From the NCBI GenBank assembly GCA_016721625.1, contig JADKHR010000001.1, positions 2,611,807 to 2,675,806 of the forward strand: DNA of 64,000 bases, written 5' to 3'. Of the stretch, positions 1 to 64,000 are shown one piece after another. The notes under the pieces were generated by a model. That model did no database searches. It worked only from the letters and a program-made list of their open reading frames with translations, and had not been told where the DNA came from. Made by a program: the position numbers and the translations under genes. Position 1 is the stretch's first letter; every line of letters begins with the position of its first letter. This DNA is from Elusimicrobiota bacterium. GTDB lineage: Bacteria; Elusimicrobiota; Elusimicrobia; FEN-1173.

Positions 1-1
1 G

Positions 2-143
2 GTCCCCCTGACTCTGGCGGAGGTTCAGGAAGTGAAGGACTCCTTCGTGAACACCTTGGTGGGCGTCTACCACACCCGCGTCCATTACCCCACCAGCCAG
101 GAAACCGACCTGGAACATCGTTCCCCGCCGCCGCGGGCCAAGT
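2..143 (+). CDS. 3' end of an upstream CDS running off the window start (partial, function unknown)
   Basis: Open frame from the window edge ending ...VGVYHTRVHYPTSQETDLEHRSPPPRAK with TGA at 141-143 overlapping the GTG start of ybeY (GTGA overlap, typical operon coupling); no recognisable motif. Confidence 0.3.
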
Positions 144-609
144 GAAAATCCTTTTCGCGGCTCGGGGGACCCCACCGGCGGGGGTGGAGAATCTCGCCCG
201 GCGGGCGGTTCGGCGAGTCTTTGCGGGTCGCCGCCCGGTGCCCCGGGGCGAAATGAATATCGTGTGGACCACGCGGGAAGACCTCCGCCGGATGAACCGG
301 CGGTTCCGCCGAACGGACCGGTTTACGGACGTCATCGCTTTCCGCCACGGACCTTCCGGCGTCATGGGCGAATTTCCTTTGGGCCCGCGGGGGGACGAGC
401 CTTTCGGGGATCTCTACATTGCCGTGGACCAAGCCCGGGTCAACGCCCGCCGGTTTGGTGTTTCGCCAGCGGAGGAGCTTGTCCGCCTGGTGGTGCACGG
501 AAGTTTGCATTTGTTGGGGTACACCGATTACGAACCCGCCGAAAAGGCCCGCATGTGGGCCGCTCAGGAACCCATCGTCCAATGCGTCGTGAAAAACGCC
601 TCCGTCTGA
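142..609 (+). CDS. ybeY: endoribonuclease YbeY (16S rRNA 3'-end maturation factor)
   Basis: 155-aa ORF with the YbeY metal-binding signature HGSLHLLGYTDYEP (H-x-x-x-H-x5-H); followed by CorC-family genes as in the conserved phoH-ybeY-corC neighbourhood. Confidence 0.85.
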   Translation: MKILFAARGTPPAGVENLARRAVRRVFAGRRPVPRGEMNIVWTTREDLRRMNRRFRRTDRFTDVIAFRHGPSGVMGEFPLGPRGDEPFGDLYIAVDQARVNARRFGVSPAEELVRLVVHGSLHLLGYTDYEPAEKARMWAAQEPIVQCVVKNASV

Positions 610-633
610 GTCCTTGGTCCACGTCCTGATCCC

Positions 634-1662
634 GTGATCCTTTTTCAAATCACCGTTCTCCTTCTCCTTCTCGGCTTCTCCGTTTACTTCTCCCTCATCG
701 AGGCGGCCATCACGACGTTGTCCGCTTTGCGGATGAAGAAGCTCTCTTTTTTCTCCCCGCGGCTGGCGCCGCTCTTTCAGGAATGGCTGGCCAACCCCCA
801 TCGGGTTCTCTCGGTTCTCATGGTGGGGAACACTCTGGTCAATATCAGTTTTTCTAGCCTGGCCGCGGTGGCGGCGGTCCCCTTGAACGATTATTTTTCC
901 AGGGCCACCGTGAGCTGGACGGTCTGGGGCGTGGTCACGATCTCCCTCGTGGTCTTTGGCGAGATCGTCCCGAAGATCATCGGACGCACCTACCGTGAGC
1001 GCGTGGCCGAGGCGACCTTGCCTTTCCTGAGCCGCGCCACCCGGGCGCTGTATTGGATCTGGGGTCCCGTGGGCTGGGCCATTGAAAAATGGGTCCCGGC
1101 CCTCCACCAAGCGCCCGTCAATCCGCTCACGGTCGTGAGCTTGGAAGAACTTCACCACGTGGTGGCCGAGTCTCAGTCCGCCGGGCACCTTCCCTTGGAT
1201 TCGGGAGACATGTTTCGTCGCGTGCTGGCCATGACCCAGCGGACCGCCGGGGAGGTCGCCCAACCCGCGGATCGTGTGGACGTCCTCGCGCTGGAGGTTT
1301 TGGACCGCCCGGACGGATGGAACCTGTTCGTGGATCTCTTGGTGGAAACGGGCCGGACGCGGGTTCCGGTGACGCGCGGGGGCCGTCCCGTCGGCTACGT
1401 GAACGTGATGGATTTTCTGGCGGCCGTCCGGTCCGGTCTCGCTCCGTCCGTGGAGGAGCGGATCCGTCCCCTCCGTTGGGTTCCGCCTGAAACCAAGGCC
1501 CTGGATCTCCTGGAACAATTTCGCGGTACGGGCGACGCGATCGCCCTGGTAGGAAACCCTGCGGCGGAAATGTCCGGATTGATCACGTTGGAGGATGTGT
1601 TGGAGGAAGTCGTGGGGGAGATATTGGACGAGTACGACCGGGAAGAGGCGGGAGCGTCGTGA
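634..1662 (+). CDS. CNNM/CorC-HlyC family membrane protein (DUF21 transmembrane domain + CBS pair), paralog 1
   Basis: N-terminal polytopic hydrophobic domain (MILFQITVLLLLLGFSVYFSLIEAAITTLSALRMKKL...) typical of DUF21, followed by CBS-like region and C-terminal LEDVLEEVVGEI (CorC_HlyC-like); stop overlaps next start. Confidence 0.8.
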   Translation: MILFQITVLLLLLGFSVYFSLIEAAITTLSALRMKKLSFFSPRLAPLFQEWLANPHRVLSVLMVGNTLVNISFSSLAAVAAVPLNDYFSRATVSWTVWGVVTISLVVFGEIVPKIIGRTYRERVAEATLPFLSRATRALYWIWGPVGWAIEKWVPALHQAPVNPLTVVSLEELHHVVAESQSAGHLPLDSGDMFRRVLAMTQRTAGEVAQPADRVDVLALEVLDRPDGWNLFVDLLVETGRTRVPVTRGGRPVGYVNVMDFLAAVRSGLAPSVEERIRPLRWVPPETKALDLLEQFRGTGDAIALVGNPAAEMSGLITLEDVLEEVVGEILDEYDREEAGAS

Positions 1663-2654
1663 CGGTTCTTTTGATCAAAGGCGGGTGCGCCCTGGTCCTT
1701 TTGGTCCTGAGTGCGGGGTTCTCTTTGGCCGAAACGTCCTTCATGAGCCTTTCCCGTTTGCAGTTGGCGCGGCTCGGCAGGGCGCGGCCGGGGCGTTTGG
1801 ACTTCTGGCAAAAGGATCCCGACCGCGCGCTGGCCGTCCTCCTCCTCATGAACAACGTGGTGAACGCGGGTCTGTCCGTCCTGTCCGTCTCCATGGCGCT
1901 GGACGCGGCGGCGTTCCTCCATATTCCGTTCCGCTGGGGCCGGGGGCTCTTCCCGCTGGCGAGCGGAGTCCTTCTGTTGTTATTGGGCGAAGTGGTCCCC
2001 AAAGTGGCGGCCCGGGCCCGCTCCGAATCTCTGGCGGTGGCGCTGGCCCCAGCGGTGAAGGTCCTGACGGATGTCTTAGGGCCCCTGATGCATGGATTGT
2101 TGGAAGGGGTGGAAATGTTGCTTTCCTGGCTCTCCCGAACGGTGCGCACGGATCGGGCCCAGTGGAATCAGGACGTGATCCGCGCTCTTTTGGACAACGC
2201 CCCCTTGGGGTCCCCCTTGCGCCGGGTTCTGAAGAACGTGGTCGGGTTCGCCCATACGCCTGTTTCGGCGGTCATGGTGCCTCGTTTGGAAATCGCCGCC
2301 GTGGACTTGCGGGCCGGGTTCGACGCCGTGATCGCCCGGATTTTGTCCTCGGGCTATTCCCGTCTTCCCGTCCATCGGGGGTCGATTGACGCCGTTGAAG
2401 GAATGGTCTATTCTAAGGACCTTCTGGCGCAATTGCGGAGCGGGCCGTTGATCGCTTTGGAAGATTTGGTGCGCCCCCTTCCGCGCGTTCCGCCGGACGC
2501 CCCCCTGTCCCGGCTCCTCCGCGACTTTCGCGCGGGCCATCACCACATGGCTCTTGTGGTGGAACCGGGGGGGAAAGTGTTGGGTCTCGTCACGCTTCAA
2601 GATACGCTGGAAGCCATCGTTGGAGAAATCGCCCAGGAACCCCGTCTCTTATGA
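1659..2654 (+). CDS. CNNM/CorC-HlyC family membrane protein (DUF21 + CBS pair + CorC_HlyC), paralog 2
   Basis: Same architecture as the preceding gene (SLAETSFMSLSRLQLARL... DUF21; C-terminal LQDTLEAIVGEI); start ATGA-overlaps upstream stop and its own stop overlaps mgtE start. Confidence 0.8.
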   Translation: MTVLLIKGGCALVLLVLSAGFSLAETSFMSLSRLQLARLGRARPGRLDFWQKDPDRALAVLLLMNNVVNAGLSVLSVSMALDAAAFLHIPFRWGRGLFPLASGVLLLLLGEVVPKVAARARSESLAVALAPAVKVLTDVLGPLMHGLLEGVEMLLSWLSRTVRTDRAQWNQDVIRALLDNAPLGSPLRRVLKNVVGFAHTPVSAVMVPRLEIAAVDLRAGFDAVIARILSSGYSRLPVHRGSIDAVEGMVYSKDLLAQLRSGPLIALEDLVRPLPRVPPDAPLSRLLRDFRAGHHHMALVVEPGGKVLGLVTLQDTLEAIVGEIAQEPRLL

Positions 2655-4033
2655 GCCCCCTTCATCCCTCCGCCCTCTTCGTTCCGGAAATCAAACAACT
2701 CCTGGCCCAAAAAGATTACAGGGAGTTGAAGCAGGACCTTCTGGAAATCAACCCTGCCGATCTGGCGGAGGGGTGGGACCGTTTCACCCCCTTTGAGCGG
2801 ATCGTGCTTTTTAAACTCCTGCCCATCGTCCGCGCCTCGGAACTGTTCGAGGAGTTGGACGTCCCGCAACAGGCGCACCTCTTCTCCGCGTTGGATCTGG
2901 GGGTTTTGGGCCCGATTTTGGAAGAGCTGGGGGCGGAGGCCGCGCAGGCCCTGTTCCACCGTTTGCCCGAGAGGACGGTGCGGCGCATGGCCACCATCGT
3001 GCGGCGAGCTCAGTCGGCGCGCGCGGAACGGGAATTGGTCTTCCCTCCCCACACGGCCGGTTCGCTCATGCACACGGATATTTTGAATCTGGGCCCCAAA
3101 CTGACGGCCCAGCAGGCGTTGGATTTGGTTCGCGCCTCCAGCCGCCTTCACCGCATGAGCGACCTTCACGTCCTTTACGTGACGGACGAGCAGGGCCGGC
3201 TCATGGGCGTGCTGACGCCGCGGTCGCTGATCGCGGCGCCGCGGGACATGCGGCTCTCCCAAATCATGGGTCCGGTGCAACTCATCAAGGTCCGCGCCGA
3301 CTTGGATCAGGAGGAGGCCGCGAAGGTCTTTTCGAAGTACAAGCTCCTGGCGGCCCCGGTGGTGGACCAGGACAACCGGCTCTTGGGCGTCCTGACCGTC
3401 GACGACATTCTCCACGTGATCAGCCAAGAAGCCACCGAGGACATCGCGAAGATGGCCGGAACCACGGCGGAAGAATTGGAAGACGCTTCCGCCGGCCGCG
3501 TGGCGCGGCTCCGGATGCCGTGGCTCATCATCACCTGCCTGGCCGAGGTGGGGGTGAGCGCCATCGTGCGGGGATTTGAGCACACGCTGGCCCAGGCCGT
3601 GGCCCTGGCCAGCTTCATGCCGTTGATCGCGGCCATGGGGGGGAACGTGGGCGCCCAGTCGTCGACTCTTTGCGTCCGCGGTCTGGCCACGGGCCACATC
3701 CAGCCCAGCCAATGGCGACGAATGGCCCTGCGGGAACTGCGCGCGGGGATCTACATGGGGTTGGGATACGGGTTCGCGGTGGGGCTGGCCGCCTCCGTCA
3801 TTTATTGGGGCCGCTTCGGCCTGGCGTTTCCCTTGGTGGTGGGCGTCGGGGTTCTCTTTTCCATGACCGTGGCTTCCACCATGGGGTCCGTGGAACCTTT
3901 CGTTCTCCACCATTTCAAAATGGATCCCGCCGTGGCCGTGGGGCCTCTGGTCAGCACCATGACCGACCTCCTGAGCGTGACCGCCTATCTTTCTCTCGCC
4001 ACCGCCGCCCTCTCTCTGGGATGGCTCCGCTGA
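2651..4033 (+). CDS. mgtE: magnesium transporter MgtE
   Basis: 460-aa ORF with MgtE N-domain, CBS pair and C-terminal 5-TM MgtE channel domain (…MPLIAAMGGNVGAQSSTL…); family-level recognition of the motifs. Confidence 0.85.
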   Translation: MSPLHPSALFVPEIKQLLAQKDYRELKQDLLEINPADLAEGWDRFTPFERIVLFKLLPIVRASELFEELDVPQQAHLFSALDLGVLGPILEELGAEAAQALFHRLPERTVRRMATIVRRAQSARAERELVFPPHTAGSLMHTDILNLGPKLTAQQALDLVRASSRLHRMSDLHVLYVTDEQGRLMGVLTPRSLIAAPRDMRLSQIMGPVQLIKVRADLDQEEAAKVFSKYKLLAAPVVDQDNRLLGVLTVDDILHVISQEATEDIAKMAGTTAEELEDASAGRVARLRMPWLIITCLAEVGVSAIVRGFEHTLAQAVALASFMPLIAAMGGNVGAQSSTLCVRGLATGHIQPSQWRRMALRELRAGIYMGLGYGFAVGLAASVIYWGRFGLAFPLVVGVGVLFSMTVASTMGSVEPFVLHHFKMDPAVAVGPLVSTMTDLLSVTAYLSLATAALSLGWLR

Positions 4034-4040
4034 TCGCCTC

Positions 4041-4680
4041 ATGCAGGTGAACGTGGAGGCGGTGGTTTTGGCGTCGGAGGCCCTGTCCGAGAAAGACAAG
4101 CGCTTGACTCTTTTTACGCGGGAACGGGGCCGGTTGTACGCCCGGGCCTCGGGCGCTCTCCGTCCCGGGGCCAAACTGGCGGCCGCCACGGAACCCGGGG
4201 TTCGGGCGCATCTTCGGCTTTGGTTGCCGGAAGGGGCGGCGGGCGGGGCGGGTGACGGGCGGCGGCCTGGTGGACGGCCATCCGAAACTCCGGGCGGAAT
4301 GGGTCCGGCTGACCTCGGCGCTTTTTTTCTGCGAATGGACGGACCGCCTCACCCCGCTCCTTCACCCGTCCCCGGAAAAGTTCGATCTCCTGGCGCTGGC
4401 CCTGGTCGCTCTGGAAAATCACGAAACGGCCATGGTCCGGGGGGCCTTTCTGGCCCAGTTCGCCCGGCTGGCCGGGTATGGGCCGATCCCGGGGGTCCGG
4501 GCGGAAGTTTTGGACGCGTGGGATTTCGTTGAACCGCTTGCGGCGCCGGAGGCTCACAAGGTGGAGCGGCAAGTGATACAATTCTTCGCGCCTCTTCTGA
4601 ATCGGCCTTTGAAAACGCTGGTTCAGGGGCGGGCTCTTCAACGCTTTCTCGATAAACCGCGAGTGGGACAACGCCGATGA
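4041..4680 (+). CDS. recO: DNA repair protein RecO; reading frame interrupted (frame change around 4235-4255 in a G-rich run)
   Basis: N-terminal OB-fold part ([38 protein letters not shown]…LRLWLPEG) is in one frame (ORF 4041..4532, which then runs into G/P-rich nonsense), and the RecO helical part (…[30 protein letters not shown]… to 4680) is in the frame of ORF 4252..4680; the junction lies in ggggcggcgggcggggcggg. Confidence 0.6.
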
Positions 4681-5537
4681 TTTTTCAAGACATCATTCTT
4701 TCGCTCCATAAATTTTGGGCCAAACAGGGCTGTCTGTTGTGGCAACCCTACGACATCGAAAAAGGGGCCGGCACTTTTAACCCGGCGACCTTTCTCCGAT
4801 GTTTGGGGCCGAAACCCTGGGCGGTGTCCTACGTGGAACCTTCCCGCCGTCCGACCGACGGCCGTTACGGTGAAAACCCCAACCGCCTCCAGCACTACTA
4901 TCAATATCAGGTGCTCATGAAACCCGCCCCCGCCGGCATCCAGGACCTTTATCTTGCTTCTCTGAAAGCCATCGGGATCGACCCCAAACGCCACGACATC
5001 CGGTTCGTTGAAGACGATTGGGAATCCCCCACCCTGGGGGCCTGGGGGTTGGGTTGGGAAGTTTGGTTGGACGGCATGGAGATCACGCAGTTCACCTATT
5101 TCCAACAGGTGGGCGGGATCAACCTGAACCCCATTTCCGTTGAGCTGACCTACGGCTTGGAACGGCTGGCCATGTATTCCCAAAAGAAAAACAGCGTCTA
5201 CGACGTTCTCTGGACCGCCGACACCACCTACGGGCAGGTTCATCTGGAGGATGAAAAGCAATTCTCCCGCTACAATTTTGAGGAGGCGGACGTGGAAAAA
5301 CTGCGTCGGCACTTCGATGATTGGGAAGGGGAAGCTAAACGCCTGGTGGAGAAGGGGTTGGTTTTGCCCGCCTACGACGCGGTCATGAAATGTTCCCACC
5401 TCTTTAATTTGCTCGATGCCCGTCGCGCGATTTCGGTGACGGAACGGGTGACCTACATCGGTCGTGTGCGCGGATTGGCCCGCCGCGCGGCGGAATCCTA
5501 TCTCAAAGCCGATTCTCCCGCAGAGGCGGTTTCATGA
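4677..5537 (+). CDS. glyQ: glycine--tRNA ligase alpha subunit
   Basis: 286-aa [44 protein letters not shown]… is a textbook GlyQ; ATGA overlap with recO stop and with glyS start. Confidence 0.95.
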
Positions 5538-7651
5538 AGGACCTGCTCCTGGAAATCGGGACCGAGGAAATTCCCGCGCGGTTCCTTCCCGCCGCCTTAA
5601 GCGGGCTTCATTCCTCGGGCCAGGCCGCGTTGGAGAAGGCCGGTTTGTCGTTTAAGGGATCGCAGGTCTATGGGACGCCCCGTCGGCTGGCTCTGGTGGT
5701 CGAGGGGTTGGTCGACAAAGCCCGGGACCAGGAACAGGAGTTTTTAGGTCCCGCCCTGGCCCAGGCCAAGGACGCGGGGGGGAACTGGACCCCGGCCGCC
5801 CAGGGGTTTGCCCGTTCCCAGGGCACGACGCCGGAAAAATTGGATGTCCGGGAAACGGACCGGGGCGCCCGCCTTGTTTTTCTGAAACGGACCCCCGGGG
5901 CCGCGGCGGAAAAAATTCTTCCCGCGTTGCTCCCCGAACTGATTCGGTCCCTCACGTTTCCCAAAGGCATGGTGTGGGAAGAAAGCCACTTGCTCTTTGT
6001 TCGGCCCATCCGATGGATCGTGGCTTTGTACGGAGCGAAACCGGTGGCGTTCACTCTGGCCGGGGTGAAGTCGGGGCGCCGGACTTGCGGGCTCCGCTTC
6101 CAGACCCGGAAACCCTTTGACGTCCCGGCGCCCAGCCGGTACGCGGCGGTCCTAAAGAACCACTGCGTGATCGTGGATCCCGAGGAGAGGAAAGACCTCA
6201 TCCTGAAACAAATCCACCAGGTGGCCAAAAGCCATCACGGGCACGTGCCGGTGGAGGAATACCGGGAACTCCTGGAGGAAGTCACTCATTTGGTCGAACA
6301 TCCCGTCGCGGTGTTGGGAAAGTTCGATCCGCGTTTCCTAGCGGTCCCCAAAGAAGTGCTGATCACCTCGATGAAAAAGCATCAGAAATATTTCCCGGTG
6401 TTTAAAGACGCGACCCGCCAGGTGTTGCTCCCGCATTTCATCGCCGTGCGGAACGGTTTTTCGGACAACCAATCCGTCGTCCGGGAGGGCTACGAGCGCG
6501 TCTTGTCCGCGCGGTTGTCGGACGCGGCCTTTTTCTTCGAAGAACATTCCCGCCAAACCTTGGCGAGTCGGGTGCCGGACCTCCGGGGGGTCGCGTTCCT
6601 GTCTCCGTCTCTCAGTTTGGCCGACAAAACCGAACGGGTCCAGCGCCTCACGGACCGTCTCTGCTTGGAGGTTCTTCGGACTTCGTCCGCTGTTCAGGCG
6701 GCCGCTTCTCGCGTGGCCCTCCTGGCCAAAGCCGATCTGACGACGGGCCTGGTGGGGGAATTTCCGGAACTGCAGGGGATCGTGGGGCGGCTCTACGCCG
6801 AGAAAGACGGCGAACCGTTGGAGGTCTCGCGGGGGATCGAAGAACACTATTGGCCGCTCACCGCCGACGGTCCCTTGCCGAGCGAGGAATCGTCGGCCTT
6901 GGTCTCTCTGGCGGATAAAATCGATACGTTGGCGGGAAACTTTCTCGCCGGCAAAATCCCATCGGGTTCCCAGGATCCCTATGGGCTCCGCCGGGCGGCC
7001 GTGGGCGTTCTCCGGCTGATCGAGTCCCGAGGCTGGGGCGTTCGTCTGACGGACCTGATGGCGGGAGCCCTGGACCTTCTTCCGACCGATCTGGGCGACC
7101 GTCCTCGGGCGGCGCGGGCCTTGGCCGACTTTTTTCAACAACGATGGGGTGCCTTGGCCGAAGCCAGGGGGTTCCGTTCGGACGAGATCGACGCCGCGGC
7201 CGCCGCGGGGTTCGAGGACGTGGTCGACGTCTGGGCCCGTCTCTCCGCCATTCAAGGCGTCCGCCGAAACCCCGATTTCGCGCCCCTCTCCATCGCCTTC
7301 AAACGGGCCGCTAACCTATTGAAGCAAGCGGAAAAGAAAGGGGAGTCTTTGACGGGGCCGGTGCGAAAAGACCTTTTTCGAACCGAGGCGGAAAGGGCCC
7401 TGGGATCGCGCCTGGCGGAAATTCAAAACGAGGTCGAGCCGTTCCTGGCCGCCCGCGACTATCCGAAGGTTTTGGCTCGGTTGGTATCCCTGAGGGGGCC
7501 CGTCGACGCTTTCTTTCTTTCCGTCGTGGTGATGGACCCGGACCCCGACCTCCGGCGAAATCGTTTGGCCCTCCTGGCCGGGGTTCGGTCCCTCTTCGGC
7601 CGGGTGGCCGATTTTTCCCGGCTTCAGGACACGCCGTCCGCCTCCGCCTAG
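5534..7651 (+). CDS. glyS: glycine--tRNA ligase beta subunit
   Basis: 705-aa ORF immediately after glyQ with overlapping start; N-terminal [19 protein letters not shown]… is characteristic of GlyS. Confidence 0.9.
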
Positions 7652-7900
7652 ATGATCGCGGCTGGTTTCACGTTGGCGGTGGTGGCCCTTTTTTTTCTGG
7701 CCCGTGGATTCGCGCGGGGGCTCGATGGAACCGATCGGCCTCGTTTCGTCCACGAAACGCCCCTCTGGCCGAAGGACCTCGCGCCCGTGGTTAAATCGGT
7801 GGACCGATGGCGGGACGAGGGACGTTTGACAGGGGAAGAACACGAGAAGTTGAGGTGGCTTCTGCGGGAAGACGCGGACCGAATCAGCCCCCGCCCTTGA
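7652..7900 (+). CDS. small membrane-anchored protein with SHOCT-like C-terminal helix (hypothetical)
   Basis: 82-aa ORF whose ATG directly abuts the glyS stop (TAGATG); N-terminal TM helix MIAAGFTLAVVALFFLARGF and C-terminal RLTGEEHEKLRWLLRED resembling the short SHOCT oligomerisation motif; no other support. Confidence 0.3.
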   Translation: MIAAGFTLAVVALFFLARGFARGLDGTDRPRFVHETPLWPKDLAPVVKSVDRWRDEGRLTGEEHEKLRWLLREDADRISPRP

Positions 7901-7925
7901 CAGCCCCGCGTTTTTGGATTATAAA
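7897..7925 (+). promoter_or_regulatory. near-consensus sigma70-type promoter (TTGACA-17 bp-TATAAA) upstream of the LysM gene
   Basis: ttgaca at 7897-7902, 17-nt spacer, tataaa at 7920-7925; a second TATATAAG-like box follows at ~7938; about 90 nt upstream of the 8020 start. Confidence 0.45.
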
Positions 7926-8019
7926 GGGACCGGTGTTATATAAGAGAGGAATGTTGCCCGCTCATCCGGTCCGCCGAGAACATTTCCGGAGAATCATCCC
8001 TCTTCATCAGGAGGCCTTC

Positions 8020-9099
8020 ATGAAATTCGCATCTGTGCTTGCCCTGTTGGTGGCTCTCACTCCGCTTTCGCGGGCCGCGGAATTTAATCAGGAAGACGCG
8101 ACTCTGCCCTCAGCAGAGGCTCCATCCGCGGAAAACGTCAAAGCTTCCGAGCCGTCCACAGGTGGACCTGTGGAAGCTTCGGTGCCGACCACCAACGTGA
8201 CCCTGGCGGCCCCGGAGACCGTTCCGGAGGCGACCGTGACTCCCGTCGCGCAAGAAACCCCGTCCGAGCCGCCCGCTGTCGTGGCGCCGAGCGGGGCTTC
8301 CCACCGGGTGGTGAAGGGAGACACGCTGTGGGATTTGGCGGGCTCTTACCTCAAGAATCCGTACCTTTGGCCGAAAATTGTTGAGGCCAACAAGGGACGG
8401 ATTGAGAATCCCGATCTTATTTTCCCGGACCAAGATTTCATCATCCCGTCGGTCGAAGCGGCCGAAAACCTGGCGGTGGCGCCGGTTCCCGAAACCCCGG
8501 CGGAAACTCCCCAGGAAGCTCCGACCGCCTCTCCGGAGGTCGCCGCGGAAGCCGTGGCCCCCGTCCCCGAACCGGAGGCGGAGGTGAAAGCCCCGGCCCA
8601 GGCGGAGGACATGGACGCGGCACCAGCCCCTGCCAAAAAGACAGTGGAGTCCGTGGAGGACGTGGCGGAGACCCCGCCGGAGCCCGGGATCAATGAAACG
8701 AGCGACGAACGGGAAGCCAAACGGAAAAACAAACAGGCGGTTCCCGGAGCCGGGTTCATGGGCGGAATGGCGGATTCTTTTGTCGCCGACGAGAACTGGG
8801 AATATGACGGGTACGTCCTTCGGGACCGAGATCAACGGATGATGATTTCCCAGGGAGATGTGGTGTTCTTAAACATCGGCGCGGCGTCGGGAGTTAAACC
8901 GAAAATGTCGGCCCATGTCTACCGCGTGGGAAAACGGGTTCAGGACCCCTTCTTAAAGAAGAAGACCGGGCGGATGGTCAAGCGCGTAGGGACCGTTATC
9001 GTGACCGGGCAGATTACCGAGGAGGGCTGTACGGCCGTGGTGACCAACAGCCTGGAGCCGATCCGCGTGGGAGATATTGTCAAATTCGCGTCGCGCTGA
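8020..9099 (+). CDS. secreted LysM peptidoglycan-binding domain protein with Pro/Ala/Glu-rich low-complexity linkers
   Basis: Signal-peptide-like start MKFASVLALLVALTPLSRAAEF (the listed ORF 7807..9099 has no RBS-supported earlier start); LysM motif HRVVKGDTLWDLAGSYLKNPYLWPKIVEANK…DLIFPDQDFIIP; long PEPE/APA-rich segments. Confidence 0.75.
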   Translation: MKFASVLALLVALTPLSRAAEFNQEDATLPSAEAPSAENVKASEPSTGGPVEASVPTTNVTLAAPETVPEATVTPVAQETPSEPPAVVAPSGASHRVVKGDTLWDLAGSYLKNPYLWPKIVEANKGRIENPDLIFPDQDFIIPSVEAAENLAVAPVPETPAETPQEAPTASPEVAAEAVAPVPEPEAEVKAPAQAEDMDAAPAPAKKTVESVEDVAETPPEPGINETSDEREAKRKNKQAVPGAGFMGGMADSFVADENWEYDGYVLRDRDQRMMISQGDVVFLNIGAASGVKPKMSAHVYRVGKRVQDPFLKKKTGRMVKRVGTVIVTGQITEEGCTAVVTNSLEPIRVGDIVKFASR

Positions 9100-9117
9100 T
9101 GCCATAAACGGAGTCCA

Positions 9118-9504
9118 ATGAAACGCGGGTTTCTTTTTTTCTGTTTTTGTGTCTTGTCCTTTTTCTATGGGTGGAACCAGCTGATCACCCACGATGGGCT
9201 TGGTCTTTACGTTGAACAGCACCCGGAAACCTGGGCGGGGGATAGCATTCTCTACGGGCTTGGAAGTTTCCACGAACTCATCAACCAAGATCGAAAAGCC
9301 TTGCGGATGTACGAACGGGTGGTTAAGTTGTATCCCGATTCTCCCCGCGGGGATGTGGCGCAATTCGGCGTGGCCTCCTCCTGCGAGCGCCTGAAGGAAC
9401 GCCAGCGGTCCATGAAGGAATATGAACTCTATAAAGAGAAATACCCGAAGGGCCGGTATATCGTGTCGGTTTCCAGAAACATTGAAGTGTTGAAGGGTTT
9501 TTAG
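9118..9504 (+). CDS. small secreted TPR-like protein (hypothetical); visibly lower G+C than neighbours
   Basis: 128-aa ORF with hydrophobic N-terminus MKRGFLFFCFCVLSFFYGW and helical repeat-like remainder (RMYERVVKLYPDSPRGDVAQFGVASSCERL); AT-richer codon usage than flanking genes. Confidence 0.45.
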   Translation: MKRGFLFFCFCVLSFFYGWNQLITHDGLGLYVEQHPETWAGDSILYGLGSFHELINQDRKALRMYERVVKLYPDSPRGDVAQFGVASSCERLKERQRSMKEYELYKEKYPKGRYIVSVSRNIEVLKGF

Positions 9505-9566
9505 CGAGCCCCTGTCCAGGGGTTCTCACGCGCTTTCGGAAAATCCTCGATCCCGTCCCTCTCCTG

Positions 9567-10708
9567 ATGTCGTTTCCAACGAACGAGCCGGACGCGCGTC
9601 TTCTTTTCAATCTGCACGAACCCCTGGGCCCGGTCCGGTTTGGCCGCCTTCTGAGCCATTTCGGGTCCGCCGTCTCAGCGCTGAGTTCCGGTCCGGGGCC
9701 CTGGGCCGAGGTCGAAGGGTTTGGCGACCGGGCCGTTGATTTTTTTCGCGCGCTGGAAAAAGCGCTTCCAGCCCTTGAGAATGAAAAAAAAGAAGCGGCC
9801 CGATTGGGCGCCCGGATTCTGTGTGGGTTGGATGACGAATATCCTGAGGGGTTTCGGCGTCTTCGGGACGCTCCCCCGGTTTTATACGTGTGGGGGAAAC
9901 TGAAACCCGTGGATGGATTGGGCATCGCCCTCGTGGGCTCGCGGCGGCCGTCCCCTTACGGCGTGGCGGCGGCGGAGCGGTTGGCCCGGGAGTTGGCGAA
10001 GGCCGGGGTCACGGTGGTGAGCGGTTTAGCGCGCGGCATCGACGGCGCGGCCCACGCGGCGGCTCTGGCGGCCGGTGGACGGACCGTGGGTGTTTTGGGG
10101 AGCGGTTTCTCCCGTTTTTATCCGGTCGAACACCGGAAACTGGCCGAGAAAATGGCGGAGAAGGCGGCCGTGGTGACGGAGTTTCCTCTCGCCGCCGAAC
10201 CCGATTCCGGCCATTTTCCCCGGCGCAACCGGCTCATCGCCGCGCTGTCCTTGGGGGTGGTCGTGGTGGAGGCTTTGGAGAGGAGCGGGGCGCTGATCAC
10301 GGCGGGCCTCGCCGCCGAACAAGGCCGGGACGTTTTCGCCGTGCCGGGTTCCATTTTTTCCCCTGTCAGCCGGGGCCCCACCGTCTTTTGAAACAGGGGG
10401 CGAAACTGGTGGAGAGCGCCGCGGACGTGTTGGATGAAATCGCGGCGTTTCGTGATCTCTTGGGCTCAAGGCCGGTCGCTGGTGAACCGCCCGCCGTCCC
10501 TCTTCATGAAGGCCTCTCGAACCCAGGGCGGATTTTGTTAGCCGCCCTCTCGCTCGAACCGGTAGGGATCGACGAATTGGCGCAACAGACCGGCCTGACG
10601 GCCGCCTCGGCGGCCCGGGAACTTCTGAACCTTGAGTTAGCGGGGCTGGCTCGGGCGTTGCCTGGAAAAAATTTCGTTTGCTCGGAACGTTCACTGACAC
10701 CCGATTAA
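9567..10708 (+). CDS. dprA: DNA processing protein DprA (Smf); reading frame interrupted near 10371-10382 (cggggcccca run)
   Basis: Rossmann-like DprA core LVGSRRPSPYGVAAAERLARELAKAGVTVVSGLARGIDGAAHAAAL…AVPGSIFSPVSRG in ORF 9567..10391 ends in a stop, while the expected continuation …HRLLKQGAKLVESAADVLDEI… plus the C-terminal winged-helix part continue in the frame of ORF 9890..10708. Confidence 0.7.
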
Positions 10709-10726
10709 TGGAAAAGAGAGCCAGCC

Positions 10727-12907
10727 ATGTCCAAATCCCTTCTCATCGTTGAGTCTCCCACAAAAGAGCGGACCATCGCGCCCATGCTGGGAAAAGAATT
10801 TGTGGTCCGGAGTTCCTACGGCCACATCCGGGACCTGCCCAAAAAGGGGCTGGGGGTCGATGTCGATAAAAATTTCGCTCCCTCCTATGTGGTTCTGCCC
10901 AAAGCGAAAAAGATCCTGACGGAGCTTGTTCGATTGGTCGCGAAGGCGGATCATGTCTACCTCGCCACCGACTACGATCGGGAGGGGGAAGCCATCGCCT
11001 GGCATTTGAGCAAGGCGTTGAAACTTTCCAAAGCCAAGGCCGAGCGCGTCACTTTCCACGAAATCACCCGGGAGGCCATCCGGGAGGCGGTCCAGCATCA
11101 CCGCCCTATCGACGAATCCTTGGTCGACGCTCAAGTGGCGCGGCGGGTTTTGGACCGGCTGGTGGGCTACCGGCTGTCGCCGCTTCTGTGGGATAAAATC
11201 CGCCCGGGCCTTTCCGCGGGACGGGTGCAGTCCGTGGCCGTGCGATTGATCTGCGCCCGGGAAGAGGAGATCGAAAAGTTTAAACCCGAAGAATATTGGA
11301 CCCTGACGGCCTTGCTGGCGAAAGAGGGGGCGACCTTCACCGCGGGGCTCTTCGCCAAGGGAACGGAGAAATTCGGCAAGTTCTCATTCCGCCAAAAAGG
11401 ATCCGTGGACGAGGTGTTGGCCGACCTGAAGGGCGCGGCCTACACGGTGCGGTCCGTGGAGCCCAAAGAACGCAAACGGTCCCCCGCACCGCCGTTCACC
11501 ACGGCGTCGCTCCAGCAAGACGCCTCGCGGCGGCTTCATTTTTCAGCCTCCCGCATCATGGTGGTGGCCCAGCAGTTGTACGAGGGAATCGAAGTCGAGC
11601 CGGGGGAAGGACCGGTGGGTCTCATCACCTACATGCGGACGGATTCCGTCCAGGTGGCTAAAGTGGCCCAGACCGAAGCGGTCTCTTTTATCAAAAAGAC
11701 TTATGGGAAGGACCACCTCCCCCCCAAACCCCGGATTTACAAAACCAAGAGCAAGGGCGCCCAGGAAGCCCACGAAGCCATTCGCCCGACCCAACCCTCG
11801 CGCACCCCTGAATCGGTGAGGAAATATTTGGAGCCGGACCAATTTAAACTTTATGAGCTGATTTGGCGGAGGTTCCTCGCGAGCCAGATGGCCGACGCCC
11901 TCTACGATACGGTCACTGTTGATATTGCGGCTCAGGCCTATCTGTTCCGCGCCACGGGGCACACCTTGAGATTCCCCGGTTACCTGGCGGTCTACGGAGA
12001 AGTGGCCGAAGAGGACGCCAAGAAAGACGGGGAAGAATCCTCCACGGCGCTTCCGCCTCTGACCCAGGGCGATCTCTTGGTCCTTAAAGAGCTCACGCCC
12101 GAACAACATTTCACAGAGCCGCCTCCGCGGTTCAATGAGGCGAGCTTGGTGAAAACGCTGGAAGAGTTCGGCATTGGGCGACCCTCCACCTATGCTTTCA
12201 TCATCCACACCATCGTGGACCGGAGCTACGTCCGCTTGGAAGAGCGCCGGTTCTATCCGACCAGCTTGGGACGCGTTGTGGACCGCCAGCTGGTGGATCA
12301 TTTTCCCGACATCGTGAGCGTGGACTTTACCGCCACGCTGGAAGGTCAGCTGGACAGCATCGCCGAATCCAAGGCCGATTGGGTGAAGGTCCTCCGGGCC
12401 TTCTATGACCCGTTCGAGGCGGAGATCGAGAAAGCCAAAAAAGGAATGCCGAAGATCGAAATCAAACCCGAGCCCACCGACGAAAAATGCCCCAAGTGCG
12501 AGGCCCCCATGGGTCTTCGTGAGAACCGCGAGGGGCGCTATCTGGCCTGTAGCCGGTACCCGGACTGCAAGAGCACCATCCCGGTGGATCGCGAAGGAAA
12601 AAAAATCGTTCCGCAGGTGACCAACGAAGTCTGTCCCAATTGCGCGAAACCCTTGGTGATCCGCACGGGACGCGGGTTTGGCCGCCGGCCCTCCCGCTAC
12701 CTGGCCTGCACGGGATATCCCGAGTGTAAAACGACTTTTTCCATCGACAAAGAAGGAAACAAAATCATTCGGCCCAAGCCCGAACCCACGGAACACAAAT
12801 GCCAAAAATGCGGCCGCATGATGTGGAAACGGGTGGGCAAACGGGGCCCCTTCATCGCTTGTTCGGGGTTTCCCAAGTGCCGAAACATCAAGCCGTTACC
12901 GGCCTAA
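10727..12907 (+). CDS. topA: DNA topoisomerase I with three C-terminal C4 zinc-ribbon repeats
   Basis: 726-aa ORF MSKSLLIVESPTKERTIAPMLGKEFVVRSSYGHIRDLP… (TOPRIM) plus catalytic Tyr region and three CPxC…C…C ribbons (CPKCEAPMG…CSRYPDCKST etc.). Confidence 0.95.
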   Translation: MSKSLLIVESPTKERTIAPMLGKEFVVRSSYGHIRDLPKKGLGVDVDKNFAPSYVVLPKAKKILTELVRLVAKADHVYLATDYDREGEAIAWHLSKALKLSKAKAERVTFHEITREAIREAVQHHRPIDESLVDAQVARRVLDRLVGYRLSPLLWDKIRPGLSAGRVQSVAVRLICAREEEIEKFKPEEYWTLTALLAKEGATFTAGLFAKGTEKFGKFSFRQKGSVDEVLADLKGAAYTVRSVEPKERKRSPAPPFTTASLQQDASRRLHFSASRIMVVAQQLYEGIEVEPGEGPVGLITYMRTDSVQVAKVAQTEAVSFIKKTYGKDHLPPKPRIYKTKSKGAQEAHEAIRPTQPSRTPESVRKYLEPDQFKLYELIWRRFLASQMADALYDTVTVDIAAQAYLFRATGHTLRFPGYLAVYGEVAEEDAKKDGEESSTALPPLTQGDLLVLKELTPEQHFTEPPPRFNEASLVKTLEEFGIGRPSTYAFIIHTIVDRSYVRLEERRFYPTSLGRVVDRQLVDHFPDIVSVDFTATLEGQLDSIAESKADWVKVLRAFYDPFEAEIEKAKKGMPKIEIKPEPTDEKCPKCEAPMGLRENREGRYLACSRYPDCKSTIPVDREGKKIVPQVTNEVCPNCAKPLVIRTGRGFGRRPSRYLACTGYPECKTTFSIDKEGNKIIRPKPEPTEHKCQKCGRMMWKRVGKRGPFIACSGFPKCRNIKPLPA

Positions 12908-12913
12908 TTCCGC

Positions 12914-13831
12914 GTGGGAATTGACGAGGCACTGGAGCGTTTTTGGATTTATTTGAGGGGAGAGCGAAGTTTGGCTCCCGCCACGCTCCGCGCCTATCGG
13001 TCGGATTTGGGGTCTTTCGCCCTTTATTGGCGCGAGAAAATGGGGGACCGGCCCGTCGCGAGCGCGGACCGCTCCGCGCTCCGCCCTTTTTTGGCGCGGC
13101 TCGGCGAGCGGGACTGGCGCCGAGCCACCCTCCTCCGGAAATACGAAGCGCTCTGGTCTTTTTTTCGGTTTCTCCAACGCAAAGGGATTTCTCCACAGAT
13201 CGCCACCGAAGGACTCGTCCGCCCGAAACCCGAACGGCGGGTCCCCGGTTTTTTGAACGAGGGGGAGGTGGCGCGTCTTCTGACGCCACGGGAGGCGGGC
13301 CGCCGCAAGGGCGGAGCCCTGCGAGCCTCCCGAGACGCGGCGCTCTTGGAACTGCTCTATTCCTCGGGGCTCCGGGCGGAGGAAATATCATCGTTGACCG
13401 TGGCGTCCTTGGACCCCTGGGAGGGGTCGGTACGGGTCTTCGGGAAGGGATCCCGCGAGAGGCTGGTTCCTGTCGGGGAGTCGGCCCTGTCCCGCCTGAG
13501 GGTCTATCTTCAACAGCGGGGGATCGACCTTTTGACCGGCGTGGGCGGGGGAGCGTCCGTGCCGTTGTTCGCCGGCCTAAACGGAAAACGAATGGACGTG
13601 CGCACGGTGCGCCGCGCGGTGGAAAGCGCCGGTCGGGCGGCCGGCCTCGCGCGGGTGTATCCCCATCTTCTGCGGCATTCCTTCGCCACCCATCTCCTGG
13701 ACCGCGGTTGCGACCTGAGGTCCGTCCAGGAAATGCTGGGACACAAAAACCTGTCGACCACCCAAATCTACACCCACGTGACGACCGATCGACTCCGCCG
13801 CGTTTATGAAAAAGCGCATCCCCGCGCCTGA
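12914..13831 (+). CDS. tyrosine site-specific recombinase of the XerC/XerD family
   Basis: 305-aa ORF, GTG start; C-terminal catalytic region …HLLRHSFATHLLDRGCDLRSVQEMLGHKNLSTTQIYTHV (R-H-R-Y signature); XerC versus XerD cannot be decided by eye. Confidence 0.85.
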   Translation: MGIDEALERFWIYLRGERSLAPATLRAYRSDLGSFALYWREKMGDRPVASADRSALRPFLARLGERDWRRATLLRKYEALWSFFRFLQRKGISPQIATEGLVRPKPERRVPGFLNEGEVARLLTPREAGRRKGGALRASRDAALLELLYSSGLRAEEISSLTVASLDPWEGSVRVFGKGSRERLVPVGESALSRLRVYLQQRGIDLLTGVGGGASVPLFAGLNGKRMDVRTVRRAVESAGRAAGLARVYPHLLRHSFATHLLDRGCDLRSVQEMLGHKNLSTTQIYTHVTTDRLRRVYEKAHPRA

Positions 13832-13834
13832 CCG

Positions 13835-14809
13835 ATGATCCCCGATCCCCATCCTCCGGACAAAATCCAACTTCTGATGGAGGAGACCTCCTGCGACCGG
13901 GCGGAGGCGGAACTGGCCATGTCCCTGGCGGGGTTCGACTTGGAAAAAGCGATCCGCACCATCGGATCCCTGCTCCGCCACATTGTCGTGGTCAAAGGCA
14001 AGTTTGTCGACGGCGACCGGAATCTCCACGGACTGTTGATCCTGATCGCGGACACGCGGCGGGAGCACCTGTTCCGCGCCCGCGCCGTCGTTTCTTACAA
14101 TCCCGGCCTCCATGAGACTTCCCTGGACCACCCGTGGTATGAATTCGAACGGAGCCTCTACGCCGCCCGTCTCGGCGAGGGCGCCCTCCAGCAGTTGAGC
14201 CAGGATCTGGAACGCGCTTTCACGGAACGGCTCGAATCCCAGCGGGATCGATTTTTTTCCGCTCTTAAATCTCCTCAACATGAGGGCCTTCCGGAATTTC
14301 TCAACGAAGGGCTCTCGGCCGCTTTTCCGGGCCGGGTGGAGGCGGTCTACGTGCCGGAAGTGATCGATTGGGATCAGTTTCATCGCTTTCCCATCAAGGG
14401 GGAGGAACGGGCGTTTCCGGGAGGTCTTCCGTCTCGGCCTCACCCCCCCGGGGAAAACCTGGCGCTCCACCTCGACTTGATGCCCGAGGAGCAGGGGGTC
14501 GCCGCGCGGGACATTCGCGTGGGAGACACCGTGACGGCTCTCTTGGCGGATGGTCGGGACATCGCCCAATATCTGGCGAAACTCTTCGGAGCCATGGCCG
14601 AAACAGGGCCGCGACCTTTTGAAGCGCCGGTGGAAACCCTGCGGAACGAAAACGGGCGGGTGCGATTTCATCTGCGGATTTCCGCCGGGATCCTCGGCGT
14701 GGCGGAAGTTTCCGAAGAGTCCCGCGTGCGGGTCCGACGGCGGCGCGCCGAAAGCGGGTGGCGCCGTTGGTTGGGTGTCGGCAACGCCCCGTCCGTTTCT
14801 CGTCGTTAG
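13835..14809 (+). CDS. hypothetical protein with UBA/NAC-like N-terminal helix bundle
   Basis: 324-aa ORF; N-terminus KIQLLMEETSCDRAEAELAMSLAGFDLEKAIRTI resembles a UBA-like fold; rest has no recognisable motif; consistent GC-rich codon usage. Confidence 0.5.
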   Translation: MIPDPHPPDKIQLLMEETSCDRAEAELAMSLAGFDLEKAIRTIGSLLRHIVVVKGKFVDGDRNLHGLLILIADTRREHLFRARAVVSYNPGLHETSLDHPWYEFERSLYAARLGEGALQQLSQDLERAFTERLESQRDRFFSALKSPQHEGLPEFLNEGLSAAFPGRVEAVYVPEVIDWDQFHRFPIKGEERAFPGGLPSRPHPPGENLALHLDLMPEEQGVAARDIRVGDTVTALLADGRDIAQYLAKLFGAMAETGPRPFEAPVETLRNENGRVRFHLRISAGILGVAEVSEESRVRVRRRRAESGWRRWLGVGNAPSVSRR

Positions 14810-14862
14810 AATTCCTTTTCGTTCCTCTCTTCAGGTCCCCAAAAAAGCCCCCTAAAAAGATC

Positions 14863-14891
14863 TTGACAAACCCGGCGGTCTTCACTATGCT
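14863..14891 (+). promoter_or_regulatory. sigma70-type promoter of the dcw cluster (Pmra): TTGACA-17 bp-TATGCT
   Basis: ttgaca 14863-14868, 17-nt spacer, tatgct 14886-14891, ~30 nt upstream of the mraZ start region. Confidence 0.5.
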
Positions 14892-14901
14892 TAAACAGTC
14901 G

Positions 14902-14951
14902 TGGAAGAAAGTGGGGTTCAATGGGGACAATTGTGGAAAAGTGGGGAAAAC
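14902..14951 (+). promoter_or_regulatory. array of five GTGG(G/A)-type direct repeats at 10-bp phasing (putative MraZ autoregulatory operator)
   Basis: gtggaagaaa gtggggttca atggggacaa ttgtggaaaa gtggggaaaa: TGGGG/GTGGA cores repeat every 10 nt between the -10 box and the start of mraZ, matching the known style of MraZ-binding repeats. Confidence 0.45.
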
Positions 14952-15382
14952 AAATTCCGTTTCTCAGCGGCGAGCATCGGCACGGGCTCGACGAAAAAAG
15001 GCGGCTGGCGCTCCCGGCCCGCCTCCGCCAAAACCAGCGGCGCTGGGTGATGGCGCGAGGGTGGGAGGGGTGTCTCGCCCTCTACACGGAGGTCGAATGG
15101 AAGAAATTGATAGCGAAGTTAGATGCGCTTCCGGTCGCCAACAAGGTTCATGCTCGCGCCTTCAAGCGGCTTTTAATTTCCGGGGCGATCTTGGCGGACG
15201 TGGATGGGCAGGGGCGCCTCTTGGTCCCCGAATCCTTAGGGCTCTACGCCGGCATTCAAAAAGAGGTGACCGTTGTCGGAATGGAGACCCGGATCGAACT
15301 TTGGTCTTCGGAGCGCTGGGATCGGTATAAGAAAACAGCGGAAAAAAGCGCGGCTCGGATCGCGGCTGAAATTGATTTGTAG
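14921..15382 (+). CDS. mraZ: transcriptional regulator MraZ
   Basis: …FLSGEHRHGLDEKRRLALPARLRQ… aligns with the MraZ N-terminus (FRG…DSKGRL.VP..yR) and the protein has the duplicated MraZ fold length; true start may be the in-frame GTG a few codons downstream of 14921. Confidence 0.85.
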   Translation: MGTIVEKWGKQIPFLSGEHRHGLDEKRRLALPARLRQNQRRWVMARGWEGCLALYTEVEWKKLIAKLDALPVANKVHARAFKRLLISGAILADVDGQGRLLVPESLGLYAGIQKEVTVVGMETRIELWSSERWDRYKKTAEKSAARIAAEIDL

Positions 15383-15400
15383 GCGGGGCAAGGCGGGAAC

Positions 15401-16285
15401 TTGGACGTGATTGAAGAGGGCGCCCATCGGTCCGTGATGGCGGCCGAAAGCCTTTCGGGGCTTCAGGTGAAGCCCGGGGGTGTTTACGTGGACGCCACCG
15501 TGGGTTTGGGCGGGCATGCGGAACTGATCTTGGAGGCTTCCGGGCCTGACGGGCGGGTGACGGGTTTGGACCGGGACCCGAACTCTCTGGAAGCGTCGCG
15601 CCAACGGTTGGCGCGATTTGGCGACCGGGCTCGGTTTGTGGCGGGAAACTTTAATCGTTTTGACGAGCGCGCCGGTTTGGGTCCCGCCTCGGTGGATGGG
15701 ATCTTGGCAGATTTGGGCGTTTCCTCGCCCCAATTGGATCGGGCGGAACGGGGGTTCAGCCTGCTTCGATCCGGTCCGCTGGACATGCGCATGGATCCCA
15801 CCCAGGGGCTCACGGCGAAAGAAATGTTCCAACGCGCTTCCGAAGAAGAGATCGAGGGGTGGTTGCGGGCGGCGGGGGAAGCCCGCTTTGCGCGGAAACT
15901 GGCGCGGCGGTTAAGGGAGGCGGCTCCCGGTATTTCAACGACGGAGGATTTAGCCGGGGCGGTGTCTCGCTGGGTTCCAAGGCGGGGTCGAACCCATCCG
16001 GCGACCCGGGTCTTTCTCGCTTTCCGGATGGCCGTGAACCGGGAATTGGAAAGTTTGGATGAATTTTTGAGGAGGGCGCCGGCGGTCCTGAAGCCGGGGG
16101 GGCGGCTTGCGGTGATCTCGTTTCATTCGGGAGAGGACCGAAAGGTGAAGTGGTTCGGTCGGGAAGCGTCGGCCGCGGGTCTTTTAAAAATCGTGGTCAA
16201 GAAACCGCTGGAACCTTCCGATGCGGAGCGGCGCGAGAACCCCCGAAGTCGGAGCGCGAAATTGAGGGTGTTCGAAAAAATTTAA
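15401..16285 (+). CDS. rsmH: 16S rRNA (cytosine1402-N4)-methyltransferase RsmH (MraW)
   Basis: YVDATVGLGGHAELIL (SAM-binding GxGGH motif), …GILADLGVSSPQLD…, ISFHSGEDR motif; canonical position after mraZ. Confidence 0.9.
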   Translation: MDVIEEGAHRSVMAAESLSGLQVKPGGVYVDATVGLGGHAELILEASGPDGRVTGLDRDPNSLEASRQRLARFGDRARFVAGNFNRFDERAGLGPASVDGILADLGVSSPQLDRAERGFSLLRSGPLDMRMDPTQGLTAKEMFQRASEEEIEGWLRAAGEARFARKLARRLREAAPGISTTEDLAGAVSRWVPRRGRTHPATRVFLAFRMAVNRELESLDEFLRRAPAVLKPGGRLAVISFHSGEDRKVKWFGREASAAGLLKIVVKKPLEPSDAERRENPRSRSAKLRVFEKI

Positions 16286-16441
16286 CGGCGACAACGCCGC
16301 AGGTTCAGAAAGTATCTTTACTCGGCGGATGACCCGCTCTTTTTTGACGCCGCGAGCGCGCGGCGAACGGTTCGGGGATCGGGAGTTCCTCTCGGCGGAA
16401 CGCCCGGTCTCCTTGACACCACGAGCGACACACCCCGGGAC

Positions 16442-16492
16442 GGGAGGGAGAGGGGAACCCCCCCTTTCCCTCCCTCCCGGGTATTTTTGATT
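16442..16492 (+). terminator. long imperfect GC hairpin followed by T-tract between rsmH and ftsL (terminator/attenuator-like)
   Basis: gggagggagaggggaaccccccctttccctccctccc (GGGAGGGAG pairs with CTCCCTCCC, AGGGG with CCCCT) followed by gggtatttttga. Confidence 0.35.
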
Positions 16493-16508
16493 CCATCGGA
16501 GGGGGCGC

Positions 16509-16787
16509 GTGCGGAGTTGGCGGAACATTCTTCCCACGGTTGTGATCCTGGGCGGGGGGCTCTTTGGCCTGTTGTCGTTGTCGGGCTGGCTCCAGGTTCA
16601 GGCGGTCCGTCTTTCCTATCGGGCCCAAGCGGTCCGCCGGGAATTGGATCAGCTGGACCGGCGTGAACAGTCCGACCTTCGCCGACTCGACGTCGCTTTG
16701 TCCTTGGCCCGCCTGGATGAGAGAGCGCGAGGACGACGGGGGCTCGCTCTCCCTCGCTCCGAACAAATCCGACTGCTCACCGATTAA
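16509..16787 (+). CDS. ftsL: cell division protein FtsL-like (small bitopic membrane protein with coiled coil)
   Basis: 92-aa ORF (GTG start), single TM helix ILPTVVILGGGLFGLLSLSGWL then heptad-like region; conserved position between rsmH and ftsI. Confidence 0.6.
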   Translation: MRSWRNILPTVVILGGGLFGLLSLSGWLQVQAVRLSYRAQAVRRELDQLDRREQSDLRRLDVALSLARLDERARGRRGLALPRSEQIRLLTD

Positions 16788-16789
16788 TC

Positions 16790-18502
16790 GTGCGTAACCG
16801 TTTTCGCCTGGTGGCCGGGATCCTCTCTCTGGGTTTCCTCGCGGTCCTGGTCCGGTTGGGTTATCTCCAAGTGTGGCGGCACCAAGACCTCTCTCTTCGG
16901 GCCGACGAGCAGGCTCGCCGCTGGGTGAGGGAAGCCCCGTGCCGCGCCCCCATTCGGGACCGGAACGGCGCCGTTCTGGCCGAATCTGTCCGCGTCGCCT
17001 CCTGTTACGCCGATCCGACCCTTCTTTCCCATCCCGAGCCCACCGCCCGCCGTTTGGCGGGCCCTCTGGGCCTCTCGGCGGCCACTTTGGTGGATAGGAT
17101 CCGCCAAGCGCCTGGCGCGTTCGTTTGGTTGAAGCGCCGGCTTTGCGCCGAAGAGTCCCAGGCCGTCGAACGCGAGAACCTTCGGGGGATCGGACTGAAG
17201 TGGGAATACCGGCGTTTTTATCCTAATGGCGATCTGGCGGGTCCTCTTCTAGGCATGGTGGGCGAGGAAGGCCGGGGTCTCTCCGGGTTGGAATACGCCT
17301 TTAACGAGGATTTCGTTGATGACCAACCCCCCGTCCAGACGTTGCGGGATGGGCGCGGCCGGCGCCTTCCCCTGGTGGGCGCCTCGGAGCGAGTTCCCGC
17401 GGGGGGACTTCGGCTTTCGATTGACCGTACTCTTCAATTTATCGCCGAACGCGAACTGGACTGGAGCGTTCGCCGTTCCCGCGCGCGGGGGGGGATCGTG
17501 GTGGTCCAGGACCCGCGGACGGGAGAGATTTTGGCGATGGCGGGCCGGCCCGCCCTTTCCTTGAGGGGGGAAGAAGGGCCCAGCCCGCAGGAATTGATGG
17601 TGGGGGCTGTGCAGTGGTCCTTTGAGCCGGGGTCCACCTTTAAAGTGGTCACCGCCGCGGCGGCGTTGGAAGGGCAACGGGCGCGGCCCGGAGACCTCTT
17701 GGACTGCGAATCAGGTCATTGGACGGTGGCGGGGGCCGCCATCAACGACCACGAACCCCAGCGCGTGATCACCTTCGCGCGGGCCATGGAGGTGTCCTCC
17801 AACATCGGGTTGGCGAAAATCGGTCTTCGCGTTGGAAAAGAGAAACTTTATGATACTATCCGAGCCTTCGGTTTCGGCGCGCGCACCGGTTTCGATCTGC
17901 CCGGGGAATCCGCCGGGCTCTTGCGCCCGCCAGCCCAGTGGAGCGGCGTGTCTCTTCCCGTCGTTTCCTTCGGCCAAGAGGTGGGGGTCACCGCGCTTCA
18001 GCTGGCGTCGGCCTACAGCGCCATCGCCAACGGGGGCCTCCTCCTGGAACCGCGGCTCTGCCTCGACGCCGAATGGCCTTCGGGCGCCCATCCCCGTTGG
18101 CCCTCCGTGAGCGAGATTCGCCGGGTCATTTCGCCGGAGACGGCCGCGACTTTGACGGGCATGCTGGAGGGGGTGGTGACCCGGGGAACGGGTCGGGACG
18201 CCGCTCTCCCGGGGTGGGCGGTAGCGAGGAAGACCGGAACGGCTCAGAAGATCGACCCGCGGACGCGGGCCTACTCGGCGGACAAATACGTGGCGTCGTT
18301 CTGCGGGTTTGTCCCCGCCGGCCGTCCGCGTTTGACGATCGTCGTCATCATCGACGAACCCAAGGGAATTTCCTGGGGCGGCTACAACGCGGGTCCCGTG
18401 TTCAAGAACATCGCCTGGCAAGCCCTCTCTCTCCTGGGGGTGCCGCCGGACGTCGCGCCCCAGTTCGCAGAAAAGAAAACCAAAGGACTGCCTCCCACGT
18501 GA
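16790..18502 (+). CDS. ftsI: peptidoglycan D,D-transpeptidase FtsI (class B penicillin-binding protein)
   Basis: 570-aa ORF with N-terminal membrane anchor, PBP dimerisation domain and transpeptidase domain; GTG start 3 nt after ftsL stop. Confidence 0.9.
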   Translation: MRNRFRLVAGILSLGFLAVLVRLGYLQVWRHQDLSLRADEQARRWVREAPCRAPIRDRNGAVLAESVRVASCYADPTLLSHPEPTARRLAGPLGLSAATLVDRIRQAPGAFVWLKRRLCAEESQAVERENLRGIGLKWEYRRFYPNGDLAGPLLGMVGEEGRGLSGLEYAFNEDFVDDQPPVQTLRDGRGRRLPLVGASERVPAGGLRLSIDRTLQFIAERELDWSVRRSRARGGIVVVQDPRTGEILAMAGRPALSLRGEEGPSPQELMVGAVQWSFEPGSTFKVVTAAAALEGQRARPGDLLDCESGHWTVAGAAINDHEPQRVITFARAMEVSSNIGLAKIGLRVGKEKLYDTIRAFGFGARTGFDLPGESAGLLRPPAQWSGVSLPVVSFGQEVGVTALQLASAYSAIANGGLLLEPRLCLDAEWPSGAHPRWPSVSEIRRVISPETAATLTGMLEGVVTRGTGRDAALPGWAVARKTGTAQKIDPRTRAYSADKYVASFCGFVPAGRPRLTIVVIIDEPKGISWGGYNAGPVFKNIAWQALSLLGVPPDVAPQFAEKKTKGLPPT

Positions 18503-19989
18503 AGCCCCTGGGATCGTTGCTGGACGGAGTTCCCGCCCCGTGGCAGGCCCTGCCCATTTCCGGCATCGCCGTGGATTCCCGCGCCGTCAAACCGGGGAAT
18601 CTTTTCGTCGCGGTCAAAGGGGCCCACCACGATGGCCATCGGTTTGCGGAAGAGGTGGCCCTCTCCGGCGCCGCGGCCATCCTGGCGGAACAGCCCCTTT
18701 CGGCGTCGATCCCCGTCGTGCGCGTTCCTTCAACGGGAGCCGCCCTTTCGGAACTGGCGGCCCGATTCTACGACCACCCCTCCCGTTCCATGGATGTGGT
18801 GGGCATCACGGGAACCAACGGAAAGACCACGATCACCTATTTGTTGGAGAGCATCTGGCGAACGGAAGGGACGGCCGGGGGCGTCCTGGGCACCGTGGAT
18901 TATCGCTGGCCGAACCATATGGAAAAGGCGGTGAACACCACGCCCCACGCCCTGGACGTTCAACGCCTGCTGGCGGCCATGCGGTCCGACGGAGTCACGC
19001 GGGCCGCCATGGAGGTGTCCAGCCACGCGCTGTCGCTGGGCCGGGTGGAGGACGTGGTCTTCGCGGTGGGCCTCTTCACCAATCTCACCCAAGACCATTT
19101 GGATTTCCATGGGGACATGGAAGGCTATTTTCGGGCCAAGGCCCGGCTGTTCGAGCTTCTCGCCCGTTCGCCCCGTCCTCCGCGAAGAGCCGTGGTGAAC
19201 CTGGACGATTCCTGGGCAAAGCGGTTTCTCGAAACCGTTCGGACTCCCGTTTGGACGTACGGCGTGGAGGGAACCGCCGATTTTCGCGCTGAGGGACTGA
19301 CCCTGTCGGGGGAGGGGTCGCGGTTCCGGGCGGTGACCCCCCGGGGCACGCGGGAAATGCATCTGGCTCTGGTCGGCCGACACAATGTCTACAACGCGCT
19401 CGGCGCCTTGGCGGCCGCCGCGGCTCTCGGAACGGAGCTCGATACGGCGGCTCGCGGCCTGGAGGCCCTGGCGGGCGTTCCCGGTCGGCTGGAACGGGTG
19501 ACCGAGCATCCGGCCGGATCGCGGAATCCGTCGGAAATTCCTTTTGGGGTCTTCGTGGACTACGCCCACACGGATGACGCTCTGCGGAACGTCCTCGAAA
19601 CCCTGCGTCCCCTCACCCGGGGGCGGATCATCGTTCTTTTCGGATGCGGCGGCGATCGGGACCGCACCAAGCGACCGAAAATGGGCGAGAGGGCGGCTCG
19701 GTTAGCCGACCACGTGATCGTGACGTCGGACAATCCTCGTTCCGAGGATCCCCAGACCATCGCCCGGGAGGTGGAAGTCGGGGTCCGCCGGGTTTCCGGC
19801 CGGTCCTACGACGTGGTGGTGGAACGGGGCGAGGCCATCGAGAGAGCTCTTTCATTGGCAAAAGAGGGGGACGTGGTTCTCCTGGCGGGTAAAGGCCACG
19901 AAACCGTTCAGATTTTTGGGGACCGGAGCGTGTCGTTCGATGACCGCGCCATGGCGCGGCGCCTTTTGGCGGGCCGCGCGGGGCGCTGA
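18499..19989 (+). CDS. murE: UDP-N-acetylmuramoyl-L-alanyl-D-glutamate--2,6-diaminopimelate ligase
   Basis: GTG at 18499 overlapping the ftsI stop (GTGA); Mur ligase motifs GITGTNGKTT, DYAHTDDAL, …CGGDRDRTKRP (MurE DNPR-type region DNPRSEDP); listed ORF 17938..19989 is a stop-free upstream extension of the same frame. Confidence 0.9.
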   Translation: MKPLGSLLDGVPAPWQALPISGIAVDSRAVKPGNLFVAVKGAHHDGHRFAEEVALSGAAAILAEQPLSASIPVVRVPSTGAALSELAARFYDHPSRSMDVVGITGTNGKTTITYLLESIWRTEGTAGGVLGTVDYRWPNHMEKAVNTTPHALDVQRLLAAMRSDGVTRAAMEVSSHALSLGRVEDVVFAVGLFTNLTQDHLDFHGDMEGYFRAKARLFELLARSPRPPRRAVVNLDDSWAKRFLETVRTPVWTYGVEGTADFRAEGLTLSGEGSRFRAVTPRGTREMHLALVGRHNVYNALGALAAAAALGTELDTAARGLEALAGVPGRLERVTEHPAGSRNPSEIPFGVFVDYAHTDDALRNVLETLRPLTRGRIIVLFGCGGDRDRTKRPKMGERAARLADHVIVTSDNPRSEDPQTIAREVEVGVRRVSGRSYDVVVERGEAIERALSLAKEGDVVLLAGKGHETVQIFGDRSVSFDDRAMARRLLAGRAGR

Positions 19990-19992
19990 CCG

Positions 19993-21405
19993 ATGCTGAC
20001 CTATTCCTGGTCGCAGTTGGCGGTCTTATGCGGGGGACGTCTGGCGGGGGCGGGCGCGGAAAACCCGCGCCGGGTGGTGATCGATTCCCGGGCCGTTCAG
20101 CCGGGGGACCTCTTCGTTGCGCTCCAGGGCGAGCGGCGGGACGGCCATGAATTTCTGAAGGACGTCGCCGCCGCCGGCGCGGCCGGCGCCCTGGTGAGCC
20201 GCGAGGTCGGAGATTTGCCGGCCACCTTCGGCCAAATCAGGGTGGAGGAAACCTTGGCCGGTTTTCAACGTTTGGCCCGGGCCCATCGGGAAAAAATGAA
20301 TGTCCGCGTGGTCGGGATCACGGGCTCCAACGGGAAGACGACGACCAAGGAGATGCTGGCGCATCTTTTTCGGGAGAGCGGGCGGACGGTTTTGGCCACC
20401 CGGGGCAACCTGAACAGTCAGGTGGGCCTGCCCTTGATGCTCTTGGAGTTGGATTCCTCCCACAGCCACGCGGTTTTTGAAATGGGCGCGTCGGGCCCGG
20501 GCGACCTCGCCCGTTTGGCGGAATTGGCGCGGCCCCACATCGGCGTGGTCACGGGCATCGGGAAGGCCCATCTGGAAACTTTCGGTTCCTTGGACGGCGT
20601 TCTGGCGGCCAAGTGGGAACTGGTGGAAGGATTGGGCAAGGACGGAATCGCCTTTTTGAACGCCGACGATCCGCGCCTCCTCTCCCGCCGAGCCACGGCC
20701 CAGTGTCCCGTCGTCACTTTCGGGCGGTCGGCCCAGGCCGATGTCCGGGCCGAAAACCTCCGAGTGGATCCGAACACGGCCTTCGACCTGACCGTGGGGG
20801 GCGCGCGGGTCCCGGTCCATTTGCCCGTGACGGGCCTCTTCAATGTCACGAACGCTCTCGCCGCGGCCGCGGTGGCTCTCTGGGAACGGATCCTTCTCCC
20901 GGAGGTGGCGCGCGGACTGGGCGGTTTTGCTCCGCCGGCCCAGCGGATGCAGATGCGGCGCCGCATCGACGGGTCTCTGTTCTTGATCGACGCCTACAAT
21001 GCCAACCCCGACTCCATGGCGGCGAGCCTGGCCAGTTTCGCCCAGGCCTTCCCACATTGGCCCCGGGTGGCGGTTTTGGGTAGCATGCTGGAACTGGGCG
21101 CCTCGGCGGAACCGGAACATCGGGAATTGGGCCGAACGCTCGCGGGCTCCCGTTTAGATAAAATCCTTTTCGTCGGTCCGGAGGGGCCTTGGGTGCGAGA
21201 GGGGTATGAGGCGGCGGGGGGAAAAGGGTTTTTCAAGGCGGGGGAAGATCGCGAAGAGATCCGGCGAGAACTTTCCAAAGTCATCACCCCCGACTCGGTG
21301 GTCCTGTTTAAAGCGTCGCGGGGGGTTCGTCTGGAAGACATCTATGAGCCGTTCTTGGTTCCGGGAGAGGGTGGAATTCAACCCGGTAGGGTTCATGGCG
21401 GCTGA
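19993..21405 (+). CDS. murF: UDP-N-acetylmuramoyl-tripeptide--D-alanyl-D-alanine ligase
   Basis: 470-aa ORF with GITGSNGKTTTKEM P-loop and Mur ligase middle/C-terminal domains, positioned after murE. Confidence 0.9.
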   Translation: MLTYSWSQLAVLCGGRLAGAGAENPRRVVIDSRAVQPGDLFVALQGERRDGHEFLKDVAAAGAAGALVSREVGDLPATFGQIRVEETLAGFQRLARAHREKMNVRVVGITGSNGKTTTKEMLAHLFRESGRTVLATRGNLNSQVGLPLMLLELDSSHSHAVFEMGASGPGDLARLAELARPHIGVVTGIGKAHLETFGSLDGVLAAKWELVEGLGKDGIAFLNADDPRLLSRRATAQCPVVTFGRSAQADVRAENLRVDPNTAFDLTVGGARVPVHLPVTGLFNVTNALAAAAVALWERILLPEVARGLGGFAPPAQRMQMRRRIDGSLFLIDAYNANPDSMAASLASFAQAFPHWPRVAVLGSMLELGASAEPEHRELGRTLAGSRLDKILFVGPEGPWVREGYEAAGGKGFFKAGEDREEIRRELSKVITPDSVVLFKASRGVRLEDIYEPFLVPGEGGIQPGRVHGG

Positions 21406-21436
21406 GTTTCGAAGTCGGTCTATTTAAGGAGGTCGC

Positions 21437-22525
21437 ATGCTCTATTTTCTTTCCACCTGGCGGGACCTCTACTCCCCGCTAAACGTTTTTCAATACATAA
21501 CCTTCCGGTCCGGCGGAGCTTTCCTGACGGCCCTGGGGTTGTGTCTTCTGTTCGGGGGCCCGCTGATCGGTTATCTCCGACGGTTGAAGATGGAGCAGTT
21601 CATTCGGGAATACGGGCCCCAGTCCCACCTCAAGAAAGCGGGAACGCCGACCATGGGCGGTCTCCTGATCCTGGGGGCCATCCTCGTGGCCACTCTCCTC
21701 TGGGCACGGCCGGACAACCGTTTCGTCCTCCTCGTCTTGGCCAGTCTCCTCTACCTGGGGGTGATCGGGTTCATTGATGACTACCGTAAATGGTTAAGCA
21801 AACATCCCGCCGGCGGGCTTTCGGAAAACGTCAAGATGGCCTCCCAGGTGTTGCTGGGCCTCGCCATCGGGTGCTATTTTTATTTCGATCCCCCGAACGG
21901 GGCTTTCGCCCAGAGGATTTCCATCCCCTATCTGAAAGGCGTTTCGATTAACCTCGGCGGTCTCTCCGTGGCGCTCTCTCTCATGGTCCTGGTGGGATCG
22001 TCGAACGCCGTCAACCTGACCGACGGATTGGACGGACTGGCGCCCGGCACCCTGCTCGTGAGCGCCCTGTCGTTCAGTCTGTTTTCCTATTTGGCGGGCA
22101 ACGCCAAATTGGCGGACTATTTGAGGTTGGTTCATGTGCCCGGCGCGGGAGAACTGACCGTGTTTCTGGCGGCCATGGGCGGGGCCTGTCTGGGGTTCCT
22201 TTGGTTCAACGCCCCGCCGGCCGAAGTGTTCATGGGGGACACGGGGTCGCTTCCGCTTGGGGGAGCGTTGGGGGTGGTCGCGCTGAGCGTGAAACAGGAA
22301 CTCCTCTTGGTGATCATCGGTGGAATCTTTGTCCTGGAGGCCCTTTCCGTTTTGCTTCAAGTGGGATCGGTTCGGTTGCGGAAAGGGCGGCGGATTTTTC
22401 GCATGGCGCCCTTGCATCACCATTTCGAAGTCGGGGGGATGCCCGAAACCAAAGTCACGATTCGCTTCTGGATCGTGGCCATGGTTCTGTCGTTGGTGGC
22501 CCTCACGTCGTTAAAGATCCGATAA
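21437..22525 (+). CDS. mraY: phospho-N-acetylmuramoyl-pentapeptide transferase
   Basis: 362-aa polytopic membrane protein; MraY motifs …KAGTPTMGG…, NAVNLTDGLDGLA, …HHHFE…. Confidence 0.95.
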   Translation: MLYFLSTWRDLYSPLNVFQYITFRSGGAFLTALGLCLLFGGPLIGYLRRLKMEQFIREYGPQSHLKKAGTPTMGGLLILGAILVATLLWARPDNRFVLLVLASLLYLGVIGFIDDYRKWLSKHPAGGLSENVKMASQVLLGLAIGCYFYFDPPNGAFAQRISIPYLKGVSINLGGLSVALSLMVLVGSSNAVNLTDGLDGLAPGTLLVSALSFSLFSYLAGNAKLADYLRLVHVPGAGELTVFLAAMGGACLGFLWFNAPPAEVFMGDTGSLPLGGALGVVALSVKQELLLVIIGGIFVLEALSVLLQVGSVRLRKGRRIFRMAPLHHHFEVGGMPETKVTIRFWIVAMVLSLVALTSLKIR

Positions 22526-22526
22526 C

Positions 22527-23890
22527 GTGTTTCCGCTGACCCAACATCCTCTCCTCCGCGGTTGGTGGGCGGGTCGGCGCGTCCTCATCCTGGGCCTCGG
22601 AAAATCGGGGTTGGCCGCCGCTTCCCTCCTGTCCAAATTGGGTTCCCGCGTGGCCGTGTCGGAAAAAAAATCGGAGACGGAAAGCCGGGCGTGGATCCGG
22701 GATTTGCCCCCCGGGGTGGAAATTGAAACCGGGGCCCATGGGTTTCTGAACCGGTCCTGGGATCTGGTGGTCGTCAGCCCGGGGTTCCCTCGTCGGTCTG
22801 GTCGTCGGCGCGCCAAAGGGGCCTCACGGTTTGGGGGGAAATGGAACTGGGATATCGGGTCTTGTCTCTGGCGGGCCGATGGCCGGCGTGGTCCGCCGCC
22901 GTCACGGGGACCAACGGAAAGACGACGACCACGGCGTTGTTGGGGGCGATCTTTCGCGCTTCCGGCCGTTCGACGGTGGTGGCGGGGAACATCGGCACGC
23001 CCCTTTGCGCCGTAGCCGAGCGACTGACGGAGGCGAGCGCCCTGGCGCTGGAGGTTTCCAGCTACCAGTTGGAAACGGCCGAGGCGTTTCGGCCGGCCGT
23101 CGGCACCGTTCTGAACGTGACGCCGGACCATTTGGCCCGTCATGGAACCCTCGAAGCCTACGCCCGGGCCAAGTTCCGACTTTTTCAATCCCAGGGGCCC
23201 CGCGACATGGCCGTCCTGAACGCCGGCGACCGTTGGTGTCGGCTCCTCTCCTCGTCGGCTCCGGGACAGGTGGTTTGGTTTGGGGAGAAACGTCCGGGGC
23301 CGGGTTTGGAATGGGACGGCCATTACCTGCGTGGACTTTCCGGCCGGTGGGCGGCCCCACGGCACCTTCCCGGGCGGCACAACATCGACAACGCGTTGGC
23401 GGCCGTGGCCTGCGCGCGAGCGTTGGGTGTTCCCACGGACGCCATCGCTCAGGGTTTGGCCCGATTCCGCGGCGTCGAGCATCGGCTGGAAATCGTCCGC
23501 ACCTGGAGGGGAATCCGTTTCGTGAACGATTCCAAAGCCACCAATGTGGATTCCACCCGGGTCGCGCTGGAAGCTCTTTCCGGTCCCCTCACCGTGATCC
23601 TGGGCGGAGAGGACAAGGGCGCGCCCTACGGTCCGCTGATCCCACTGCTCCGAAAAAAGGCCCGCGAAGTCCTTTTGATCGGAGAAGCCTCCTCCGTGAT
23701 TGAGCGCCAGCTGGGTGGGAGCGCGCCTTTGGTCCGTTGCGGAACGCTCGACCGGGCCCTGTCCCACGTCGCGCGGACGGCTCGTTCGGGAGAAGACGTC
23801 CTCCTCTCGCCGGCCTGCGCCTCCTTTGATCAATTTGATAACTTCGAACATCGCGGGCGGCGGTTCAAAGAGCTCGTGGCCGCCCTCTGA
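22527..23890 (+). CDS. murD: UDP-N-acetylmuramoylalanine--D-glutamate ligase; reading frame interrupted near 22779-22795 (cccgggg run)
   Basis: N-terminus (…VLILGLGKSGLAAASLL…VVVSPG) is in the frame of ORF 22527..23015; the conserved continuation …VWSSARQRGLTVWGEMELGYRVL…AVTGTNGKTTTTALLG… is in the frame of ORF 22841..23890; an essential gene, so the break is probably an assembly indel. Confidence 0.75.
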
Positions 23891-25029
23891 TGGCTTCCCT
23901 CGATAAAACCCGGCGGCCTCCCGACCTGGGCCTTTTGCTTATCACGGCCACTCTGGTGGTGTTCGGCTGGCTCGTGCTCTATTCCGCCAGCGCGCTCGTG
24001 GCCGAGAGCCGTTTCGGGGACCAATATTATTTTTTAAAGCGACAGGTCCTGTGGAGCGTCTTGGGGGCGGTGGCGCTGGGGGTCTCCATGCGGTTCCCGC
24101 TTCGCTGGGTTCAAGCGGGAGCCCGGCCGCTCTTGGTGGGGACGGTGATCCTTCTCGTCTTGGTCTTGCTCGCCGGGCACGAAGTGGGCGGCGCCAAACG
24201 CTGGCTCCGCATCGGAGGTTTTGGGTTCCAACCGTCGGAAATCGCCAAGCTTGCGGTCATCCTCGCCTTGGCGGACTACCTGGACCGCAAGCAGAGCCGC
24301 CTGAGCCGGTTTTTGGGAGGATACGTTCCCGCCCTCCTGGTGACGGGCGTGGTCCTCGGTCTTATCGTTCTGGAACGCGATCTCGGGACGCCTCTGCTCA
24401 TCGGCTCCGTGGCCTTGGGCATGATTTTTCTCGCGGGGGCGCGTCCGGCCCACCTGGCCGCCACCGCGCTGGCCGCCCTCCCCGTCCTTTACGGGGCCGT
24501 TTTCCACGTGGCCTATCGTCGCCAGCGTCTCTTGGCCTTCATGGATCCCTGGAAGAACGCCCAGGGGACCGGCTATCAATTGGTCCAATCTCTCCTGGCG
24601 ATCGGGTCCGGGGGAGTGTGGGGTAAAGGCGTGGGGGAATCCACCATCAAGATGTACTATATGCCGGAGTCCCAAACCGATTTCATCTTTCCGATCTTTG
24701 GGGAAGAATTCGGTTTCGTCGGCACGTCGCTCCTGACGGCGGGCTACTTCTACTTGAGCTTTGCCTGTTTTCGAATCGCTTTTCGCGCGGTGCATTGGTT
24801 CCATGCGCTTCTGGCCGGGGGGGTGGGCCTGATGTTGGGGGGACAGGTGCTGGTCAATTTGGGCGTCGTGACCGGGCTCCTCCCGACCAAGGGGATTCCG
24901 CTCCCGTTTCTTTCCTTCGGCGGTTCCTCGGCCTTGGTCCTTCTGACGGCCATCGGCCTGGTCTTGAACGTTTCCCGCCAGTGCGGGACGCCGGTGATCC
25001 TGGCGGGCCCGTCCCGACGGAGAGCCTGA
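23890..25029 (+). CDS. ftsW: peptidoglycan glycosyltransferase FtsW (SEDS family)
   Basis: 379-aa 10-TM SEDS protein located between murD and murG. Confidence 0.9.
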   Translation: MASLDKTRRPPDLGLLLITATLVVFGWLVLYSASALVAESRFGDQYYFLKRQVLWSVLGAVALGVSMRFPLRWVQAGARPLLVGTVILLVLVLLAGHEVGGAKRWLRIGGFGFQPSEIAKLAVILALADYLDRKQSRLSRFLGGYVPALLVTGVVLGLIVLERDLGTPLLIGSVALGMIFLAGARPAHLAATALAALPVLYGAVFHVAYRRQRLLAFMDPWKNAQGTGYQLVQSLLAIGSGGVWGKGVGESTIKMYYMPESQTDFIFPIFGEEFGFVGTSLLTAGYFYLSFACFRIAFRAVHWFHALLAGGVGLMLGGQVLVNLGVVTGLLPTKGIPLPFLSFGGSSALVLLTAIGLVLNVSRQCGTPVILAGPSRRRA

Positions 25030-25037
25030 CTTTTTCC

Positions 25038-26132
25038 ATGCGCGTTCTGATCGCGGCGGGGGGAACGGGGGGCCATCTTTTGCCGGGATTGGCGGTGGCC
25101 AAGGCGCTTCGCGAGCGGAATCACCGGGTTCATTTTGTCGTCAAGAAAGACCGGGATTCCCAGTCCTTCCTGGCCCGGGAGGGTTTTCCTTCCTCGGCCT
25201 TCCACTTCGAGGGCTTTCCGCGGACTTTGTCGCCGCGGGCGGCTCTTTTCCCTTTCGCGGCCGGGGCGGCTTTGCTGGCGGCGCGCCGGATCGTGAGGCG
25301 GGAGGCGCCGGACGTTTTTCTCGGAATGGGAGGGTATCTTTCCGTTCCGGCGGGCCTCGCGGCGGTTCTCCGCCGAGTGCCCATGGTCCTGCATGAGCAG
25401 AACACCCACGCAGGACTGGCCAATCGATTCCTTTCCCGTTGGGCGCGGACCGTCGGTCTCAGTTTCGATCCGACCACGGGCCTCTCCCCTCGCGTCGGCC
25501 GCACGGTTTGGACGGGCCTTCCTCTCCGCCCCGACTTGGAGCCGCGGGACCCGGCGGAGGCCCGCCGCTCTTTGGGGCTGGATCCCAACGCTTTTACCCT
25601 GCTCGTGTTCGGGGGAAGCCAGGGCGCCCGGGCTTTGAACGCGGGAATTCTGGACGCCATCCCCCGACTGGCCCGGGAGCGGCCCGATTGGCAGTTCATC
25701 CATCTCACGGGGGCCGCCGACGAAGAGAAAGCCCGAACGGTGTACGCGGGGACTTCGCGGAGGGCCTTCGTTCGCGCCTATTTTGCCGATATGGCGGCGG
25801 CCTATTCGGCGGCGGATTTCGTTGTGGCGAGGGCGGGGGCCAACACCGTCATGGAGCTTTCTCTGATGGGTCGGGCCGCCCTTCTGGTCCCGTTCCCCCA
25901 CGCCACGGACGATCACCAGCGGTCCAACGCCCGTTTCCTTGAAAAAACGGGCCAAGCCCGCGTTCTTTTGGAGAGGGAGATGGACGTGGGAAAATTGACG
26001 GAACTTTTAGGGTCTTTGCCGGAGCGGGAAATCCTTCGTCGTGAAACAAAAGAGCGGTTGTCCCGCGTTCCTCCGGAAATGCGGACGGCCGCCGGGCGAT
26101 TGGCCGATTGGGTGGTGGAGGGGGGAGAATGA
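25038..26132 (+). CDS. murG: undecaprenyldiphospho-muramoylpentapeptide beta-N-acetylglucosaminyltransferase
   Basis: MRVLIAAGGTGGHLLPGLAVAKAL (MurG G-loop) from ATG 25038; listed ORF 24795..26132 is an upstream stop-free extension; C-terminal GT-B fold motifs. Confidence 0.9.
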   Translation: MRVLIAAGGTGGHLLPGLAVAKALRERNHRVHFVVKKDRDSQSFLAREGFPSSAFHFEGFPRTLSPRAALFPFAAGAALLAARRIVRREAPDVFLGMGGYLSVPAGLAAVLRRVPMVLHEQNTHAGLANRFLSRWARTVGLSFDPTTGLSPRVGRTVWTGLPLRPDLEPRDPAEARRSLGLDPNAFTLLVFGGSQGARALNAGILDAIPRLARERPDWQFIHLTGAADEEKARTVYAGTSRRAFVRAYFADMAAAYSAADFVVARAGANTVMELSLMGRAALLVPFPHATDDHQRSNARFLEKTGQARVLLEREMDVGKLTELLGSLPEREILRRETKERLSRVPPEMRTAAGRLADWVVEGGE

Positions 26133-26893
26133 AACGAGCTCAAAAAAATATTCTGGTGGTAAACGATGACGGGATTTACGGCGAGGGCCTGAAACCCCTG
26201 GCCAAGGCCCTGGGGGTCCTGGGGCGGGTGACGATCGTGGTTCCGGAACGGGAACGATCCGCGGCCAGCCATGCCATCACTCTGCACAAACCGATCCGGG
26301 TTCGGAAGCTGGAAGAAAACCTCTACATCATGAACGGAACCCCCGCGGACTGCACGCGGTTCGGGGTCATCGCGATGTTGAAGGAACGGGCGGACCTGGT
26401 GGTCTCCGGCATCAACCACGGGGCCAACCTGGGGGCGGACACCATGTATTCCGGAACCGTGGGCGCCGCCAAGGAAGCCTGCATGCTGGGCATCCCCGCG
26501 CTGGCGGTGTCGGTCGCGACGAAGGAAGAAAATCCTCACTTCGCCACCGCCACCCGGTTCAGCGTTTTTTTGGCTCGGCAGTTGTTGGCTCGTTCCATCC
26601 CGAAGAACACCTGCCTGAACGTGAACGTGCCCAACCGATCCTGGGGAAATATCCAGGGGGTCGCCGTCACCACCTTGGGGAAGCGAATTTATGGCCGGGC
26701 CCTGTCCCCCCGGGTGGACCCGCGGGGGCTGACCTATTACTGGATGGCCGGGGCCGTGCCCCGGGGGGTCGGCGAACCCGGTTCCGACATCGCCGCCATC
26801 GAGGAAGGGAAAATCTCCGTCACGCCCCTCAAACTCTATTTGACCGATGAGGTCTTTCTTCCGGACCTCCGACGATGGAAATGGCCGAAGTGA
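26129..26893 (+). CDS. surE: 5'/3'-nucleotidase SurE
   Basis: MKRAQKNILVVNDDGIYGEGLKPLAKAL… (SurE N-terminal DDG motif); ATG 26129 overlaps murG stop (ATGA) and is preceded by GGAGGGGGGAG. Confidence 0.9.
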   Translation: MKRAQKNILVVNDDGIYGEGLKPLAKALGVLGRVTIVVPERERSAASHAITLHKPIRVRKLEENLYIMNGTPADCTRFGVIAMLKERADLVVSGINHGANLGADTMYSGTVGAAKEACMLGIPALAVSVATKEENPHFATATRFSVFLARQLLARSIPKNTCLNVNVPNRSWGNIQGVAVTTLGKRIYGRALSPRVDPRGLTYYWMAGAVPRGVGEPGSDIAAIEEGKISVTPLKLYLTDEVFLPDLRRWKWPK

Positions 26894-26908
26894 TCGGGCG
26901 TTTCCCCC

Positions 26909-28926
26909 GTGGACCGTTTCGAAATCGTTTCCAGTTTTAAACCCGCCGGGGACCAGCCCGACGCGATTCGCCAGCTGACCGAGGGCCTGAGGGCGGGCCT
27001 GCCGCACCAGGTCCTCCTGGGCGTCACGGGGAGCGGGAAGACCTTCACTGCGGCCAACGTCATCGCCCAGGTCAACCGCCCGACCCTGGTCATCTCTCCC
27101 AACAAAATATTGGCCGCCCAGCTCTACTCGGAGCTGAAGGCCTTCTTCCCCAAAAACGCCGTGGAATACTTCATCTCCTACTACGATTACTACCAGCCGG
27201 AGGCCTACGTCCCCTCGAGCGACACCTACATCGAGAAGGACTCGTCCATCAACGACGAGATCGACCGTTTGCGGTTAAAGGCCACCTCCTCGCTCCTCGA
27301 ACGGCGGGACGTGGTGGTGGTGGCCTCGGTGTCGTGCATCTACGGGTTGGGGAGCCCCCGCGAGTACAAAGAAATGTGCGTTTCCCTGGAGCGGGGCGCG
27401 CCCAAAAACCGGGAAGACCTCCTTCGCGAACTGGTCGACATCCAATACGAGAGGAACGAAATCTCATTCGTTCGGGGGAAATTTCGGGTCAAAGGCGACG
27501 TCGTCGATATTTTTCCCGCTTACCTTGAAACGGCTCTCCGGGTCGAACTGGACGGCGATCGGGTCTCCCGTTTGAGGGAGATCGATCCCCTCACGGGACG
27601 CACGATCCAGGAAAAGGACCGAACGTTCATTTACCCCGCCAAACATTTCGTGACGACGTCCGATATCATTGAACGCGCGCTCGGGGACATTCGAGCCGAA
27701 CTCGCCGAGCGTCTGGGGGTCCTCCGGGGCCAGAATAAATTGTTGGAAGCCCAACGCCTGGAACAGCGAACGCGTTTCGACATGGAAATGATGAAAGAGC
27801 TGGGGTTTTGCCACGGCATCGAAAACTATTCCCGCCATTTGTCCGGCCGCCCGGCGGGGGAACGCCCGGCTTGCCTCTTCGATTATTTCCCGAAAGATTT
27901 TTTGTTGGTCGTGGACGAATCCCACGTCACCGTGCCGCAGATCGGCGGGATGTTCGAGGGCGACCGTTCCCGGAAACAGACCTTGGCCGACTACGGGTTC
28001 CGTCTCCCCTCCGCGCTGGACAACCGGCCGCTGAAGTTTCCCGAGTTCGAGGCGCTGGTTCCCCAGGCGATTTATGTGTCCGCCACCCCGGCCCCTACGA
28101 GTTGGGCAAGACCGGGGGGGCGGTGGTGGAACAGGTGATTCGGCCCACGGGTCTGGTGGATCCCGAGGTGGTGCTCCGTCCTTCCCTGGGCCAGGTGGAG
28201 GACCTGGTGGCGCGGATCCAGGAGCGCGTGGGAAACCAAGAGCGGGCGTTAGTGACCACGCTCACCAAAAAAATGGCGGAGGACCTGGCGACGTATTTGG
28301 GCGGCCGGGGACTTCGGGTCCGTTACCTCCATTCAGACATCGAAACGCTTAAACGGGTGGAAATCTTAAAGGATCTGCGGAAGGGGACTTTTGATGTTCT
28401 CGTCGGGATCAACCTCTTACGGGAAGGTCTCGACCTCCCGGAGGTCTCGCTCGTGGCGGTTTTGGACGCCGACAAGGAGGGTTTCCTGCGTTCGGAGACG
28501 ACGCTCATTCAAGTCTGCGGCCGGGCGGCCCGGAACGTCCATGGCCAAGTGGTATTTTATGCCGACCGGGTGACGGGATCCATGCGCCGGGCCATGGACG
28601 AAATGGACCGCCGGCGAAAAAAGCAGGAGGAGTTCAATCGCCGCCACCATGTGACGCCTAAAACCATCCTCTCGGCCATACACGATCTGGAGGAATTCCA
28701 GCTGAAGGCCAAGGTCGAAGGGCTCCCTCTGCTCTTTCGCGAGGCCGGGGAGCGTTATTTGTCCGGGAAAGACCTGCCGGGCCTCGTCCGGAGTCTCGAA
28801 ACCCAAATGAAAGAAGCTGCCGACGCCTTGGATTTCGAACTGGCCGCTTTATTTCGGGACAAGCTCTTGGAAATCAAGGACATGCGTTCCGGAATTCAGA
28901 CCCCGGGGAAGAAAAAGAAAAGGTGA
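26909..28926 (+). CDS. uvrB: excinuclease ABC subunit B; reading frame interrupted near 28085-28100 (ccccggcccc run)
   Basis: ORF 26909..28138 carries the UvrB N-terminal half (GVTGSGKTF Walker A, DESH box) and ends …[16 protein letters not shown]…; the expected …[28 protein letters not shown]… and helicase C-terminal half plus UvrB/UvrC interaction tail continue in the frame of ORF 27808..28926. Confidence 0.8.
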
Positions 28927-28952
28927 TCGGTTGTCGCCCTTCCGTAAGGAGG

Positions 28953-28991
28953 GGGAGGTTCCTCCCTCACCCTCCCCTTGGGAAGGGGAGG
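28953..28991. repeat. two tandem GC-rich hairpins (GGGAGG-TT-CCTCCC and CCTCCCCTT-GGG-AAGGGGAGG) in the convergent uvrB / HD-GYP intergenic; member of the CCCCTCCTT…AAGGAGGGG palindrome family
   Basis: perfect 6-bp and 9-bp stems read directly from the sequence; followed by attcaaaaaaatc; likely bidirectional terminator. Confidence 0.5.
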
Positions 28992-29033
28992 GGATTCAAA
29001 AAAATCAGGCGAAACCGGATTGTTGGGAGGGGG

Positions 29034-30263
29034 TCAGGACGGTATGGAAACCGTCTGAGGGCCGGGCGCGGGTGGGGTTTCCACGGGGTTGTCAGCGAAG
29101 CGTTCCATGACTTCGACTATTTTGGGGAAGATGTTTCGGAAGGCCTCAACGAGTTGGGGATCGAAATGCTTTCCGGCCCCTTCGTCGATGATTTTGGTCG
29201 TGTCGTCCAAAGAAAAAGCCGGTTTGTAACAGCGGCGGGACGTGAGGGCGTCAAAGACGTCGGCCAGGGCCACGATGCGCGCCTCCAACGGGATCGCTTC
29301 ACCCGAAATTCCCAAAGGATAGCCGGTTCCGTCCCACTTTTCGTGGTGGCCACGGGCGACGCGTTCCGACATCCGGAGAAGTTCATTTTCGGAGTTGGCC
29401 AGGATATCGCCGCCGAAGAGAGGGTGCCGGCGCATGTCCACCCATTCTTCTTCAGTCAGTCGTCCGGGCTTTTTTAGAATAGCGTCGGGGACCCCCAGCT
29501 TCCCGATGTCGTGCATGGGGCTGGCCAGGGCCAGGCGGGCGCACCAATCTTCCGGCATCCCCCGTTCTTCGGCGATCAGCGCGGCGTAGCGGCTGACACG
29601 TTCCAGGTGATTGCGGGTGTCGTGGTCTTTGAATTCGGCCGCCGCAGCCAAACGAAAAATCGTGTCTTTGTAGGCGGCCTGAAGTTCATCATAAAGCTGG
29701 GCGTTCTCCACGGCCGCGGCCGCTTGTTCGGCGAAGAGGACCAGCATTTTCTCATCGTCCGGGAGAAACGATCCCCCCGTCTTGTTCAACACCTGCAGGG
29801 CGCCCAGGACATCCCCTTGGGTTTTAATAAGGGGGGCGGTCAGCAAGGTTTGGGTGCGAAACCCGGTCGTTCGGTCGACGTCGGGGTTGAATCGGTCATC
29901 GGCGTAGGCGTCGGTGATGTTGATCACCCGGCGATGGGAGATGGTTTCCCCCACGATCCCGCGGTGGGCGGGGACGCGGATCGTCCGTTCTCCGGTGGCG
30001 ACCCTCGACCAAAGCTCGTTATTTTTTTTATCCAATAGGAAAACCGTGCACCGTTCCGCTTGAAGGATTTCCCGCGCGGCCTCCACCACCAAACTCAGGA
30101 GAGATTCCAGGTCTTTCCGGAGCGACATGCGGCGCGTGTAGTCGAGCAGGAGGTTCAGCCGACGGCGCCACTCGCTCAATTCCTCCATTTCCACTTTCGC
30201 GTCGTTCCGCTCCTCCGGCAAGGGGTCCGGCGGGAACGGCCGAGGGGCGGGGGCGGGGTGCAT
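29034..30263 (-). CDS. GAF sensor domain - HD-GYP domain c-di-GMP phosphodiesterase
   Basis: 409-aa ORF with GAF-like N-terminal half and HD-GYP half (…HDIGKLGVPDAILKKPGRLTEEEW…HHEKWDGTGYPLG…). Confidence 0.85.
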   Translation of the reverse strand: MHPAPAPRPFPPDPLPEERNDAKVEMEELSEWRRRLNLLLDYTRRMSLRKDLESLLSLVVEAAREILQAERCTVFLLDKKNNELWSRVATGERTIRVPAHRGIVGETISHRRVINITDAYADDRFNPDVDRTTGFRTQTLLTAPLIKTQGDVLGALQVLNKTGGSFLPDDEKMLVLFAEQAAAAVENAQLYDELQAAYKDTIFRLAAAAEFKDHDTRNHLERVSRYAALIAEERGMPEDWCARLALASPMHDIGKLGVPDAILKKPGRLTEEEWVDMRRHPLFGGDILANSENELLRMSERVARGHHEKWDGTGYPLGISGEAIPLEARIVALADVFDALTSRRCYKPAFSLDDTTKIIDEGAGKHFDPQLVEAFRNIFPKIVEVMERFADNPVETPPAPGPQTVSIPS

Positions 30264-30331
30264 GGCTCTAAGCCTACCAGAGGTTTCTGCAAATTTCCAG
30301 GGGGGGCCTACGACCCCATGGCGCGGGGCCT

Positions 30332-30360
30332 TTGACAGGCTCGGCGTGCAGAGCTAGAAT
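30332..30360 (+). promoter_or_regulatory. sigma70-type promoter TTGACA-17 bp-TAGAAT for nadC-birA
   Basis: ttgaca 30332-30337, 17-nt spacer, tagaat 30355-30360, 7 nt before the nadC ATG region (30367). Confidence 0.5.
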
Positions 30361-30366
30361 GGTCCT

Positions 30367-31251
30367 ATGAATTTCCGACGAGAAGCGCGGCGGGCCCTGG
30401 CCGAAGACCGAGCCCGGCGGGACGTCACCTCAAAAGGGTTCGTTCCCCCCGACGCCCGGGGCCGGGCCCGGGTGGTGGTGAAGGAGGCGGGGGTCCTCGC
30501 GGGGGGGCCCGTGGCCCTCGCTGTTTTTCGTGAGATGCACCCGACCGTTCGCGCCCGGTCCTTGGCGCCGGACGGGAGCGAGGTCTCGGTCGGCCAAGCG
30601 GTGCTGGAGGCTAGCGGCCCGCTCCGCGCGCTTCTCTCGGCGGAACGCTCCGCCCTCAATTTCTTGACGCACCTGTCCGGCGTCGCGACCTTGACCCGTC
30701 GTTTCGTCCAAGCGGCCGGGCCCCAAGGGCCGGCGATTCTCGAAACGCGGAAGACCTTGCCCGGCCTGCGGGATCTGGAAAAATACGCGGTGCGAATGGG
30801 GGGCGGCCAAAACCATCGCCGCGACCTTTCGGACATGGTTCTGATCAAAGAAAACCACCTCGAATTTTTCAAAGGCCCTTCCGGCCGCGCGGACCTCGTT
30901 CGCCGGGTTCGCCGGGCGAGGGGTTCCGGCGGCGCGGGTAAAAATCGGTCCCGTCGTCTGGTGGAAATGGAATGTCGGAACCGGGACGAAGTCCGGTGGG
31001 CTTTAGAGGCGGGCGCCGATCTTTTGCTCCTGGACAACATTCCCCTCCGGGACCTTCCGGCTTTTGTTCGTTGGGTGAGAGCCGAAGCCGCCCGTCATCC
31101 CGGCGCGCCCCCTCTTCTGGAAGTTTCCGGAGGCGTGACGCTGGCGGCCATTCCACGTTTGGCCCGGACGGGGGTGGACCGTGTTTCCGTGGGTCGGCTC
31201 ACCCATTCCGCTCCCGCCCTGGACATGAGCTTGGACGTGGAGGTTCAATGA
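30367..31251 (+). CDS. nadC: nicotinate-nucleotide diphosphorylase (carboxylating), quinolinate phosphoribosyltransferase
   Basis: 294-aa ORF with QPRTase C-terminal TIM-barrel motifs (…VLIKENH…, …LLLDNIP…, VSVGRLTHSAPALDMSLDV). Confidence 0.9.
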   Translation: MNFRREARRALAEDRARRDVTSKGFVPPDARGRARVVVKEAGVLAGGPVALAVFREMHPTVRARSLAPDGSEVSVGQAVLEASGPLRALLSAERSALNFLTHLSGVATLTRRFVQAAGPQGPAILETRKTLPGLRDLEKYAVRMGGGQNHRRDLSDMVLIKENHLEFFKGPSGRADLVRRVRRARGSGGAGKNRSRRLVEMECRNRDEVRWALEAGADLLLLDNIPLRDLPAFVRWVRAEAARHPGAPPLLEVSGGVTLAAIPRLARTGVDRVSVGRLTHSAPALDMSLDVEVQ

Positions 31252-32231
31252 GAACCGATTCCCTTCTTGCGCGCCTGCGGGCGGCCGACGGACCGCTTTC
31301 CGGGAGCGCCCTGGCCGACTCGCTCGGAGTGACGCGGGCCGCCGTCCATAAACGGATCGAAAAGCTTCGGGTTTCGGGACACCGTATTTCGGGGACCCAC
31401 CGGGTGGGCTACCGGTGGTCCGGGTCCACGGGTCGCCTGGACGCCTCCGTGTTGCAGGGGCCCCTGGCGCGAGACGTGATTCATCGCCGAGTCCTCGCTT
31501 CCACTCAGGACACGGCCAAGGCCGGCGCCGTCCGCGGCGCGGCCGAAGGGACCCTCGTCATCGCCGACCGGCAAACCGCCGGTCGGGGCCGGATGGGGCG
31601 CCGCTGGTCTTCACCGGCGGGGGGTCTCTGGTTTTCGCTCGTTCTTCGCCCTGCGGTTCGCCCGGACCGCGTTCCGCCTCTCCCTTTGGTGGCCGCCTTG
31701 TCGTGGGTGGAGGTCTTGCGGGCGCGGGGCGTACCCGCTGGCGTCAAGTGGCCCAACGACGTTTGGGCCGACGGAAAAAAAATAGCCGGATTCTTGACCG
31801 AAATGTCCGCCGAGACCGACCGCGTGCAGTGGGTGGTCCTCGGCGCGGGGGTGAATGTCAACAACCGGCCTCCCTCTTCTCTTCCCGGAGGCCTGCCGGT
31901 TCCCGCGGGGGCGGTCGCCCAGTGGACGGGGCCGGTGGTCCTTGAAGAACTGTTGGGAGATTGGTTGTCCCGCTTTTCCCGGTCCTACTCCCGGTTCGTC
32001 CGTGCGGGATTCTCTCCATTTCGGCCGGCGTTCGAACGATGGTCGGTGCTCCAGGGCGAGCGGGTGTTCTTTGAGGGGCCTTCGGGCCGGTGCGAGGGCC
32101 GCGTGATTGGGATCGACCGGGAAGGCCGGTTGCGACTGACCTCGGCGCGGGGGGAAACGACCTGTGGGGCGGGCGAGGTTTCCTTGATTCGCCCCGAACA
32201 GAGGCATGGCCGACCGAGGTCTTTCCCATGA
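31248..32231 (+). CDS. birA: biotin--[acetyl-CoA-carboxylase] ligase / BirA-type bifunctional repressor (N-terminal HTH present)
   Basis: ATG 31248 overlapping nadC stop; HTH (LSGSALADSLGVTRAAVHKRIEKLR), ligase motif GRGRMGRRWSSPAGGLWFS, C-terminal SH3-like domain. Confidence 0.85.
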   Translation: MRTDSLLARLRAADGPLSGSALADSLGVTRAAVHKRIEKLRVSGHRISGTHRVGYRWSGSTGRLDASVLQGPLARDVIHRRVLASTQDTAKAGAVRGAAEGTLVIADRQTAGRGRMGRRWSSPAGGLWFSLVLRPAVRPDRVPPLPLVAALSWVEVLRARGVPAGVKWPNDVWADGKKIAGFLTEMSAETDRVQWVVLGAGVNVNNRPPSSLPGGLPVPAGAVAQWTGPVVLEELLGDWLSRFSRSYSRFVRAGFSPFRPAFERWSVLQGERVFFEGPSGRCEGRVIGIDREGRLRLTSARGETTCGAGEVSLIRPEQRHGRPRSFP

Positions 32232-33766
32232 GTTCTTCCGTTCCGCTCCGCCTTCTGATCGCCGACCAAGATCCGGCTTTTGTGAAACTCTTCGCCCGGC
32301 GCATGGCGGAACTGACGGCCTGGACGGTCACCGTTGAATCCTGTGGGGCTGGAGCCGAACTTTTGCAACGCATTTACGCCGAACCCTTCGATCTGGTGTT
32401 TATGGACCTGGGGCTGACCGACATCGGCGGTTTGGATTTGTTGGCCCGGCTCGCTCGGACCTCCTTGCCCCTGCCGGTGGTGGCCCTGTCCTCGGAAAAC
32501 GAGGCCCGTCCTGCGGTGGAGGCGATGAAGCGGGGCGTTTTGGACCATGTGATGAAGGAGGACTTCGCCACCATGGACCTCGGGGGTTTTCTGGGGCGGC
32601 TCACCGAGACGTTTCGACTGAAACGGGAGAACGCCGAACTCCATCAAATCGGCCAGATGAAAAACGATTTCCTCGCCACCATCTCCCATGAGCTTCGCAC
32701 GCCGCTCACTTCCATCCTGGGACTGAGCGAATTGCTTATGGCCGGACGGATGGGGCCGGTGGCGGACAAACAGGCTGATGGCCTGCGGAAAGTGATCGAA
32801 CAATCTCAGAACCTTGCGCGCCTGATCAATCAACTCTTGGACGTGCAAGACACGATGTTGGAGCGGGCGCAGGGGGATTTCCGGCCTGTGTCTCTCACGG
32901 AAATCGTTGATCGCCACGTCACCTCTCTCCGTCCGTTGTTCGAGAAAAAGGGGATCCAGCTGGCGCTCTTCCTTCCCGGCGAACCGTTTTTTGTCCATGG
33001 GCACGGGGAATCTCTGGGGAAAGTCATGGAGCAACTTCTCTTGAACGCCCTGAAATTCACGCCGTCCGGAGGAGGTGTGACGGTTTCCCTTCAGGGCATG
33101 CCTCCCCAAGGGGCGCTCCTCTCCGTCCAGGACACCGGCCAAGGAATTCCGAAAGAGGCCTTGGGGTTCGTGTTCCAAAAATTTTTTCATGCCGACCCCA
33201 GCCTCACCCGGACCACCGGGGGTTTGGGTCTCGGGTTGGCCTATTGCCAGCATGTCGTGGAAAGCCACGGCGGTCGGATCTGGGTGGAATCGGCGGGTTC
33301 CGGGCAGGGGACGTGCGTTCATATCTCGTTGGCGTGTCTGGCCAGGAAAGGTTTTCCCCCTCCGGTGCCCGCGCGGGATCATCAATTGGTTCTGTGGGTC
33401 GACGACAACCCCAACATGCTCGAATTGATGGAGGTGGGGTTCGCTTCCCTGCCGGAAACGGTCCACCTGGTGACGCGTCAAAGCGGCCAGGCGGCCCTTG
33501 AAGAAGCCCGCGCCCGGCCCCCGGACCTGATCGTCCTGGACCTCATGATGCCGGACATGAACGGCTTGGAAGTGTTGAGCCACCTCAAGGCCGACCCCGC
33601 GACCGCCCGGATTCCCGTTTTCGTCGTCACGGGTTACCGCGAGGCGGCTCAGGAGGCCGTGGCCCAGGGCGCGGTCGACTCTTTCCTGAAACCCTTCCGC
33701 ATCCCGGAAATATTGGAAAAAATCCGAGAAATCCTTCGCCTCCCGTCGTCCGCCCAGAAGTTGTAG
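32228..33766 (+). CDS. hybrid sensor histidine kinase with N- and C-terminal receiver domains (REC-HisKA-HATPase-REC)
   Basis: ATG 32228; REC (LLIADQDPAFV…DLVFMDLGLTDIGG), H-box SHELRTPLTSI, G-boxes (GGLGLGLAY), second REC (…LIVLDLMMPDMNGLE…). Confidence 0.8.
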   Translation: MSSSVPLRLLIADQDPAFVKLFARRMAELTAWTVTVESCGAGAELLQRIYAEPFDLVFMDLGLTDIGGLDLLARLARTSLPLPVVALSSENEARPAVEAMKRGVLDHVMKEDFATMDLGGFLGRLTETFRLKRENAELHQIGQMKNDFLATISHELRTPLTSILGLSELLMAGRMGPVADKQADGLRKVIEQSQNLARLINQLLDVQDTMLERAQGDFRPVSLTEIVDRHVTSLRPLFEKKGIQLALFLPGEPFFVHGHGESLGKVMEQLLLNALKFTPSGGGVTVSLQGMPPQGALLSVQDTGQGIPKEALGFVFQKFFHADPSLTRTTGGLGLGLAYCQHVVESHGGRIWVESAGSGQGTCVHISLACLARKGFPPPVPARDHQLVLWVDDNPNMLELMEVGFASLPETVHLVTRQSGQAALEEARARPPDLIVLDLMMPDMNGLEVLSHLKADPATARIPVFVVTGYREAAQEAVAQGAVDSFLKPFRIPEILEKIREILRLPSSAQKL

Positions 33767-33805
33767 AATCGCTCTCATTCGATTCTCCTGCGAGAGGGGT
33801 GCCCT

Positions 33806-34696
33806 TTGCCGAAACGCCAGCGTTCCACCGAACCCGTCCGCCTCGCCGTCATCGGCGGGAGCGGGCTTTACGATGTCCCCGGAATTGAAGACGTCCAAGA
33901 AATCCGGGTCAAAACGCCCTTTGGGGACCCCTCCGACGTTTTCGTGGTGGGCCGGCTGGCCGGGGTTCGTTGCGCCTTCCTTCCCCGCCACGGCCGCGGC
34001 CACCGGCACCTCCCGACCGAGGTCCCCTCGCGCGCCAATATTTACGCTTTGAAATCCCTAGGCGTCGAACGCGTCATCGGCGTCGGCGCCGTGGGGAGCC
34101 TGAAGGAGGAACTGGCGCCGCGGCATTTCGTCGTTCCCGATCAGGTGTTTGACCGCACCAAGCTTCGGTCGACGACGTTTTTCGGCGACGGGATCGTGGC
34201 TCACATCGGAGTGGACCAGCCCTTCTGTTCGTCTCTCAGCGGGGTCCTGGCTCAGGTGGCCGGGGAACTCGGGGTCACCGTTCATGGGGGCGGCCAGGAC
34301 GTCTGCATCGAAGGCCCCAGTTTTTCGACCAAAGCGGAATCCCAGGTGAACCGCGCCCACGGTTTTTCGGTGGTCGGCATGACGCTGGTCCCGGAATACA
34401 AACTGGCTCGGGAAGCCGAGATGTGTTACGCCACCGTTTCTCTCGTGACCGATTACGACGTCTGGAAAGAGGGGGAGGAAGTGTCCGTCGAAAAGGTCGT
34501 GGCGACCATGCAGGCCAACGTGGCCCACGTGAAGGACCTCCTCCGGGTTCTCTTGCCGCGATTGACGGGCCCCCGGACGTGCGCCTGCGGCACGGCTCTC
34601 CGGAACGCCGTCTTCACCGACCTGAAGGCGATGAAGCCTTCCACGCGGCGAAAACTCGATCTTCTTTTGCGCGGGCGCGTTCCACCGATCCCCTAG
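33806..34696 (+). CDS. mtnP: S-methyl-5'-thioadenosine phosphorylase (PNP/MTAP family)
   Basis: VIGGSGLYDV…, …LPRHGRGH…, MTLVPE motif typical of MTAP. Confidence 0.85.
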   Translation: MPKRQRSTEPVRLAVIGGSGLYDVPGIEDVQEIRVKTPFGDPSDVFVVGRLAGVRCAFLPRHGRGHRHLPTEVPSRANIYALKSLGVERVIGVGAVGSLKEELAPRHFVVPDQVFDRTKLRSTTFFGDGIVAHIGVDQPFCSSLSGVLAQVAGELGVTVHGGGQDVCIEGPSFSTKAESQVNRAHGFSVVGMTLVPEYKLAREAEMCYATVSLVTDYDVWKEGEEVSVEKVVATMQANVAHVKDLLRVLLPRLTGPRTCACGTALRNAVFTDLKAMKPSTRRKLDLLLRGRVPPIP

Positions 34697-34705
34697 TCCC
34701 CGGCC

Positions 34706-35527
34706 ATGCTGAAGGATTTCCACCAATTCTTTCCGCTGTTTTCCAACGTCGTCATGCCGGTCATCGCCGGGCTGATCTTTTTCGCCATGGCGAAATACGT
34801 CAAACGGATCGGTCCCCTGCGGACCTTGATCGCGGGCGAGCTGACGTACAAAGGGGCCTACCTGGGGTTCTTTTTCCTCGGCCTTTACCTGGCCACGCGC
34901 CCTGTCCAGATTCTTTTTCCTCATCCTTGGCCGCTTATCGTTAACAATCTCCGGGAATTCTGCATGATCGGGGTTTTTGGCCCGGCAGTGTTCCTCGCGA
35001 TCCTGAGCCTGGTTTTCGGCCACGACAATATCCCCAGCCGACTGGTGTGGGGCATGGGAATTTTCGGCTTCGTCCTGGCGCTGGTGTTCGTGATCGCGAA
35101 CACCTTCGCCATTGGGGGATCGGAACCGATTTTCCATGTGGGCCGGCTGACGGCCTATGACGGCCTGTGGTTCAAGAACCCCGACCTGGGACGGCGGGCG
35201 CTCATGCCCATCCTTTTCGTGGTGCGCGTTTTAGATCCGATTCTTTTGGTGTTGGCGGCCGGCACGATCGTTTTTTGGCACGCCGCCACTTACCCGGTGG
35301 AAAAAAAGATGTTGTACGACAACATGCCGGTGAAACTCTATTTCCTGGGGTTTGCCTGCTTCGCCTTCGCGCTTTCCATGCTGTCGGTGGGCCTTTTGTT
35401 CGTCTTCGCCCGGATCCCGAATCAGTGGTGGATCTATTATCTGGGCGCCCTGGCCTCCGGATTTTTGGAAACCCTCTCTTTGGCTCTCCCCATGAAAAAA
35501 CACGTGCAGGTGAGCGAGCACCAATGA
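34706..35527 (+). CDS. polytopic membrane protein (hypothetical)
   Basis: 273-aa ORF of ~7 hydrophobic segments, stop overlapping the NUDIX start (ATGA); no recognisable motif. Confidence 0.5.
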   Translation: MLKDFHQFFPLFSNVVMPVIAGLIFFAMAKYVKRIGPLRTLIAGELTYKGAYLGFFFLGLYLATRPVQILFPHPWPLIVNNLREFCMIGVFGPAVFLAILSLVFGHDNIPSRLVWGMGIFGFVLALVFVIANTFAIGGSEPIFHVGRLTAYDGLWFKNPDLGRRALMPILFVVRVLDPILLVLAAGTIVFWHAATYPVEKKMLYDNMPVKLYFLGFACFAFALSMLSVGLLFVFARIPNQWWIYYLGALASGFLETLSLALPMKKHVQVSEHQ

Positions 35528-36081
35528 CCTCCCGCTGGGTGGAGCGGCCGGTTCGCCGGCGGCGGGTGTACCGCGGCCGGGCGGTGGACTTTTGGGCAGA
35601 CACGGTTCGTTTGCCCTCCGGCGGCACCTCCGTGCGGGAATATCTGGGCCATCCGGGAGCCGTGGCCGTGGTGGCCATCGCGGGGGGAACCGCCAGGGAC
35701 CCCGACATCCTGTTCGTTCGTCAGTACCGCTACCCGGTCAAAGAGGTCACCTTGGAACTCCCCGCCGGGAAACTGGACCCCGGGGAATCCCCGAGGGTTT
35801 GCGTTCGACGGGAGTTGGAGGAGGAAACCGGTTTTCGGGCCCGATCGGTGAGTCGAATGCTGTCCTACTGGCCCACGCCCGCCTTCGCCGATGAGGTGAT
35901 CCATTTGTTTCTGGCTAGGGGCCTCTCCCCGGGCCGTTTTTCCCCGGACGAGGACGAATTCATTGAACCGGTCCGACTGCCATTGAGCCGCGCCCTGGAG
36001 CTGGCCCGCCGGGGCCGCCTCAAAGATTCGAAAACGCTTATCGGCCTCCTGGCTTTCGACCGGGTTCTCCGAAAGCGGTGA
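35524..36081 (+). CDS. NUDIX hydrolase, ADP-ribose pyrophosphatase-like
   Basis: Nudix box GKLDPGESPRVCVRRELEEETG from ATG 35524; listed ORF 35167..36081 is an upstream extension. Confidence 0.8.
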   Translation: MTSRWVERPVRRRRVYRGRAVDFWADTVRLPSGGTSVREYLGHPGAVAVVAIAGGTARDPDILFVRQYRYPVKEVTLELPAGKLDPGESPRVCVRRELEEETGFRARSVSRMLSYWPTPAFADEVIHLFLARGLSPGRFSPDEDEFIEPVRLPLSRALELARRGRLKDSKTLIGLLAFDRVLRKR

Positions 36082-36088
36082 TTTCGGG

Positions 36089-37069
36089 ATGGGACGCCGC
36101 ACCGTGGTCCTGGTGTTCGTCCTTCTCCCCGCCCTCCTCCGCGCTACGATCCTCATCAACGAAATCGCTTTCGACGAACCGTCGGGGTCTCCCGATTGGG
36201 TGGAACTTTTCAACGCGGGACCCGGGGCCCAGTCCGTGGACCGCTGGACCTTGACGGACTTGGACACCGCGGCGGGAAAAGAAATATACCTCGCGTTCCC
36301 AACGCCGATTCCCGAGGGCTCGTTTTTGGTGGTCTTCGTGGACGCCGTGGGGCCCGCCGATTCGGATTTCTCGGATGGGACCGGTTCGGTTTACAGCGGG
36401 ACGGCGACGACGGTGGATTTGAACGCGACGGAAGACGAACTCGCGCTGTTCAACGGCCCGACGGTGTCCACCGGAACCCTGGCTGATTTTATGGCTTGGG
36501 TGACGGTGCTCCCCTACGATGGGGAGACCAACGGGGATCAAACCTTCGCCGTGGCCGCCGGGGTTTGGACCCTGGGCGACGTCTTTTCCCTTTCCGATTC
36601 CGGCGGTGGTTACAGCATCGGTCGAGGGCGGGATGGGGTCGACGCCGACCGTTCCTCCGATTTCCGGTTTTTTCAGCGGCCCACCCGAGGCCTCTCGAAC
36701 ACCCCTCCCCCCTCGCCGTATCCGTCCGCGTTGACCGTCGATCCCGCCCGCCGCGCGTTTTCACCCTTCGATCCCGACCCTTGGTTCCAAACGACGCGTT
36801 TTTATTTTAACTCGAACGCCGAGGCGATGAAAACGATTCGCGTCTTGGATGTTCGAGGCCGCGCGGTGAGGACCCTCGTGGAAGGCGACCGGGAGGTTGG
36901 GGGGGCGGATTTTTCGGGGACGGCGAGCGGAAGCGTTCCCTGGGATGGGCGGGATGACGCCGGAACCGTCGTCCCTCTCGGCCTCTACCTGGCCACCCTG
37001 GAGGCGGCCGATCCTGGGTCGGGGGAAACCCAGCGGGCCCGGGCTTCGGTGGCGGTGGGGAGACCCTGA
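36089..37069 (+). CDS. secreted lamin-tail-domain (LTD) protein with C-terminal Ig-like/FlgD-like sorting-type domain
   Basis: Signal peptide MGRRTVVLVFVLLPALLRA; LTD signature ILINEIAFDEPSGSPDWVELFNAG…SVDRWTLTD; C-terminal …IRVLDVRGRAVRTLVEG… beta-sandwich-like tail. Confidence 0.65.
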   Translation: MGRRTVVLVFVLLPALLRATILINEIAFDEPSGSPDWVELFNAGPGAQSVDRWTLTDLDTAAGKEIYLAFPTPIPEGSFLVVFVDAVGPADSDFSDGTGSVYSGTATTVDLNATEDELALFNGPTVSTGTLADFMAWVTVLPYDGETNGDQTFAVAAGVWTLGDVFSLSDSGGGYSIGRGRDGVDADRSSDFRFFQRPTRGLSNTPPPSPYPSALTVDPARRAFSPFDPDPWFQTTRFYFNSNAEAMKTIRVLDVRGRAVRTLVEGDREVGGADFSGTASGSVPWDGRDDAGTVVPLGLYLATLEAADPGSGETQRARASVAVGRP

Positions 37070-37927
37070 GTGCGCCGGAACCGGGCGGCGGGAAGCCGGT
37101 TCCGTTCCCTCTGGGCGGGGAGCGTCCTCTTCCATGTTTGCGTGGGCCTCCGTCTCTTTGCCGCTTTCGAAGGAAAACCCTTTTCGGCCCGTTCGGCCGC
37201 GCTGGGGGAATCCCTCGTGGGCGCCACCGTCGGTTTGGACGCGGCCCACGAGAACCCGGCCTCGCTCGCTTTCTCCGAGCGCTCCGGCGTCTCGTTCGCG
37301 CACGCGCGCTTGTTTGGCGAAAACGATCTGCCGATGAATTCCATCGGCGGGGTTTTTAGGACCGAACATCGGGGAGGCTTTGGGGGGTTCCTGACGGACT
37401 TCGGGTCGTCCCTTTATCGGGAAAGAGAAATGGGGCTCTCTTGGGGGGGACGGCTGGCGGACCGGGCGGGCCTGGGCGTGACGTTGAAACGGCAAGATCT
37501 CACGATGGACCGTTACGGAGGCTTTGGGGCTTATCAGGTGGACGTGGGGGTCTTCGGCCGTCTCCTTCCCGTTTTGTCCGCAGGAATAACCGTCAAAAAT
37601 CTGACGCAGTCCCCTTTAGGAGGCACACCCGAGGCGCCTCCGGCTATTTTTTCCGCGGGGGCCTCGCTGGATCTGTTGGCCCGGGGATCCACCTCCCTGG
37701 CCGTCGTTCAGGAGTCGAGCGGGCGAGTTTCCTGGCGGGCGGGGCAAGAGGCCTGGCTCCACCCGGCTTTCGCGCTTCGGGCCGGTTTTGAAACCGGGCC
37801 CAATCGATTCGCCTTGGGGATGGGTTTTCTCCGTCCGCTCTTCGCCCTCGACTACGCTTTCCTCACCCATTCCACCCTGCCGGACCAACATCAGTTTACG
37901 TTTTCTTTTTTCTTTCGAGGTTCGTGA
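37070..37927 (+). CDS. putative outer-membrane beta-barrel-like protein (hypothetical), translationally coupled to the LTD gene
   Basis: 285-aa ORF starting at the TGA/ATG junction 37069/37070; alternating Gly/aromatic-rich pattern (…GFGGFLTDFGSSLY…GVFGRLLPVLSAGITVKNL…FALDYAFL…FTFSFFF) suggestive of a beta-barrel. Confidence 0.45.
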   Translation: MRRNRAAGSRFRSLWAGSVLFHVCVGLRLFAAFEGKPFSARSAALGESLVGATVGLDAAHENPASLAFSERSGVSFAHARLFGENDLPMNSIGGVFRTEHRGGFGGFLTDFGSSLYREREMGLSWGGRLADRAGLGVTLKRQDLTMDRYGGFGAYQVDVGVFGRLLPVLSAGITVKNLTQSPLGGTPEAPPAIFSAGASLDLLARGSTSLAVVQESSGRVSWRAGQEAWLHPAFALRAGFETGPNRFALGMGFLRPLFALDYAFLTHSTLPDQHQFTFSFFFRGS

Positions 37928-39750
37928 TCCCTCGGCCAGTTCCGACGGCGGCCGTTCTTCTTTGTTTCCTCGGTTCCGTGGGCCGGGGAGAAGAGGACGC
38001 CGTGAGCCACCTGGAACGGCGCACCGAAGACGGAGAGGACCCGGAGACGGCGCCTGGGCTTGGGTTCTCCGGAGAGGTTCGGGTTCGCGCCCGGGAGGTG
38101 CTTCCCCCGGGATCCACCTACGACGCCGCGCCGCCGGAACTCCAACACAATGTCTATTTTTACCAGCGGACCCGGTTGGCCCTGGGACGCGTGGGCGCCG
38201 GATGGCTGGCCAAGCGGGCCAGTGTGGGCCCCGCTCTTTCTATGGAAAATTTAAACCGTTACGGGATTTTAAAAGGGGCCGTGGAACTTCGGGACTGGGG
38301 TCCCGTCGCGCGGGCCGTGGCCGGAAACTTCACGATGGCTTTGGGCCAAGGCCTCCTGTTCTATGACGGGTTCGGGGAATTCGTTCGTCCGGTCCAGGTC
38401 AAAGACAAGGGGCCCCGCCCCGACTATACCACCAGCGCCAACGACCATCTCCGGGGGGCGGCGGCGCGGGTCCACCTCGGCCCTTTGGGGGTGGACCTGT
38501 TCACTTCCGAAAAACCCCTGGATTTCCCGCTCAACCCGGACGGAAGCGTGAACGCCAACCTCGACACCCTACACGAGGGAACGGGCGACGTCCAGACCGC
38601 CGAAGCCCTCGAGAACAACAACAGCGTCTCCGAACAGCTGGCGGGGGGGCGGCTGGCTTGGCGGTGCGGGGTCCTCCAGGGCGGCCTGTCCGGATTCGGC
38701 CTCCGGTTCAGCCGCCCTTTCAATCCGGTGGACGACCAATTCGCCGATGCCCGGGCCTTTCGCGGCGACGGCTTGACTCTGGTGGGCGGGGACGTGGAAG
38801 CGGCCATCCAGGAATGGCGGTTCGTTTTTGAGGCCGCCCGTTCCCGCTCCTCCGGCCCCGGCATGGTCAAGCCCGGCGGGCCGGCGTGGACAGGGTCCGC
38901 TCTTTGGGGGGCGGGGCGCTCCCACTTCTGGCTGGGGCTCTTCGACTACGATCCGGATTTCATTTCTCCCCATGGAAAAGGATTGGCCTTCGGCGTTTCC
39001 GGCGGGCCCGAAAACCTTCCCCGTAACCAGAACGGCGGTGTGCTGGGAGGAGAATGGGTCGTCGGGTTCTGGGCGGGACGGGTCAACGCGACCTTCGCCC
39101 GGTTCCCGGAGGCTGTGGGTGACGGCACCAACACGGGGCCCATCGCTCCATCCCAGGCCCGCTACCTTTTGGCGGACCAGCGCTGGGCCGCTGGAAAAGA
39201 TCTCGAACTTCGACTTATGTTTCAGGAGCGGTTGGAAGACAAAAATCTCCCGGACCCGGTTTCGGGGTTTCCTCGCCAGGTCGCCGAACGGACGCAGAAA
39301 TGGAGGGGCGCCGTGGCCTGGGACCCGACGCCCGGGGTTCGCTGGACGCTTCGTCACGACCTCCGTCTGGAGCGGACCCCCGCCTTTGGGGTAAGCCAGT
39401 CGGGGCGAATGTGGGTGGCCGACGCCGCGTTCGCCCCGCATCCGGGAACGCGGATCAAAGTCCGGACCTATTTTTTCAACTCTCCCGAGGCCTACCTCAC
39501 GACGGGACCCGAGGAAATTTGGGACGGCGTGGTTTACGACCGCTTGGCGGGAAACCAGGGAAACCTTCGCGGGTCGCCGGGGACGAGGACTTATGTGATC
39601 TTTGGACAGAACATCGGTCTCTCGCGCCTCTGGGGAAAATTCGAAATCACCAGCCGTCCGGAACAGGCGGAGGGACGATCGTCGAATCCGGCCCCGGCCC
39701 GGCGGGCGTGGCACGTTCAATGGGATGGACGTTGGGGCCCGAAATTATAG
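37924..39750 (+). CDS. large secreted/outer-membrane-associated protein (hypothetical), third gene of the LTD operon
   Basis: 608-aa ORF overlapping the previous stop (GTGA); signal-peptide-like N-terminus MIPRPVPTAAVLLCFLGSVGRG; Gly/Trp/aromatic-rich with no catalytic motif recognised. Confidence 0.5.
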   Translation: MIPRPVPTAAVLLCFLGSVGRGEEDAVSHLERRTEDGEDPETAPGLGFSGEVRVRAREVLPPGSTYDAAPPELQHNVYFYQRTRLALGRVGAGWLAKRASVGPALSMENLNRYGILKGAVELRDWGPVARAVAGNFTMALGQGLLFYDGFGEFVRPVQVKDKGPRPDYTTSANDHLRGAAARVHLGPLGVDLFTSEKPLDFPLNPDGSVNANLDTLHEGTGDVQTAEALENNNSVSEQLAGGRLAWRCGVLQGGLSGFGLRFSRPFNPVDDQFADARAFRGDGLTLVGGDVEAAIQEWRFVFEAARSRSSGPGMVKPGGPAWTGSALWGAGRSHFWLGLFDYDPDFISPHGKGLAFGVSGGPENLPRNQNGGVLGGEWVVGFWAGRVNATFARFPEAVGDGTNTGPIAPSQARYLLADQRWAAGKDLELRLMFQERLEDKNLPDPVSGFPRQVAERTQKWRGAVAWDPTPGVRWTLRHDLRLERTPAFGVSQSGRMWVADAAFAPHPGTRIKVRTYFFNSPEAYLTTGPEEIWDGVVYDRLAGNQGNLRGSPGTRTYVIFGQNIGLSRLWGKFEITSRPEQAEGRSSNPAPARRAWHVQWDGRWGPKL

Positions 39751-39762
39751 AATGAGGGCGGG

Positions 39763-41135
39763 ATGAACTACGACGCGATCGTCATCGGGGGGGGCATCAC
39801 GGGCGCCGGCGTTTTGCGGGACCTGGCGCTTCGCGGGGTCCGGTCCCTCCTGGTGGAAAAAGGCGAGTTCGGCCGGGCCACCACCGCCGCGTCCAGCCAC
39901 CTGATTCACGGGGGCCTCCGCTATCTCCTTTACGATCGTCTGACCACCCACGCCACGTGTTGGGATTCCGGCCACATCGTGCGCATGGCCCGCCCGCTCC
40001 TGACCCGGCTCCCGATCCTCTGGCCTGTCTACCGCGACCATCGGCGGGGCCTGGACACCGTGGAAACCCTGTTGGAATCCTACGACGGTTTTCAACCCAT
40101 GAAAGAGGGCCGGTCCCACCGGCGCCTCAGGGCGGAAGAAACCCTTCGGCTGGCGCCTGGATTAAAACGCGACGGATTGCGCGGGGGCCTGCTCTTCGAC
40201 GAATACTGGGTGGACGCGGTCCACCTGGTGGCGGCCAACATCGATTCGGCTGTTCGGGCGGGCGCGGAGGCCCGGACCGGGGTGGAGGTGATCGGGTTCG
40301 AACGGATGGGAAACTCCTCGGAGATTCGGGGGGTTCGCCTTCGCGGCGTGGACGGGAAAGAAGAAACTCTTTTGGCTCAAGTGGTGATCAATGCGGCGGG
40401 CCCCTGGGCGGACCGCGTCGCGGCCCTGGCGGGCGCGGAGGTTTCCCTCCGACTTCAGAAGGGCTCCCATTTGGTTTACCCTTCGAGCCCCTTGGGGGCC
40501 ATGCCGCTGAAAATGGGCTTTTGCTGGAGGCGGTGGATCGGGAGCGTTACGTGTTCATCCTTCCGGGGCAGGGAAAAACCTTGGTGGGCCCCACGGACCT
40601 GGCCGCCGCGGAGAGTCCGGACCATTTGACCGCCAGCGGGGAGGAAATCCAATACCTGATGGCCTCTTGCCGACGGTATTTTAAGGGGTTTCCGGAAAAC
40701 TTTACCGAAACGTCGGTGGGGGTCCGGCCCATCCTGGGGCAGAAAGGCCCTGAAAAACTTCTCTCCCGGGGTTTCCGGGTCATCGATCATGGGCGGGAGG
40801 GCGCCTCCCGTCTTGTCACCGTGGCGGGGGGGAAAATGTCAGACTTCCGTCTTATGGGGGAAGAGGCTGGGGACGCGGTTTCTCGATACCTTAAAACCGC
40901 AGGGCCTTGCTGGACCCGAACCCTGGCTCTGGACGGACAGAAAATCACGGACGCCACCGTCGGAGGGCCTCCTTCGACGCGGCTAAAAGAGTGGCTGGAT
41001 CTCCATCCTCGCTTGCGCGAGGCCCACGCCCTGGGGTGGTTGGGGGTGGCCTTTGCCCGGCACTTGGCACGGAAGGTTTTTGGCGGAAGTCGTCCGTCGA
41101 ACGTGGAAGACGTTTTGGTGCATTACGCGAAATAA
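39763..41135 (+). CDS. FAD-dependent glycerol-3-phosphate dehydrogenase (GlpA/GlpD family); reading frame interrupted near 40490-40510 (cccttggggg run)
   Basis: N-terminus MNYDAIVIGGGITGAGVLRDLALRG…SSHLIHGGLRYL (FAD dinucleotide fold) to …KGSHLVYP in ORF 39763..40629; conserved continuation …ENGLLLEAVDRERYVFILPGQGKTLVGPTD… and C-terminal domain in the frame of ORF 39957..41135. Confidence 0.7.
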
Positions 41136-41188
41136 GACTTGAAAAATCGGCCCATCGGGGCCATGCTTTCGGCACGAGGTAACCCTAT

Positions 41189-42283
41189 ATGACGGATGTT
41201 CAATTTCCAAACGGTCAAAACGAAATGCGGATTTCCGAGGATTCTCGGACGGAGTCCTTCAACGCCTGGGACCCGGAGATCACCGCCCAGATCGACGCCC
41301 TGGTTCAGCGGGCCCGCGCCTCCAACGTGGCGGAGGAAGACATCAGCGACTTGGTGCGGGAGATCGTCGTGACGGCGCTCAAAACCCAACACAGCCAACT
41401 GGGCCGGGGTGACGCCAAAATCTTGAGCCGCGCTTTGCGGGAACTTCGTTACGGTTTCCGCGTCTTCAGCCCGTACCGCCACCGGCGGAAAGTCACGATT
41501 TTCGGTTCGGCCCGTACCCGCTCTTCCGACGTGGACTACAAGCAGGCCCGGGCTTTTGCGCGGAAAATGGTCCAGCGCGGGTTCATGATCATTACCGGGG
41601 CCGGCCCCGGTATCATGCAAGCCGGAAACCAAGGCGCCGGTGCCGAACACAGTTTCGGCATCAACATCCGCCTCCCTTATGAACAGGGCACCAACGCTTT
41701 CGTGGACAAAGGCGAACGGTTCATCGATTGCCGTTTTTTTTTCACGCGCAAACTGATGTTCGTGAAAGAGGCCAACGCCGTGGCGCTTTTCCCCGGCGGG
41801 TTCGGCACCCATGACGAGGGGATGGAGGTCCTGACCTTGATTCAGACCGGGAAAGCCGACCCCATGCCCATCGTTTTCATCGACACGCCGGGCGGCGATT
41901 ATTGGAAAGACTGGGAGCGATACGTCCGCAAGCACCTCCTGCGGCGGGGTAAAATCGCCGAAGAGGACTTCAACCTTTTCCGCGTCACGGATTCCATCAC
42001 CCACGCGGCGGACGAGATCGCCCACTTCTACAAGAACTACCACTCCCTCCGCTATGTGCGGGACCGCATGGTGATCCGGCTCCAACGCCCCATCCCGCAG
42101 TTGAATCTGGATGTCATGGAACGAGAATTCAAAGACATTCTCCTGAAAGGCTCCCATTTCATGAACCAAACGGCCCTTCCCGAGGAGTCGGAATTTCCCG
42201 ACCTCCCCCGGCTCGTGTTTCCCTTCAACCGCTTCAATTTCGGCCGACTCCGCCTCCTCATCAACGCCCTGAACGAATTCTGA
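41189..42283 (+). CDS. LOG-family nucleotide 5'-monophosphate nucleosidase (PpnN/YgdH-like Rossmann-fold protein)
   Basis: LOG motifs VTIFGSAR…, [16 protein letters not shown] and [16 protein letters not shown]; extra N- and C-terminal segments as in PpnN-type proteins. Confidence 0.75.
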
Positions 42284-42404
42284 AAAAGCGCCTAAAAAAA
42301 ACCGCCGCCCGGTCATTCCACTCCCTCCACGCTGTTCGAGGAATGATAAAATAAGTCACCGCACCCCCCGGGATTTTCTCCGGGGTCATTCGGAGGAGAT
42401 TCCC

Positions 42405-43769
42405 ATGAGCGAAACCGTGAAGTATTTCCTGGACGAAAAACGCATCCCGAAATTTTGGTACAACCTGGTGGCGGACCTGCCCGTTCCGCCGCCCCCCGTC
42501 CTTCACCCGGGGACACACCAACCCGTGGGCCCTGGCGACTTGGAGCCTTTGTTCCCCATGTCTCTCATCCTTCAGGAAGTGTCGCGGGAACGTGAAATCG
42601 AAATCCCTTCTCCCGTGCGAGAAATATACCGTCAATGGAGGCCGTCGCCCTTGTATCGGGCCCGGCGACTGGAAAAGGCGCTGGATACCCCGGCCCGGAT
42701 CTATTACAAATATGAAGGGGTGAGCCCGGCCGGCAGCCACAAACCCAACACCGCCGTCCCCCAGGCGTTCTATAATAAAGAAGCGGGCATCAAAAAGATC
42801 GCCACCGAAACCGGCGCCGGCCAGTGGGGGTCCTCCCTGGCCTTCGCCGGGGCGCTGTTCGGCATCGATGTTCAGGTCTTCATGGTCCGGGTCTCCTACG
42901 ATCAGAAACCCTATCGCCGGGCGCTGATGGAAACCTACGGCGCCCGGTGCGTGGCCTCCCCGTCGGAGGAAACCAACGCCGGCCGTGCCATCTTGGCCAA
43001 AAACCCCAAACATCCGGGGAGCCTCGGCATCGCCATTTCGGAAGCGGTGGAGGTGGCCGCCCAGCGGGACGACACGAATTACGCCCTGGGTTCGGTCCTG
43101 AACCACGTTCTTCTCCACCAAACCGTCGTCGGTCTGGAATCCATCGAGCAGATGGCCATGGCCGACGATTACCCCGATGTTTTGGTCGCTTGCACCGGCG
43201 GGGGGTCGAATTTCGGCGGGTTGGTGTTCCCGTTCCTGGGAGCGCAACTCCGGGGCGGAAAAAAAGTTCGCGTGGTGGCCGTGGAACCCGCCGCCTGTCC
43301 CAGCCTCACCCGGGGCAAGTTCGCCTACGATTTCGGCGATACCGCGCACCTGACCCCCTTGACCAAAATGCACACCCTGGGCTCGACCTTCACCCCTCCC
43401 GGCTTCCATTCGGGGGGCCTTCGGTACCACGGCATGGCCCCGCTCGTGAGCCACGCCATGGACCTGGGCCTGATCGAAGCCACGGCCTATCACCAGACGA
43501 CCTGTTTTGCCGCCGGGGTCCAATTCGCCCGGGCCGAAGGCATTCTCCCCGCCCCCGAAGCGAATCACGCCATTCGTGGCGCCATCAACGAGGCCCTGAA
43601 GTGCAAGGAGGAAGGCGTCTCCCGGGCGATCCTCTTCAACCTCTGCGGTCACGGGCACTTCGACATGCAGGCCTACATGGACTACAGCGCGGGCAAACTC
43701 ACCGACCAGAAACTGGACGAGGGCGAACTCGCCATGGCGTTGGCGGGCCTGCCTTCCGTGTCGGCATGA
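42405..43769 (+). CDS. TrpB2-type tryptophan synthase beta-like PLP-dependent enzyme
   Basis: 454-aa ORF (longer than TrpB1) with PLP-lysine motif [19 protein letters not shown] and glycine-rich GGGSNFGG loop; RBS GGAGGAG before ATG 42405. Confidence 0.85.
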
Positions 43770-44269
43770 ACCAGGACCTAGGCATGCGTCGTTTCGCCGG
43801 CCGGCTCTCGTCCTTTATCCTTTTCGGAGTCTTCGTGTCCTCGGCGTTGGGAGCCGCGGACGGGGAAAAATTCCAGGGCCGGGTGGTGGGAGTGGCCGCC
43901 GGTCACGCCGTGACGGTTTTAAACGAGGGCCGGAGCGCCCGAGTTCGTCTGTTCGACGCCCAATGTCCCCGATCGGACCAGCCCTTCGCGACCGCGGCGA
44001 AAAAATTCACCGCAACGGAAGTTTTTGAACAATTGGTGACGGTGGAGGTCAAAAGCCGGGATGCGAACGGCGTCATTTTCGCCAAGATCCGTCTTCCAGG
44101 CGGGCGATCCTTGAGCGAGATGTTGGTCAAGCAGGGGCTCGCCTGGTGGAACCGCACCGCCGCCCCCGACGACCGTCGGTTGGAGCGCCTCGAACGGAAA
44201 GCCAAAGAAGCCCGACGGGGTCTCTGGTCGGACCCCAACCCCGTCTCTCCCTGGAAGGTTCAGAAGTAG
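43766..44269 (+). CDS. secreted thermonuclease-family (staphylococcal nuclease-like, SNc) nuclease
   Basis: Signal peptide [25 protein letters not shown] then SNase fold features (…[15 protein letters not shown]…[16 protein letters not shown]…EARRGLW); ATG 43766 or 43784. Confidence 0.75.
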
Positions 44270-44315
44270 CTTAGCGACTCTCTTTAGGTAAATCGGATCG
44301 ATTGGCCCCGTTTTA

Positions 44316-44401
44316 GCCCAGGTGGTGAAATCGGCAGACACACAGGACTTAAAATCCTGAGGGCCGCAAGGCTCGTGCGGGTTCAAGTCCCGCCCTGGGC
44401 A
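44316..44401 (+). tRNA. tRNA-Leu (anticodon UAA), class II with long variable arm
   Basis: GCCCAGGTGGTGAAATCGGCAGACACACAGGACTTAAAATCCTGAGGGCCGCAAGGCTCGTGCGGGTTCAAGTCCCGCCCTGGGCA: 7-bp acceptor stem GCCCAGG/CCTGGGC, anticodon loop CTTAAAA (TAA), GGTTCAAGTCC T-arm; very close to E. coli tRNA-Leu(UAA); CCA not encoded; followed by CTTTTTG. Confidence 0.85.
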
Positions 44402-44453
44402 CGCTTTTTGAACCATCACTTAAGAGGTCCCGGAATTCCGGGGGGGAGGAACC

Positions 44454-45296
44454 ATGACGAAGTCCTTGGATGATGAGGGGTTTGGGCGGGAGAGGCCGAA
44501 CGTGTCGGCCTTGGCGGTCCCGGCGGCCTTGGGCGTTTTGCTTTTGGTCATCGCGATTTTTCGATCGATGGTGATCATTCCGGCCGGGTATGTGGGGGTT
44601 CGGGACCTTTTCGGAAATATCTCCGACCGGCCCCTGTCGGCGGGGCTCCATTTGATCAATCCGCTGGCGCGCGTGCACAAGATGTCAGTTCGGACCCAGG
44701 AGATCAAGGAATCCGCCAATGTCCCCTCCAAAGAGGGCCTGGTTCTCCAACTGGAGGCCTCCCTCCTCTACAGTCTAAAACCGGAGAAAGCGGCGGAGGT
44801 CTACCGGACCATCGGGCCCGTATTTGAGGAGGTCGTCGTGCTTCCCCAACTCCGGTCGACCATTCGCGGCGTCACATCGGTGTACGAAGCGAAGGCGCTC
44901 TATACCTCCGAGCGGGAGTTGATTTCCAGCGAAATCAAAAAACTTCTCGCCCCGCTCCTTGAAACCCGCGGCATCACCATGGAAAATGTCCTCCTCCGAA
45001 ACATCGCCCTGCCCCCGGTGCTGGGGGCCGCCATCGAAAAGAAGTTGGAGGCGGAACAACAGTCGGAGCAGATGAAATTCGTTTTGGAAAAGGAACGGCG
45101 AGAGGCGGACCGCAAGCGGATTGAAGCCCAAGGCATCGCCGATTTCCAAGCGATCGTCACCCGCGGGTTGAACGACAGTTTCCTTCGCTGGAAAGGGATT
45201 GAAGCCACCAAGGACCTCGCCAACAGCCCCAACGCCAAAATTGTCGTCATTGGAAGCGGCAAGGACGGACTCCCCATTATTTTGGGGGACAAGTAG
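44454..45296 (+). CDS. SPFH/band-7 (prohibitin/HflC-like) membrane protein
   Basis: N-terminal TM anchor then SPFH core (…IPAGYVGVRDLFG…) and coiled-coil EQQSEQMKFVLEKERREADRKRIEAQ. Confidence 0.85.
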   Translation: MTKSLDDEGFGRERPNVSALAVPAALGVLLLVIAIFRSMVIIPAGYVGVRDLFGNISDRPLSAGLHLINPLARVHKMSVRTQEIKESANVPSKEGLVLQLEASLLYSLKPEKAAEVYRTIGPVFEEVVVLPQLRSTIRGVTSVYEAKALYTSERELISSEIKKLLAPLLETRGITMENVLLRNIALPPVLGAAIEKKLEAEQQSEQMKFVLEKERREADRKRIEAQGIADFQAIVTRGLNDSFLRWKGIEATKDLANSPNAKIVVIGSGKDGLPIILGDK

Positions 45297-46048
45297 TTGC
45301 TTTTGGTTCGAGGCTTCGCTCTTCTCATCCCGATCTTCCAAATCCTCGCGGCCGTCCACGCCTTTCGTAACGGCCGAGAGTCCTATTGGTTGTGGATCAT
45401 CCTTCTCTTCCCCGGAGCGGGAACGCTGATCTATTTCTTCTCGGAAATTCTTCCCGACATACGCCGGGGATCTCTCTGGGATCTTTGGGAGGAGACTCTG
45501 TCGTCCTGGATCCCCGGTCGACAGTTGAAGCGTCTGCGGGAACAGCTGGAAATGACCGATACGGTCGCCAACCGGCAAGCCCTGGCCGAGTTCCTCCTGG
45601 AACTCGGGCGGGACCCAAGCTGGCCCTTTTTCAGGAATGTCTGGAGGGCCATTGGAAGGATGACCCTGAAATTCTGTTGGGCTTGGCGCGGGCCCATCTG
45701 ATGGCTGGGTCGCCCGATCTGGCCCTGGTTCCATTGGAGCTCCTGGAAAAGTCAAAACCCGAAGTCCAACCGGCGAAACGGGAACTCCTTATCGCGAGAA
45801 CGCTCGAGAAGAAAGGTCGGGTGGACGACGCCCTGCGCTTCTATGAACGGGCCGCTGCCCACGCCTCCGGCGCCGAGGCCTTTTTCCGGCAGGGGCTCTT
45901 TTTGGCGCGGTTGGGCCGGAAAGAGGAAGCTAAGAAGATTCTTGAACAGGTCCTCTCGCAGGCGAAAAGCTCGGGAAAAATCTACCGGCGCCTGGAGCGC
46001 GACTGGATTCAACGAAGCAAGCGGGTCTTGGCGGAATTGCGAAAATAA
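45297..46048 (+). CDS. membrane-anchored TPR-like protein (hypothetical); apparent frame change near 45600-45625
   Basis: ORF 45297..45701 encodes two TM helices and …ANRQALAEFLLELGRD then nonsense; the helical TPR-like tail (…LFQECLEGHWKDDPEILLGLARAHLMAG…RFYERAAAHASG… ) continues in the frame of ORF 45386..46048; weakly supported. Confidence 0.4.
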
Positions 46049-46131
46049 ATAGAAAAACGAAGGGAATGGGCCAAGTCCTGGTGGAAGTTTTATAATCTCT
46101 AACATTCCCGGACGGCGCGGGGAGACCAACC

Positions 46132-49100
46132 ATGCCCCTTTCCCTCGTTTGCGGTCCCTACGGTTTCCTTGAAAAAGCCTTTGTCTCCCATCTGACGGCC
46201 CGTCCCCCGGGACCGGCGAGACGGGTGGGGGTCGTGACCACCTCCCAACGCATGGCGGAGCGGCTCCAACGTCTCTTGGCCTTGGAGCGCGGCTTGGCCT
46301 TTTTCAACCTTCGCTTCCACACCCTCCACAGCCTTTCTCTGGACCTCCTTCGCGCGTCGGGGGCGATTCTTCCCGCGGTCAACAACGACGACCTATTTCA
46401 CGAGCGGTTGGTGGAGACGCTCTTGATCGAAAGCGGAGGGTGGGAGCCGGATCGCGCCCGCGCCTTGGCGGGGGCCCATCGAGCCACGCTTCGAGACCTG
46501 GTGGAAGCGGGGGTGGAAACGGCGAGTTTCCGTGAACACTTCGGCGATATGGAGATCCCCGGCGAAGGGAAGCTGTATCGTTTTTTGAACCTGGCCGACC
46601 GTTACCGCGAGCGGTTGGCGAGTTTGAACGTGGCCGGGTCCGCCGATCTGGGCCGGATGGCGACGGTCGCCGTGGAAGGCCACCCGGAAATTTTGGCGGG
46701 GTTTGACGAATTGCTTTACTATGGGTTCTATGATTTAAACGGGGCCCAATCGGATTTTTTGAGCGCGGTGGCCGGCCCAGGGCGGGTGACCCTTTTTTTC
46801 CCCTGCGTGAAAGGGCACGCGGGCTGGAAATTCGCCGAGCGATTTCTGGACCTTAAAATATCCGTTGGGGTCGGCGGTTCACGTTACGAAACGGCGATCG
46901 GTGAGGGGCCACTGGGGGACGCGCTGGGCGGATTGTTTGACCCAGGGTCGCCGCCCGTTCAGGCGGGAGAAAATGTTCGGATCATCGATGTTTCGGGAGA
47001 ACGCGACGAGCTTTGGCAGGTGGCCAAAGAAATACTTCAGCTTCGGGAACGTCGGTCCCCTCTGGAGTGGGAGGACATCGGCGTGGTGGCGCGGGGGTTG
47101 GACGCTTACGCGGAATTAATTCCGGAGATTTTCGGCGCCCATGGCATCCCCTATTCCATTTCAGAAGGGGGGCCGCTCCTGTCCCACCCGGCGGCGCGGT
47201 TGGCGTTGGACCTGATGGAGATATCCGGTCGGGGTCACGAACGCGACGCTCTTTTGGACGTCATCGGTTCCCCTTGTCTTCAAGATGAGGTCTTCGCGGG
47301 GCCTTCCCGCTCGGAAGCCCGGGCTTACTTGCTCCAAGGCGGACCCCGGGCGGGCCTGGCTCATTTGCTGGAGGGGTCGCCGATGGGACGCGAAGAAAAC
47401 CCCGACCCGCTCCGGCCCGCGCTTCCTCCCCAGGCCCTCAAAGATTTTGCGGTTCGTGTGAGCGCGGAGACGGAGGAACGAATTTTTCCTTGGGTGGAAC
47501 ACGCCCGCCGCGCCCGGCGGCGCATGGAACGGCTGATCGTTAAAAACCCGGAGACCGTGCCGGTGCTGGATCAAATGGAGGCCATTTTGGAACGCCTGGA
47601 GGAACTGGACCGTTTCTCCCCGCCGGTGGACGACGCGGAATTTTCGGAGACCTTCGTTGAGGCCCTGCGCCGCGCCCGGCGCCCGGGGACCGGGCCCGCG
47701 CAGGGGGTGCGGGTTTTGGGGGCCATGGAGGCGCGGGGCGAGAGTTTTGGCGCCCTCTTTCTCGTGGGTCTCAAGGAAGGCGTGTTCCCCCGGGTGGTTC
47801 GGGAAGATCCTCTTTTGGGGGACGACCTACGACGGATTCTTCGGGACCCCGGGGGCTACTGGATCCTTCCAAAACTGGAGGGGTACGACGAGGAAAAACT
47901 CTTGTTCACCCTGCTGGTCTCTTCGGCTCGGGAAAAACTTTACCTGCTTTATTCACGCTCCCGGGAGGACGGCCGGGCGGAAGTCCCCTCTCTCTATTTG
48001 AGGGAACTCGCGCGGGCGGCCGGAATGTCGTTGGACGAGGCGGAGCGCTTGCCTCGCCCCCCCTTGGAGAAATGGAACGCCGTTCCCCGGGGTCTTTTAA
48101 CGGTTCAAGAGGCGGGATTGGCCGACCTTCTGGAGGCTCGACCTCTTTCCGGCGAATGGGGCCGGATCGTCCAGCGGGCCGCCAAGATCTCGGCGTGGGC
48201 GGGGCCCACGGGGGTGGACGGTTTGGTGGGGCGCCCTGAGGCGTACCTCTCCCGGCGCGCCTCGCGGGGGCTCTCCCCCAGCGCGCTGGAGACTCTTGGC
48301 GATTGCCCCTTCGAATTCTTCCTTTCTCGTCTGGTGGGTCTCAGGGATCCCCGCGCGACCTGGGACGGAGAGAGCGTGAGCCCCTTCTTCGTCGGCACTC
48401 TTCAGCACGCGATCCTCCAACGGGTCTACGCCGGTTTCCTTTCCCAGGATCTTCCGGCCCCGGAAGAGGCCGTGGTCCGGGTTCGCGCCGAAACCCGGGC
48501 CCTCTTCTCTTCGTCGGGGGACCCGTCGGGCGGACCGTACCCCCTTCTTTGGGAAGCGCTTCAAAACACCGTCGAGCGCCAATTGGTTTCTTTCGTGGAC
48601 CGGGACCTGGCGAGGCTAAAGGCGGAGGGGTTCCGACCGGAAAAATTAGAGTGGGGGCTTCAGGCCCCCATGGGGAACGGCGAATTCCTTTGGTCCGGCC
48701 GGTTGGACCGGGTGGACTGGAACCCCGTGTCCCGTCGGTATTTTGTCGTGGATTACAAGAACCGAATCCGTGACAAATCCCTGGAAGAGCGCGTGCTGGA
48801 GGGGCATGTGCATCAGGCGCCGGCCTATCTGGAATTGCTGGAGGCCCAGAGAACCTGGGGACCGGAAACCCGTGCGGCCGGGGTTCGCTTCGAATACCTG
48901 GCGACCAACGAGACGGAAGAGTTCTCTGAGGCGGTTTGGCGGGAGAAACGGGGTGAAATCGAGGTCCGGCAAAGAGCCCTTCTTTCCACTCTCACCAACG
49001 GACGCTTTCTCATCCGCCCATCGGACGGCCCCGCGGGGCACTGCCGTTTCTGCGATTTCGCCCGAGCCTGCCGAAAAGCCCATGGACCTACCCGAAAAAG

Positions 49101-49170
49101 ATGCGAAGGGGACGTGGGTTCCGAGACCCCAGCGGACCTGGCCCCCGCGGGAAAAGAAGATCTCCCATGA
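46132..49170 (+). CDS. addB: AddB-type helicase-nuclease subunit (PD-(D/E)XK nuclease with C-terminal Cys cluster)
   Basis: 1012-aa ORF; C-terminal nuclease module …GRLDRVDWNPVSRRYFVVDYKNR… and Cys cluster GHCRFCDFARAC (AddB-like Fe-S staple); degenerate N-terminal ATP-binding-like region; translationally coupled to addA. Confidence 0.75.
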   Translation: MPLSLVCGPYGFLEKAFVSHLTARPPGPARRVGVVTTSQRMAERLQRLLALERGLAFFNLRFHTLHSLSLDLLRASGAILPAVNNDDLFHERLVETLLIESGGWEPDRARALAGAHRATLRDLVEAGVETASFREHFGDMEIPGEGKLYRFLNLADRYRERLASLNVAGSADLGRMATVAVEGHPEILAGFDELLYYGFYDLNGAQSDFLSAVAGPGRVTLFFPCVKGHAGWKFAERFLDLKISVGVGGSRYETAIGEGPLGDALGGLFDPGSPPVQAGENVRIIDVSGERDELWQVAKEILQLRERRSPLEWEDIGVVARGLDAYAELIPEIFGAHGIPYSISEGGPLLSHPAARLALDLMEISGRGHERDALLDVIGSPCLQDEVFAGPSRSEARAYLLQGGPRAGLAHLLEGSPMGREENPDPLRPALPPQALKDFAVRVSAETEERIFPWVEHARRARRRMERLIVKNPETVPVLDQMEAILERLEELDRFSPPVDDAEFSETFVEALRRARRPGTGPAQGVRVLGAMEARGESFGALFLVGLKEGVFPRVVREDPLLGDDLRRILRDPGGYWILPKLEGYDEEKLLFTLLVSSAREKLYLLYSRSREDGRAEVPSLYLRELARAAGMSLDEAERLPRPPLEKWNAVPRGLLTVQEAGLADLLEARPLSGEWGRIVQRAAKISAWAGPTGVDGLVGRPEAYLSRRASRGLSPSALETLGDCPFEFFLSRLVGLRDPRATWDGESVSPFFVGTLQHAILQRVYAGFLSQDLPAPEEAVVRVRAETRALFSSSGDPSGGPYPLLWEALQNTVERQLVSFVDRDLARLKAEGFRPEKLEWGLQAPMGNGEFLWSGRLDRVDWNPVSRRYFVVDYKNRIRDKSLEERVLEGHVHQAPAYLELLEAQRTWGPETRAAGVRFEYLATNETEEFSEAVWREKRGEIEVRQRALLSTLTNGRFLIRPSDGPAGHCRFCDFARACRKAHGPTRKRCEGDVGSETPADLAPAGKEDLP

Positions 49171-52100
49171 CCGCTGACCGGCCTTCCCGGGACGTCGCCC
49201 GGAAACAATTGGATGTGAACGTCGTCGTGGAGGCGGGAGCCGGAACGGGGAAAACCACCCTCTTGACGGATCGCCTCCTCTTTCTCCTTTTGGCGGGAGG
49301 GCCGGAACGGGAGGGCCTTTCCGTCACTCGGATCGTCGCGCTGACCTTTACGGAGAAAGCGGCGGGGGAAATCAAACTGCGGCTGGCCGATCGGTTGAAC
49401 GATCTCCTGCGACGGTTGGAGGGACGTCCCTTGGCGGCGAAACGCGGGGAGCGGACGGAGGTTTGGCTGGCGGAGGCCCGGGCCGAATTCGGGGCGACGG
49501 AAGAACGCCTGCGCCTCATGGCGGGGGACGCGTTGCGGGACCTGGACCGCGCCCCCATCGGCACCATCCACAGTTTTTGCAAAACCCTGCTCCAACTGTT
49601 TCCCTTAGAAGCCGGGTTGAACCCGAACTTTCAAGTGGATAGAGGGGACGCCTTCGAGGAACTTTTCGAGCGGGAATGGGGACGTTGGTTGGAGGGAGAA
49701 CTCATTCCCGGGGGGCCCGCGGTGGAGCTGTGGCGGGAGGTTTTGCCCCGGGTGGGGTTGGGGGATGTGGCGACCCTGGCTCGCGCTCTGGCCCGTTCTT
49801 CGCCCGCTCTATTGGATCGAACCTTCTCCGCCGATCGTCTGGCGGAATGGCGGATGGCCCTCGAACGGGTGCCGGTGGGAAAACCCAAACCCCGACGGGG
49901 GAAAATGCTGGAGTCCATCCAGCGGATTGCCGAACGCCTCCGCGCGGTGGAACAGGTGGCGCGGGACCCCTGGGGTCCGTGGCCCGAGGCGGACGACTGG
50001 AAAGAAGCTCCTAAAACGTGGCCCGGCGAGTGGGAAGAGTTAGAAGGGGAAACGGTGTACGAGGACGCCTGCGCCGTGGCGAAGGCGGTTTCTCCGGTTG
50101 GCGAAGCGGCGCTGGCCCGCGTGCGGAAGCTTTTGTCTCCTTTTCTGGACCACTGCCGGGCCCGTTACCGTGCTGCCGGGTGGATGGGGTTTGACGATCT
50201 TTTGAGCGGTGCGCGGAACCTGTTGGCCCAGCACCCTGAAGTTCGGCGGGAATTGAAATCCCGCTACGGGGCGATTTTGGTGGATGAGTTTCAGGACACG
50301 GACCCGCTCCAGGGGGAACTGTTGCTCTTCTTGGCCGAGCGGGCGGAATCCGAGGCGGCCGCCTGGAAGGAGGTGTCGCTCGCGCCTGGAAAACTATTTA
50401 TCGTCGGGGACCTAAAACAATCCATTTATCGGTTTCGCGGCGCCGACATTCGAGCTTACGAAGCGTTTGTCTCTCTTGTTATCGCCCAGGGCGGGCGCAA
50501 GTGCGATCTCCAAACCAGTTTTCGGACCCACGAAGGAATCGTGGGTCCGGTCAACCGACTTTTCACCGACTTGATGCGGGAGGCCCCCGGTTTGCAACCC
50601 GCCTATTTGCCTTTGCTCCCTCGGCCGGGAGGAGGGCCGGACAACGGAGGCGTTGAACTGGCGATCGTTCCGGCGGGTTCAAAAGGGGAGGACTCTTCTT
50701 CCTTGGGTCAGGAGGCCGAGGCTCGCTGGATCGCCCGATGGATCGTGGACCGATGCGGACCGGAGGGGTCCGGGCGTCCCTGGCGGTTGGGCGATGTGGC
50801 CCTCCTCTTTCGGTCCACGTCGGCTCTAACGGTCTATATGGAGGCCCTGAAGGCCGCCCGGATTCCCTATTTGGTGGAAAGCGACCGGGCTTTTTACGGC
50901 ACGCCGGAGGTGATGGATTTTCTTAACCTTCTTCGTGTCGTGCAGGATCCCGCCGACCGGGTGTCTTTGGTGGGACTGTTGCGGTCCCCCATGGTTCTTT
51001 TGGAAGACCGCCACCTCCTGGCCCTGGCCGAAGCGGGTCGACTGGACGATCGGCTGCTTCCCCCCGAGGGGCTTCCCCCGGAGGTCTCTCGAACGATCGC
51101 TGATTTCTTCGGTGTGTTGGGACAGCTCCGCGCGGCGGCGCAACGAGAAAGTTTAGGCGAGGTGTGCGCCCGTCTCCTGCGGGAAACCCCGCTGTTGGCC
51201 GCTTCCGCCGCCGCCTATTACGGCGAACAAAGCGTGTCCAACCTGTTCAAACTGGCCCGATTGGCGGCGGAGGCGGGCGCGGCCCGGGGAGAAACCCTGG
51301 ACGGGTTCGCCCGCCGACTCATGGCGGCCGTGGCGGAGGGCCGGGAAGAGGGGGAAAGCTCCTTGGGGGAGGAAAAAGTGGAGGCGGTCCGGCTTTTGAC
51401 GGTCCACAAGGCCAAAGGGTTGGAATACAAGGTGGTGTTTTTGCCCAACCTTTCCGCGAAGGTCCAGGGCGGCGCCCGTCATCCTCCGGCCCTTCGTCAG
51501 GATTGGGCCGAGGGGCGGGTGGGTCATCGTCTCGTCCAAAAGAAATGGGCGGACCTTGAAATGGTTTTCCTGGAAAGCGACGAACGCCGCCGGGAGGCGG
51601 AGGAGTCCATTCGGCTCTTTTACGTGGCCGCCACCCGGGCCCGGGAACAGGTGATCCTCGTCGGAAATGAAAAGATCGCCCTCGGGTCTTTCATGGGCAT
51701 GTTGAGCGGGGCGGCCCGACGGGGGGTAGGGGCCTGGGAATGGGCCGATGGCCTTCGCCTGCCGGTCACCGTTGTCTCGCGGGAGACCGGGGGCGAACCC
51801 CGTTGGCCGAAGGGGGAATCCCCAGGCAAAAACCGTCTGACGCCCTCGCTCGTCCGTTCTTGGGAAAAACGGAAGGTCCTCGGGGCGGAGATCCAAGGGC
51901 GGCCCCTGTTCCGCAGTCCATCGTCAAAAACCCAGGAGTCGGAGAAGATCGCGGGGGGAGAGCCCAGCCTCCCCTCAGCGGAAGCCGCCCTTCTGGGTCG
52001 TTTGTGCCACGCGGTCCTGGAAACCTGGGAGTGGGGAAGCCCCACCGACGTGTCCCCCGCGGTGGGCCGAACCGCCGCTCTATTAGCGCCGGAGCATCCG

Positions 52101-52484
52101 GCCGCCGATTGGGCCCGATGGACGGAGGAGGCGACGGGGATTCTTTCCGCTTTCCTTCAATCGCCGGTTGGGCGGTCCTTCGCCCAGGAAAAAATATTAG
52201 CCCGGGAGGCGCCGTTCCTTTTCGGGGAGAAGGAAGGCGTGGTTCGCGGCGTCATCGATCTTCTATACCGTCGGGGCGCGGCGCTCTGGGTGGCCGACTA
52301 CAAAACCGACCGGGTGCGCCCCGGTGAAGAAAAAGAACACGCGCGCCGTTATGCCGAACAGGGAAGAGATTATCGCGCGGCCGTTCAAAAAGCCTTGGGG
52401 GAGCCCTGCGGGTTCGAGGTGATCTTTTTACGGACCGGGGAGAGTGTCGTTCTGGAGGAACCGCCTCTTTCTCTGGAGGCTTAA
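49167..52484 (+). CDS. addA: AddA/RecB-type UvrD-family helicase with C-terminal PD-(D/E)XK nuclease
   Basis: ATG 49167 overlapping addB stop; helicase motif I VVEAGAGTGKTT, motif II ILVDEFQDTD, later UvrD motifs, C-terminal nuclease GVIDLLYRRGAALWVADYKTD. Confidence 0.85.
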   Translation: MTADRPSRDVARKQLDVNVVVEAGAGTGKTTLLTDRLLFLLLAGGPEREGLSVTRIVALTFTEKAAGEIKLRLADRLNDLLRRLEGRPLAAKRGERTEVWLAEARAEFGATEERLRLMAGDALRDLDRAPIGTIHSFCKTLLQLFPLEAGLNPNFQVDRGDAFEELFEREWGRWLEGELIPGGPAVELWREVLPRVGLGDVATLARALARSSPALLDRTFSADRLAEWRMALERVPVGKPKPRRGKMLESIQRIAERLRAVEQVARDPWGPWPEADDWKEAPKTWPGEWEELEGETVYEDACAVAKAVSPVGEAALARVRKLLSPFLDHCRARYRAAGWMGFDDLLSGARNLLAQHPEVRRELKSRYGAILVDEFQDTDPLQGELLLFLAERAESEAAAWKEVSLAPGKLFIVGDLKQSIYRFRGADIRAYEAFVSLVIAQGGRKCDLQTSFRTHEGIVGPVNRLFTDLMREAPGLQPAYLPLLPRPGGGPDNGGVELAIVPAGSKGEDSSSLGQEAEARWIARWIVDRCGPEGSGRPWRLGDVALLFRSTSALTVYMEALKAARIPYLVESDRAFYGTPEVMDFLNLLRVVQDPADRVSLVGLLRSPMVLLEDRHLLALAEAGRLDDRLLPPEGLPPEVSRTIADFFGVLGQLRAAAQRESLGEVCARLLRETPLLAASAAAYYGEQSVSNLFKLARLAAEAGAARGETLDGFARRLMAAVAEGREEGESSLGEEKVEAVRLLTVHKAKGLEYKVVFLPNLSAKVQGGARHPPALRQDWAEGRVGHRLVQKKWADLEMVFLESDERRREAEESIRLFYVAATRAREQVILVGNEKIALGSFMGMLSGAARRGVGAWEWADGLRLPVTVVSRETGGEPRWPKGESPGKNRLTPSLVRSWEKRKVLGAEIQGRPLFRSPSSKTQESEKIAGGEPSLPSAEAALLGRLCHAVLETWEWGSPTDVSPAVGRTAALLAPEHPAADWARWTEEATGILSAFLQSPVGRSFAQEKILAREAPFLFGEKEGVVRGVIDLLYRRGAALWVADYKTDRVRPGEEKEHARRYAEQGRDYRAAVQKALGEPCGFEVIFLRTGESVVLEEPPLSLEA

Positions 52485-52590
52485 GAATCTAAGGTTGAGG
52501 AAGGGGTGTCTCTTTATCGTTCCGAAGCGATTTTTGTAGTTGCCCGATTTATCGGGCGGTCTTCCGTTAGAAGAACTCGCCCCGGAAAAC

Positions 52591-52614
52591 GGTGGCCCCT
52601 TAAATGGGGCCACC
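52591..52614. terminator. perfect 9-bp-stem hairpin GGTGGCCCC-ttaaat-GGGGCCACC in the addA/glnK convergent intergenic
   Basis: read directly; on the - strand it is followed by GTTTTCCGGGG; plausible terminator for the glnK-amt transcript. Confidence 0.3.
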
Positions 52615-52679
52615 ACAAAAGCCATGCTCCGTCGGACGCAACGGGCGGCTAAAGAGATACAGGAAGGGTTTACCTCCCC

Positions 52680-52708
52680 TTAATCCCCTCCTTGGGAAGG
52701 AGGGGATT
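52680..52708. repeat. REP-like palindrome TAATCCCCTCCTT-GGG-AAGGAGGGGATTA (13-bp stem)
   Basis: perfect inverted repeat read from the sequence; same core as copies at 57170-57192 and 57298-57318. Confidence 0.5.
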
Positions 52709-52742
52709 AAAAGAGACCACGACAATCTCATGGTTTTTCTCC

Positions 52743-52761
52743 CTCCCCTTGGCAAGGGGAG
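52743..52761. repeat. REP-like palindrome variant CTCCCCTT-GGC-AAGGGGAG
   Basis: perfect 8-bp stem; same variant as 28971-28991. Confidence 0.4.
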
Positions 52762-52842
52762 CCCGTCGCAGAGCTCCGGACACTTGGGGCGCCAGAGCCG
52801 CTGATGCGGGGCCGGGGAGGGGTGGTCTTTGACGGTGTCTTT

Positions 52843-53184
52843 TTATCCGATCGCCAGGCGGCCCGTTTCTCCCGTTCGAATCCGAATGACTTGGCCCAAA
52901 TCGAGAACAAAGATTTTCCCGTCGCCGACGTTCCCTGTTCGCCCGGCCGATTGAATGGCCTCCACCGTCGGCTGAACATATTCCTCGTTCACCGCGACTT
53001 CCACCTTCACTTTCTTAAGCAGGCTCCCGCCCTCTTTGTGGCTCCGGTAGACTTCCGAAATGCCTTTTTGACGGCCCCGACCCATGACGTTCGAGACAGT
53101 GACCAGGTGGATGGCCTTCTGTTCCAAGGCGTCCAGCACGTCGTCCAGCCGGTCCGGTTGAATGATGGCAACGATGTATTTCAT
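52843..53184 (-). CDS. glnK: nitrogen regulatory protein P-II (GlnB/GlnK family), paired with the upstream amt
   Basis: MKYIVAIIQPDRLDDVLDALEQ… with T-loop GRGRQKG…Y and C-terminal …GDGKIFVLDLGQVIRIRTGE; start codon at 53184 (listed ORF has a spurious N-terminal extension). Confidence 0.85.
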   Translation of the reverse strand: MKYIVAIIQPDRLDDVLDALEQKAIHLVTVSNVMGRGRQKGISEVYRSHKEGGSLLKKVKVEVAVNEEYVQPTVEAIQSAGRTGNVGDGKIFVLDLGQVIRIRTGETGRLAIG

Positions 53185-53206
53185 AGGGTTTTCTCCTGAA
53201 AAAAGA

Positions 53207-54532
53207 TTAGTCGATGATCGTGTAGGCCGCTTCGCGGTGTTGGGTGAGATCAAGGCCGATGCGTTCGTCCTGATCGGAAACCCGGAGCCCCACCAACACA
53301 TCCACCAGTTTAAGCAAGACGATGCTGAGAACGAAGGAGTAGATTCCCGTCACCAGTACCGCCTTGGTTTGGATCCAAACCAGCCCGGGGTTCCCGTGCA
53401 AAAGCCCATCGGCCCCCGCGGGATTGACGGTTTTCGTGGCCCAAATCCCCGTGGCGATGGCGCCCCAAATGCCGCCCACCCCGTGAACGCCGAAGGCGTC
53501 CAGGGAATCGTCATAACCCAATTTCACTTTCACGTACATCACGGAAACGAAACAAATGAGGGCGACTGTGATCCCGATGGCCATGGCCCCGAGCGGCGTG
53601 ACGTACCCCGCCGCCGGTGTGATGGCCACGAGCCCCGCCACGGCCCCCGTGATGGTGCCCAGCATGGTGGCGTGCCGGTTCACGAGGACATCCAACCCGG
53701 CCCACACAAGCCCGGCGGTGGCCGCCGCGATGTGGGTGGAGACGAAGGCCGTGGTGGCGAGACCCCCGGCGCCCAGGGCGCTCCCGCCGTTAAACCCAAA
53801 CCAACCGAACCACAACATCCCCGCGCCCAAGACCGCGAAGGGAAGGTTGTGGGGCGGAGACAGGCGGGTGGGGAACCCCCGCCGTTTCCCTAAAACCAGA
53901 GCCGCGGCCAGCGCCGCCACGCCGGCGTTGACGTGGACCACGGCGCCGCCCGCGAAATCCAGGGCCCCGGACAGTTTCAAAAACCCTCCCGTGCCCCACA
54001 CCCAATGGGCCACGGGGTCGTAGACGATGGTGCTCCAAAGAAGGGAAAAGAGAACGTAGGCGGAAAATTTCATCCGTTCGGCGAAGGCGCCCAAAATAAG
54101 GCCCGGCGTGATGATGGCGAACATGCATTGGTAGATCATGAAGGCCTGGTGCGGAATGGTGGGCGCGTAGTCGGTATTGGGCGTCAGTCCCACGCCGTTC
54201 AACCCGAGCCATTGAAGGTTTCCAACGAGGCCCCCAATGGTGGGCCCGAAAGAGAGGCTGTACCCCATCACCACCCATTGCACCGTGATCAGTCCCATGA
54301 CCGCGAAACACTGCATGAGAACGGACAACATGTTCTTTCGTCGCACAAGCCCGCCGTAAAAAAAGGCGAGGGCCGGCGTCATCATCAAAACCAACGCGGC
54401 GGACACCAGCACCCAGGCGGTATCTCCGGAACTCACGGCGGAAGGGGTGATCTCTCCCGCGGTTTCCGCCCATAGGGCGGGCGCCAGGAGCGAGGCAAAA
54501 ATACCAAGGACCAAATGTCGAATTCGTTTCAT
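53207..54532 (-). CDS. amt: ammonium transporter (Amt/MEP family) with signal peptide
   Basis: Start MKRIRHLVLGIFASLLAPALWA at 54532 preceded by AAGGAGG; Amt signatures (…MMTPALAFFYGGL…, twin-His region, …DFAGGAVVH…). Confidence 0.9.
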   Translation of the reverse strand: MKRIRHLVLGIFASLLAPALWAETAGEITPSAVSSGDTAWVLVSAALVLMMTPALAFFYGGLVRRKNMLSVLMQCFAVMGLITVQWVVMGYSLSFGPTIGGLVGNLQWLGLNGVGLTPNTDYAPTIPHQAFMIYQCMFAIITPGLILGAFAERMKFSAYVLFSLLWSTIVYDPVAHWVWGTGGFLKLSGALDFAGGAVVHVNAGVAALAAALVLGKRRGFPTRLSPPHNLPFAVLGAGMLWFGWFGFNGGSALGAGGLATTAFVSTHIAAATAGLVWAGLDVLVNRHATMLGTITGAVAGLVAITPAAGYVTPLGAMAIGITVALICFVSVMYVKVKLGYDDSLDAFGVHGVGGIWGAIATGIWATKTVNPAGADGLLHGNPGLVWIQTKAVLVTGIYSFVLSIVLLKLVDVLVGLRVSDQDERIGLDLTQHREAAYTIID

Positions 54533-54577
54533 GTCAGCAGTGACCTCCTTAAATGGTTCAGCGGGGGGCGGAATAAA

Positions 54578-54620
54578 AAACGCCTCGCGTCGCGGCAAGT
54601 GCCGCGCGGCGAGACGTCCA
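54578..54620 (-). promoter_or_regulatory. terminator-like hairpin plus U-tract in the amt leader, ~40 nt upstream of the start codon (putative attenuator)
   Basis: - strand RNA: CGCCGCGCGGCACUUGCCGCGACGCGAGGCG followed by UUUUUUAUU then the SD AAGGAGG. Confidence 0.4.
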
Positions 54621-54668
54621 TGTCTCCGACCCCGTCCGCTCTCAGGTCCCATTGGACCGGAACGTCGT

Positions 54669-54692
54669 TGTCTGAATCTGTCGGCACAGCGC
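54669..54692. promoter_or_regulatory. perfect 24-bp palindrome TGTCGGCACAGC-GCTGTGCCGACA immediately downstream of the amt -10 box (putative operator)
   Basis: read directly; core ACAGCGCTGT also present in the second amt leader (60849-60864). Confidence 0.4.
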
Positions 54693-54696
54693 TGTG

Positions 54697-54726
54697 CCGA
54701 CAAAGGATTCTACACTGCCCTGATGG
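54697..54726 (-). promoter_or_regulatory. sigma70-type promoter for amt-glnK (TTGACA-18 bp-TAGAAT on the - strand)
   Basis: reverse complement of tgtcaa (54721-54726) and attcta (54697-54702) with an 18-nt spacer. Confidence 0.5.
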
Positions 54727-54744
54727 TCGCTGTCAATTTATTCA

Positions 54745-54872
54745 GTAACTGAATTTTCCGAGTTCGACCTTTCCGCGGAAAACCTAAAAGCTCCCGGCGG
54801 TGTAGGCCAGGACCATGGGCATGCCGAGGAAAACGATCAGGTGCATGATCGCGAGGTTTTTTTCGGAGGGGT
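54745..54872 (-). pseudogene. diverged remnant of a cytochrome bd subunit II (cydB) 3' end, imperfect direct repeat of 56100-56224
   Basis: - strand translation …SEKNLAIMHLIVFLGMPMVLAYTAGSF*VFRGKVELGKFSY* versus intact cydB C-terminus …SEKTLAIMRLIAFLGMPMVLAYTAVIYWVFRGKVELGKFSY*; 36-nt block cggcggtgtaggccaggaccatgggcatgccgagga identical in both copies; flanking differences are mostly synonymous third-position changes toward A/T. Confidence 0.6.
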
Positions 54873-54873
54873 C

Positions 54874-56055
54874 TTACGAGGCGATGATTTCTCCATCCCA
54901 TAGTCGGCGTAGGAAATCGGCCCAGGGAAGGACGTGCACAAGGCCCATTTGACGCGGGCGGGGGTCGTGCGTCACCAGGATCAGCTTTTTGACCGTGTAT
55001 TCTTCCGCGAAGGCCATGAGACCCTTGGCGTGGCGTGGTTGGGCCATGTCCGTGGATTTAACTTCCACCGCGACCTCGTGATCTCCGAGAATGAAGTCAA
55101 CTTCCAACTGGGAGGCCGTGCGCCAATAGGAGAGGGGATACCGTATCCCCGAGTAATGGCTGTGCGCCAATAATTCTTGAAAATGGAAGTGCTCAAAAGC
55201 TTTTCCATAAGATTCGCTTTTCGGAACGATGGGTCCCCTCTTGAGAAGAAAATTAGCGAGTCCCACATCAAAGTAATAAAATTTCGGCGATCGGATCACC
55301 CGCCGTTTCGGCCTTTTTTGAAAAACGGGGAGAAAGCGACCCACCAACGTGTCCTCCAATATCTCAAAGTATTGCCGCACGGTGGGACCGCTGACGCCGC
55401 ACTCTTGGGCAATATTCAGTTCATTGACGATTTCCCCATTGCTGAAAGCCGCCGATTCCAGGAACCGATGGAAAGCGGGAACATTGCGCACCAGCGCCTC
55501 TTGGGCGATCTCTTCTCGGAGATAGTCGACAACATACGACTGCATCATTTCCGTGTAATTATTGGAAAGGTAGTGCCGGGGAATCAACCCACGGTTCAAA
55601 GCCCAGTCCAGGCGAAAGCGGGGGATTTCCCGGGAGACCAAGGGAAACATTTCATAGCGAAGGGCTCGCCCTCCCAGCAGGTTCCCGCCCCCTCTTTTAA
55701 GTTTTCGAGCGCTGGATCCACACAGGATGAACTGGAATTTTGAGTGGGTGATCAGCCATTGCACCTCATCGAGAAGAGCCGGCACCTTTTGAACTTCATC
55801 GATAATGATGGGACGACGGGCGAGGGTCGGGTTTTCCAACAGTTCTTCCCGCAGAAGAGCAGGTCTTTTTTGAAGACGGTCATAGTCATCCGACAAAAGC
55901 AAATTATAAAACCGGGCCGTCGGGAACGATTTCTCCAGCCAGGTGCTTTTGCCCACCTGCCGGGGTCCCCAAAAAAAGCACGTCTCGCGCTTTAATCGGG
56001 GAAATGTTTGCATGCGATTAAACATGATAAAAGAAAGTATACTTTGTTTTATCAT
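54874..56055 (-). CDS. AAA+ ATPase of the DUF4143 family (COG1373-type ATP-binding protein); low-GC island
   Basis: Walker A GPRQVGKST, Walker B IIIDEVQ, C-terminal DUF4143-like region; codon usage clearly AT-richer than the contig; the listed ORF start 56142 is an artefactual extension antisense to the cydB 3' end; start taken at the ATG at 56055 (alternative 56025). Confidence 0.8.
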   Translation of the reverse strand: MIKQSILSFIMFNRMQTFPRLKRETCFFWGPRQVGKSTWLEKSFPTARFYNLLLSDDYDRLQKRPALLREELLENPTLARRPIIIDEVQKVPALLDEVQWLITHSKFQFILCGSSARKLKRGGGNLLGGRALRYEMFPLVSREIPRFRLDWALNRGLIPRHYLSNNYTEMMQSYVVDYLREEIAQEALVRNVPAFHRFLESAAFSNGEIVNELNIAQECGVSGPTVRQYFEILEDTLVGRFLPVFQKRPKRRVIRSPKFYYFDVGLANFLLKRGPIVPKSESYGKAFEHFHFQELLAHSHYSGIRYPLSYWRTASQLEVDFILGDHEVAVEVKSTDMAQPRHAKGLMAFAEEYTVKKLILVTHDPRPRQMGLVHVLPWADFLRRLWDGEIIAS

Positions 56056-56056
56056 G
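56023..56056. repeat. AT-rich 34-bp near-perfect palindrome CATGATAAAAgAAAGTATACTTTgTTTTATCATG overlapping the ATPase start codons
   Basis: read directly; single central mismatch pair; contains both candidate ATG starts of the ATPase gene on the - strand. Confidence 0.4.
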
Positions 56057-56096
56057 ATGAAGAAGGGCCTTTTTCCGCCCGGCGCGTCGCGCCGGA

Positions 56097-57113
56097 TCAA
56101 TAGCTGAACTTGCCCAGCTCCACTTTCCCTCGGAAAACCCAATAGATGACGGCGGTGTAGGCCAGGACCATGGGCATGCCGAGGAACGCGATCAGGCGCA
56201 TGATCGCAAGGGTTTTTTCGGAGGAGGCGGCGTTGTAGATGGTGAGGTTGGCGGCGGGGTCGAGGCTGGAGACGGCCAGGTTGGGGTAAAGGGCCAGGCC
56301 GAAGAGGAAGACGAAAGCGGCAATGGACGCTCCGCTGGACAGAAACGCTTCAAAGGGCCTGCCGCGAAAAACAGCCCGGGGAATGTTGGCGACCGCCAAC
56401 ACGTTCAACACGACCACGGCCCACGCCCAAGGGTGGTGGGTGAAATTTTCCACGGCGCGGGGAACGGAAACCAGGGTGAAGATCGTCGTCAATAAATAGG
56501 TGATTAAAAACCAGCCGAACAGCCGCCAAATCCATCCCTGCAAACGCGCCTGGATCGGCCCCTCTGTTTTAAGGTAGAGATAAATGGCGCCGTGCATGGC
56601 CGCCGTGACGATGGCAAAAAGGCCGACCAGAACAGGATAGGGGGTCAGCAAGCCAAAAAATCCAATTCTCAGTTCTCCGTCCAACCCGATCGGAAGGCCG
56701 CGGAAACAGTTTCCCACGGCGGCGCCGAAAAGGAGGACCGCGGTGAGGCTTGATCCGAAAAAAGTCCAGTCCCAAAAAGATCGCCAGATTTTAGAGGGGC
56801 GCTTGCTCCGGAACTCCATGGACACCGCCCGGAGGATCAGGCAAAGGACCAACAGCATAAAGGCCGCGTAAAGGCCGGAAAACATCGTCGCGTAGGCCCG
56901 GGGAAAGGCCGCGAAAAGGGCGCCGCCGAACGTGACCAGCCAGACTTCATTGCCGTCCCAGAGGGGGCCGATGGAGTTCATGAAAATCCGACGTTCCTCA
57001 TCCGTCCGAGCCAGGGGATGCAGGATCCCCACGCCCAAATCGAACCCATCCAAAATCCCGTAACCCGCCATTAAAACGCCCAACAAGACAAACCAGAAAA
57101 TGTGTAAGTCCAT
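56097..57113 (-). CDS. cydB: cytochrome bd ubiquinol oxidase subunit II
   Basis: Start MDLHIFWFVLLGVLMAGYGILDGFDLGVG (cydB signature) at 57113; 8-9 TM helices; the listed ORF carries a short spurious N-terminal extension. Confidence 0.9.
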   Translation of the reverse strand: MDLHIFWFVLLGVLMAGYGILDGFDLGVGILHPLARTDEERRIFMNSIGPLWDGNEVWLVTFGGALFAAFPRAYATMFSGLYAAFMLLVLCLILRAVSMEFRSKRPSKIWRSFWDWTFFGSSLTAVLLFGAAVGNCFRGLPIGLDGELRIGFFGLLTPYPVLVGLFAIVTAAMHGAIYLYLKTEGPIQARLQGWIWRLFGWFLITYLLTTIFTLVSVPRAVENFTHHPWAWAVVVLNVLAVANIPRAVFRGRPFEAFLSSGASIAAFVFLFGLALYPNLAVSSLDPAANLTIYNAASSEKTLAIMRLIAFLGMPMVLAYTAVIYWVFRGKVELGKFSY

Positions 57114-57169
57114 TGCGCCTCCAAAAAAAGTGGAATTTAACAGGGTGTCGTTGCTAAGACCTCCCCCAG

Positions 57170-57318
57170 CCCCCTCCTTGCGAAGGAGGGGGAACACGGC
57201 TCCTCCATAAATGGGATTTCCCTTCCCAGGGAAGGCCCGTCGTCCGGATCCTCATGATCCGGGTTGCAAAAAGACCCACGCGGGCTTGTCTTTTTTTCCC
57301 CTCCTTCCCAAGGAGGGG
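57170..57318. repeat. cluster of GC-rich hairpins in the cydA-cydB spacer including two REP-like palindromes CCCCCTCCTT-GCG-AAGGAGGGGG and CCCCTCCTT-CCC-AAGGAGGGG
   Basis: 57170-57192 (10-bp stem), 57221-57235 (CCTTCC-cag-GGAAGG), 57244-57262 (CCGGATC-ctcat-GATCCGG), 57298-57318 (9-bp stem); all read directly. Confidence 0.5.
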
Positions 57319-57413
57319 ATTAAGGGGAGGTTAAAGCTTTGATGCCGGTTCAAAACCTCCGTGTCCAGCCCAAGCGGATGGGGGAAAGGGACTTCCCCGG
57401 CCGAGGGTGTTTC

Positions 57414-58826
57414 TTACTCTTTTCCTTCCGTCAGAGATCCCCCGGCTTTTAGATCTCCCACGGTTTGAATGAACCCGTGGGAGGGATCCCCTGGGGCCAG
57501 GAAGGACATTTCCTCGGGGCCTTGTTTGATCTTGTGGTCGATCACGGAAACCCAAACGGCAAAAAGAAGGGCGTAGATTACGCCGAACATCAGGATGGAA
57601 CCCAGCACTTGGTTCGCCCGCACCACGGGGGAAAGGGCTTCGGAGGTGCGAAGCAAGCCATAGACGATCCACGGTTGGCGTCCCACTTCGGCGGCCACCC
57701 ATCCCAATTGGTTGGCGGCCACGGGAGCGAGAACGGCGAAAACGAACGTCCACAAAAGGCCCCGCTGTTCAAACAGTCGGCCGCGGGCTCTCAGCCAGGC
57801 GGCCAGGCCCGTCAGTCCCATCATGAAAAATCCGAGGCCGACCATCACGTGGTAGGAATGAAAAGAAACCGCCACGGGCGGCCGGTCTTCTTTGGGGAAC
57901 TTGTCCAAGCCGGTCACCGGTTTTTTGAAATCGCCATACACCATGAAACTCAGGAGGCCCGGGACGGCGATGCCTTTGGTGGTTTCTGTTTTCGCGTCGG
58001 GATGGCCCACGACGTAGAGAGGGGTTCCTCCCTCGCCCGTTTTGAAATGGCCCTCAAAGGCCGCCAGCTTGGCCGGCTGGTGTTCCGCCACCACGCGGGC
58101 CTGGTGGTGGCCGGAAAGAAGTTGGCCCCAACTGGAGAGCGTGGCAAGGAGGAGCGCCACCGAAAACGCTTTCTTAGAGATGTCCAGGTGGCGGCCTTTC
58201 AGGATGTAATAGGCCGTGACGCTCATCACGAAAAAGCCTCCCATCGAGAAGGCGCCCAGCCAGACGTGGACCAGCCGGTCCATACTCGAGGGGTTAAACA
58301 CCACGGCCCAAAAATCGGTTATCTCCGCCCGGGCGGCCAGTCCCTCTCCAACGATGTGGAACCCCGCGGGAGTCTGTTGCCAACTGTTGGCGACGGTGAT
58401 CCAAACCGAGGAGAAGATCGATCCCAGAAACACCATCACGGTCGAAAAGAAGTGCATGCGGGGGGAAACTTTGTCCCAACCGAACACCAAGACCGCCAAA
58501 AACCCCGACTCCAAGAAAAAGGCAAAAATCCCTTCCGCCGCCAGGGCCGACCCAAAAACGTCTCCCACGAAACGGGAGTAGTTGGCCCAGTTCGTCCCGA
58601 ACTGGAATTCCATGACGATCCCCGTGGCGACGCCCACGGCGAAGTTGACGGCAAAAATCCGCGTCCAGAACTTGGCCATGGATTCATACTGGGGGTCTTT
58701 CGTTTTTAAATACATGCCTTCCATGAAAACCATCAGCGCTCCCAGGCCGATGGCGAGCGGGGGAAACAGGTAATGAAACATGATGGTCAGCGCGAATTGA
58801 AGACGGGAGAGGAAAAGAACGTCCAT
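57414..58826 (-). CDS. cydA: cytochrome bd ubiquinol oxidase subunit I (short Q-loop type)
   Basis: [29 protein letters not shown]… matches the CydA N-terminus; GWMQNP-like WQQTP quinol-binding region; start at 58826 (earlier in-frame ATGs 58835/58862 less likely). Confidence 0.9.
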
Positions 58827-58898
58827 GGGACACATTGTGAAATAAGAAAGGGCGGGGGTCAAGGACCCCCGCCCTTTCTGGTGAAGCGTTGGGAACGG

Positions 58899-59240
58899 CT
58901 AGCCGATGGCGGCTTTGCCCTTTTCTCCGGTGCGGATACGGACGACTTCTTCGAGAGGGACCACGAAGATTTTTCCGTCGCCGATGTTCCCGGAACGCGC
59001 GGCCTTGGTGATGGCCGCGATGCAGGGTTCGACATACTCGTCGTTCACGGCGATATCGAAGCGGACCTTTTTCAGGAGGTTAACCTCATACTTCGCGCCG
59101 CGGTAGCTTTCCGTGTAGCCCTTCTGCCGGCCGGAGCCGAGAACGTTGGACACCGTCATGAGGTGAATTTGGGCGTCGTCCAGGGCTTTTTTAACTTCCG
59201 CCACTTTGTGCGGTTGAACCATGGCAATAATAAGTTTCAT
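58899..59240 (-). CDS. glnK: nitrogen regulatory protein P-II (GlnK-type), second copy
   Basis: [56 protein letters not shown]…[27 protein letters not shown]. Confidence 0.85.
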
Positions 59241-59246
59241 GGATGA

Positions 59247-60800
59247 TTACCTCCCGGACCCGGCCAATTTAGGCTCGGGTTTTGAATCACCGCTGTCGCC
59301 GGCGGGGGCCAGACCGTATTCCGTCATGTAGATTTGGAATCCAGCGTAGGCTTCCATTCCGTGTTCGCCGATGTCAAGGCCGCGGATTTCTTCTTCGCGG
59401 CTCACCCGGAGACCCATCATGGCTTTCACGACCAACCAGAAGATGACCGAGAGCACGAGCGTGAACAGGATCGTGGTCACGGACCCCAATAGCTGAACTC
59501 CCAGGAGCTTGAATCCGCCTCCGTAGAAGAGCCCGTTTCCGGTGCCGACGCCGGTGATTTTGTCGACGGCGAAGAGACCCACGGCGAGGGTGCCCCAGAT
59601 GCCGTTGGTCAAGTGCACGGCCAAGGCGCCCACGGGGTCATCCACCTTGATTTTGTCGTAGAACAATACGGCAAAGACCACGAGGATTCCGCCGATGCCG
59701 CCGATGATAATAGAGGCGGGCAGAGTCACATAGGCGCAAGGGGCGGTGATGGCCACCAATCCGGCCAAACAGCCGTTGATGGTCATGCCCAGGTCGGGTT
59801 TCCCTAAAACCATCCACGCTGTGATCGTCGCGGTCAAAAGGCCCGCGGCGGCGGCCAGGTTGGTGGTGTTCAGGATGTGGCTGATGGCGCCGGCATCGGC
59901 GGCCATGGTGGACCCGGGGTTAAACCCGAACCAGCCGAGCCAGAGGATCAAACACCCTAGGGTCGCGGAGGTCAAGTTGTGACCCGGGATGGCGTTGGGG
60001 GTTCCGTCGGGACGGAACTTCCCAATGCGGGGGCCCAGGATCAAAATCCCGGCCAAGCCCGCGACGCCGCCCACGGTATGAACCGCGGTGGACCCGGCAA
60101 AGTCCCAGAAGCCTTTCTGGGCCAACCATCCGCCGCCCCATATCCAGTGGCCGGTAATCGGGTAGGCGATGCCCACCAGGAGGGCGCTGAAGACGATGAA
60201 GCTCACGTATTTGATCCGTTCCGCGACGCAACCGGAGACGATGGTGGCCGCCGTGCCCGCGAAAACCAATTGGAAGAAGAATTTCGCGGAGAGGGGAACG
60301 CCCGTCCAGTTGATGGCGTTATAGACGCCGGAATAGGCCGACCCCGTGGCGGGACTGTTGTCCGCCCCGGAGATCATGAAGAGGCCTTTCAACCCCATGA
60401 ACCCGTTGCCGTCGCCGAACATGACGCCCCAGCCTAAGACGTAAAAGGCCAGGGAACTCACGGCGAAGACGATGAAGTTTTTGGAGAGGATGTTGACGGC
60501 GTTTTTCGCGCGGCACATGCCCGATTCCACCAGGGCGAACCCGGCGTTCATCCAGAACACCAGGAAGGCCGTGACGAGAACCCAGATGGTGTCGGCGACG
60601 ACTTTCCGATCGGTGAGGCCCTGCTCAATGGCGGCCAAACGCGATTCCAGGGCCGGGGCCTGATCGGCCACCGCCACCGTTCCAGCGGGAGCGGGGGTGG
60701 GTTCCTCCGCTCGGAGGGCGACCGGCAAGAGACCGGCGCCCCAGGTCAAAAGCGCGAAGAGTCCACCGCGCCAAAGACAACGTTTTGTTTTTGACAGCAT
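59247..60800 (-). CDS. amt: ammonium transporter (Amt family) with long signal-peptide-containing N-terminal extension, second copy
   Basis: Start [24 protein letters not shown] at 60800 preceded by GGAGGAACTT; Amt motifs (…[13 protein letters not shown]…, DFAGSTAVH…); upstream part of listed ORF lacks RBS support. Confidence 0.85.
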
Positions 60801-60810
60801 AAGTTCCTCC

Positions 60811-60836
60811 ATTTTATTTAAGCGCCCGAGGGCGCT
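60811..60836 (-). promoter_or_regulatory. hairpin GCGCCC-TC-GGGCGC followed by U-rich tract immediately upstream of the amt SD (attenuator-like)
   Basis: - strand RNA: GCGCCCUCGGGCGCUUAAAUAAAAUGGAGGAACUUAUG. Confidence 0.35.
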
Positions 60837-60848
60837 GTTGATTTTTTG

Positions 60849-60864
60849 GAGACAGCGCTGTCTC
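60849..60864. promoter_or_regulatory. palindrome GAGACAGC-GCTGTCTC in the second amt leader sharing the ACAGCGCTGT core with 54669-54692
   Basis: read directly. Confidence 0.35.
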
Positions 60865-60935
60865 GTGAAAACCGGCACAAAAAAAAAGCCCTTTCCGAAA
60901 CAGCGGAAAGGACAGTCTTTGTCCAGACGATGCAT

Positions 60936-60953
60936 CAACACACCCGTGTGTTG
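60936..60953. promoter_or_regulatory. perfect palindrome CAACACAC-CC-GTGTGTTG overlapping the predicted transcription start of the second amt (putative operator)
   Basis: read directly; lies 10-30 nt downstream of the -10 box. Confidence 0.35.
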
Positions 60954-60962
60954 TATGGGCAG

Positions 60963-60990
60963 ATTTTAGCAAATTCTACCCGATTGTCAA
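60963..60990 (-). promoter_or_regulatory. sigma70-type promoter for the second amt-glnK (TTGACA-16 bp-TAAAAT on the - strand)
   Basis: reverse complement of tgtcaa 60985-60990 and atttta 60963-60968. Confidence 0.45.
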
Positions 60991-61083
60991 GTTCTTTCCT
61001 GAGCAACCAAAATCCGGGGAGGGCCGTCTGGTCTTGTTCCAGGCGCGCGGGGGAGGCGGTATTCCGGCCGGGCCGATCGTTTC

Positions 61084-63192
61084 TCAGGCGGGGCGGAGAA
61101 AGGTATTCAGCGGTCGTCGAAAGGTGCCTTCCGGCACAGGGGCGGCGTAGCCTAAACGGAAAAGCATGATCAGCCCATTTCGATCGAAGTCCACCTGGGG
61201 AAACCAAGGTCGAGCCAGTTCCATGGCCCGATGCAGATGCCGGCTCGAGTGCGGGGGGAAAGGAGCGTCTCCTTCGGAGCGCCAAACGGTCCAAAAGAAC
61301 ACGAGGCTGGCGTTGGGTTGTAGCGCCAGCCCGTGGGCCGTGGCGGTCAACCAGACCCGTTCCCAGGCTCTTCCCCCGTGAAAGAAATCGAGCAGGTCAT
61401 CTCCCTTCATGGTCAGAAGGCCCACGGCGGAGGAGGACAAAATGGAGTCCCTTCCGATCTTGGCGACCAAGTTCCCGATCCCGCAACGGTTGGCCAGGTC
61501 CATGACGGGCCAAGGACGCGTCAGCGTCAGGAAAATTCGCCCGTCGATCCCGGCCATGAGATTGTTGTAGGAAAAACCGTCGCCGCGGGAGCGGGCCTCC
61601 GCGGCGTTTTTCCGAATGGACTGGTACAAGGGTTTATGGCACGGGCGTAGGGTGACCCGGGCCCGGTCGGCCCAGTAAACGGCTTCGGCCATGGACTCGA
61701 TTCCCGGGCGGTCCGTCACCAGGTGCAACGCCGCCCCTCGCTCCGCGGCGGAGGAGACCAGGGCGCGCTGGGTTTCGAGGGGGATGGGCCGTTTGTCAAA
61801 AAGGCGCCGGTTGGTGTCCCGTTCCCAGACCATATCGGCCAAGGGGTCCCGGGCTTTTTCCGCCGGGACGAACCGGATGGACGCCACCCGCTCGTCCTGT
61901 TGCCCCACCGGTTCGGCCTCCACCACCGTTTCAAGGCCGAAGGCCGACGCGGCCACCGTCATGTTTTCCAAAATGGCTCCGTTGGAAATCAGCGTGGCTC
62001 TCTGCTGGAAGTTGAAAAACGAGGGATCCGCCTCCGCGTTCAAAAGAATATCGACGCGGTCTCCTTTCTGCCGGAACGCCCAGGGCTGAATGTTGTCGCC
62101 CGAGGGGGCCTGCAGTCCGGCGTGGAGGAGGAATTCCATCACGTTCGGCGGAATCGGGCCCCGTCGATCCCATTCCGCCTTGGGCGCGGCGGACCGAAAG
62201 GCATTGGTTTGTCTCGCGATGGCCCGACGCCCCAGCCAAATTTTAAGTCGTTGGAGCGGGCCTCGGTTCCCCCACCGTAGCCGCCCCTGGCGGAACAAAT
62301 GGAGATAGGCGTCGAATTGAAAATGCCACGGAGCCGGTTTGAGGCCCGGACGCCCCAGGATCAAACGGAGGACTTCCGTCGCGGCCAATCCCGAGGCCAG
62401 TTGACAGGCCAATCCCAGGGAAGGCCCGCTTTTTTCGGCCAAGCGAATACGCCCCGGGATCATGTATTTCGTGTGGAGGAGGGTTGGGGTGATTCCCAGA
62501 TAAAAACGGAGATATCCCTCCAGAAGGGGCGTCTGGTCGTTGAGGTCAAAGTAGTTGTCAAAACTCATGCTGTCCGGAGTGAAGACGATGAAGGGGGACC
62601 CGAACCCGATGGGGCCCGCCGTGACGACGGGAATCCTTCTTTCTCGGGCGCGTCGAAAGAAGAGGCGCCTGGCCGGAAGAGCGAAAAAATCGAGGCCGTC
62701 CAGGGCCACGTCGACCCCGTCCAAAAAGGCGTCCACGTTGGCCGGGGTCACCCCTTCCGGAAAAAGGCGAACGTCGGCGAAGGGGTTGATGGCGAGGATG
62801 TCTTCTCTCAACACTTCGGCTTTGGGGCGGCCGAAGGTGGCCACGCGGGCGCCCTGTTGGCGGTTGATGTTCACCGGGTCAAAACGGTCAAAATCGGCCA
62901 GGTGAAACCGGCCCACCCCGGAACGCGCCAGGGTGGTCGCGTGGGATCCGCCCACCCCCCCTCCCCCGGCGATGGCCACCCGCGAGCGGGCGAGTTTTTG
63001 CATGTCCGCCCGGGTCAAGATCCCGACGTTCCTTGAAAAAGCCGAGGCCCAATAAGCTTCAGCGTTTCCGAGGTCCCAGGTTTTTAGTTGGGCGACGAGG
63101 TCTTCCGGATTGAACAAAGTCATGGAGATAACCGCTCCTCTTCTTGTGAAGGATTTCAACCAAAACATAGCCCCAAACACCCTTATTGTCAA
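61084..63192 (-). CDS. ThiF/MoeB (E1-like) nucleotide-binding domain fused to a nitroreductase-like (SagB-type) domain; MoeY/Rv1355c-like architecture, function unknown
   Basis: 702-aa ORF; N-terminal Rossmann motif VAIAGGGGVGGSHATTLARSGVGRFHLADFDRFDPVNINRQ (ThiF family), C-terminal half with nitroreductase signature …LQAPSGDNIQPWAF…; own promoter-like TTGACA-17-TATGTT upstream on the - strand. Confidence 0.75.
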   Translation of the reverse strand: MTIRVFGAMFWLKSFTRRGAVISMTLFNPEDLVAQLKTWDLGNAEAYWASAFSRNVGILTRADMQKLARSRVAIAGGGGVGGSHATTLARSGVGRFHLADFDRFDPVNINRQQGARVATFGRPKAEVLREDILAINPFADVRLFPEGVTPANVDAFLDGVDVALDGLDFFALPARRLFFRRARERRIPVVTAGPIGFGSPFIVFTPDSMSFDNYFDLNDQTPLLEGYLRFYLGITPTLLHTKYMIPGRIRLAEKSGPSLGLACQLASGLAATEVLRLILGRPGLKPAPWHFQFDAYLHLFRQGRLRWGNRGPLQRLKIWLGRRAIARQTNAFRSAAPKAEWDRRGPIPPNVMEFLLHAGLQAPSGDNIQPWAFRQKGDRVDILLNAEADPSFFNFQQRATLISNGAILENMTVAASAFGLETVVEAEPVGQQDERVASIRFVPAEKARDPLADMVWERDTNRRLFDKRPIPLETQRALVSSAAERGAALHLVTDRPGIESMAEAVYWADRARVTLRPCHKPLYQSIRKNAAEARSRGDGFSYNNLMAGIDGRIFLTLTRPWPVMDLANRCGIGNLVAKIGRDSILSSSAVGLLTMKGDDLLDFFHGGRAWERVWLTATAHGLALQPNASLVFFWTVWRSEGDAPFPPHSSRHLHRAMELARPWFPQVDFDRNGLIMLFRLGYAAPVPEGTFRRPLNTFLRPA

Positions 63193-63333
63193 GAGCGTTC
63201 GTCAAAAAAATCGGGGAAGCACCGGCCGAGCATTAAAAGGGTTGAAAAATACCGGAACCGGGGATAGGATGGAAGCGATTCGAACGGGACGGACGGCGCC
63301 CCGGACATCCAAAGGGGAAAACGAGGCGGATCC

Positions 63334-64000
63334 ATGAACTTTCACGGCCATACGATCGTTCTCTGTAACGGGGCGAGAACCCCCTTCGGCGCCCTGGGAA
63401 AACTGTTGGCGGACGTGTCCCCCGAAGAACTCATGGGGACGGTGTTCGCGGAGGTGATGAAACGGGCCCGCCTGCGTCCGGCCCAGGTGGACGGGGTGAT
63501 GGTGGGCTGGGTCGGGGAGGATTCCCATGCCTTGAATATCGCCCGGGTCGCGGCCCTGCAGTTGGGCTTGCCGGTCAGCACCCCGGCGCTCACTCTCCAA
63601 GCCAATTGCGTGGCCGGGCTCGAAGCTGTCTGCGCGGCCGTGGGGCGCATCTTGGCGGGAGATGGGGAACTTTTCCTTGTGGGAGGGACCGAAAGCATGT
63701 CCCGCGTCCCCTTCGCCATTCGCGGAACGCGGTCCAGCGCCCTCCTGCGTTCCTTGGAAACGGTGAAAGCCCATTGGGCCGAACTCCTTCAATCCGCGGA
63801 CGTTTCTCTGGTGGACATGTTGGAGGAAGGGCTCACCGACCCCGTCGCTCACATCAACATGGGGGCGACGGCGGAAGTGCTGGCTCAGATTTTTCGCATT
63901 GACCGGGCCGCCCAGGACCGCTATGCCATGGAAAGCGTGCGCCGGGCGGTGGCCGCCACCCGGGAGGGGTTTCATTCCTCCCATATGGTTTCGGTGATGC
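63334..64000 (+). CDS. thiolase-family acyltransferase (acetyl-CoA acetyltransferase-like), 5' part only; runs off the window end
   Basis: ATG 63334 (not in the ORF table because no stop is reached): MNFHGHTIVLCNGARTPFGALGKLLADVSPEELMGTVFAEV…TPALTLQANCVAGLEAV (thiolase active-site Cys region); TTGAAA-17-TAGGAT promoter-like element at ~63240-63270. Confidence 0.7.
   Translation, partial: MNFHGHTIVLCNGARTPFGALGKLLADVSPEELMGTVFAEVMKRARLRPAQVDGVMVGWVGEDSHALNIARVAALQLGLPVSTPALTLQANCVAGLEAVCAAVGRILAGDGELFLVGGTESMSRVPFAIRGTRSSALLRSLETVKAHWAELLQSADVSLVDMLEEGLTDPVAHINMGATAEVLAQIFRIDRAAQDRYAMESVRRAVAATREGFHSSHMVSVM

Follow-up and report, generated by a model that had tools for sequence, protein, structure and literature searches.

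The window analysed here, a 64-kb stretch of DNA from an Elusimicrobia-like host, holds five GC-rich palindromes in its intergenic spacers. They lie between convergent genes for UvrB and a GAF/HD-GYP protein, between convergent genes for an AddA-like helicase-nuclease and glnK, and between cydA and cydB, which form one operon on the minus strand; these neighbours are the ones originally predicted. All five palindromes form perfect hairpins in the window sequence, at the positions where the original prediction had placed them (Table 1). The pattern drawn from them, CCYCCYTT-N3-AAGGRGG, occurs at three sites (six strand matches, with up to one mismatch) against 0.22 expected from dinucleotide shuffles, a count equalled in none of 100 shuffles. 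Two of the five copies belong to an inverted repeat of 51 nt at 90% identity. The permuted arm AAGGGGAG(G) replaces AAGGAGGGG in two of the five, and the arm types in the window are CCCCTCCTT/AAGGAGGGG/GGGGAGGT. At the Rfam gathering score a single tRNA was the only match in the window and the palindromes had no family match; up to E = 1 there were no matches in 52400-57450 and chance-level matches only at 28850-29100. A literature search by sequence strings returned unrelated matches.

Table 1. Hairpins, modules and spacer elements of the window
Feature	Position	Strand	Description
Hairpin	28970-28992		stem 10, loop GGG
Hairpin	52680-52710		stem 14, loop GGG
Hairpin	57170-57192		stem 10, loop GCG
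Hairpin	57297-57319		stem 10, loop CCC
Hairpin-only copy	52743..52761		stem 8; CTCCCCTT-GGC-AAGGGGAG; third strand on neither side
Intact class II module	57297..57332	+	Y arm TCCCCTCCTT (57297-57306); loop CCC; R arm AAGGAGGGGA (57310-57319); linker TTA; third strand AGGGGAGGTT (57323-57332); 10/10 triads
Intact class II module	57159..57192	-	CCCCCTCCT tcgca AGGAGGGGG ct GGGGGAGGT; 9 triads
Intact class II module	52671..52706	-	TCCCCTCCTT ccc AAGGAGGGGA tta AGGGGAGGTA; 10 triads
Decayed module	28961..28992	-	10-bp hairpin CCCTCCCCTT-CCC-AAGGGGAGGG (28970-28992), TGA, then 6 contiguous triads only, GGGAGG (28961-28966)
Probable remnant of a second module	28937..28960	+	CCCTTCC gt AAGGAGG g GGAGGTT
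cydA-cydB spacer	57114..57413	-	300 nt; contains the module doublet
Doublet interior	57193..57296		7-bp hairpin (57244-57262); short Y/R hairpin (about 57221-57235); A-run/hairpin/T-run (about 57265-57296)

Anatomy of the window modules

Three of the five copies carry a third segment, 2-3 nt 3′ of the purine arm, that mirrors this arm with G opposite G and T or A opposite A. Because it mirrors the purine arm, the third strand can fold back into the major groove of the hairpin. The window contains three perfect Y-R-RH motifs, each 9-10 triads long, and 60 dinucleotide shuffles contain none; the three copies have the class II order of pyrimidine arm, loop, purine arm, loop and reverse-Hoogsteen arm. 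The ITxF definition (Holder 2015) sets stem length at 6-15 nt, mismatches at no more than one and loops at 1-6 nt, and calls for G.GC plus A/T.AT triads. The three intact copies fall within it, with a first loop of 3 (or 5) nt and a second of 2-3 nt; 28961-28992 does so over 6 triads only, and 52743-52761 lies outside it. Of 10 triads the former retains 6, and the latter is a hairpin and nothing more. The two of five copies without an intact third strand were counted against the explanation favoured below. With DNA parameters, ViennaRNA predicts the modules as hairpins only, at -10 to -11 kcal/mol.

The intact module at 52671..52706 sits in the convergent addA-like/glnK spacer. Its ortholog in L121/L123 differs at two sites, in the loop and, by a G-to-C change, in the R arm; there the hairpin-only copy (52743..52761) is also kept with changes, adjoined by a 48-nt indel. 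The other two intact modules, 57159-57192(-) and 57297-57332(+), make up a ‘tails-out’ inverted doublet with a spacing of 104 nt. The hairpin of the former can also be drawn with a 10-bp stem and a CGC loop, and L132 and L133, relatives at the species level, have the latter unchanged. On a direct reading rather than a statistical test, 28937..28960 is probably what is left of a second module, meeting 28961..28992 tail to tail (GGGAGG-TT-CCTCCC) as a ‘tails-in’ pair with zero gap.

Spread, covariation and genomic context

Module matches elsewhere numbered at least 120 in a genome scan and at least 120 in a metagenome scan, so that the motif recurs on a massive scale beyond the window copies. 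Among the matches listed, the module is found in many phyla, on contigs of 32-66% GC, a spread at odds with the genome-specific REP family first envisaged. Among the matches listed, 126 of the 148 seed hairpins from other genomes had the tail motif GGG[TA]GG[TG] no more than 45 nt away on one side or both, compared with 1.25% of random 45-nt control windows. Eight or more consecutive triads were present at 48 of 158 hairpin sides, compared with 3.8 of 158 in an arm-swap control. Matching mirror tails also accompany other arms (AAGGGGAGG/GGTGGGGTA, GGGAGAGGG/GGGTGAGGG and AAAGGGGGA/AGGGGGATT), and more than 10 arm types with a matching tail occur at loci in other genomes. These sequence comparisons show that the three arms covary across many subfamilies and phyla. 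The original prediction had taken the plain hairpin as the constrained unit; covariation and tails place the constraint on the hairpin together with its mirror third strand. The third-strand base opposite A was T in 254 cases and A in 110, and T opposite A fits only the purine motif on the G-rich strand. Among the matches listed, 132 motifs were of class II, and the same motif scan found none of class I, in which the third strand is at the 5′ end.

The class II purine-motif intrastrand triplex is a described class, with BoxC/PIT/TMECO as its E. coli representatives (Hoyne 2000; Holder 2015, PMC4666352); the literature on it includes Bachellier in the 1990s, Hoyne, Edwards, Viari & Maher 2000 and Hoyne & Maher 2002. 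The E. coli TMECO triplex was observed in vitro by CD and NMR and was undetected by DMS footprinting in double-stranded DNA or in vivo, and the purine motif does not form in RNA (PMC4666352). TMECO repeats are intergenic, often in inverted pairs, and vary in copy number between close relatives (PMC4666352). The window modules resemble them in class II layout, second loop (2-4 nt) and length (about 34-37 nt), in their (mostly) intergenic position, in frequent inverted pairing, in the indels beside copies and in a copy number that differs sharply between close relatives. The arms are different, GGGAGAGGG/GGGTGAGGG in TMECO and AAGGAGGGG/GGGG(A/T)GGT(T) in the window, and TMECO has been reported in Proteobacteria, whereas the arm type of the Elusimicrobia-like window host occurs in many phyla. 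TMECO/BoxC sensu stricto was rejected as an assignment because the window arms miss the consensus CCCTCNCCC-N3-6-GGGNGAGGG-N3-GGGNGAGGG; TMECO-type arms are present in other module loci among the matches listed. With H-DNA the modules share mirror symmetry and reverse-Hoogsteen purine-motif triads. Unlike H-DNA, they carry all three strands on one strand, with a built-in Watson-Crick hairpin and a T-rich third strand, and this layout means that the fold needs single-stranded DNA rather than a supercoiled duplex.

Purine arm and tail together supply four G-tracts and the genome is ~62% GC, as might be expected of another G-rich structure (a G-quadruplex, or an i-motif on the C strand), a protein-binding site or chance in a GC-rich genome. 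The shuffles rule out chance, however, and the modules are unchanged in genomes of 32-45% GC. In a quadruplex there would be no need for each A of the arm to have T or A at the mirror position of the tail, as is seen across subfamilies, and the spectra of the E. coli members are those of a triplex and not of a quadruplex (PMC4666352). Readings of this kind are barely credible. Very improbable, too, is a role as RNA-level hairpins that regulate translation or ribosome loading, in which AAGGAGG, its partner CCTCCTT and a free GGAGGT tail would act as Shine-Dalgarno and anti-Shine-Dalgarno elements. The arms do hold the Shine-Dalgarno consensus and its complement, cydB has a module 45 nt upstream, and in some of the DUF559 units described below (L227, L228) the start codon closely follows the tail. 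Yet many subfamilies have non-Shine-Dalgarno arms, such as GGGAGAGGG and AAAGGGGGA, modules take either orientation relative to genes and also stand at convergent 3′ ends, and cydB has its own fresh GGAGG ribosome-binding site (57120-57124) next to its ATG. The mirror symmetry of the tail would also be unnecessary.

Of 151 modules, 76% were intergenic, though crude ORFs make up 86% of the DNA. Modules avoid divergent spacers (5, against 22 in convergent ones), and module pairs are inverted in 46 cases and tandem in 5. Orientation is unbiased relative to transcription (36 vs 37, by crude ORF calls) and to GC skew (73/78, by local skew). A cluster of 23S_rRNA_IVP four-helix-bundle ORFs appears in five motif loci, where the modules are not adjacent to it.

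As dispersed, intergenic, structure-constrained palindromes, often in inverted pairs as in REP/BIME, the repeats are REP-like as originally described. It is nevertheless quite unlikely that they are REP/BIME elements proper, that is, simple palindromes under selection for hairpin formation in RNA or DNA, mobilised by RAYT and serving as terminators or mRNA stabilisers. Their intergenic position at convergent gene ends and inside an operon, the REPIN-like inverted doublets and the long stable RNA stem predicted for the cydA-cydB doublet would suit such elements, but a hairpin model leaves the covarying third strand unexplained, and a sequence common to many phyla contrasts with the lineage-specific REPs. 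The GTAG-like 5′ tetranucleotide is absent, the conserved flank being an 8-10-nt mirror tail. Annotation of the ten biggest ORF clusters that recur beside modules yielded no transposase family; the neighbour gene that recurs encodes a DUF559 Vsr-fold endonuclease, not the RAYT/IS200-type transposase whose target the repeats had been suggested to be. Nor do the data indicate the suggested function as terminators or mRNA stabilisers. In the window the 3′ flanks of the hairpins are A-runs or mixed sequence, with no T-run, and so fall short of intrinsic terminators, a terminator and promoter scan of 56900-57600 flagged no module, and orientation to transcription is balanced. Moreover, the PIT elements of E. 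coli acted neither as promoters nor as terminators (Hoyne & Maher 2002, as summarised in PMC4666352). The repeat is best read as a DNA-level selfish element rather than as a terminator or RAYT target.

Recent gain of modules between cydA and cydB

In relatives at 82-87% CydB identity, 2-3 nt separate the cydA stop from the cydB start, so the odd 300-nt gap of the window is a recent, lineage-specific insertion of modules. No modules were found in ~100 kb of the relatives, and the modules are a recent gain of this Elusimicrobia-like lineage. Changes in the cyd spacer fall at 0 of 70 positions in modules and at 39 of 238 in the remaining spacer (P = 2e-5), indicating that the modules are conserved relative to their surroundings. 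An RNA copy of the doublet is predicted to fold as a single long stem (z = -3.8).

The 104-nt interior of the doublet has matches at the orthologous locus only and nowhere else in the data; since it is unrepeated, the repeated unit is the module and not a larger MITE. A MITE was rejected on the same pattern in the other spacers, which also match orthologous loci only, the recurring part being modules of ~45-50 nt. The modules are MITE-like in their terminal inverted repeats, in insertion at an operon junction and in gene-less copies that outnumber gene-carrying ones. They differ from MITEs in their unrepeated interior, in a unit that is a 34-50-nt module and in having no DDE transposase, and neither a target-site duplication nor a clean insertion boundary could be defined at cydA/cydB.

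DUF559 genes and a proposed origin of the modules

Class II modules flank genes for YcjD-like DUF559 proteins (Vsr/PD-(D/E)XK fold) in unrelated bacteria. The solved structure 3hrl and E. coli YcjD are members of this family. When genes for these Vsr-fold endonucleases were picked by protein similarity alone, modules flanked 17 of 17, 14 as called by a strict finder and 3 by eye. Both queries came from module-flanked genes, so this conclusion covers the small (~120-135 aa) YcjD-like subfamily and not necessarily all DUF559. Among the motif-selected matches listed, 23 of 240 loci had module-flanked DUF559 ORFs directly adjoining. Twelve protein-selected plasmid or chromid DUF559 genes were accompanied by 25 modules in 18 kb, compared with 0 in shuffles. 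In four 50-kb stretches, 9 of 13 modules lay within 200 nt of a DUF559 gene (P = 3e-14), and at five further DUF559 loci 13 of 15 modules did so (P = 1.5e-16).

The modules stand on both sides of the DUF559 gene, inverted and with matched arms, and the stop codon is usually within the downstream module; solo modules with the same arms are scattered near these units. At one locus (L276) the arms are those of the window, and a [-][+] doublet layout like the window's is found at DUF559 gene ends in L173, L270, L274 and L276. Catalytic-type residues are invariant in 15 module-flanked DUF559 proteins. E. coli K-12 ycjD fits the pattern, its 3′ end overlapping a degenerate BoxC and TMECO no. 9 lying 168 nt downstream; homology is lost near TMECO no. 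9 (fabI-ycjD-sapF) in 38% of genomes, a figure confounded by the inserted eef efflux locus. The TMECO literature gives no associated mobility gene, in contrast to the DUF559 association described here, E. coli ycjD included. No paper linking BoxC/PIT-type repeats to DUF559 was found in the literature searched, which omits most subscription journals. Thus, the triplex-repeat class was already known, and the reproducible flanking of DUF559 genes appears to be new.

What survives of the REP analogy is the logic of a gene flanked by its own repeats. Like REP/BIME/REPIN with RAYT, the modules are intergenic, short and palindromic, have one conserved flank and form inverted doublets, and a single small nuclease-type gene is flanked by repeats that are also scattered gene-less. 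Unlike them, the modules have a third mirror strand, the gene is a Vsr/PD-(D/E)XK-fold DUF559 and not an HUH tyrosine transposase, and the module sequence is common to many phyla whereas REP repeats are species-specific.

A six-frame profile search found no DUF559 in the 64-kb window and none in ~130 kb of relatives. The window thus lacks the DUF559-bracketed unit, a gene between inverted matched-arm modules, and its copies are orphans; a DUF559 partner in its own organism is putative. On this evidence, a class II purine-motif intrastrand-triplex repeat is the likely identity of the hairpins, three of them intact copies and two decayed ones, and they are probably orphan derivatives of DUF559 units. 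One DNA strand supplies pyrimidine arm, triloop, purine arm, 2-3 nt and third strand, and the last can fold antiparallel into the hairpin's major groove through G.GC, T.AT and A.AT triads. The fold would form transiently in DNA made single-stranded by replication, repair or transcription. We infer a partnership of nuclease and module, in which the DUF559 nuclease would act on the fold and so spread or maintain the repeats. The window copies may be gene-less derivatives of DUF559 units as REPs are of RAYT and MITEs of IS, and effects on neighbouring genes (a stable stem in the cydAB transcript, local indels) would be by-products.

The DUF559 association would also fit modules that the nuclease targets or homes to, or that help to regulate its gene. 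In one such alternative the modules are a recognition or homing site, or a hot spot, for DUF559 genes rather than the ends of a mobile unit, and spread by another route (replication slippage, gene conversion or uptake). In structure, DUF559 is grouped with Vsr and with I-Bth0305I, a homing endonuclease of a group I intron (PMC3424549), DUF559 genes split otherwise adjacent genes (pntAA/pntAB at L259; hsdS/hsdR at L274 and L275), and the majority of modules are gene-less. The bracketing by inverted matched-arm modules, with the stop codon inside the downstream one, argues instead for a single unit, and we rate this alternative as unlikely, though by no means negligible. The present data do not cleanly separate it from the explanation preferred here. 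I-Bth0305I (Vsr-like EDxHD) is similarly a small selfish nuclease gene of related fold between or inside host genes; unlike it, DUF559 units have no intron or intein, their triplex-type inverted repeats have no counterpart there, and the activity of YcjD-like proteins is putative. In Caulobacter, a DUF559 protein triggers the SOS response (PMC12907096).

Opinion is evenly poised on the wider form of the selfish-unit reading, namely that BoxC/PIT-type repeats are the terminal repeats (or cognate sites) of pan-bacterial selfish DUF559 units of ~0.5 kb, with the gene-less modules, in their thousands and including those of the window, as non-autonomous offspring. For the window itself, ‘REP-like hairpins’ give way to a specific, structurally defined repeat class. 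On the practical side, module translations (e.g. PLL-KEG-GVV) contaminate gene calls and lengthen DUF559 ORFs. To our knowledge, intrastrand-triplex repeats, abundant in bacteria and tied to local genome instability, have no known origin, enzyme or function, and we know of no explanation for the BoxC/PIT-type repeats in ~25 years. The DUF559 association would provide a testable mechanism through a small, uncharacterised endonuclease family whose catalytic residues appear intact. If true, it would give this widespread domain of unknown function a role and reveal a REP/RAYT-like system with another enzyme fold and a three-stranded DNA structure at its base.

The repeated unit and its three-part anatomy

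The five palindromic hairpins of the original prediction were all read at their positions, and an exhaustive search of the window for perfect palindromes recovers all five. The predicted degenerate pattern also recurs there (3 sites versus 0.22 expected). The genes beside the hairpins are those that had been named: UvrB and a GAF/HD-GYP protein, a convergent pair; an AddA-like UvrD/PD-(D/E)XK helicase-nuclease and P-II (glnK), likewise convergent; and cytochrome bd subunits I and II, on the minus strand. The observation thus stands, and its reading as REP elements, RAYT targets or terminators was only partly right. The repeated unit is longer than a hairpin, because two stretches of the window form a 51-nt inverted repeat.

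The hairpin flanks contain a second element, GGGG(T/A)GGT(T), that is absent from the query and lies 2-5 nt on or past a small inserted GC hairpin. This tail was found within 45 nt of 126 of the 148 hairpins among the matches listed, compared with 1.25% of random 45-nt control windows. It reads as the purine arm reversed but not complemented: G stays G and A becomes T or A, which is the code of an antiparallel (reverse-Hoogsteen) purine-motif triple helix. Three window copies carry perfect motifs of pyrimidine arm, purine arm and mirror third strand (Y-R-RH) with 9-10 triads; 60 dinucleotide shuffles produced none.

Covariation provided the decisive test of this anatomy. In the fetched DNA, 913 kb in all, Y/R hairpins with arms other than those of the query bear tails that mirror their own arms: AAGGGGAGG(G) is paired with (G)GGTGGGGT(T/A), GGGAGAGGG with GGGTGAGGG, AAAGGGGGA with AGGGGGATT, AAAGAGGGG with GGGGAGATT, and GAGGAGGGG with GGGGTGGTG. 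Eight or more consecutive triads were seen on 48 of 158 hairpin sides, versus 3.8 of 158 with arms and flanks swapped. The three parts co-vary as one module. The tail base opposite A is T 254 times and A 110 times. Only a purine motif on the G-rich strand allows T opposite A, which excludes both a C-rich strand folded by the pyrimidine motif and a simple mirror repeat of homopurine type. The 132 perfect motifs all belong to class II (tail 3′), and none is class I. The triplex fold would form in transient single-stranded DNA.

Features in the window and in fetched loci (L numbers; L121 and L123, close relatives)
Feature	Position	Remarks
Intact module (-)	52671-52706	addA/glnK
Intact module (-)	57159-57192	cyd doublet
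Intact module (+)	57297-57332	cyd doublet
Decayed module (-)	28961-28992	uvrB/HD-GYP
Tail-less hairpin	52743-52761	
51-nt inverted repeat	52664-52714 / 57289-57339	90% identical
cydA-cydB spacer	57114-57413	300 nt
9-bp hairpin GGTGGCCCC-TTAAAT-GGGGCCACC	52591-52614	addA/glnK spacer; retained with changes in L121
Perfect 16-bp palindrome AGAAAGGGCGGGGGTC-AAG-GACCCCCGCCCTTTCT	58845-58879	Overlaps cydA start region
48-nt indel beside tail-less hairpin	52761-52809	In window and L122; missing from close relatives L121, L123
uvrB, N-terminal domains	26909-28138	Both frames span 26909-28926
uvrB, Helicase_C/UvrB/UVR domains	27808-28926	ORF overlap 27808-28138
128-nt direct repeat	54742-54869 / 56097-56224	84% identical; cydB 3′ end
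AAA_14/DUF4143 ATPase ORF (-)	54874-56142	Between cydB and amt
Tandem array	L069 7048-7324	Thiomargarita MAG
DUF559 unit in pntAA/pntAB	L259 574-969	
DUF559 unit in hsdS/hsdR	L274 10001-10366	
DUF559 unit in hsdS/hsdR	L275 8049-8405	
DUF559 gene and modules in Sua5/YrdC frame	L210 1542-2912	Low-GC metagenome contig
Duplicated ycjD 3′-end fragment	L254 1800-1925	ETVLENI...LNR

A known repeat class with a broad distribution

Holder et al. 2015 (PMC4666352) reviewed BoxC together with Hoyne and Maher's 'potential intrastrand triplex' (PIT) elements. Their E. coli members, TMECO, are class II purine motifs defined as CCCTCNCCC-N3-6-GGGNGAGGG-N3-GGGNGAGGG, always intergenic and often in inverted pairs. 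As single strands they form triplexes in vitro, and none is detectable in duplex DNA or in vivo. They lack promoter or terminator activity, differ greatly in copy number among close relatives, coincide with local sequence instability, and have never been found near a transposase or integrase; in RNA, purine-motif triplexes do not form (PMC4666352). The window modules belong to this class of intrastrand-triplex repeats: they fit its definition and depart from the TMECO consensus. Their arm type was not found in PMC4666352 or in its supplementary files searched. The window element is of a known class, with a different arm type and a different host.

The module is not specific to the window's genome. 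Scanning one genome per species for CCCCTCCTT-N3-AAGGAGGGG returned at least 120 matches, and those listed include Chlamydiota, Bacteroidota, Patescibacteria, Nitrospirota, Acidobacteriota, Gammaproteobacteria, Dehalococcoidia and others. At least 120 metagenome contigs, with GC contents of 32-66%, contain the window's exact 22-mer, AAGGAGGGGATTAAGGGGAGGT; in those listed the flanks are unrelated, yet a Y arm lies upstream in every case. In the motif-selected loci, crude ORFs cover 86% of the DNA, and 76% of 151 perfect modules fall outside them; the flanking genes are co-directional (73), convergent (22) or divergent (5). In these loci the G-rich strand of the module is the sense strand in 36 cases and the antisense strand in 37; it coincides with the locally G-rich strand in 73 cases and with the C-rich one in 78. 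This absence of orientation preference argues against an RNA-level role of the whole three-part module and is in line with an element at the DNA level. Neighbouring modules in the motif-selected loci are inverted in 46 cases and tandem in 5. The L069 array, with several complete 41-nt modules (hairpin, tail, 8-nt spacer) in a row, contrasts with the other modules, which are mostly inverted pairs.

Recent gain and conservation in the window's lineage

The window's lineage gained modules recently and has conserved them. CydB is 82-87% identical to Elusimicrobia MAG proteins, and in these relatives only 2-3 nt separate the cydA stop from the cydB start (AAGGAG-TAG-tt-ATG); no module was found in ∼100 kb of their DNA. 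The window and two contigs whose CydB is 99% identical have the inverted doublet in a spacer of 300-308 nt. Between the window and the lineage of these contigs, the modules of the spacer show 0 differences in 70 positions, versus 39 in 238 for the remainder (Fisher P = 2e-5). The module in the addA/glnK spacer is retained in a close relative with two changes. For the RNA form of the cyd doublet one long stem is predicted (z = -3.8), and cydB has its own GGAGG immediately 5′ of the ATG. The doublet's interior matched no repeat elsewhere in the fetched data. The 48-nt indel adjoins a repeat copy, as do indels reported at E. coli TMECO loci.

Other features of these regions were also noted. The 16-bp palindrome is unrelated in sequence to the modules and could be an upstream terminator or operator. 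uvrB is split between two reading frames; either the gene is frameshifted (a pseudogene) near 28090-28138 or the sequence there is in error. The duplicated cydB 3′ end lies on the far side of the AAA_14/DUF4143 gene, which looks like an insertion with target duplication; the family is present at the same place in two relatives (L121, L132) and absent from the more distant L124-L129.

DUF559 genes and their flanking modules

Crude ORFs of 240 motif-selected loci were clustered, followed by a DUF559 profile search. A family of ∼120-135 aa with a median identity of 46%, Pfam DUF559, appeared in 19 of the 240 loci, and the profile found it in 23. Inverted modules directly bracket these genes, and the downstream one usually overlaps the stop codon, giving C-termini like ...PSPLLVKEKG.

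Because these loci had been picked by motif, the test was redone on genes picked by protein similarity alone. Searching plasmids and chromids with tblastn yielded 33 records, which represent at least 14 genera. In 12 of these, 1.5-kb stretches contained 25 perfect modules (shuffles, 0); by strict criteria 9 of the 12 genes have a module within 200 nt, and variants can be seen at the other three, in which the loops are longer or the arms are 5 nt of G only. Four 50-kb stretches hold 13 modules, of which 9 are no more than 200 nt from a DUF559 gene, a zone making up 1.5% of the DNA (binomial P = 3e-14); the four solo modules share their arms with the gene-flanking ones. In a second sample, from a profile search (five loci, 90 kb), 13 of 15 modules adjoin a DUF559 gene (P = 1.5e-16), and all five genes have modules on both sides, with L276 carrying the window's arms; L150, like L276, is a DUF559 unit of the AAGGAGGGG type. 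The modules are thus statistically associated with YcjD-like DUF559 genes. A DUF559 profile run over all six frames of the 64-kb window found no such gene, and in the literature searched we found no paper tying DUF559 to BoxC, PIT or triplex repeats.

A recurrent layout, [-][+] gene [-]([+]), places tails-out doublets at DUF559 gene ends (L173, L270, L274, L276); the window's cyd doublet is of this type, minus the gene. DUF559 units also separate genes normally adjacent in one operon, namely pntAA/pntAB and, in two unrelated contigs, hsdS/hsdR (type I restriction), just as the insertion in the window parts cydA from cydB. In L210 the crude ORF is unbroken and the Sua5 (TsaC-like) domain match falls into two pieces with DUF559 in between, which may reflect the in-frame entry of the unit into a conserved gene. 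On Pseudanabaena (L263) and Picosynechococcus (L264) plasmids, DUF559 genes are flanked by several copies of a minimal all-G module, CCCCCC-agaatt-GGGGGG-cta-GGGGGG, whose 5-6 triads would elude most triplex finders. Small ORFs for the four-helix-bundle '23S rRNA intervening sequence protein' (PF05635) were seen in five motif-selected loci (L044, L047, L164, L216, L246), not directly beside modules.

E. coli K-12 itself fits the module-flanking pattern. Its ycjD, annotated as a DUF559 domain-containing protein, ends in ...SPSPLKERGG, encoded by a degenerate BoxC, and TMECO no. 9 of Holder's table (PMC4666352), one of 23 TMECO sites in E. coli, lies 168 nt past the stop. The ycjD fragment duplicated between the stop and TMECO no. 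9 suggests that a tandem copy once existed or that a second unit was partly deleted.

The D, E-x-D-G and H residues are invariant in 15 of 15 aligned DUF559 proteins (29-63% identical to the first sequence of the alignment) and are of Vsr/PD-(D/E)XK type. The sole solved relative, 3hrl, is an 'endonuclease-like protein' with no function assigned. Vsr and I-Bth0305I, a homing endonuclease, are placed in one group with the family (PMC3424549), and in Caulobacter a DUF559 protein causes an SOS response upon loss of cytosine methylation (PMC12907096). We infer that the window copies are orphan derivatives of DUF559 units; the modules may be either the ends of a mobile unit or the targets of a homing-type nuclease. 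The DUF559 nuclease would recognise the triplex fold and drive the spread or maintenance of the modules. The link to DUF559 is what would surprise specialists, and it opens an old question to experiment.

Follow-up and report, generated by a model that had tools for sequence, protein, structure and literature searches.

An ATPase gene cassette at the 3' end of cydB in Elusimicrobia: a candidate for a recurring, integrase-free mode of gene insertion

Genes and features of the cydB locus

The 64,000-nucleotide stretch of an Elusimicrobiota genome analyzed here (the window) contains a cydB gene that is followed by an ATPase gene, a second copy of the cydB 3' end, and the amt and glnB genes (Table 1). 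The cydB product shows 99% identity to the protein P0121 (338 aa). Pfam was applied to the five ORFs between 52.8 and 58.9 kb, the flanking ORFs being judged by eye, and an Rfam scan of 52.4-59.4 kb gave zero matches.

Table 1. Features of the cydB locus, in window coordinates
Feature	Positions	Strand	Remarks
cydB (cytochrome bd subunit II)	56097..57113	-	intact, 338 aa; Pfam Cyt_bd_oxida_II 8e-100
X1, gene copy of the direct repeat	56097..56224	-	last 42 codons of cydB and stop; upstream copy
Cassette spacer and leader	56026..56096	-	71 nt; GC hairpin and 44-nt palindrome
44-nt palindrome, two arms	56018-56039 and 56040-56061		contains the ATPase start codon
ATPase gene, AAA_14 + DUF4143	54874..56025	-	383 aa, predicted PD-(D/E)XK nuclease domain; Pfam, PADLOC
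X2, downstream copy of the direct repeat	54742..54869	-	non-coding remnant of the cydB 3' end, in-frame TAG
37-nt identical block	56150..56186 (X1) = 54795..54831 (X2)	.	
Distal arm of X2 (B2)	54742..54794	-	72-74% identity to the gene copy
amt promoter-like site	54707..54736	-	TTGACA-18 nt-TAGAAT; directly after the remnant stop codon
amt (ammonium transporter)	53207..54532	-	native downstream neighbour (favoured reading); Pfam; cydB-amt-glnB order also in L175
glnB	52843-53184		after amt

The ATPase, which is identical to GenBank MBL0059738.1, has an N-terminal AAA_14 domain followed by DUF4143, both scoring over the curated Pfam cut-offs (1.1e-19 and 5.3e-33, respectively). It also matches seven PADLOC models of PDC-S01, the best of them at 5e-49 (COG1373), and no NCBIfam family. 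DUF4143 has been placed in the PD-(D/E)XK superfamily (PMC3424549), and the predicted architecture is an AAA+ ATPase, a winged helix, and a PD-(D/E)XK nuclease. The catalytic motifs, namely Walker A (GxxGxGKS), Walker B (DE), and the E-x-D...E-x-K signature of the nuclease, are intact in the window protein and consist of residues that are invariant in the family. The gene is under purifying selection, the ratios of synonymous to non-synonymous codon differences from three other strains being 41:7, 18:3, and 49:8.

The DNA between the two cydB ends had been described, from inspection of the sequence, as 1.2 kb of AT-richer DNA that encodes only the DUF4143 ATPase and lacks an integrase, and this description proved accurate. 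The cassette of about 1.22 kb is foreign in composition, with a GC content of 52.5% versus 61.9% for the window and a GC3 of 0.61 versus 0.69-0.80 for the neighbouring genes. The ATPase is the only ORF between the repeats, the insert has no transposase domains, and no large ORF is left unaccounted for at 49.1-60.9 kb, that is, about 5 kb on either side of the insert. Only 4 nt separate the end of the ATPase ORF from the remnant, and 63 nt lie between the ORF start and the repeat, if the latter is extended as in strain L166 (see below). The spacer and leader hold a GC hairpin (CCGGCGC-GAC-GCGCCGG) just 3' of the cydB stop codon, followed by the palindrome. Palindromic TTATCATGATAA-type boxes upstream of other family members are conserved across many contexts, and the box at the ATPase start is operator-like.

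The duplicated 3' end of cydB

As reported in the earlier note, the 3' end of cydB reappears beyond the ATPase gene. The two copies extend over 128 nt, are 84% identical, and are spaced 1355 nt from start to start. The identical block noticed in them is present but measures 37 nt, not 36. The remnant is slightly poorer in GC than the gene copy (0.531 vs 0.562) and carries an internal stop, both as claimed; in the cydB frame it reads ...SEKNLAIMHLIVFLGMPMVLAYTAGSF*VFRGKVELGKFSY*, the internal stop codon being TAG.

Differences between the copies are distributed unevenly: the final 53 nt contain 15 of them, the 75 nt before only 5 (Fisher p = 0.0012). All 11 differences in the terminal 12 codons of the distal arm are synonymous and fall in the third codon position (chance about 6e-6), whereas those in the proximal arm are mainly non-synonymous and in the second position, so that the proposed restriction of differences to third positions applies to these 12 codons and not to the proximal arm. 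Just before them lie four adjacent scrambled codons, GGG AGC TTT TAG in the remnant versus GTC ATC TAT TGG in the gene. X2 can form a 7-bp hairpin followed by a U-tract, and the gene copy folds equally well overall; there is a weak suggestion that the scrambled codons of X2 belong to a terminator.

Since the divergence of the distal arm is synonymous only, it shows this arm to be the apparent descendant of a functional cydB end, either from another lineage or the displaced native one. Compared with the cydB ends of relatives, the two arms have 7 and 8 differences per 42 nt (counted by hand from the alignment), and their GC3 values rest on too few codons to tell which arm is native. In strain L166 the repeat is 8 nt longer, reaching the position equivalent to 56089 of the window, and the homology between the window and L166 stops exactly at 54742, the stop codon of the remnant.

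Occupied and empty sites among relatives

Four assemblies that are independent of each other, namely the window, L166/L167, L181/L182, and L183, have the same structure with diverged copies. In contrast, the relative L175, whose cydB is 82% identical to that of the window, represents an empty site: its gene order is amt-glnB-cydA-cydB-amt-glnB, with one cydB end and no ATPase, and L168-L174 likewise lack the ATPase. The cydB genes of the relatives with an empty site are only 82-87% identical, and an empty site within the species itself was not found. The 80 cydB loci of other genomes, of which the closest is only 72% identical, all lack both the ATPase and a further copy of the cydB end. Because cydB in L175 is directly followed by amt-glnB, with no ATPase and no second cydB end, comparison with the empty site, a check that had been suggested for this locus, indicates that the ATPase gene was inserted at the 3' end of cydB.

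The structure could in principle have arisen without mobility, as an assembly duplication or as an ancestral local duplication around an ATPase gene that is an old resident. The only point in its favour is that a metagenome-assembled genome is the source of the window. The occurrence of the same architecture with diverged copies in four independent assemblies argues against an artefact; empty sites in related species, the foreign GC content, and the presence of close homologues elsewhere all weigh against old residence. We consider such an origin extremely improbable, and the two findings that, according to the earlier note, would speak against insertion, an ancestral syntenic arrangement and an assembly duplication, are both contradicted by the empty sites and the four assemblies.

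The remnants of the individual strains are mosaics of three kinds, with one common left junction. The 37-nt identity is limited to the window and L183; the copies of L166 differ inside that stretch, and in L181 the switch to the diverged arm occurs 33 nt further on than in the window, hence the block is not a conserved att core. Within a strain the two copies have strain-specific variants in common, which points to gene conversion. X2 is, to judge from these comparisons, a strain-specific mosaic produced by recombination or gene conversion between the copies. The original notion of an identical core flanked by diverged arms is thus retained for the distal arm, with its probable origin from a functional cydB end, and lost for the core. 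Similarly, flanking repeats, an intact target gene, and an empty site agree with an interpretation of the copies as attL and attR, whereas the fixed identical core and a recombinase within the element do not materialize.

In another order of events, the cydB end would first have been duplicated exactly, as seen in L166, and the prepilin gene downstream in that strain would be the native neighbour; the diverged arm together with amt-glnB would have been imported later, through homologous recombination with the DNA of a diverged relative and a crossover that fell within the remnant. Consistent with this, the remnant and the gene end of L166 show about 93% identity across 136 nt, of which 8 nt lie beyond the stop codon, the homology between L166 and the window halts exactly at the end of the remnant, and the identity of the distal arm is close to the inter-species values for cydB in the clade (75-77%). 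On the other hand, the order cydB-amt-glnB is also that of L175, and divergence from L175 is alike for cydB (74.9%) and amt-glnB (75.5%), so that vertical descent fits; moreover, the junctions of L181 and the window differ, demanding two imports or an import plus conversion. The exact prepilin protein occurs only on the 5-kb contig of L166, and a 69% identical homologue (L184) lies in an unrelated context. Later import is therefore a tentative explanation and, in our judgement, a somewhat unlikely one. Given the common gene order and the like divergence of cydB and amt-glnB, we favour amt and the distal arm as the putative native components.

Mobility of the ATPase family in other genomes

Two homologues of the ATPase, 91% and 85% identical, adjoin a glycosyltransferase gene and a MarC gene, and their DNA homology is restricted to about -31 to about -19 nt around the ORF. 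Many further pairs with 80-96% identity are located in different contexts, with boundaries at -60 to -320 nt upstream of the start and at -20 to +80 nt around the stop. Since close homologues occur in unrelated contexts and the homology is confined to the ORF and a short leader, the gene is mobile and moves as a unit, in line with the early suspicion that it lies on an integrated element. The family is extremely abundant and horizontally spread. Searches of phage and plasmid collections yielded only distant matches (<40% identity), almost none of them in phages, and ATPases of the PDC-S01 type are rare in phage records (4/50,697).

Direct repeats of the insertion site flank 11 of 54 family loci compared with 3 of 324 controls (p = 5e-8, or 5e-5 with 7 independent cases). 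These repeats are locus-specific and are not multi-copy elements, and no tRNA genes were found at the repeats of related loci. The duplications are 44-374 nt long and abut a unit that holds nothing but the ATPase gene; long non-coding ones were observed in L111 (374 nt at 97%) and L094 (251 nt). About 80% of the family loci have no flanking repeat, and one pair with 96% identity shows sharp ends and zero repeat. In view of the similar flanking repeats around relatives of the gene in unrelated genomes, the cydB insertion looks like one instance of a recurring insertion mode of small integrase-free gene cassettes.

The tightness of these units bears on the earlier suggestion of a decayed island, according to which a larger, integrase-bearing element entered at the cydB 3' end and later deletions spared the ATPase gene only. 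Att-like repeats without an integrase are the usual residue of such decay. Islands of tycheposons are known to hold degenerate elements and partial target copies (bioRxiv 10.1101/2020.12.28.424599). However, the cydB cassette leaves only 4 nt between the ORF and the remnant, with 63 nt on the leader side, and independent cases are equally tight, with a tail of -2 nt in L144 and of 36-108 nt in others. The same minimal unit differs between the contexts of close homologues, and random deletions would not keep halting at both att sites. Decay of a larger island is thus very unlikely as the source of this recurring single-gene unit.

Cassette arrays and the search for a recombinase

An island in L086 is divided by five copies of the gltB 3' end, all of which have the last 38 nt of gltB in common, into cassettes that contain a wHTH-PRTase gene, an ATPase gene, a PIN gene, and further genes. 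Similarly, copies of the comM end separate cassettes in L144, L145, L149, and L151. The arrays thus demonstrate that cassettes other than that of the ATPase are bounded in the same way; those free of the ATPase carry PIN, wHTH-PRTase, or a 175-aa ORF. Extra ATPase copies are also present inside the arrays examined. On the basis of their layout, the gltB and comM arrays look like successive integrations at one attachment site.

A search for recombinases among 64 neighbouring ORFs of related loci found none in the 25 families listed of the 73 matched. An integrase acting at cydB 3' ends, which had been proposed as a target of search in relatives, was likewise not found among the related loci, with respect to the families listed. 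The edge of L086 carries one IS200-like Y1 transposase. Terminal inverted repeats are absent from the cassette ends defined by comparison, and the palindromic box has no similarity to the duplicated targets.

These observations also concern the possibility that the element mobilizes itself. In that case the ATPase-nuclease would cut the target by widely staggered nicks, or prime copy-in repair, and insert its own gene, thereby giving long target-site duplications of variable length, with the palindromic start boxes as its recognition site. The duplications abutting a unit with only this gene, the invariance of the catalytic ATPase and nuclease residues, and the conserved palindromic cis element that moves with the gene would be explained, and the repeats of L166 and L111 resemble plain duplications. 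Extra ATPase copies in the arrays might act in trans on other cassettes. The abundance and horizontal spread of the family also agree with self-mobility (PMC12988326).

Several facts contradict it. The same repeats bound cassettes without the ATPase, most family loci are free of repeats, including the recently moved pair with 96% identity, and neither terminal inverted repeats nor a resemblance of the palindromic box to the duplicated targets was seen. In addition, a fresh duplication leaves the synonymous divergence of the distal arm unexplained. To our knowledge, no PD-(D/E)XK/AAA+ protein acts as a stand-alone transposase. We therefore judge self-mobilization distinctly unlikely. The corresponding general proposal, that AAA_14-DUF4143 genes are the active component of unrecognized minimal mobile elements consisting of the gene and its palindromic 5' box, is equally doubtful; if it were true, insertion of the element beside gene ends, with long variable target duplications, would be the work of the ATPase-nuclease, and self-mobility would explain the abundance of PDC-S01, its wide transfer, and its frequent embedding in other operons.

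Comparison with known systems

The closest parallels are found among elements that use gene 3' ends. Cis-mobilizable elements (CIMEs) and the accretion of integrative elements are known from such sites, for example from ICESt1/ICESt3 at the fda gene of Streptococcus thermophilus. As in CIMEs, direct repeats of the target 3' end bound the inserted DNA and leave the target gene intact, the element has no recombination genes, and tandem arrays with partial target copies are formed (L086 and the L144 group). The cydB cassette indeed has att-like sites on both sides without integration or transfer genes. It differs from CIMEs in being a single gene of 1.2 kb, and the repeats of the cassette family are long (50-370 nt) and variable, with a crossover position that changes between strains. 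No helper element or integrase of the cassette specificity was found in the related loci, among the families listed.

In the tycheposons of Prochlorococcus, successive integrations at one site separate elements by partial target copies, older elements are displaced from the target gene, and integrase-free remnants are scattered over the islands (bioRxiv 10.1101/2020.12.28.424599). The cassette arrays resemble them in containing integrase-free remnants and elements parted by partial target copies. In contrast, tycheposons target tRNA genes, use tyrosine or serine recombinases, often include replication modules, and are several kb long, whereas the cassettes are located at the ends of protein genes and have no recombinase or replication genes.

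Like integron cassettes, the units are promoter-poor or self-contained, hold single genes, form arrays, and have an ORF that ends right before the recombination site. However, the 3' side lacks an imperfect palindrome of the attC type, and IntI and attI are both missing; what follows the ORF is a cydB copy, the separators are ends of housekeeping genes, and the palindrome of the cydB cassette is 5', spanning the start codon. IS elements of the IS1634/IS1549 type produce variable target duplications of tens to hundreds of bp and encode DDE transposases between terminal inverted repeats. The long, variable duplications are similar, but the cydB cassette has neither a DDE transposase nor terminal inverted repeats and thus lacks the defining features of a transposon or IS. 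Finally, Campbell-type integration, familiar chiefly from work with suicide vectors and from integrative plasmids, duplicates carried homology of any length without an element recombinase, with the crossover in the longest identical stretch, and in this it resembles the cassettes.

A possible course of events at cydB

The reading that we prefer, with a probability of about 0.55, is the insertion of a minimal integrase-free cassette through recombination inside a duplicate of the end of the target gene. The cassette was acquired by an ancestor that at least four sampled strains of a single Elusimicrobia lineage have in common, and the insertion duplicated the last ~130 nt of cydB, the upstream copy completing a working cydB and the downstream copy being a non-coding remnant before the amt promoter. 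We infer that a circular form of the cassette, carrying a cydB 3' end of its own, recombined with the chromosomal cydB end to give the order gene end-cassette-gene end, by means of either a site-specific recombinase acting in trans or host homologous recombination of the Campbell type. As the proximal arms are far more alike than the distal arms, later gene conversion is required. Recombination or conversion between the copies would have generated the present mosaic, in which the proximal 75 nt were probably kept nearly identical to the gene, while the distal 53 nt would stem from another cydB end that was formerly functional; the simplest candidate is the native end, displaced but still attached to the native amt flank. 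The ATPase would be cargo, a candidate defence or conflict gene, and not the inserting enzyme.

Several observations stand against the preferred reading: it needs the later gene conversion just described; no recombinase gene was seen around the insert or at the related loci examined, among the families listed; the near-complete remnant of L166, with its 8 nt past the stop codon, also fits a plain target duplication; long non-coding duplications such as those in L111 and L094 are unusual for att sites; and most family members, including the pair with 96% identity, have no flanking repeat.

Implications for PDC-S01 and for cydB

PDC-S01 is a candidate phage-defence gene and, when candidate systems are counted, is reported to be the fourth most common defence in all prokaryotes (PMC12988326). 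It was proposed as a candidate because of its embedding inside other defence operons (bioRxiv 10.1101/2024.01.29.577857). In the literature consulted, we found no account of PDC-S01 as a separate mobile cassette that has flanking duplications or a conserved 5' palindrome. A note of caution follows from the cassette behaviour, since insertion between genes could itself yield such embedding in defence operons. Within the window, insertion of the cassette explains the cydB-like pseudo-fragment, and it may have been the incoming DNA that contributed the 3' end now present in cydB, a core respiratory gene. For the family as a whole, travel as a cassette, the palindrome at the start, and the repeat boundaries at about one-fifth of the loci bear on the spread of a common "defence" gene and provide a testable picture of its entry into genomes without a nearby integrase.

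The ATPase insertion behind cydB

The ATPase gene of the window stands between cydB and a 128-nt copy of the cydB 3' end (the remnant), ahead of amt and glnB (see table). The succession of cydB, ATPase gene and remnant recurs in three further independent assemblies (L166/L167, L181/L182 and L183; 93-97% nucleotide identity to the window), which disposes of the assembly duplication named in the earlier note as a possible refutation. The empty site sought there is represented by L175, a related Elusimicrobia locus (cydB 82% identical) with the order amt-glnB-cydA-cydB-amt-glnB, no ATPase gene and a single cydB end. At the related loci L168-L174, cydB leads directly to a response-regulator gene or a UvrD-type helicase gene, and neither the ATPase gene nor a second cydB end was found in any of 80 cydB loci from other genomes. 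The ATPase gene behind cydB is an insertion and not an artefact. As had been noticed, the inserted DNA is AT-richer (52.5% GC versus 61.9% for the window), and its GC3 is 0.61 versus 0.69-0.80 in the neighbouring genes.

Features of the cydB locus and of comM cassette loci in other genomes
Locus	Feature	Position	Strand
Window	cydA	57414-58862	minus
Window	cydB	56097-57113	minus
Window	71-nt spacer	56026-56096	minus
Window	44-nt palindrome (the window's own box in the upstream comparison)	56018-56061	
Window	383-aa ORF (ATPase)	54874-56025	minus
Window	128-nt copy of cydB 3' end (remnant)	54742-54869	minus
Window	promoter-like site	54707-54736	minus
Window	amt	53207-54532	minus
Window	glnB	52843-53184	minus
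L144	comM 3' end fragments between cassettes	5700-7960	
L149	comM 3' end fragments between cassettes	3500-7262	
L145	comM 3' end fragments between cassettes	390-6232	

In the window, cydAB is bracketed by two amt-glnB pairs (52843-54532 and 58899-60941), whose amt proteins share only 36% identity; the double arrangement is also present in L175, and other relatives have the upstream pair alone. A near-consensus promoter (TTGACA, 18 nt, TAGAAT; 54679-54736 region, minus strand) immediately follows the remnant stop codon. After it, ahead of amt, lies a perfect 22-nt palindrome, GTCGGCACAGCGCTGTGCCGAC, partly kept in strain L181, which may be a candidate regulator site for nitrogen control. The cydA-cydB spacer of about 300 nt, which in relatives without it is a gap of 3 nt, contains a REP-like hairpin CCCCTCCTT...AAGGAGGGG as an inverted pair (57171-57194 and 57295-57318), and a 35-nt copy occurs between the helicase gene and glnB (52672-52706). 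The pair looks like a small repeat element inserted within the cydAB operon.

Origin of the remnant

The two cydB-end copies, 1355 nt apart, are 84% identical over 128 nt and share an identical run of 37 nt (given as 36 nt in the earlier note). Their differences are unevenly placed: the first 75 nt hold 5 of them and the last 53 nt hold 15 (p = 0.0012). The last 12 codons contain 11 differences, each of them synonymous and at a third position. A fresh duplicate decaying neutrally would show this pattern with a chance of about 6e-6, and so cannot account for it; the diverged arm (the last 53 nt) therefore derives from a cydB end with a coding history in another lineage or allele. The arms had been described as differing mainly at third positions, with an internal stop in the remnant. 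The former holds for these 12 codons but not for the four scrambled codons directly preceding them, and the stop is the TAG among those four. The scrambled codons GGGAGCTTTTAG (54792-54812, minus strand) complete a 7-bp hairpin followed by a U-rich tract just past the ATPase gene; this might conceivably be a terminator protecting amt from read-through, though the gene copy folds equally well overall.

The ATPase-remnant junction is common to all four strains, while the remnants differ. In the window and L183 the remnant is gene-like to the end of the 37-nt block, followed by the diverged arm and amt. In L181 it is gene-like for 33 nt more, after which come the final 21 nt of the diverged arm, then amt; in L166 it is gene-like to 8 nt past the stop codon, followed by a prepilin-type gene and the contig end. 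Strain-specific variants are common to both copies within a strain, which indicates gene conversion between them. The identical core is thus a strain-specific outcome rather than a conserved att core. The earlier observation stands, and its interpretation as integration holds in part only.

We favor a history in which the cassette supplied the present cydB end and the diverged arm is what remains of the native end, displaced but still on its native amt flank. The occurrence of the cydB-amt-glnB order in L175 too and the similar divergence of cydB (74.9%) and amt-glnB (75.5%) from L175 agree with this. Alternatively, L166, with its gene-like remnant, may preserve the plain duplication as it first arose, the diverged arm with amt having arrived later by recombination. 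The ATPase gene is closest to that of L181 (98.1%) and the surrounding region to L183 (96.8% versus 95.7% for L181), suggesting possible recombination between strains at this locus.

A minimal moving unit and its flanking duplications

Genes for proteins 91% and 85% identical to the window ATPase adjoin a glycosyltransferase gene and a MarC gene, and their DNA homology to the window is limited to a stretch that opens 31 nt ahead of the start codon and closes 19 nt short of the stop codon. Homologues with 63-68% identity occur in records named Uhrbacteria, Elusimicrobia, Deltaproteobacteria and Binatia. A set of 80 metagenomic loci contains many pairs that are 80-96% identical in DNA and occupy different contexts; their homology starts 60-320 nt before the ATPase start and stops at approximately -20 to +80 nt relative to the stop codon. 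No repeat flanks one sharply ended pair with 96% identity. The ATPase gene moves as a minimal unit.

When the 500 nt before the gene were compared with the 520 nt behind it, a same-strand repeat was present in 11 of 54 testable ATPase-family loci, versus 1/126 shifted sham positions and 2/198 cydB loci (p = 5e-8; 5e-5 if the repeats are taken as 7 independent cases). The repeats (44-374 nt, 79-97% identical) are each confined to their own locus and directly abut the moving unit defined by the homology bounds. The duplicated sequence is the 3' end of a PIN-toxin gene in L102, the 3' end of comM in L144, and a 374-nt intergenic stretch, 97% identical, in L111. The sequence after the downstream copy in L102 (2171-2727) matches positions 1948-2504 of the otherwise collinear L099, where it is found 3 kb ahead of the upstream copy, a rearrangement between the two.

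Cassette arrays and the ATPase protein

At L086, five copies of the gltB 3' end, with the last 38 nt of gltB common to all, split an island into a wHTH-PRTase, an ATPase, a PIN, and a nucleotidyltransferase with a second ATPase. The island (1-8530) holds two AAA_14-DUF4143 genes, PIN, minimal nucleotidyltransferase, wHTH-PRTase and NTP_transf_8, with an IS200-like Y1 transposase at its edge. In the comM group, comM-end fragments part the ATPase gene from a 175-aa ORF in an order that varies between genomes; L149 carries a tandem pair of DUF4143 ATPases, then a DUF4268 gene. Neighbouring ORFs of the related loci are rich in PIN and MazF-type toxins, and no recombinase family occurs among the 25 listed of 73 families matched by them.

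The 383-aa ORF has both AAA_14 and DUF4143 domains, matches the PADLOC candidate PDC-S01, and is identical to MBL0059738.1 from a metagenome-assembled Elusimicrobia genome; it had no NCBIfam family and no homologue by sequence in PDB. Alignments of 36-46 homologues show no or almost no variation in the Walker A and Walker B residues and in an E-x-D...E-x-K nuclease motif, and DUF4143 is assigned to the PD-(D/E)XK superfamily (PMC3424549). Between strains, purifying selection acts on the ATPase: synonymous and non-synonymous codon differences stand at 41:7, 18:3 and 49:8. PDC-S01 is reported to be very common, with a candidate role in defence (PMC12988326), and was put forward on the grounds that such genes sit inside other defence operons (bioRxiv 10.1101/2024.01.29.577857). 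The accessible portions of the literature naming PDC-S01 or DUF4143 contain no description of such a gene as a mobile cassette.

Possible mechanism

These comparisons establish insertion, target-end duplication, later recombination between the copies, and recurrence of duplications and arrays in the family. A circular cassette with a copy of the target end would recombine with the chromosomal target end. The recombinase may be supplied in trans, which fits the one common distal boundary of the arrays (L086); host homologous recombination would fit the variable, sometimes very long repeats, the absence of a recombinase and the variable crossover points. That the predicted ATPase-nuclease inserts its own gene is unlikely: cassettes without the ATPase are bounded by the same kind of repeats, which argues that it is not necessarily the inserting enzyme.

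The architecture matches descriptions of cis-mobilizable elements and accretion at gene 3' ends, and likewise of tycheposon islands, whose elements are set apart by partial target copies left from successive integrations (bioRxiv 10.1101/2020.12.28.424599). Unlike those systems, the units here are single genes, the targets are ends of protein genes, the repeats are long and variable, and the cassettes have no known helper element.

A proposed portable expression module

Palindromic boxes of the TTATCATGATAA type precede most family members, with one to three per locus in the 90 nt before each ATPase start (L086-L165) and the ATG inside the last box. No Shine-Dalgarno sequence is visible before the ATPase starts of the family, and at some loci TTGACA overlaps the first box. 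The boxes probably provide a promoter and operator that travel with the gene, with translation starting on a leaderless transcript, which points to a self-regulated module for leaderless expression that would be able to work across phyla.

Follow-up and report, generated by a model that had tools for sequence, protein, structure and literature searches.

The closest described systems to the gene analysed here are oxazolone synthetases, in which a ThiF-like cyclase works together with a flavin-dependent oxidase (FDO). OxzB, from Pseudoalteromonas rubra and further Proteobacteria, was described in 2020/21 as an oxazolone synthetase (de Rond, Asay & Moore, bioRxiv 10.1101/2020.06.11.147165). The mycobacterial protein Rv1355c, formerly called MoeY, was recognised in 2025 as the N-acyl-tryptazolone synthetase TrzS, acting with TrzA (Rv1356c) (PMC12856293). 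A pathway in which the ThiF protein and the FDO are split, comprising TyzB and TyzC (Rv2338c/Rv2337c) together with TyzA, was reported in 2023 for the tyrazolones of M. tuberculosis (PMC10404671). Fusion to ThiF characterises the FDO-A group, whose members make oxazolones, and not FDO-B (PMC10404671). A related ring closure is carried out by TcdA, which dehydrates an N-carbamoyl amino acid in an ATP-dependent manner and so makes an oxazolone ring (PMC12596934). An adjacent acyltransferase is described in the oxazolone papers as typical, not universal. The products of the family are small-molecule lipids and not RiPPs: N-acyl amino acids are converted into oxazolone lipids.

The gene studied here lies near one end of a 64,000-nucleotide stretch of DNA (the window) and is an intact Elusimicrobia member of this characterised ThiF–flavin-oxidase family, represented by OxzB and TrzS. 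The earlier note, made from the letters of the window, had reported a ThiF–nitroreductase protein of 702 aa at positions 61084-63192. This open reading frame exists on the reverse strand, and it contains the motifs GGGGVGG, D..NRQ and APSGDNIQPWAF, none of which varies among 38 family members. The length of 702 aa, however, has to be revised: translation almost certainly begins at the ATG at 63123, which is preceded by GAGGAG and gives 679 aa, in agreement with homolog lengths and with GenBank protein MBL0059743.1 of the same genome. The TTG at 63192, from which the longer frame starts, opens a promoter-like TTGACA-N17-TATGTT, located 5' of the ATG. The gene had also been credited with its own promoter, a claim that holds at the level of consensus matching only (10/12), in a region where the consensus scan returned 5 sites against 1.2 expected. 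Comparison of this promoter region with the thiolase–MMPL intergenic promoter of the relatives gave a weak local alignment only (score 36). When 58-64 kb was searched against Rfam at E ≤ 1, only three sub-threshold chance matches came up, none of them in the flanks of the ThiF-FDO gene. The placement of the gene upstream of amt(2) was correct. Because amt has its own strong promoter-like site (11/12) and a structured leader, which is conserved in three relatives (L004, L001 and L005), it appears to form a separate transcription unit, whose site bounds the ThiF-FDO unit on the 3' side.

Table 1. Features of the ThiF–flavin-oxidase locus in window coordinates.
Feature	Position	Strand	Basis
ThiF–flavin-oxidase CDS, including stop codon	61084..63123	-	679 aa; open reading frame, ATG/RBS and GenBank call
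ThiF/E1-like adenylation (cyclase) domain	62200..63051	-	residues ~25-308 of 679; Pfam, NCBIfam and fold matches
Flavin-dependent oxidase (FDO) domain	61096..62187	-	residues ~313-676; single-chain pseudo-dimeric Acg-type nitroreductase fold
Shine-Dalgarno-like GAGGAG	63135..63140	-	11 nt before ATG; read from sequence
Promoter-like TTGACA-N17-TATGTT, upstream of CDS	63164..63192	-	10/12 consensus matches; consensus match only
Promoter-like site of amt(2)-glnK unit	60963..60990	-	11/12 matches; scan
Thiolase, 5' part, divergent, leaving the window edge	63334..64000	+	Pfam Thiolase_N, E 1e-41

Both halves of the protein were assigned by profile searches and by fold. Pfam ThiF matched with an E-value of 2e-42, and Pfam Nitroreductase matched the C-terminal half weakly but above its gathering score. 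Among the NCBIfam models, PRK08223 scored 364 bits on the ThiF half, over its cutoff of 266, and the Acg-family FMN oxidoreductase model scored 169.5 bits on the FDO half (E 1e-49; cutoff 199). The AlphaFold model of the 679-aa protein has a mean pLDDT of 92 and a pTM of 0.86, with a pLDDT of ~82-84 in the inter-domain linker. Its top Foldseek match was 2YMV, the structure of Acg (E 6e-14, TM 0.79), which was also the sole nitroreductase-fold sequence match in the PDB. The ThiF half matched 1ZUD/1ZFN at TM 0.85, with PaaA and MccB also among its fold matches, and its best PDB sequence match was TcdA (CsdL; E 9e-16). On the NCBIfam Acg family and the top fold match 2YMV, the C-terminal half is a monomeric flavin-dependent oxidase of the Acg type. 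The same structures, 2YMV and 1ZUD/1ZFN, were reported as reference structures for TrzS (PMC12856293).

The residues expected at the ATP site are intact. The glycine-rich loop G53-G59, D77/D79, N85-x-N87-R88-Q89, K101 and D142/D145 are invariant in 38 homologs, and the window protein keeps all family-invariant residues. D145 aligns with D127 of E. coli ThiF and, judged from the alignment, is equivalent to the class of residue mutated as D217A in TrzS. The FDO domain holds the motif APSGDNxQPW (339-348) as well as R435/R439, all in invariant columns, and the invariant R435, R439, R504 and Q602 are candidates only for FMN-site equivalents of TrzS R540/Q651.

How close, then, is the window protein to the characterised enzymes? 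Full-length homology is suggested by proxies only: the Rv1355c-family NCBIfam model matches both halves (E 5e-82), and an OxzB-like protein of P. ardens, encoded directly downstream of an oxzA-like gene, can be aligned with residues 4-676 (33% identity) and gives the same ordered set of NCBIfam matches. The architecture that the earlier note had seen in Rv1355c is indeed shared. The Rv1355c-family score, at 276 bits, lies below the cutoff of 476, and the window protein is therefore not a TrzS equivalog. The best match, PRK14851, a model of an uncharacterised ThiF-FDO subfamily, also covers the full length (positions 5-673 of 679) at 729 bits, below its cutoff of 1170, under which the partnered relatives L001 and L002 fall likewise. 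Every full-length NCBIfam model scores the window protein under its curated cutoff, and by these profiles the protein belongs to a divergent clade and is not an equivalog of any tested enzyme.

With OxzB the window protein has in common a ThiF domain followed by a nitroreductase-fold FDO, in ~670-680 aa, but the two come from different phyla with only ~33% identity (measured on the P. ardens OxzB-like protein), and the oxzA partner is not adjacent in the window. The order is oxzA then oxzB in the OxzB system, whereas the close relatives of the window gene have MMPL, oxzB and then oxzA, and their partner acyltransferases are 409-517 aa long with a second Acetyltransf_5 region, compared with 284 aa in Pseudoalteromonas. 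TrzS shares the fused arrangement of ThiF-like cyclase and FDO, 1ZFN and 2YMV as closest solved structures, and the conserved ATP-site Asp; it differs in having trzA adjacent, which the window gene does not. The TyzB/TyzC pair belongs to the same chemistry class, but it is split where the window protein is fused, and TyzA is of a different acyltransferase family (PMC10404671). Split forms also occur among the relatives of the window protein, namely FDO-only proteins (P0078, P0109) and ThiF-only proteins (PRK08223). Acg/Rv3131/MsAcg (FDO-B, PDB 2YMV) have the same single-chain pseudo-dimeric fold as the FDO half; in the window protein, however, this half is fused to ThiF and scores under the Acg model cutoff. 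TcdA, a tRNA t6A dehydratase, acts on tRNA and has no FDO, and its model scores 64 bits on the window protein against a cutoff of 304.

The relatives' loci provided the functional context. We found more than 100 full-length ThiF-FDO fusions, which, together with the GenBank call of 679 aa, confirmed a genuine ThiF–nitroreductase-fold fusion and ruled out a frameshift or fusion artefact. In 60 relatives' loci the flanks measured 3 kb or more on both sides. An acyltransferase of the FeeM/OxzA type was fused to the gene or lay no more than 500 bp away in 43 of these loci, and 50 had one within 10 kb; the remaining 10 had none nearby. Triple FeeM-ThiF-FDO fusions also occur. The search of genome contigs for relatives gave best identities of 45-53% among the matches listed. 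Many of the ThiF-FDO relatives come from anaerobes (Desulfobacterota), whereas the oxidase step that has been studied needs O2.

The closest partnered relatives (L001 and L005-L007, 73-74% identity) carry a thiolase next to the gene order MMPL, ThiF-FDO, FeeM, and share with the window a syntenic block of thiolase, amt, P-II and AAA_14. Between the ThiF-FDO stop and the amt promoter-like site, these relatives have the acyltransferase and, in L001, also an M28 peptidase. Both the MMPL and the FeeM partner are gone from the window locus and from that of an 87%-identical strain (L004); relative to L001/L005, M28 is gone as well. The thiolase is a conserved neighbour of the ThiF-FDO cluster (L001, L005, L006, L008), and that of the window is 72% identical to the L001 thiolase. 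Beyond the window edge, as seen in L008, the thiolase is followed by an O-methyltransferase (OMT) and a class-I methyltransferase, the OMT being 45-55% identical to those adjoining ThiF-FDO genes in L091/L092/L075. Tblastn and iterated HMM searches detected no acyltransferase in the 64-kb window, and none was seen in the part of L008 that extends past the window edge. On one side of the gene, 61 kb are free of acyltransferase, exporter or other biosynthetic genes; on the other, where ~3 kb are known, there is nothing biosynthetic beyond the thiolase and methyltransferases. By Pfam, the other open reading frames of the window are housekeeping genes only, and the earlier statement that no YcaO, precursor or transporter lies nearby holds for the window at the level of this annotation.

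The description of the gene as an orphan is accordingly right for the locus but not for the genome, since two OxzA/FeeM-type (TIGR03694) acyltransferases are encoded elsewhere. The source is an Elusimicrobia MAG with a 2,758,065-bp contig carrying the window genes and both acyltransferases; MBL0059683.1 lies ~60 genes and MBL0059231.1 ~510 genes away, as estimated from GenBank accession order and from Logan contigs of the same sample (L089 and L090, which do not overlap the window). Identical contigs occur in source samples of the SRR149324xx/SRR149325xx series. One acyltransferase (P0246) is 63-68% identical to those adjoining ThiF-FDO genes in other Elusimicrobia, and another (P0250) is 51-52% identical to the L001/L005 acyltransferases. 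The cognate L001-type acyltransferase was not found in the genome as far as the search reached, and none of the 20 inspected clusters (90%) contained a hidden second ThiF-FDO or cognate acyltransferase. The two remaining acyltransferases are paralogous types, and they may be linked to the ThiF-FDO enzyme.

We consider it probable that the gene encodes an OxzB/TrzS-type oxazolone synthetase which has lost its partners from the locus and receives its substrate in trans. What the sequences show in its support is the homology to the family, the fold combining ThiF with an Acg-type FDO, the invariant motifs, the acyltransferase association in relatives and the purifying selection. By analogy with the studied enzymes we infer the chemistry in the host organism; which acyltransferase serves in trans, which amino acids and acyl chains are used and what accepts the electrons are likewise inferred. 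The N-terminal ThiF-like domain would bind ATP-Mg and adenylate the alpha-carboxylate of an N-acyl-L-amino acid; the amide oxygen would then attack the acyl-adenylate, and AMP would leave to give a saturated 5(4H)-oxazolone ring. The FMN-dependent C-terminal oxidase would desaturate the C-alpha–C-beta bond, yielding a conjugated 4-ylidene-oxazolone lipid, and the reduced flavin would be reoxidised, as it is by O2 in the studied enzymes. The ancestral operon presumably encoded an MMPL exporter, the ThiF-FDO and an N-acyl amino acid synthase of the FeeM/OxzA type in this order, of which the exporter and the cognate acyltransferase would have been lost from the locus in the window lineage, leaving the gene with its own promoter-like site. 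MBL0059683.1 and/or MBL0059231.1 may supply the N-acyl amino acid in trans, and the conserved O-methyltransferase beyond the thiolase may act on the product as a tailoring enzyme.

Two other readings of the protein fared poorly. The earlier note had pointed to RiPP maturation machinery; in such a reading the E1-like half would be a YcaO partner and the other half an azoline dehydrogenase of the SagB type, with a ribosomal peptide as substrate. RiPP pathways do contain members of both superfamilies (PMC12596934), and PaaA and MccB are among the structures resembling the ThiF half. However, of the profile searches that had been proposed, those with ThiF and nitroreductase models succeeded and those with SagB-type dehydrogenase did not: the 24 NCBIfam matches at E ≤ 0.1 include neither a SagB nor an ocin-ThiF-like model, and McbC/SagB-type structures are absent from the top 50 fold matches, in which Acg 2YMV comes nearest to the FDO half. 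YcaO is missing from the Pfam-annotated open reading frames of the window and from ~15 annotated relatives' neighbourhoods; the dominant conserved neighbour is instead an N-acyl amino acid synthase. We rejected the RiPP/TOMM role as very improbable on account of the missing SagB/ocin-ThiF profile matches, the absence of YcaO and the Acg-like fold. Hardly credible is also a sulfur-carrier-protein adenylyltransferase of the MoeB/ThiF type, as implied by the old molybdopterin label MoeY. Such a role would explain the weak MoeB/ThiF model matches (E 1e-14 to 1e-25) and JGI names such as "molybdopterin/thiamine biosynthesis adenylyltransferase", but the MoeB/ThiF/MoeZ models score far under their cutoffs (88 vs 159; 74 vs 449), a MoaD/ThiS-like neighbour was not found, and alignment and direct reading revealed no cysteine, and hence no counterpart of the CxxC zinc site, at the stretch where ThiF has one. 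Moreover, Rv1355c itself is now TrzS (PMC12856293), so that the description of MoeY as a protein of unknown function is outdated. What remains of the earlier proposal of an undescribed small-molecule or peptide-modifying enzyme is the small-molecule part; the kind of enzyme is already known from OxzB and TrzS.

The loss of the partner genes raises the questions of whether the gene still functions and, if so, on what. A non-functional relic of a deleted biosynthetic operon would fit the fact that, compared with L001/L005, MMPL, FeeM and M28 are missing, and also the divergence of the gene between the window and L004, at 87% identity next to an amt that is 98.7% identical. Yet both strains keep the frame of 679 codons intact, the invariant catalytic residues are all present, and the gene has a promoter-like site and an RBS of its own. 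Between these two partner-less strains dN/dS is 0.17, equal in both domains, at a dS of 0.42; because of this value, the gene is under purifying selection, and a pseudogene is disfavoured and improbable. Retention of the same fold for another substrate, such as exogenous N-acyl amino acids of neighbouring microbes, N-acetyl or N-formyl amino acids or a peptide C-terminus, is unlikely as well. It would account for a gene kept under selection in two diverged strains that lack OxzA and MMPL, and for the 10 relatives' loci without a nearby acyltransferase. The higher dN/dS of the partner-less pair (0.17, against 0.09 in a partnered pair) is compatible with shifted constraint, although the difference is small and confounded by dS saturation. 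The two partner-type acyltransferases in the genome, the complete set of family-invariant residues and the retained OMT neighbour all speak against a change of substrate. We also see some chance, if a rather small one, that the stand-alone ThiF-FDO is kept for a job other than canonical clustered oxazolone biosynthesis. It might, for instance, form (O-methylated) oxazolones from the products of an unlinked "exosortase-associated" acyltransferase or from N-acyl amino acids of the community, as a dispersed or scavenging pathway in a microaerotolerant Elusimicrobium. The electron acceptor might also be something other than O2, as would be needed by the numerous relatives from anaerobic Desulfobacterota.

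Taken as an oxazolone synthetase, the window gene does not overturn current knowledge and is of modest interest only: it is a known kind of enzyme in a dispersed gene arrangement, whose only unusual feature is the absence of the partner genes from the locus. It does correct an annotation trap, in which labels such as "ThiF family adenylyltransferase", MoeY and molybdopterin, as well as the RiPP reading, hide a characterised lipid-making enzyme. The oxazolone synthetase family is extended to Elusimicrobia, Desulfobacterota and Planctomycetota, where the MMPL exporter, the O-methyltransferases and other methyltransferases, and the two-region acyltransferases are new as recurrent neighbours and point to oxazolone lipids that are tailored and exported. 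With the clade so abundant in anaerobes, one may ask how the flavin is reoxidised without O2, and the partner-less but selectively kept copy provides a natural test of a synthetase with unlinked acyltransferases.

The gene under study, ThiF-FDO, which encodes a ThiF domain together with an FDO (flavin-dependent oxidase) domain, is most likely an oxazolone synthetase, with the genes of its pathway scattered over the genome. The open reading frame exists where the earlier note had placed it, but its 5' end needs to be trimmed by 69 nt. The TTG listed as the start coincides with the first base of a promoter-like site. An ATG lies 23 codons 3' of it, at 63123 and behind a GAGGAG; translation from there gives 679 rather than 702 aa, which equals GenBank MBL0059743.1 from the same genome and is typical of homologs. 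Pfam matched ThiF (E 2e-42) and, weakly but above the gathering score, Nitroreductase, and the uncharacterised NCBIfam model PRK14851 matched the full length with 729 bits; the two-domain description in the earlier note was thus right, as were the motifs it quoted and the likeness it saw to Rv1355c ('Rv1355c family', E 5e-82). Further NCBIfam matches were 'Acg family FMN-binding oxidoreductase' (E 1e-49) and the ThiF-only PRK08223, whose cutoff was exceeded. No full-length model scored ThiF-FDO as high as its curated cutoff, which makes the protein a divergent clade member rather than the equivalog of an enzyme that has been tested. The fusion is genuine: more than 100 full-length proteins of 665-705 aa from Elusimicrobia, Desulfobacterota and other groups carry both domains, ruling out the artefact that the note had considered. 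Proteobacteria and Planctomycetota also carry the family among the matches listed in a scan of species-representative genomes, and some variants carry a methyltransferase domain or, N-terminally, a FeeM (N-acyl amino acid synthase) domain; a few are split.

Coordinates and accessions of the features discussed (window positions unless a relative's locus is named)
Feature	Coordinates	Strand	Remarks
ThiF-FDO ORF	61084..63192	-	702 aa as listed, TTG start; MBL0059743
Promoter-like site TTGACA-N17-TATGTT	63192..63164	-	consensus match
Thiolase	63334 ->	+	divergent neighbour of ThiF-FDO
amt(2) 5' leader	60800..60990	-	L004:1815-2025; L001:14210-14440; L005:11330-11560
Terminator-like hairpin and U9 run in leader	60913..60888
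amt–P-II pair	58899..60941	-	
cydAB and AAA_14/DUF4143 ATPase	56097..58862	-	between the amt–P-II pairs
amt–P-II pair	52843..54703	-
ThiF-FDO/amt region compared with L004	59862..62819
uvrB, two ORFs	26909..28138; 27808..28926	+	overlapping, different frames
DAO-family FAD oxidoreductase ORF and overlapping ORF	39763..41135	+	288 aa and 392 aa
GlyQ			MBL0059695
P-II			MBL0059741
TopA			MBL0059702
Acyltransferase P0250			455 aa; 51% identity to L001's partner acyltransferase; MBL0059683
Acyltransferase P0246			517 aa; 33% identity to L001's partner acyltransferase; MBL0059231
Loci with MMPL transporter 5' of ThiF-FDO	L003:7699-14136; L001:7701-10004; L005:5612-7915		also in L018
Partner acyltransferases	L001:12034-13311; L002:12040-13284; L091:5747-7225

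The function of this MoeY architecture, described in the earlier note as unknown, had already been solved in the literature. In Pseudoalteromonas rubra, the oxazolone synthetase OxzB unites a ThiF and a nitroreductase domain and acts on N-acyl-Tyr/Phe, the products of the adjacent acyltransferase OxzA (bioRxiv 10.1101/2020.06.11.147165), and the same chemistry is split over two proteins, TyzB and TyzC, in M. tuberculosis (PMC10404671). Rv1355c ('MoeY') itself is TrzS, which together with TrzA (Rv1356c) forms N-acyl-tryptazolones by ATP-dependent cyclisation and subsequent O2-dependent desaturation (PMC12856293). An OxzB-like protein of Pseudoalteromonas ardens, with an oxzA-like gene immediately upstream, shares 33% identity with ThiF-FDO over residues 4-676 and matches the same NCBIfam models in the same order. 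In an alignment of 38 homologs, the ATP site (G53-G59, D77/D79, N85/N87/R88/Q89, K101, D142/D145) and the flavin-domain motifs (A339-W348, R435/R439) are invariant. D145 aligns with D127 of E. coli ThiF, the residue class of TrzS D217, whose replacement by alanine abolished cyclase activity (PMC12856293). The AlphaFold model built from the alignment was confident (pLDDT 92, pTM 0.86); its N-terminal half best matched ThiF (1ZUD/1ZFN, TM 0.85) and its C-terminal half MsAcg (2YMV, TM 0.79), the pair of references that had been reported for TrzS (PMC12856293).

Among relatives on long contigs, the closest are L001 (74% identity) and L005-L007 (73%); they have in common with the window a synteny block of thiolase, amt, P-II and AAA_14 genes. 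At the place of the window's solitary gene they have the order MMPL, ThiF-FDO, FeeM/Acetyltransf_5 acyltransferase, with ORFs that overlap or stand close, and L001 adds an M28 peptidase. Neither tblastn nor iterated HMM searches found homologs of MMPL, acyltransferase or M28 in the 64-kb window. The arrangement is also reduced in L004, a strain with an 87%-identical ThiF-FDO, where amt lies directly 3'. Of the 60 loci from relatives that had no less than 3 kb of flanking sequence on each side, 43 had an acyltransferase of the OxzA/FeeM type fused to ThiF-FDO or at most 500 bp away, 50 had one within 10 kb, and 10 had none; ThiF-FDO also precedes the acyltransferase in other Elusimicrobia clades (L002, L091/L092). 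In several lineages an MMPL-family transporter gene lies immediately 5' of ThiF-FDO and overlaps it, and in L003 TP_0789-like (LolA-like) and DUF1302 outer-membrane genes take the place of the acyltransferase; these recurring genes hint at a dedicated export route for a lipid product. Gene context therefore links the family firmly with the synthesis of N-acyl amino acids and, probably, with lipid export. The window's arrangement is derived, through loss, and belongs to a minority (about 17%).

On the 3' side of ThiF-FDO, in the same orientation, come amt-glnK, which has a promoter-like site of its own, then cydAB and an AAA_14/DUF4143 gene. The amt-glnK adjacency is lineage-specific synteny with separate promoters and not evidence for a nitrogen-related role. 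Among the relatives compared, cydAB adjoins the locus only in the window's genome; this lineage seems to have gained it by insertion, since the syntenic L001 lacks it between P-II and AAA_14, and a link between its O2 scavenging and an O2-dependent oxidase is speculation. The two amt–P-II pairs lie about 5 kb apart, their amt proteins being about 35% and their P-II proteins about 55% identical. Conservation of the amt(2) leader far exceeds that of the intergenic DNA around it. The leader comprises a promoter-like TTGACA-N16-TAAAAT, three hairpins, one of them terminator-like, and a possible SD-sequestering pairing, with compensatory AU↔GC changes between lineages in two hairpin pairs. Rfam gave no match at E <= 1, and the four sequences, from about two independent lineages, weakly suggest that an ammonium transporter of Elusimicrobia could here have an attenuator or riboswitch-like leader not described before. 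Elsewhere in the window, uvrB appears split into one ORF with the N-terminal helicase/UvrB_inter and another with Helicase_C/UvrB/UVR, either by a frameshift (assembly error) or as a pseudogene. The DAO-family ORF, covering only profile positions 1-236 of 353 and overlapped in another frame by a 392-aa ORF without Pfam match, may likewise be frameshifted.

A search with a profile built from the relatives' acyltransferases found two matches, P0250 and P0246, on the 2,758,065-bp contig carrying the window's genes, whose TopA is 100% identical to a protein of an NCBI Elusimicrobia MAG. By GenBank accession order, P0250 therefore lies about 60 genes from ThiF-FDO, just beyond the window's left edge, and P0246 at a distance of about 510 genes. 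The curated TIGR03694 model accepts both, along with the Pseudoalteromonas oxzA-like protein, and P0246 is 63-68% identical to acyltransferases directly 3' of ThiF-FDO in other Elusimicrobia. The Elusimicrobia partners are longer (409-517 aa versus 284 aa for the oxzA-like protein), with a second, C-terminal Acetyltransf_5-like region besides the FeeM/Acetyltransf_5 region; TIGR03694 matches P0246 in two stretches. On contigs of the same sample, a hexapeptide transferase adjoins each of the two and a GMC oxidoreductase adjoins P0246, but ThiF-FDO was found beside neither. The clusters inspected contained neither an L001-type cognate acyltransferase nor a second ThiF-FDO of this genome. L008, which runs past the window's right edge, has an O-methyltransferase (OMT) and a methyltransferase just beyond the thiolase. 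This OMT is 45-55% identical to those adjoining ThiF-FDO in L091/L092 and L075 (a Planctomycetales MAG); many family members have a methyltransferase nearby, and in P0057 it is fused.

By analogy with the characterised homologs, a TIGR03694-type acyltransferase would supply an N-acyl amino acid, which the ThiF domain would adenylate and cyclise and the FDO domain desaturate, and the OMT may tailor the product. We infer the oxazolone chemistry from the homologs, and the acyltransferase presumably acts in trans; the substrate and electron acceptor are likewise putative. A RiPP/TOMM enzyme, the link drawn in the earlier note from azoline dehydrogenases, is very improbable: the flavin domain falls into the Acg-like FDO subgroup within the nitroreductase superfamily and not among the azoline dehydrogenases (PMC10404671), and the NCBIfam matches included no SagB-type or ocin-ThiF-like model. 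Hardly any weight falls on a MoeB/ThiF role with a sulfur carrier; the zinc CxxC region of ThiF has no counterpart. The loss of the partner genes leaves two further explanations. That ThiF-FDO is a relic seems quite improbable, as the frame is intact and every invariant residue is retained. Between the two partner-less strains (window and L004) dN/dS is 0.17, equal in both domains, at a dS of 0.42, as compared with 0.09 between two partnered relatives; the gene is under purifying selection, perhaps slightly relaxed. A substrate shifted after partner loss is unlikely, if less so. Separately, the synonymous divergence from L004 is only 0.13 in the adjacent amt (98.7% protein identity), a pattern that suggests either a boundary of recombination or constraints that differ greatly between the neighbours.

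The probable oxazolone synthetase is a divergent member of a known enzyme family in an unusual, dispersed genomic arrangement. The main value of the finding lies in correcting the annotation and in pointing to unexplored oxazolone lipids, possibly exported and methylated, in Elusimicrobia and anaerobic Desulfobacterota.
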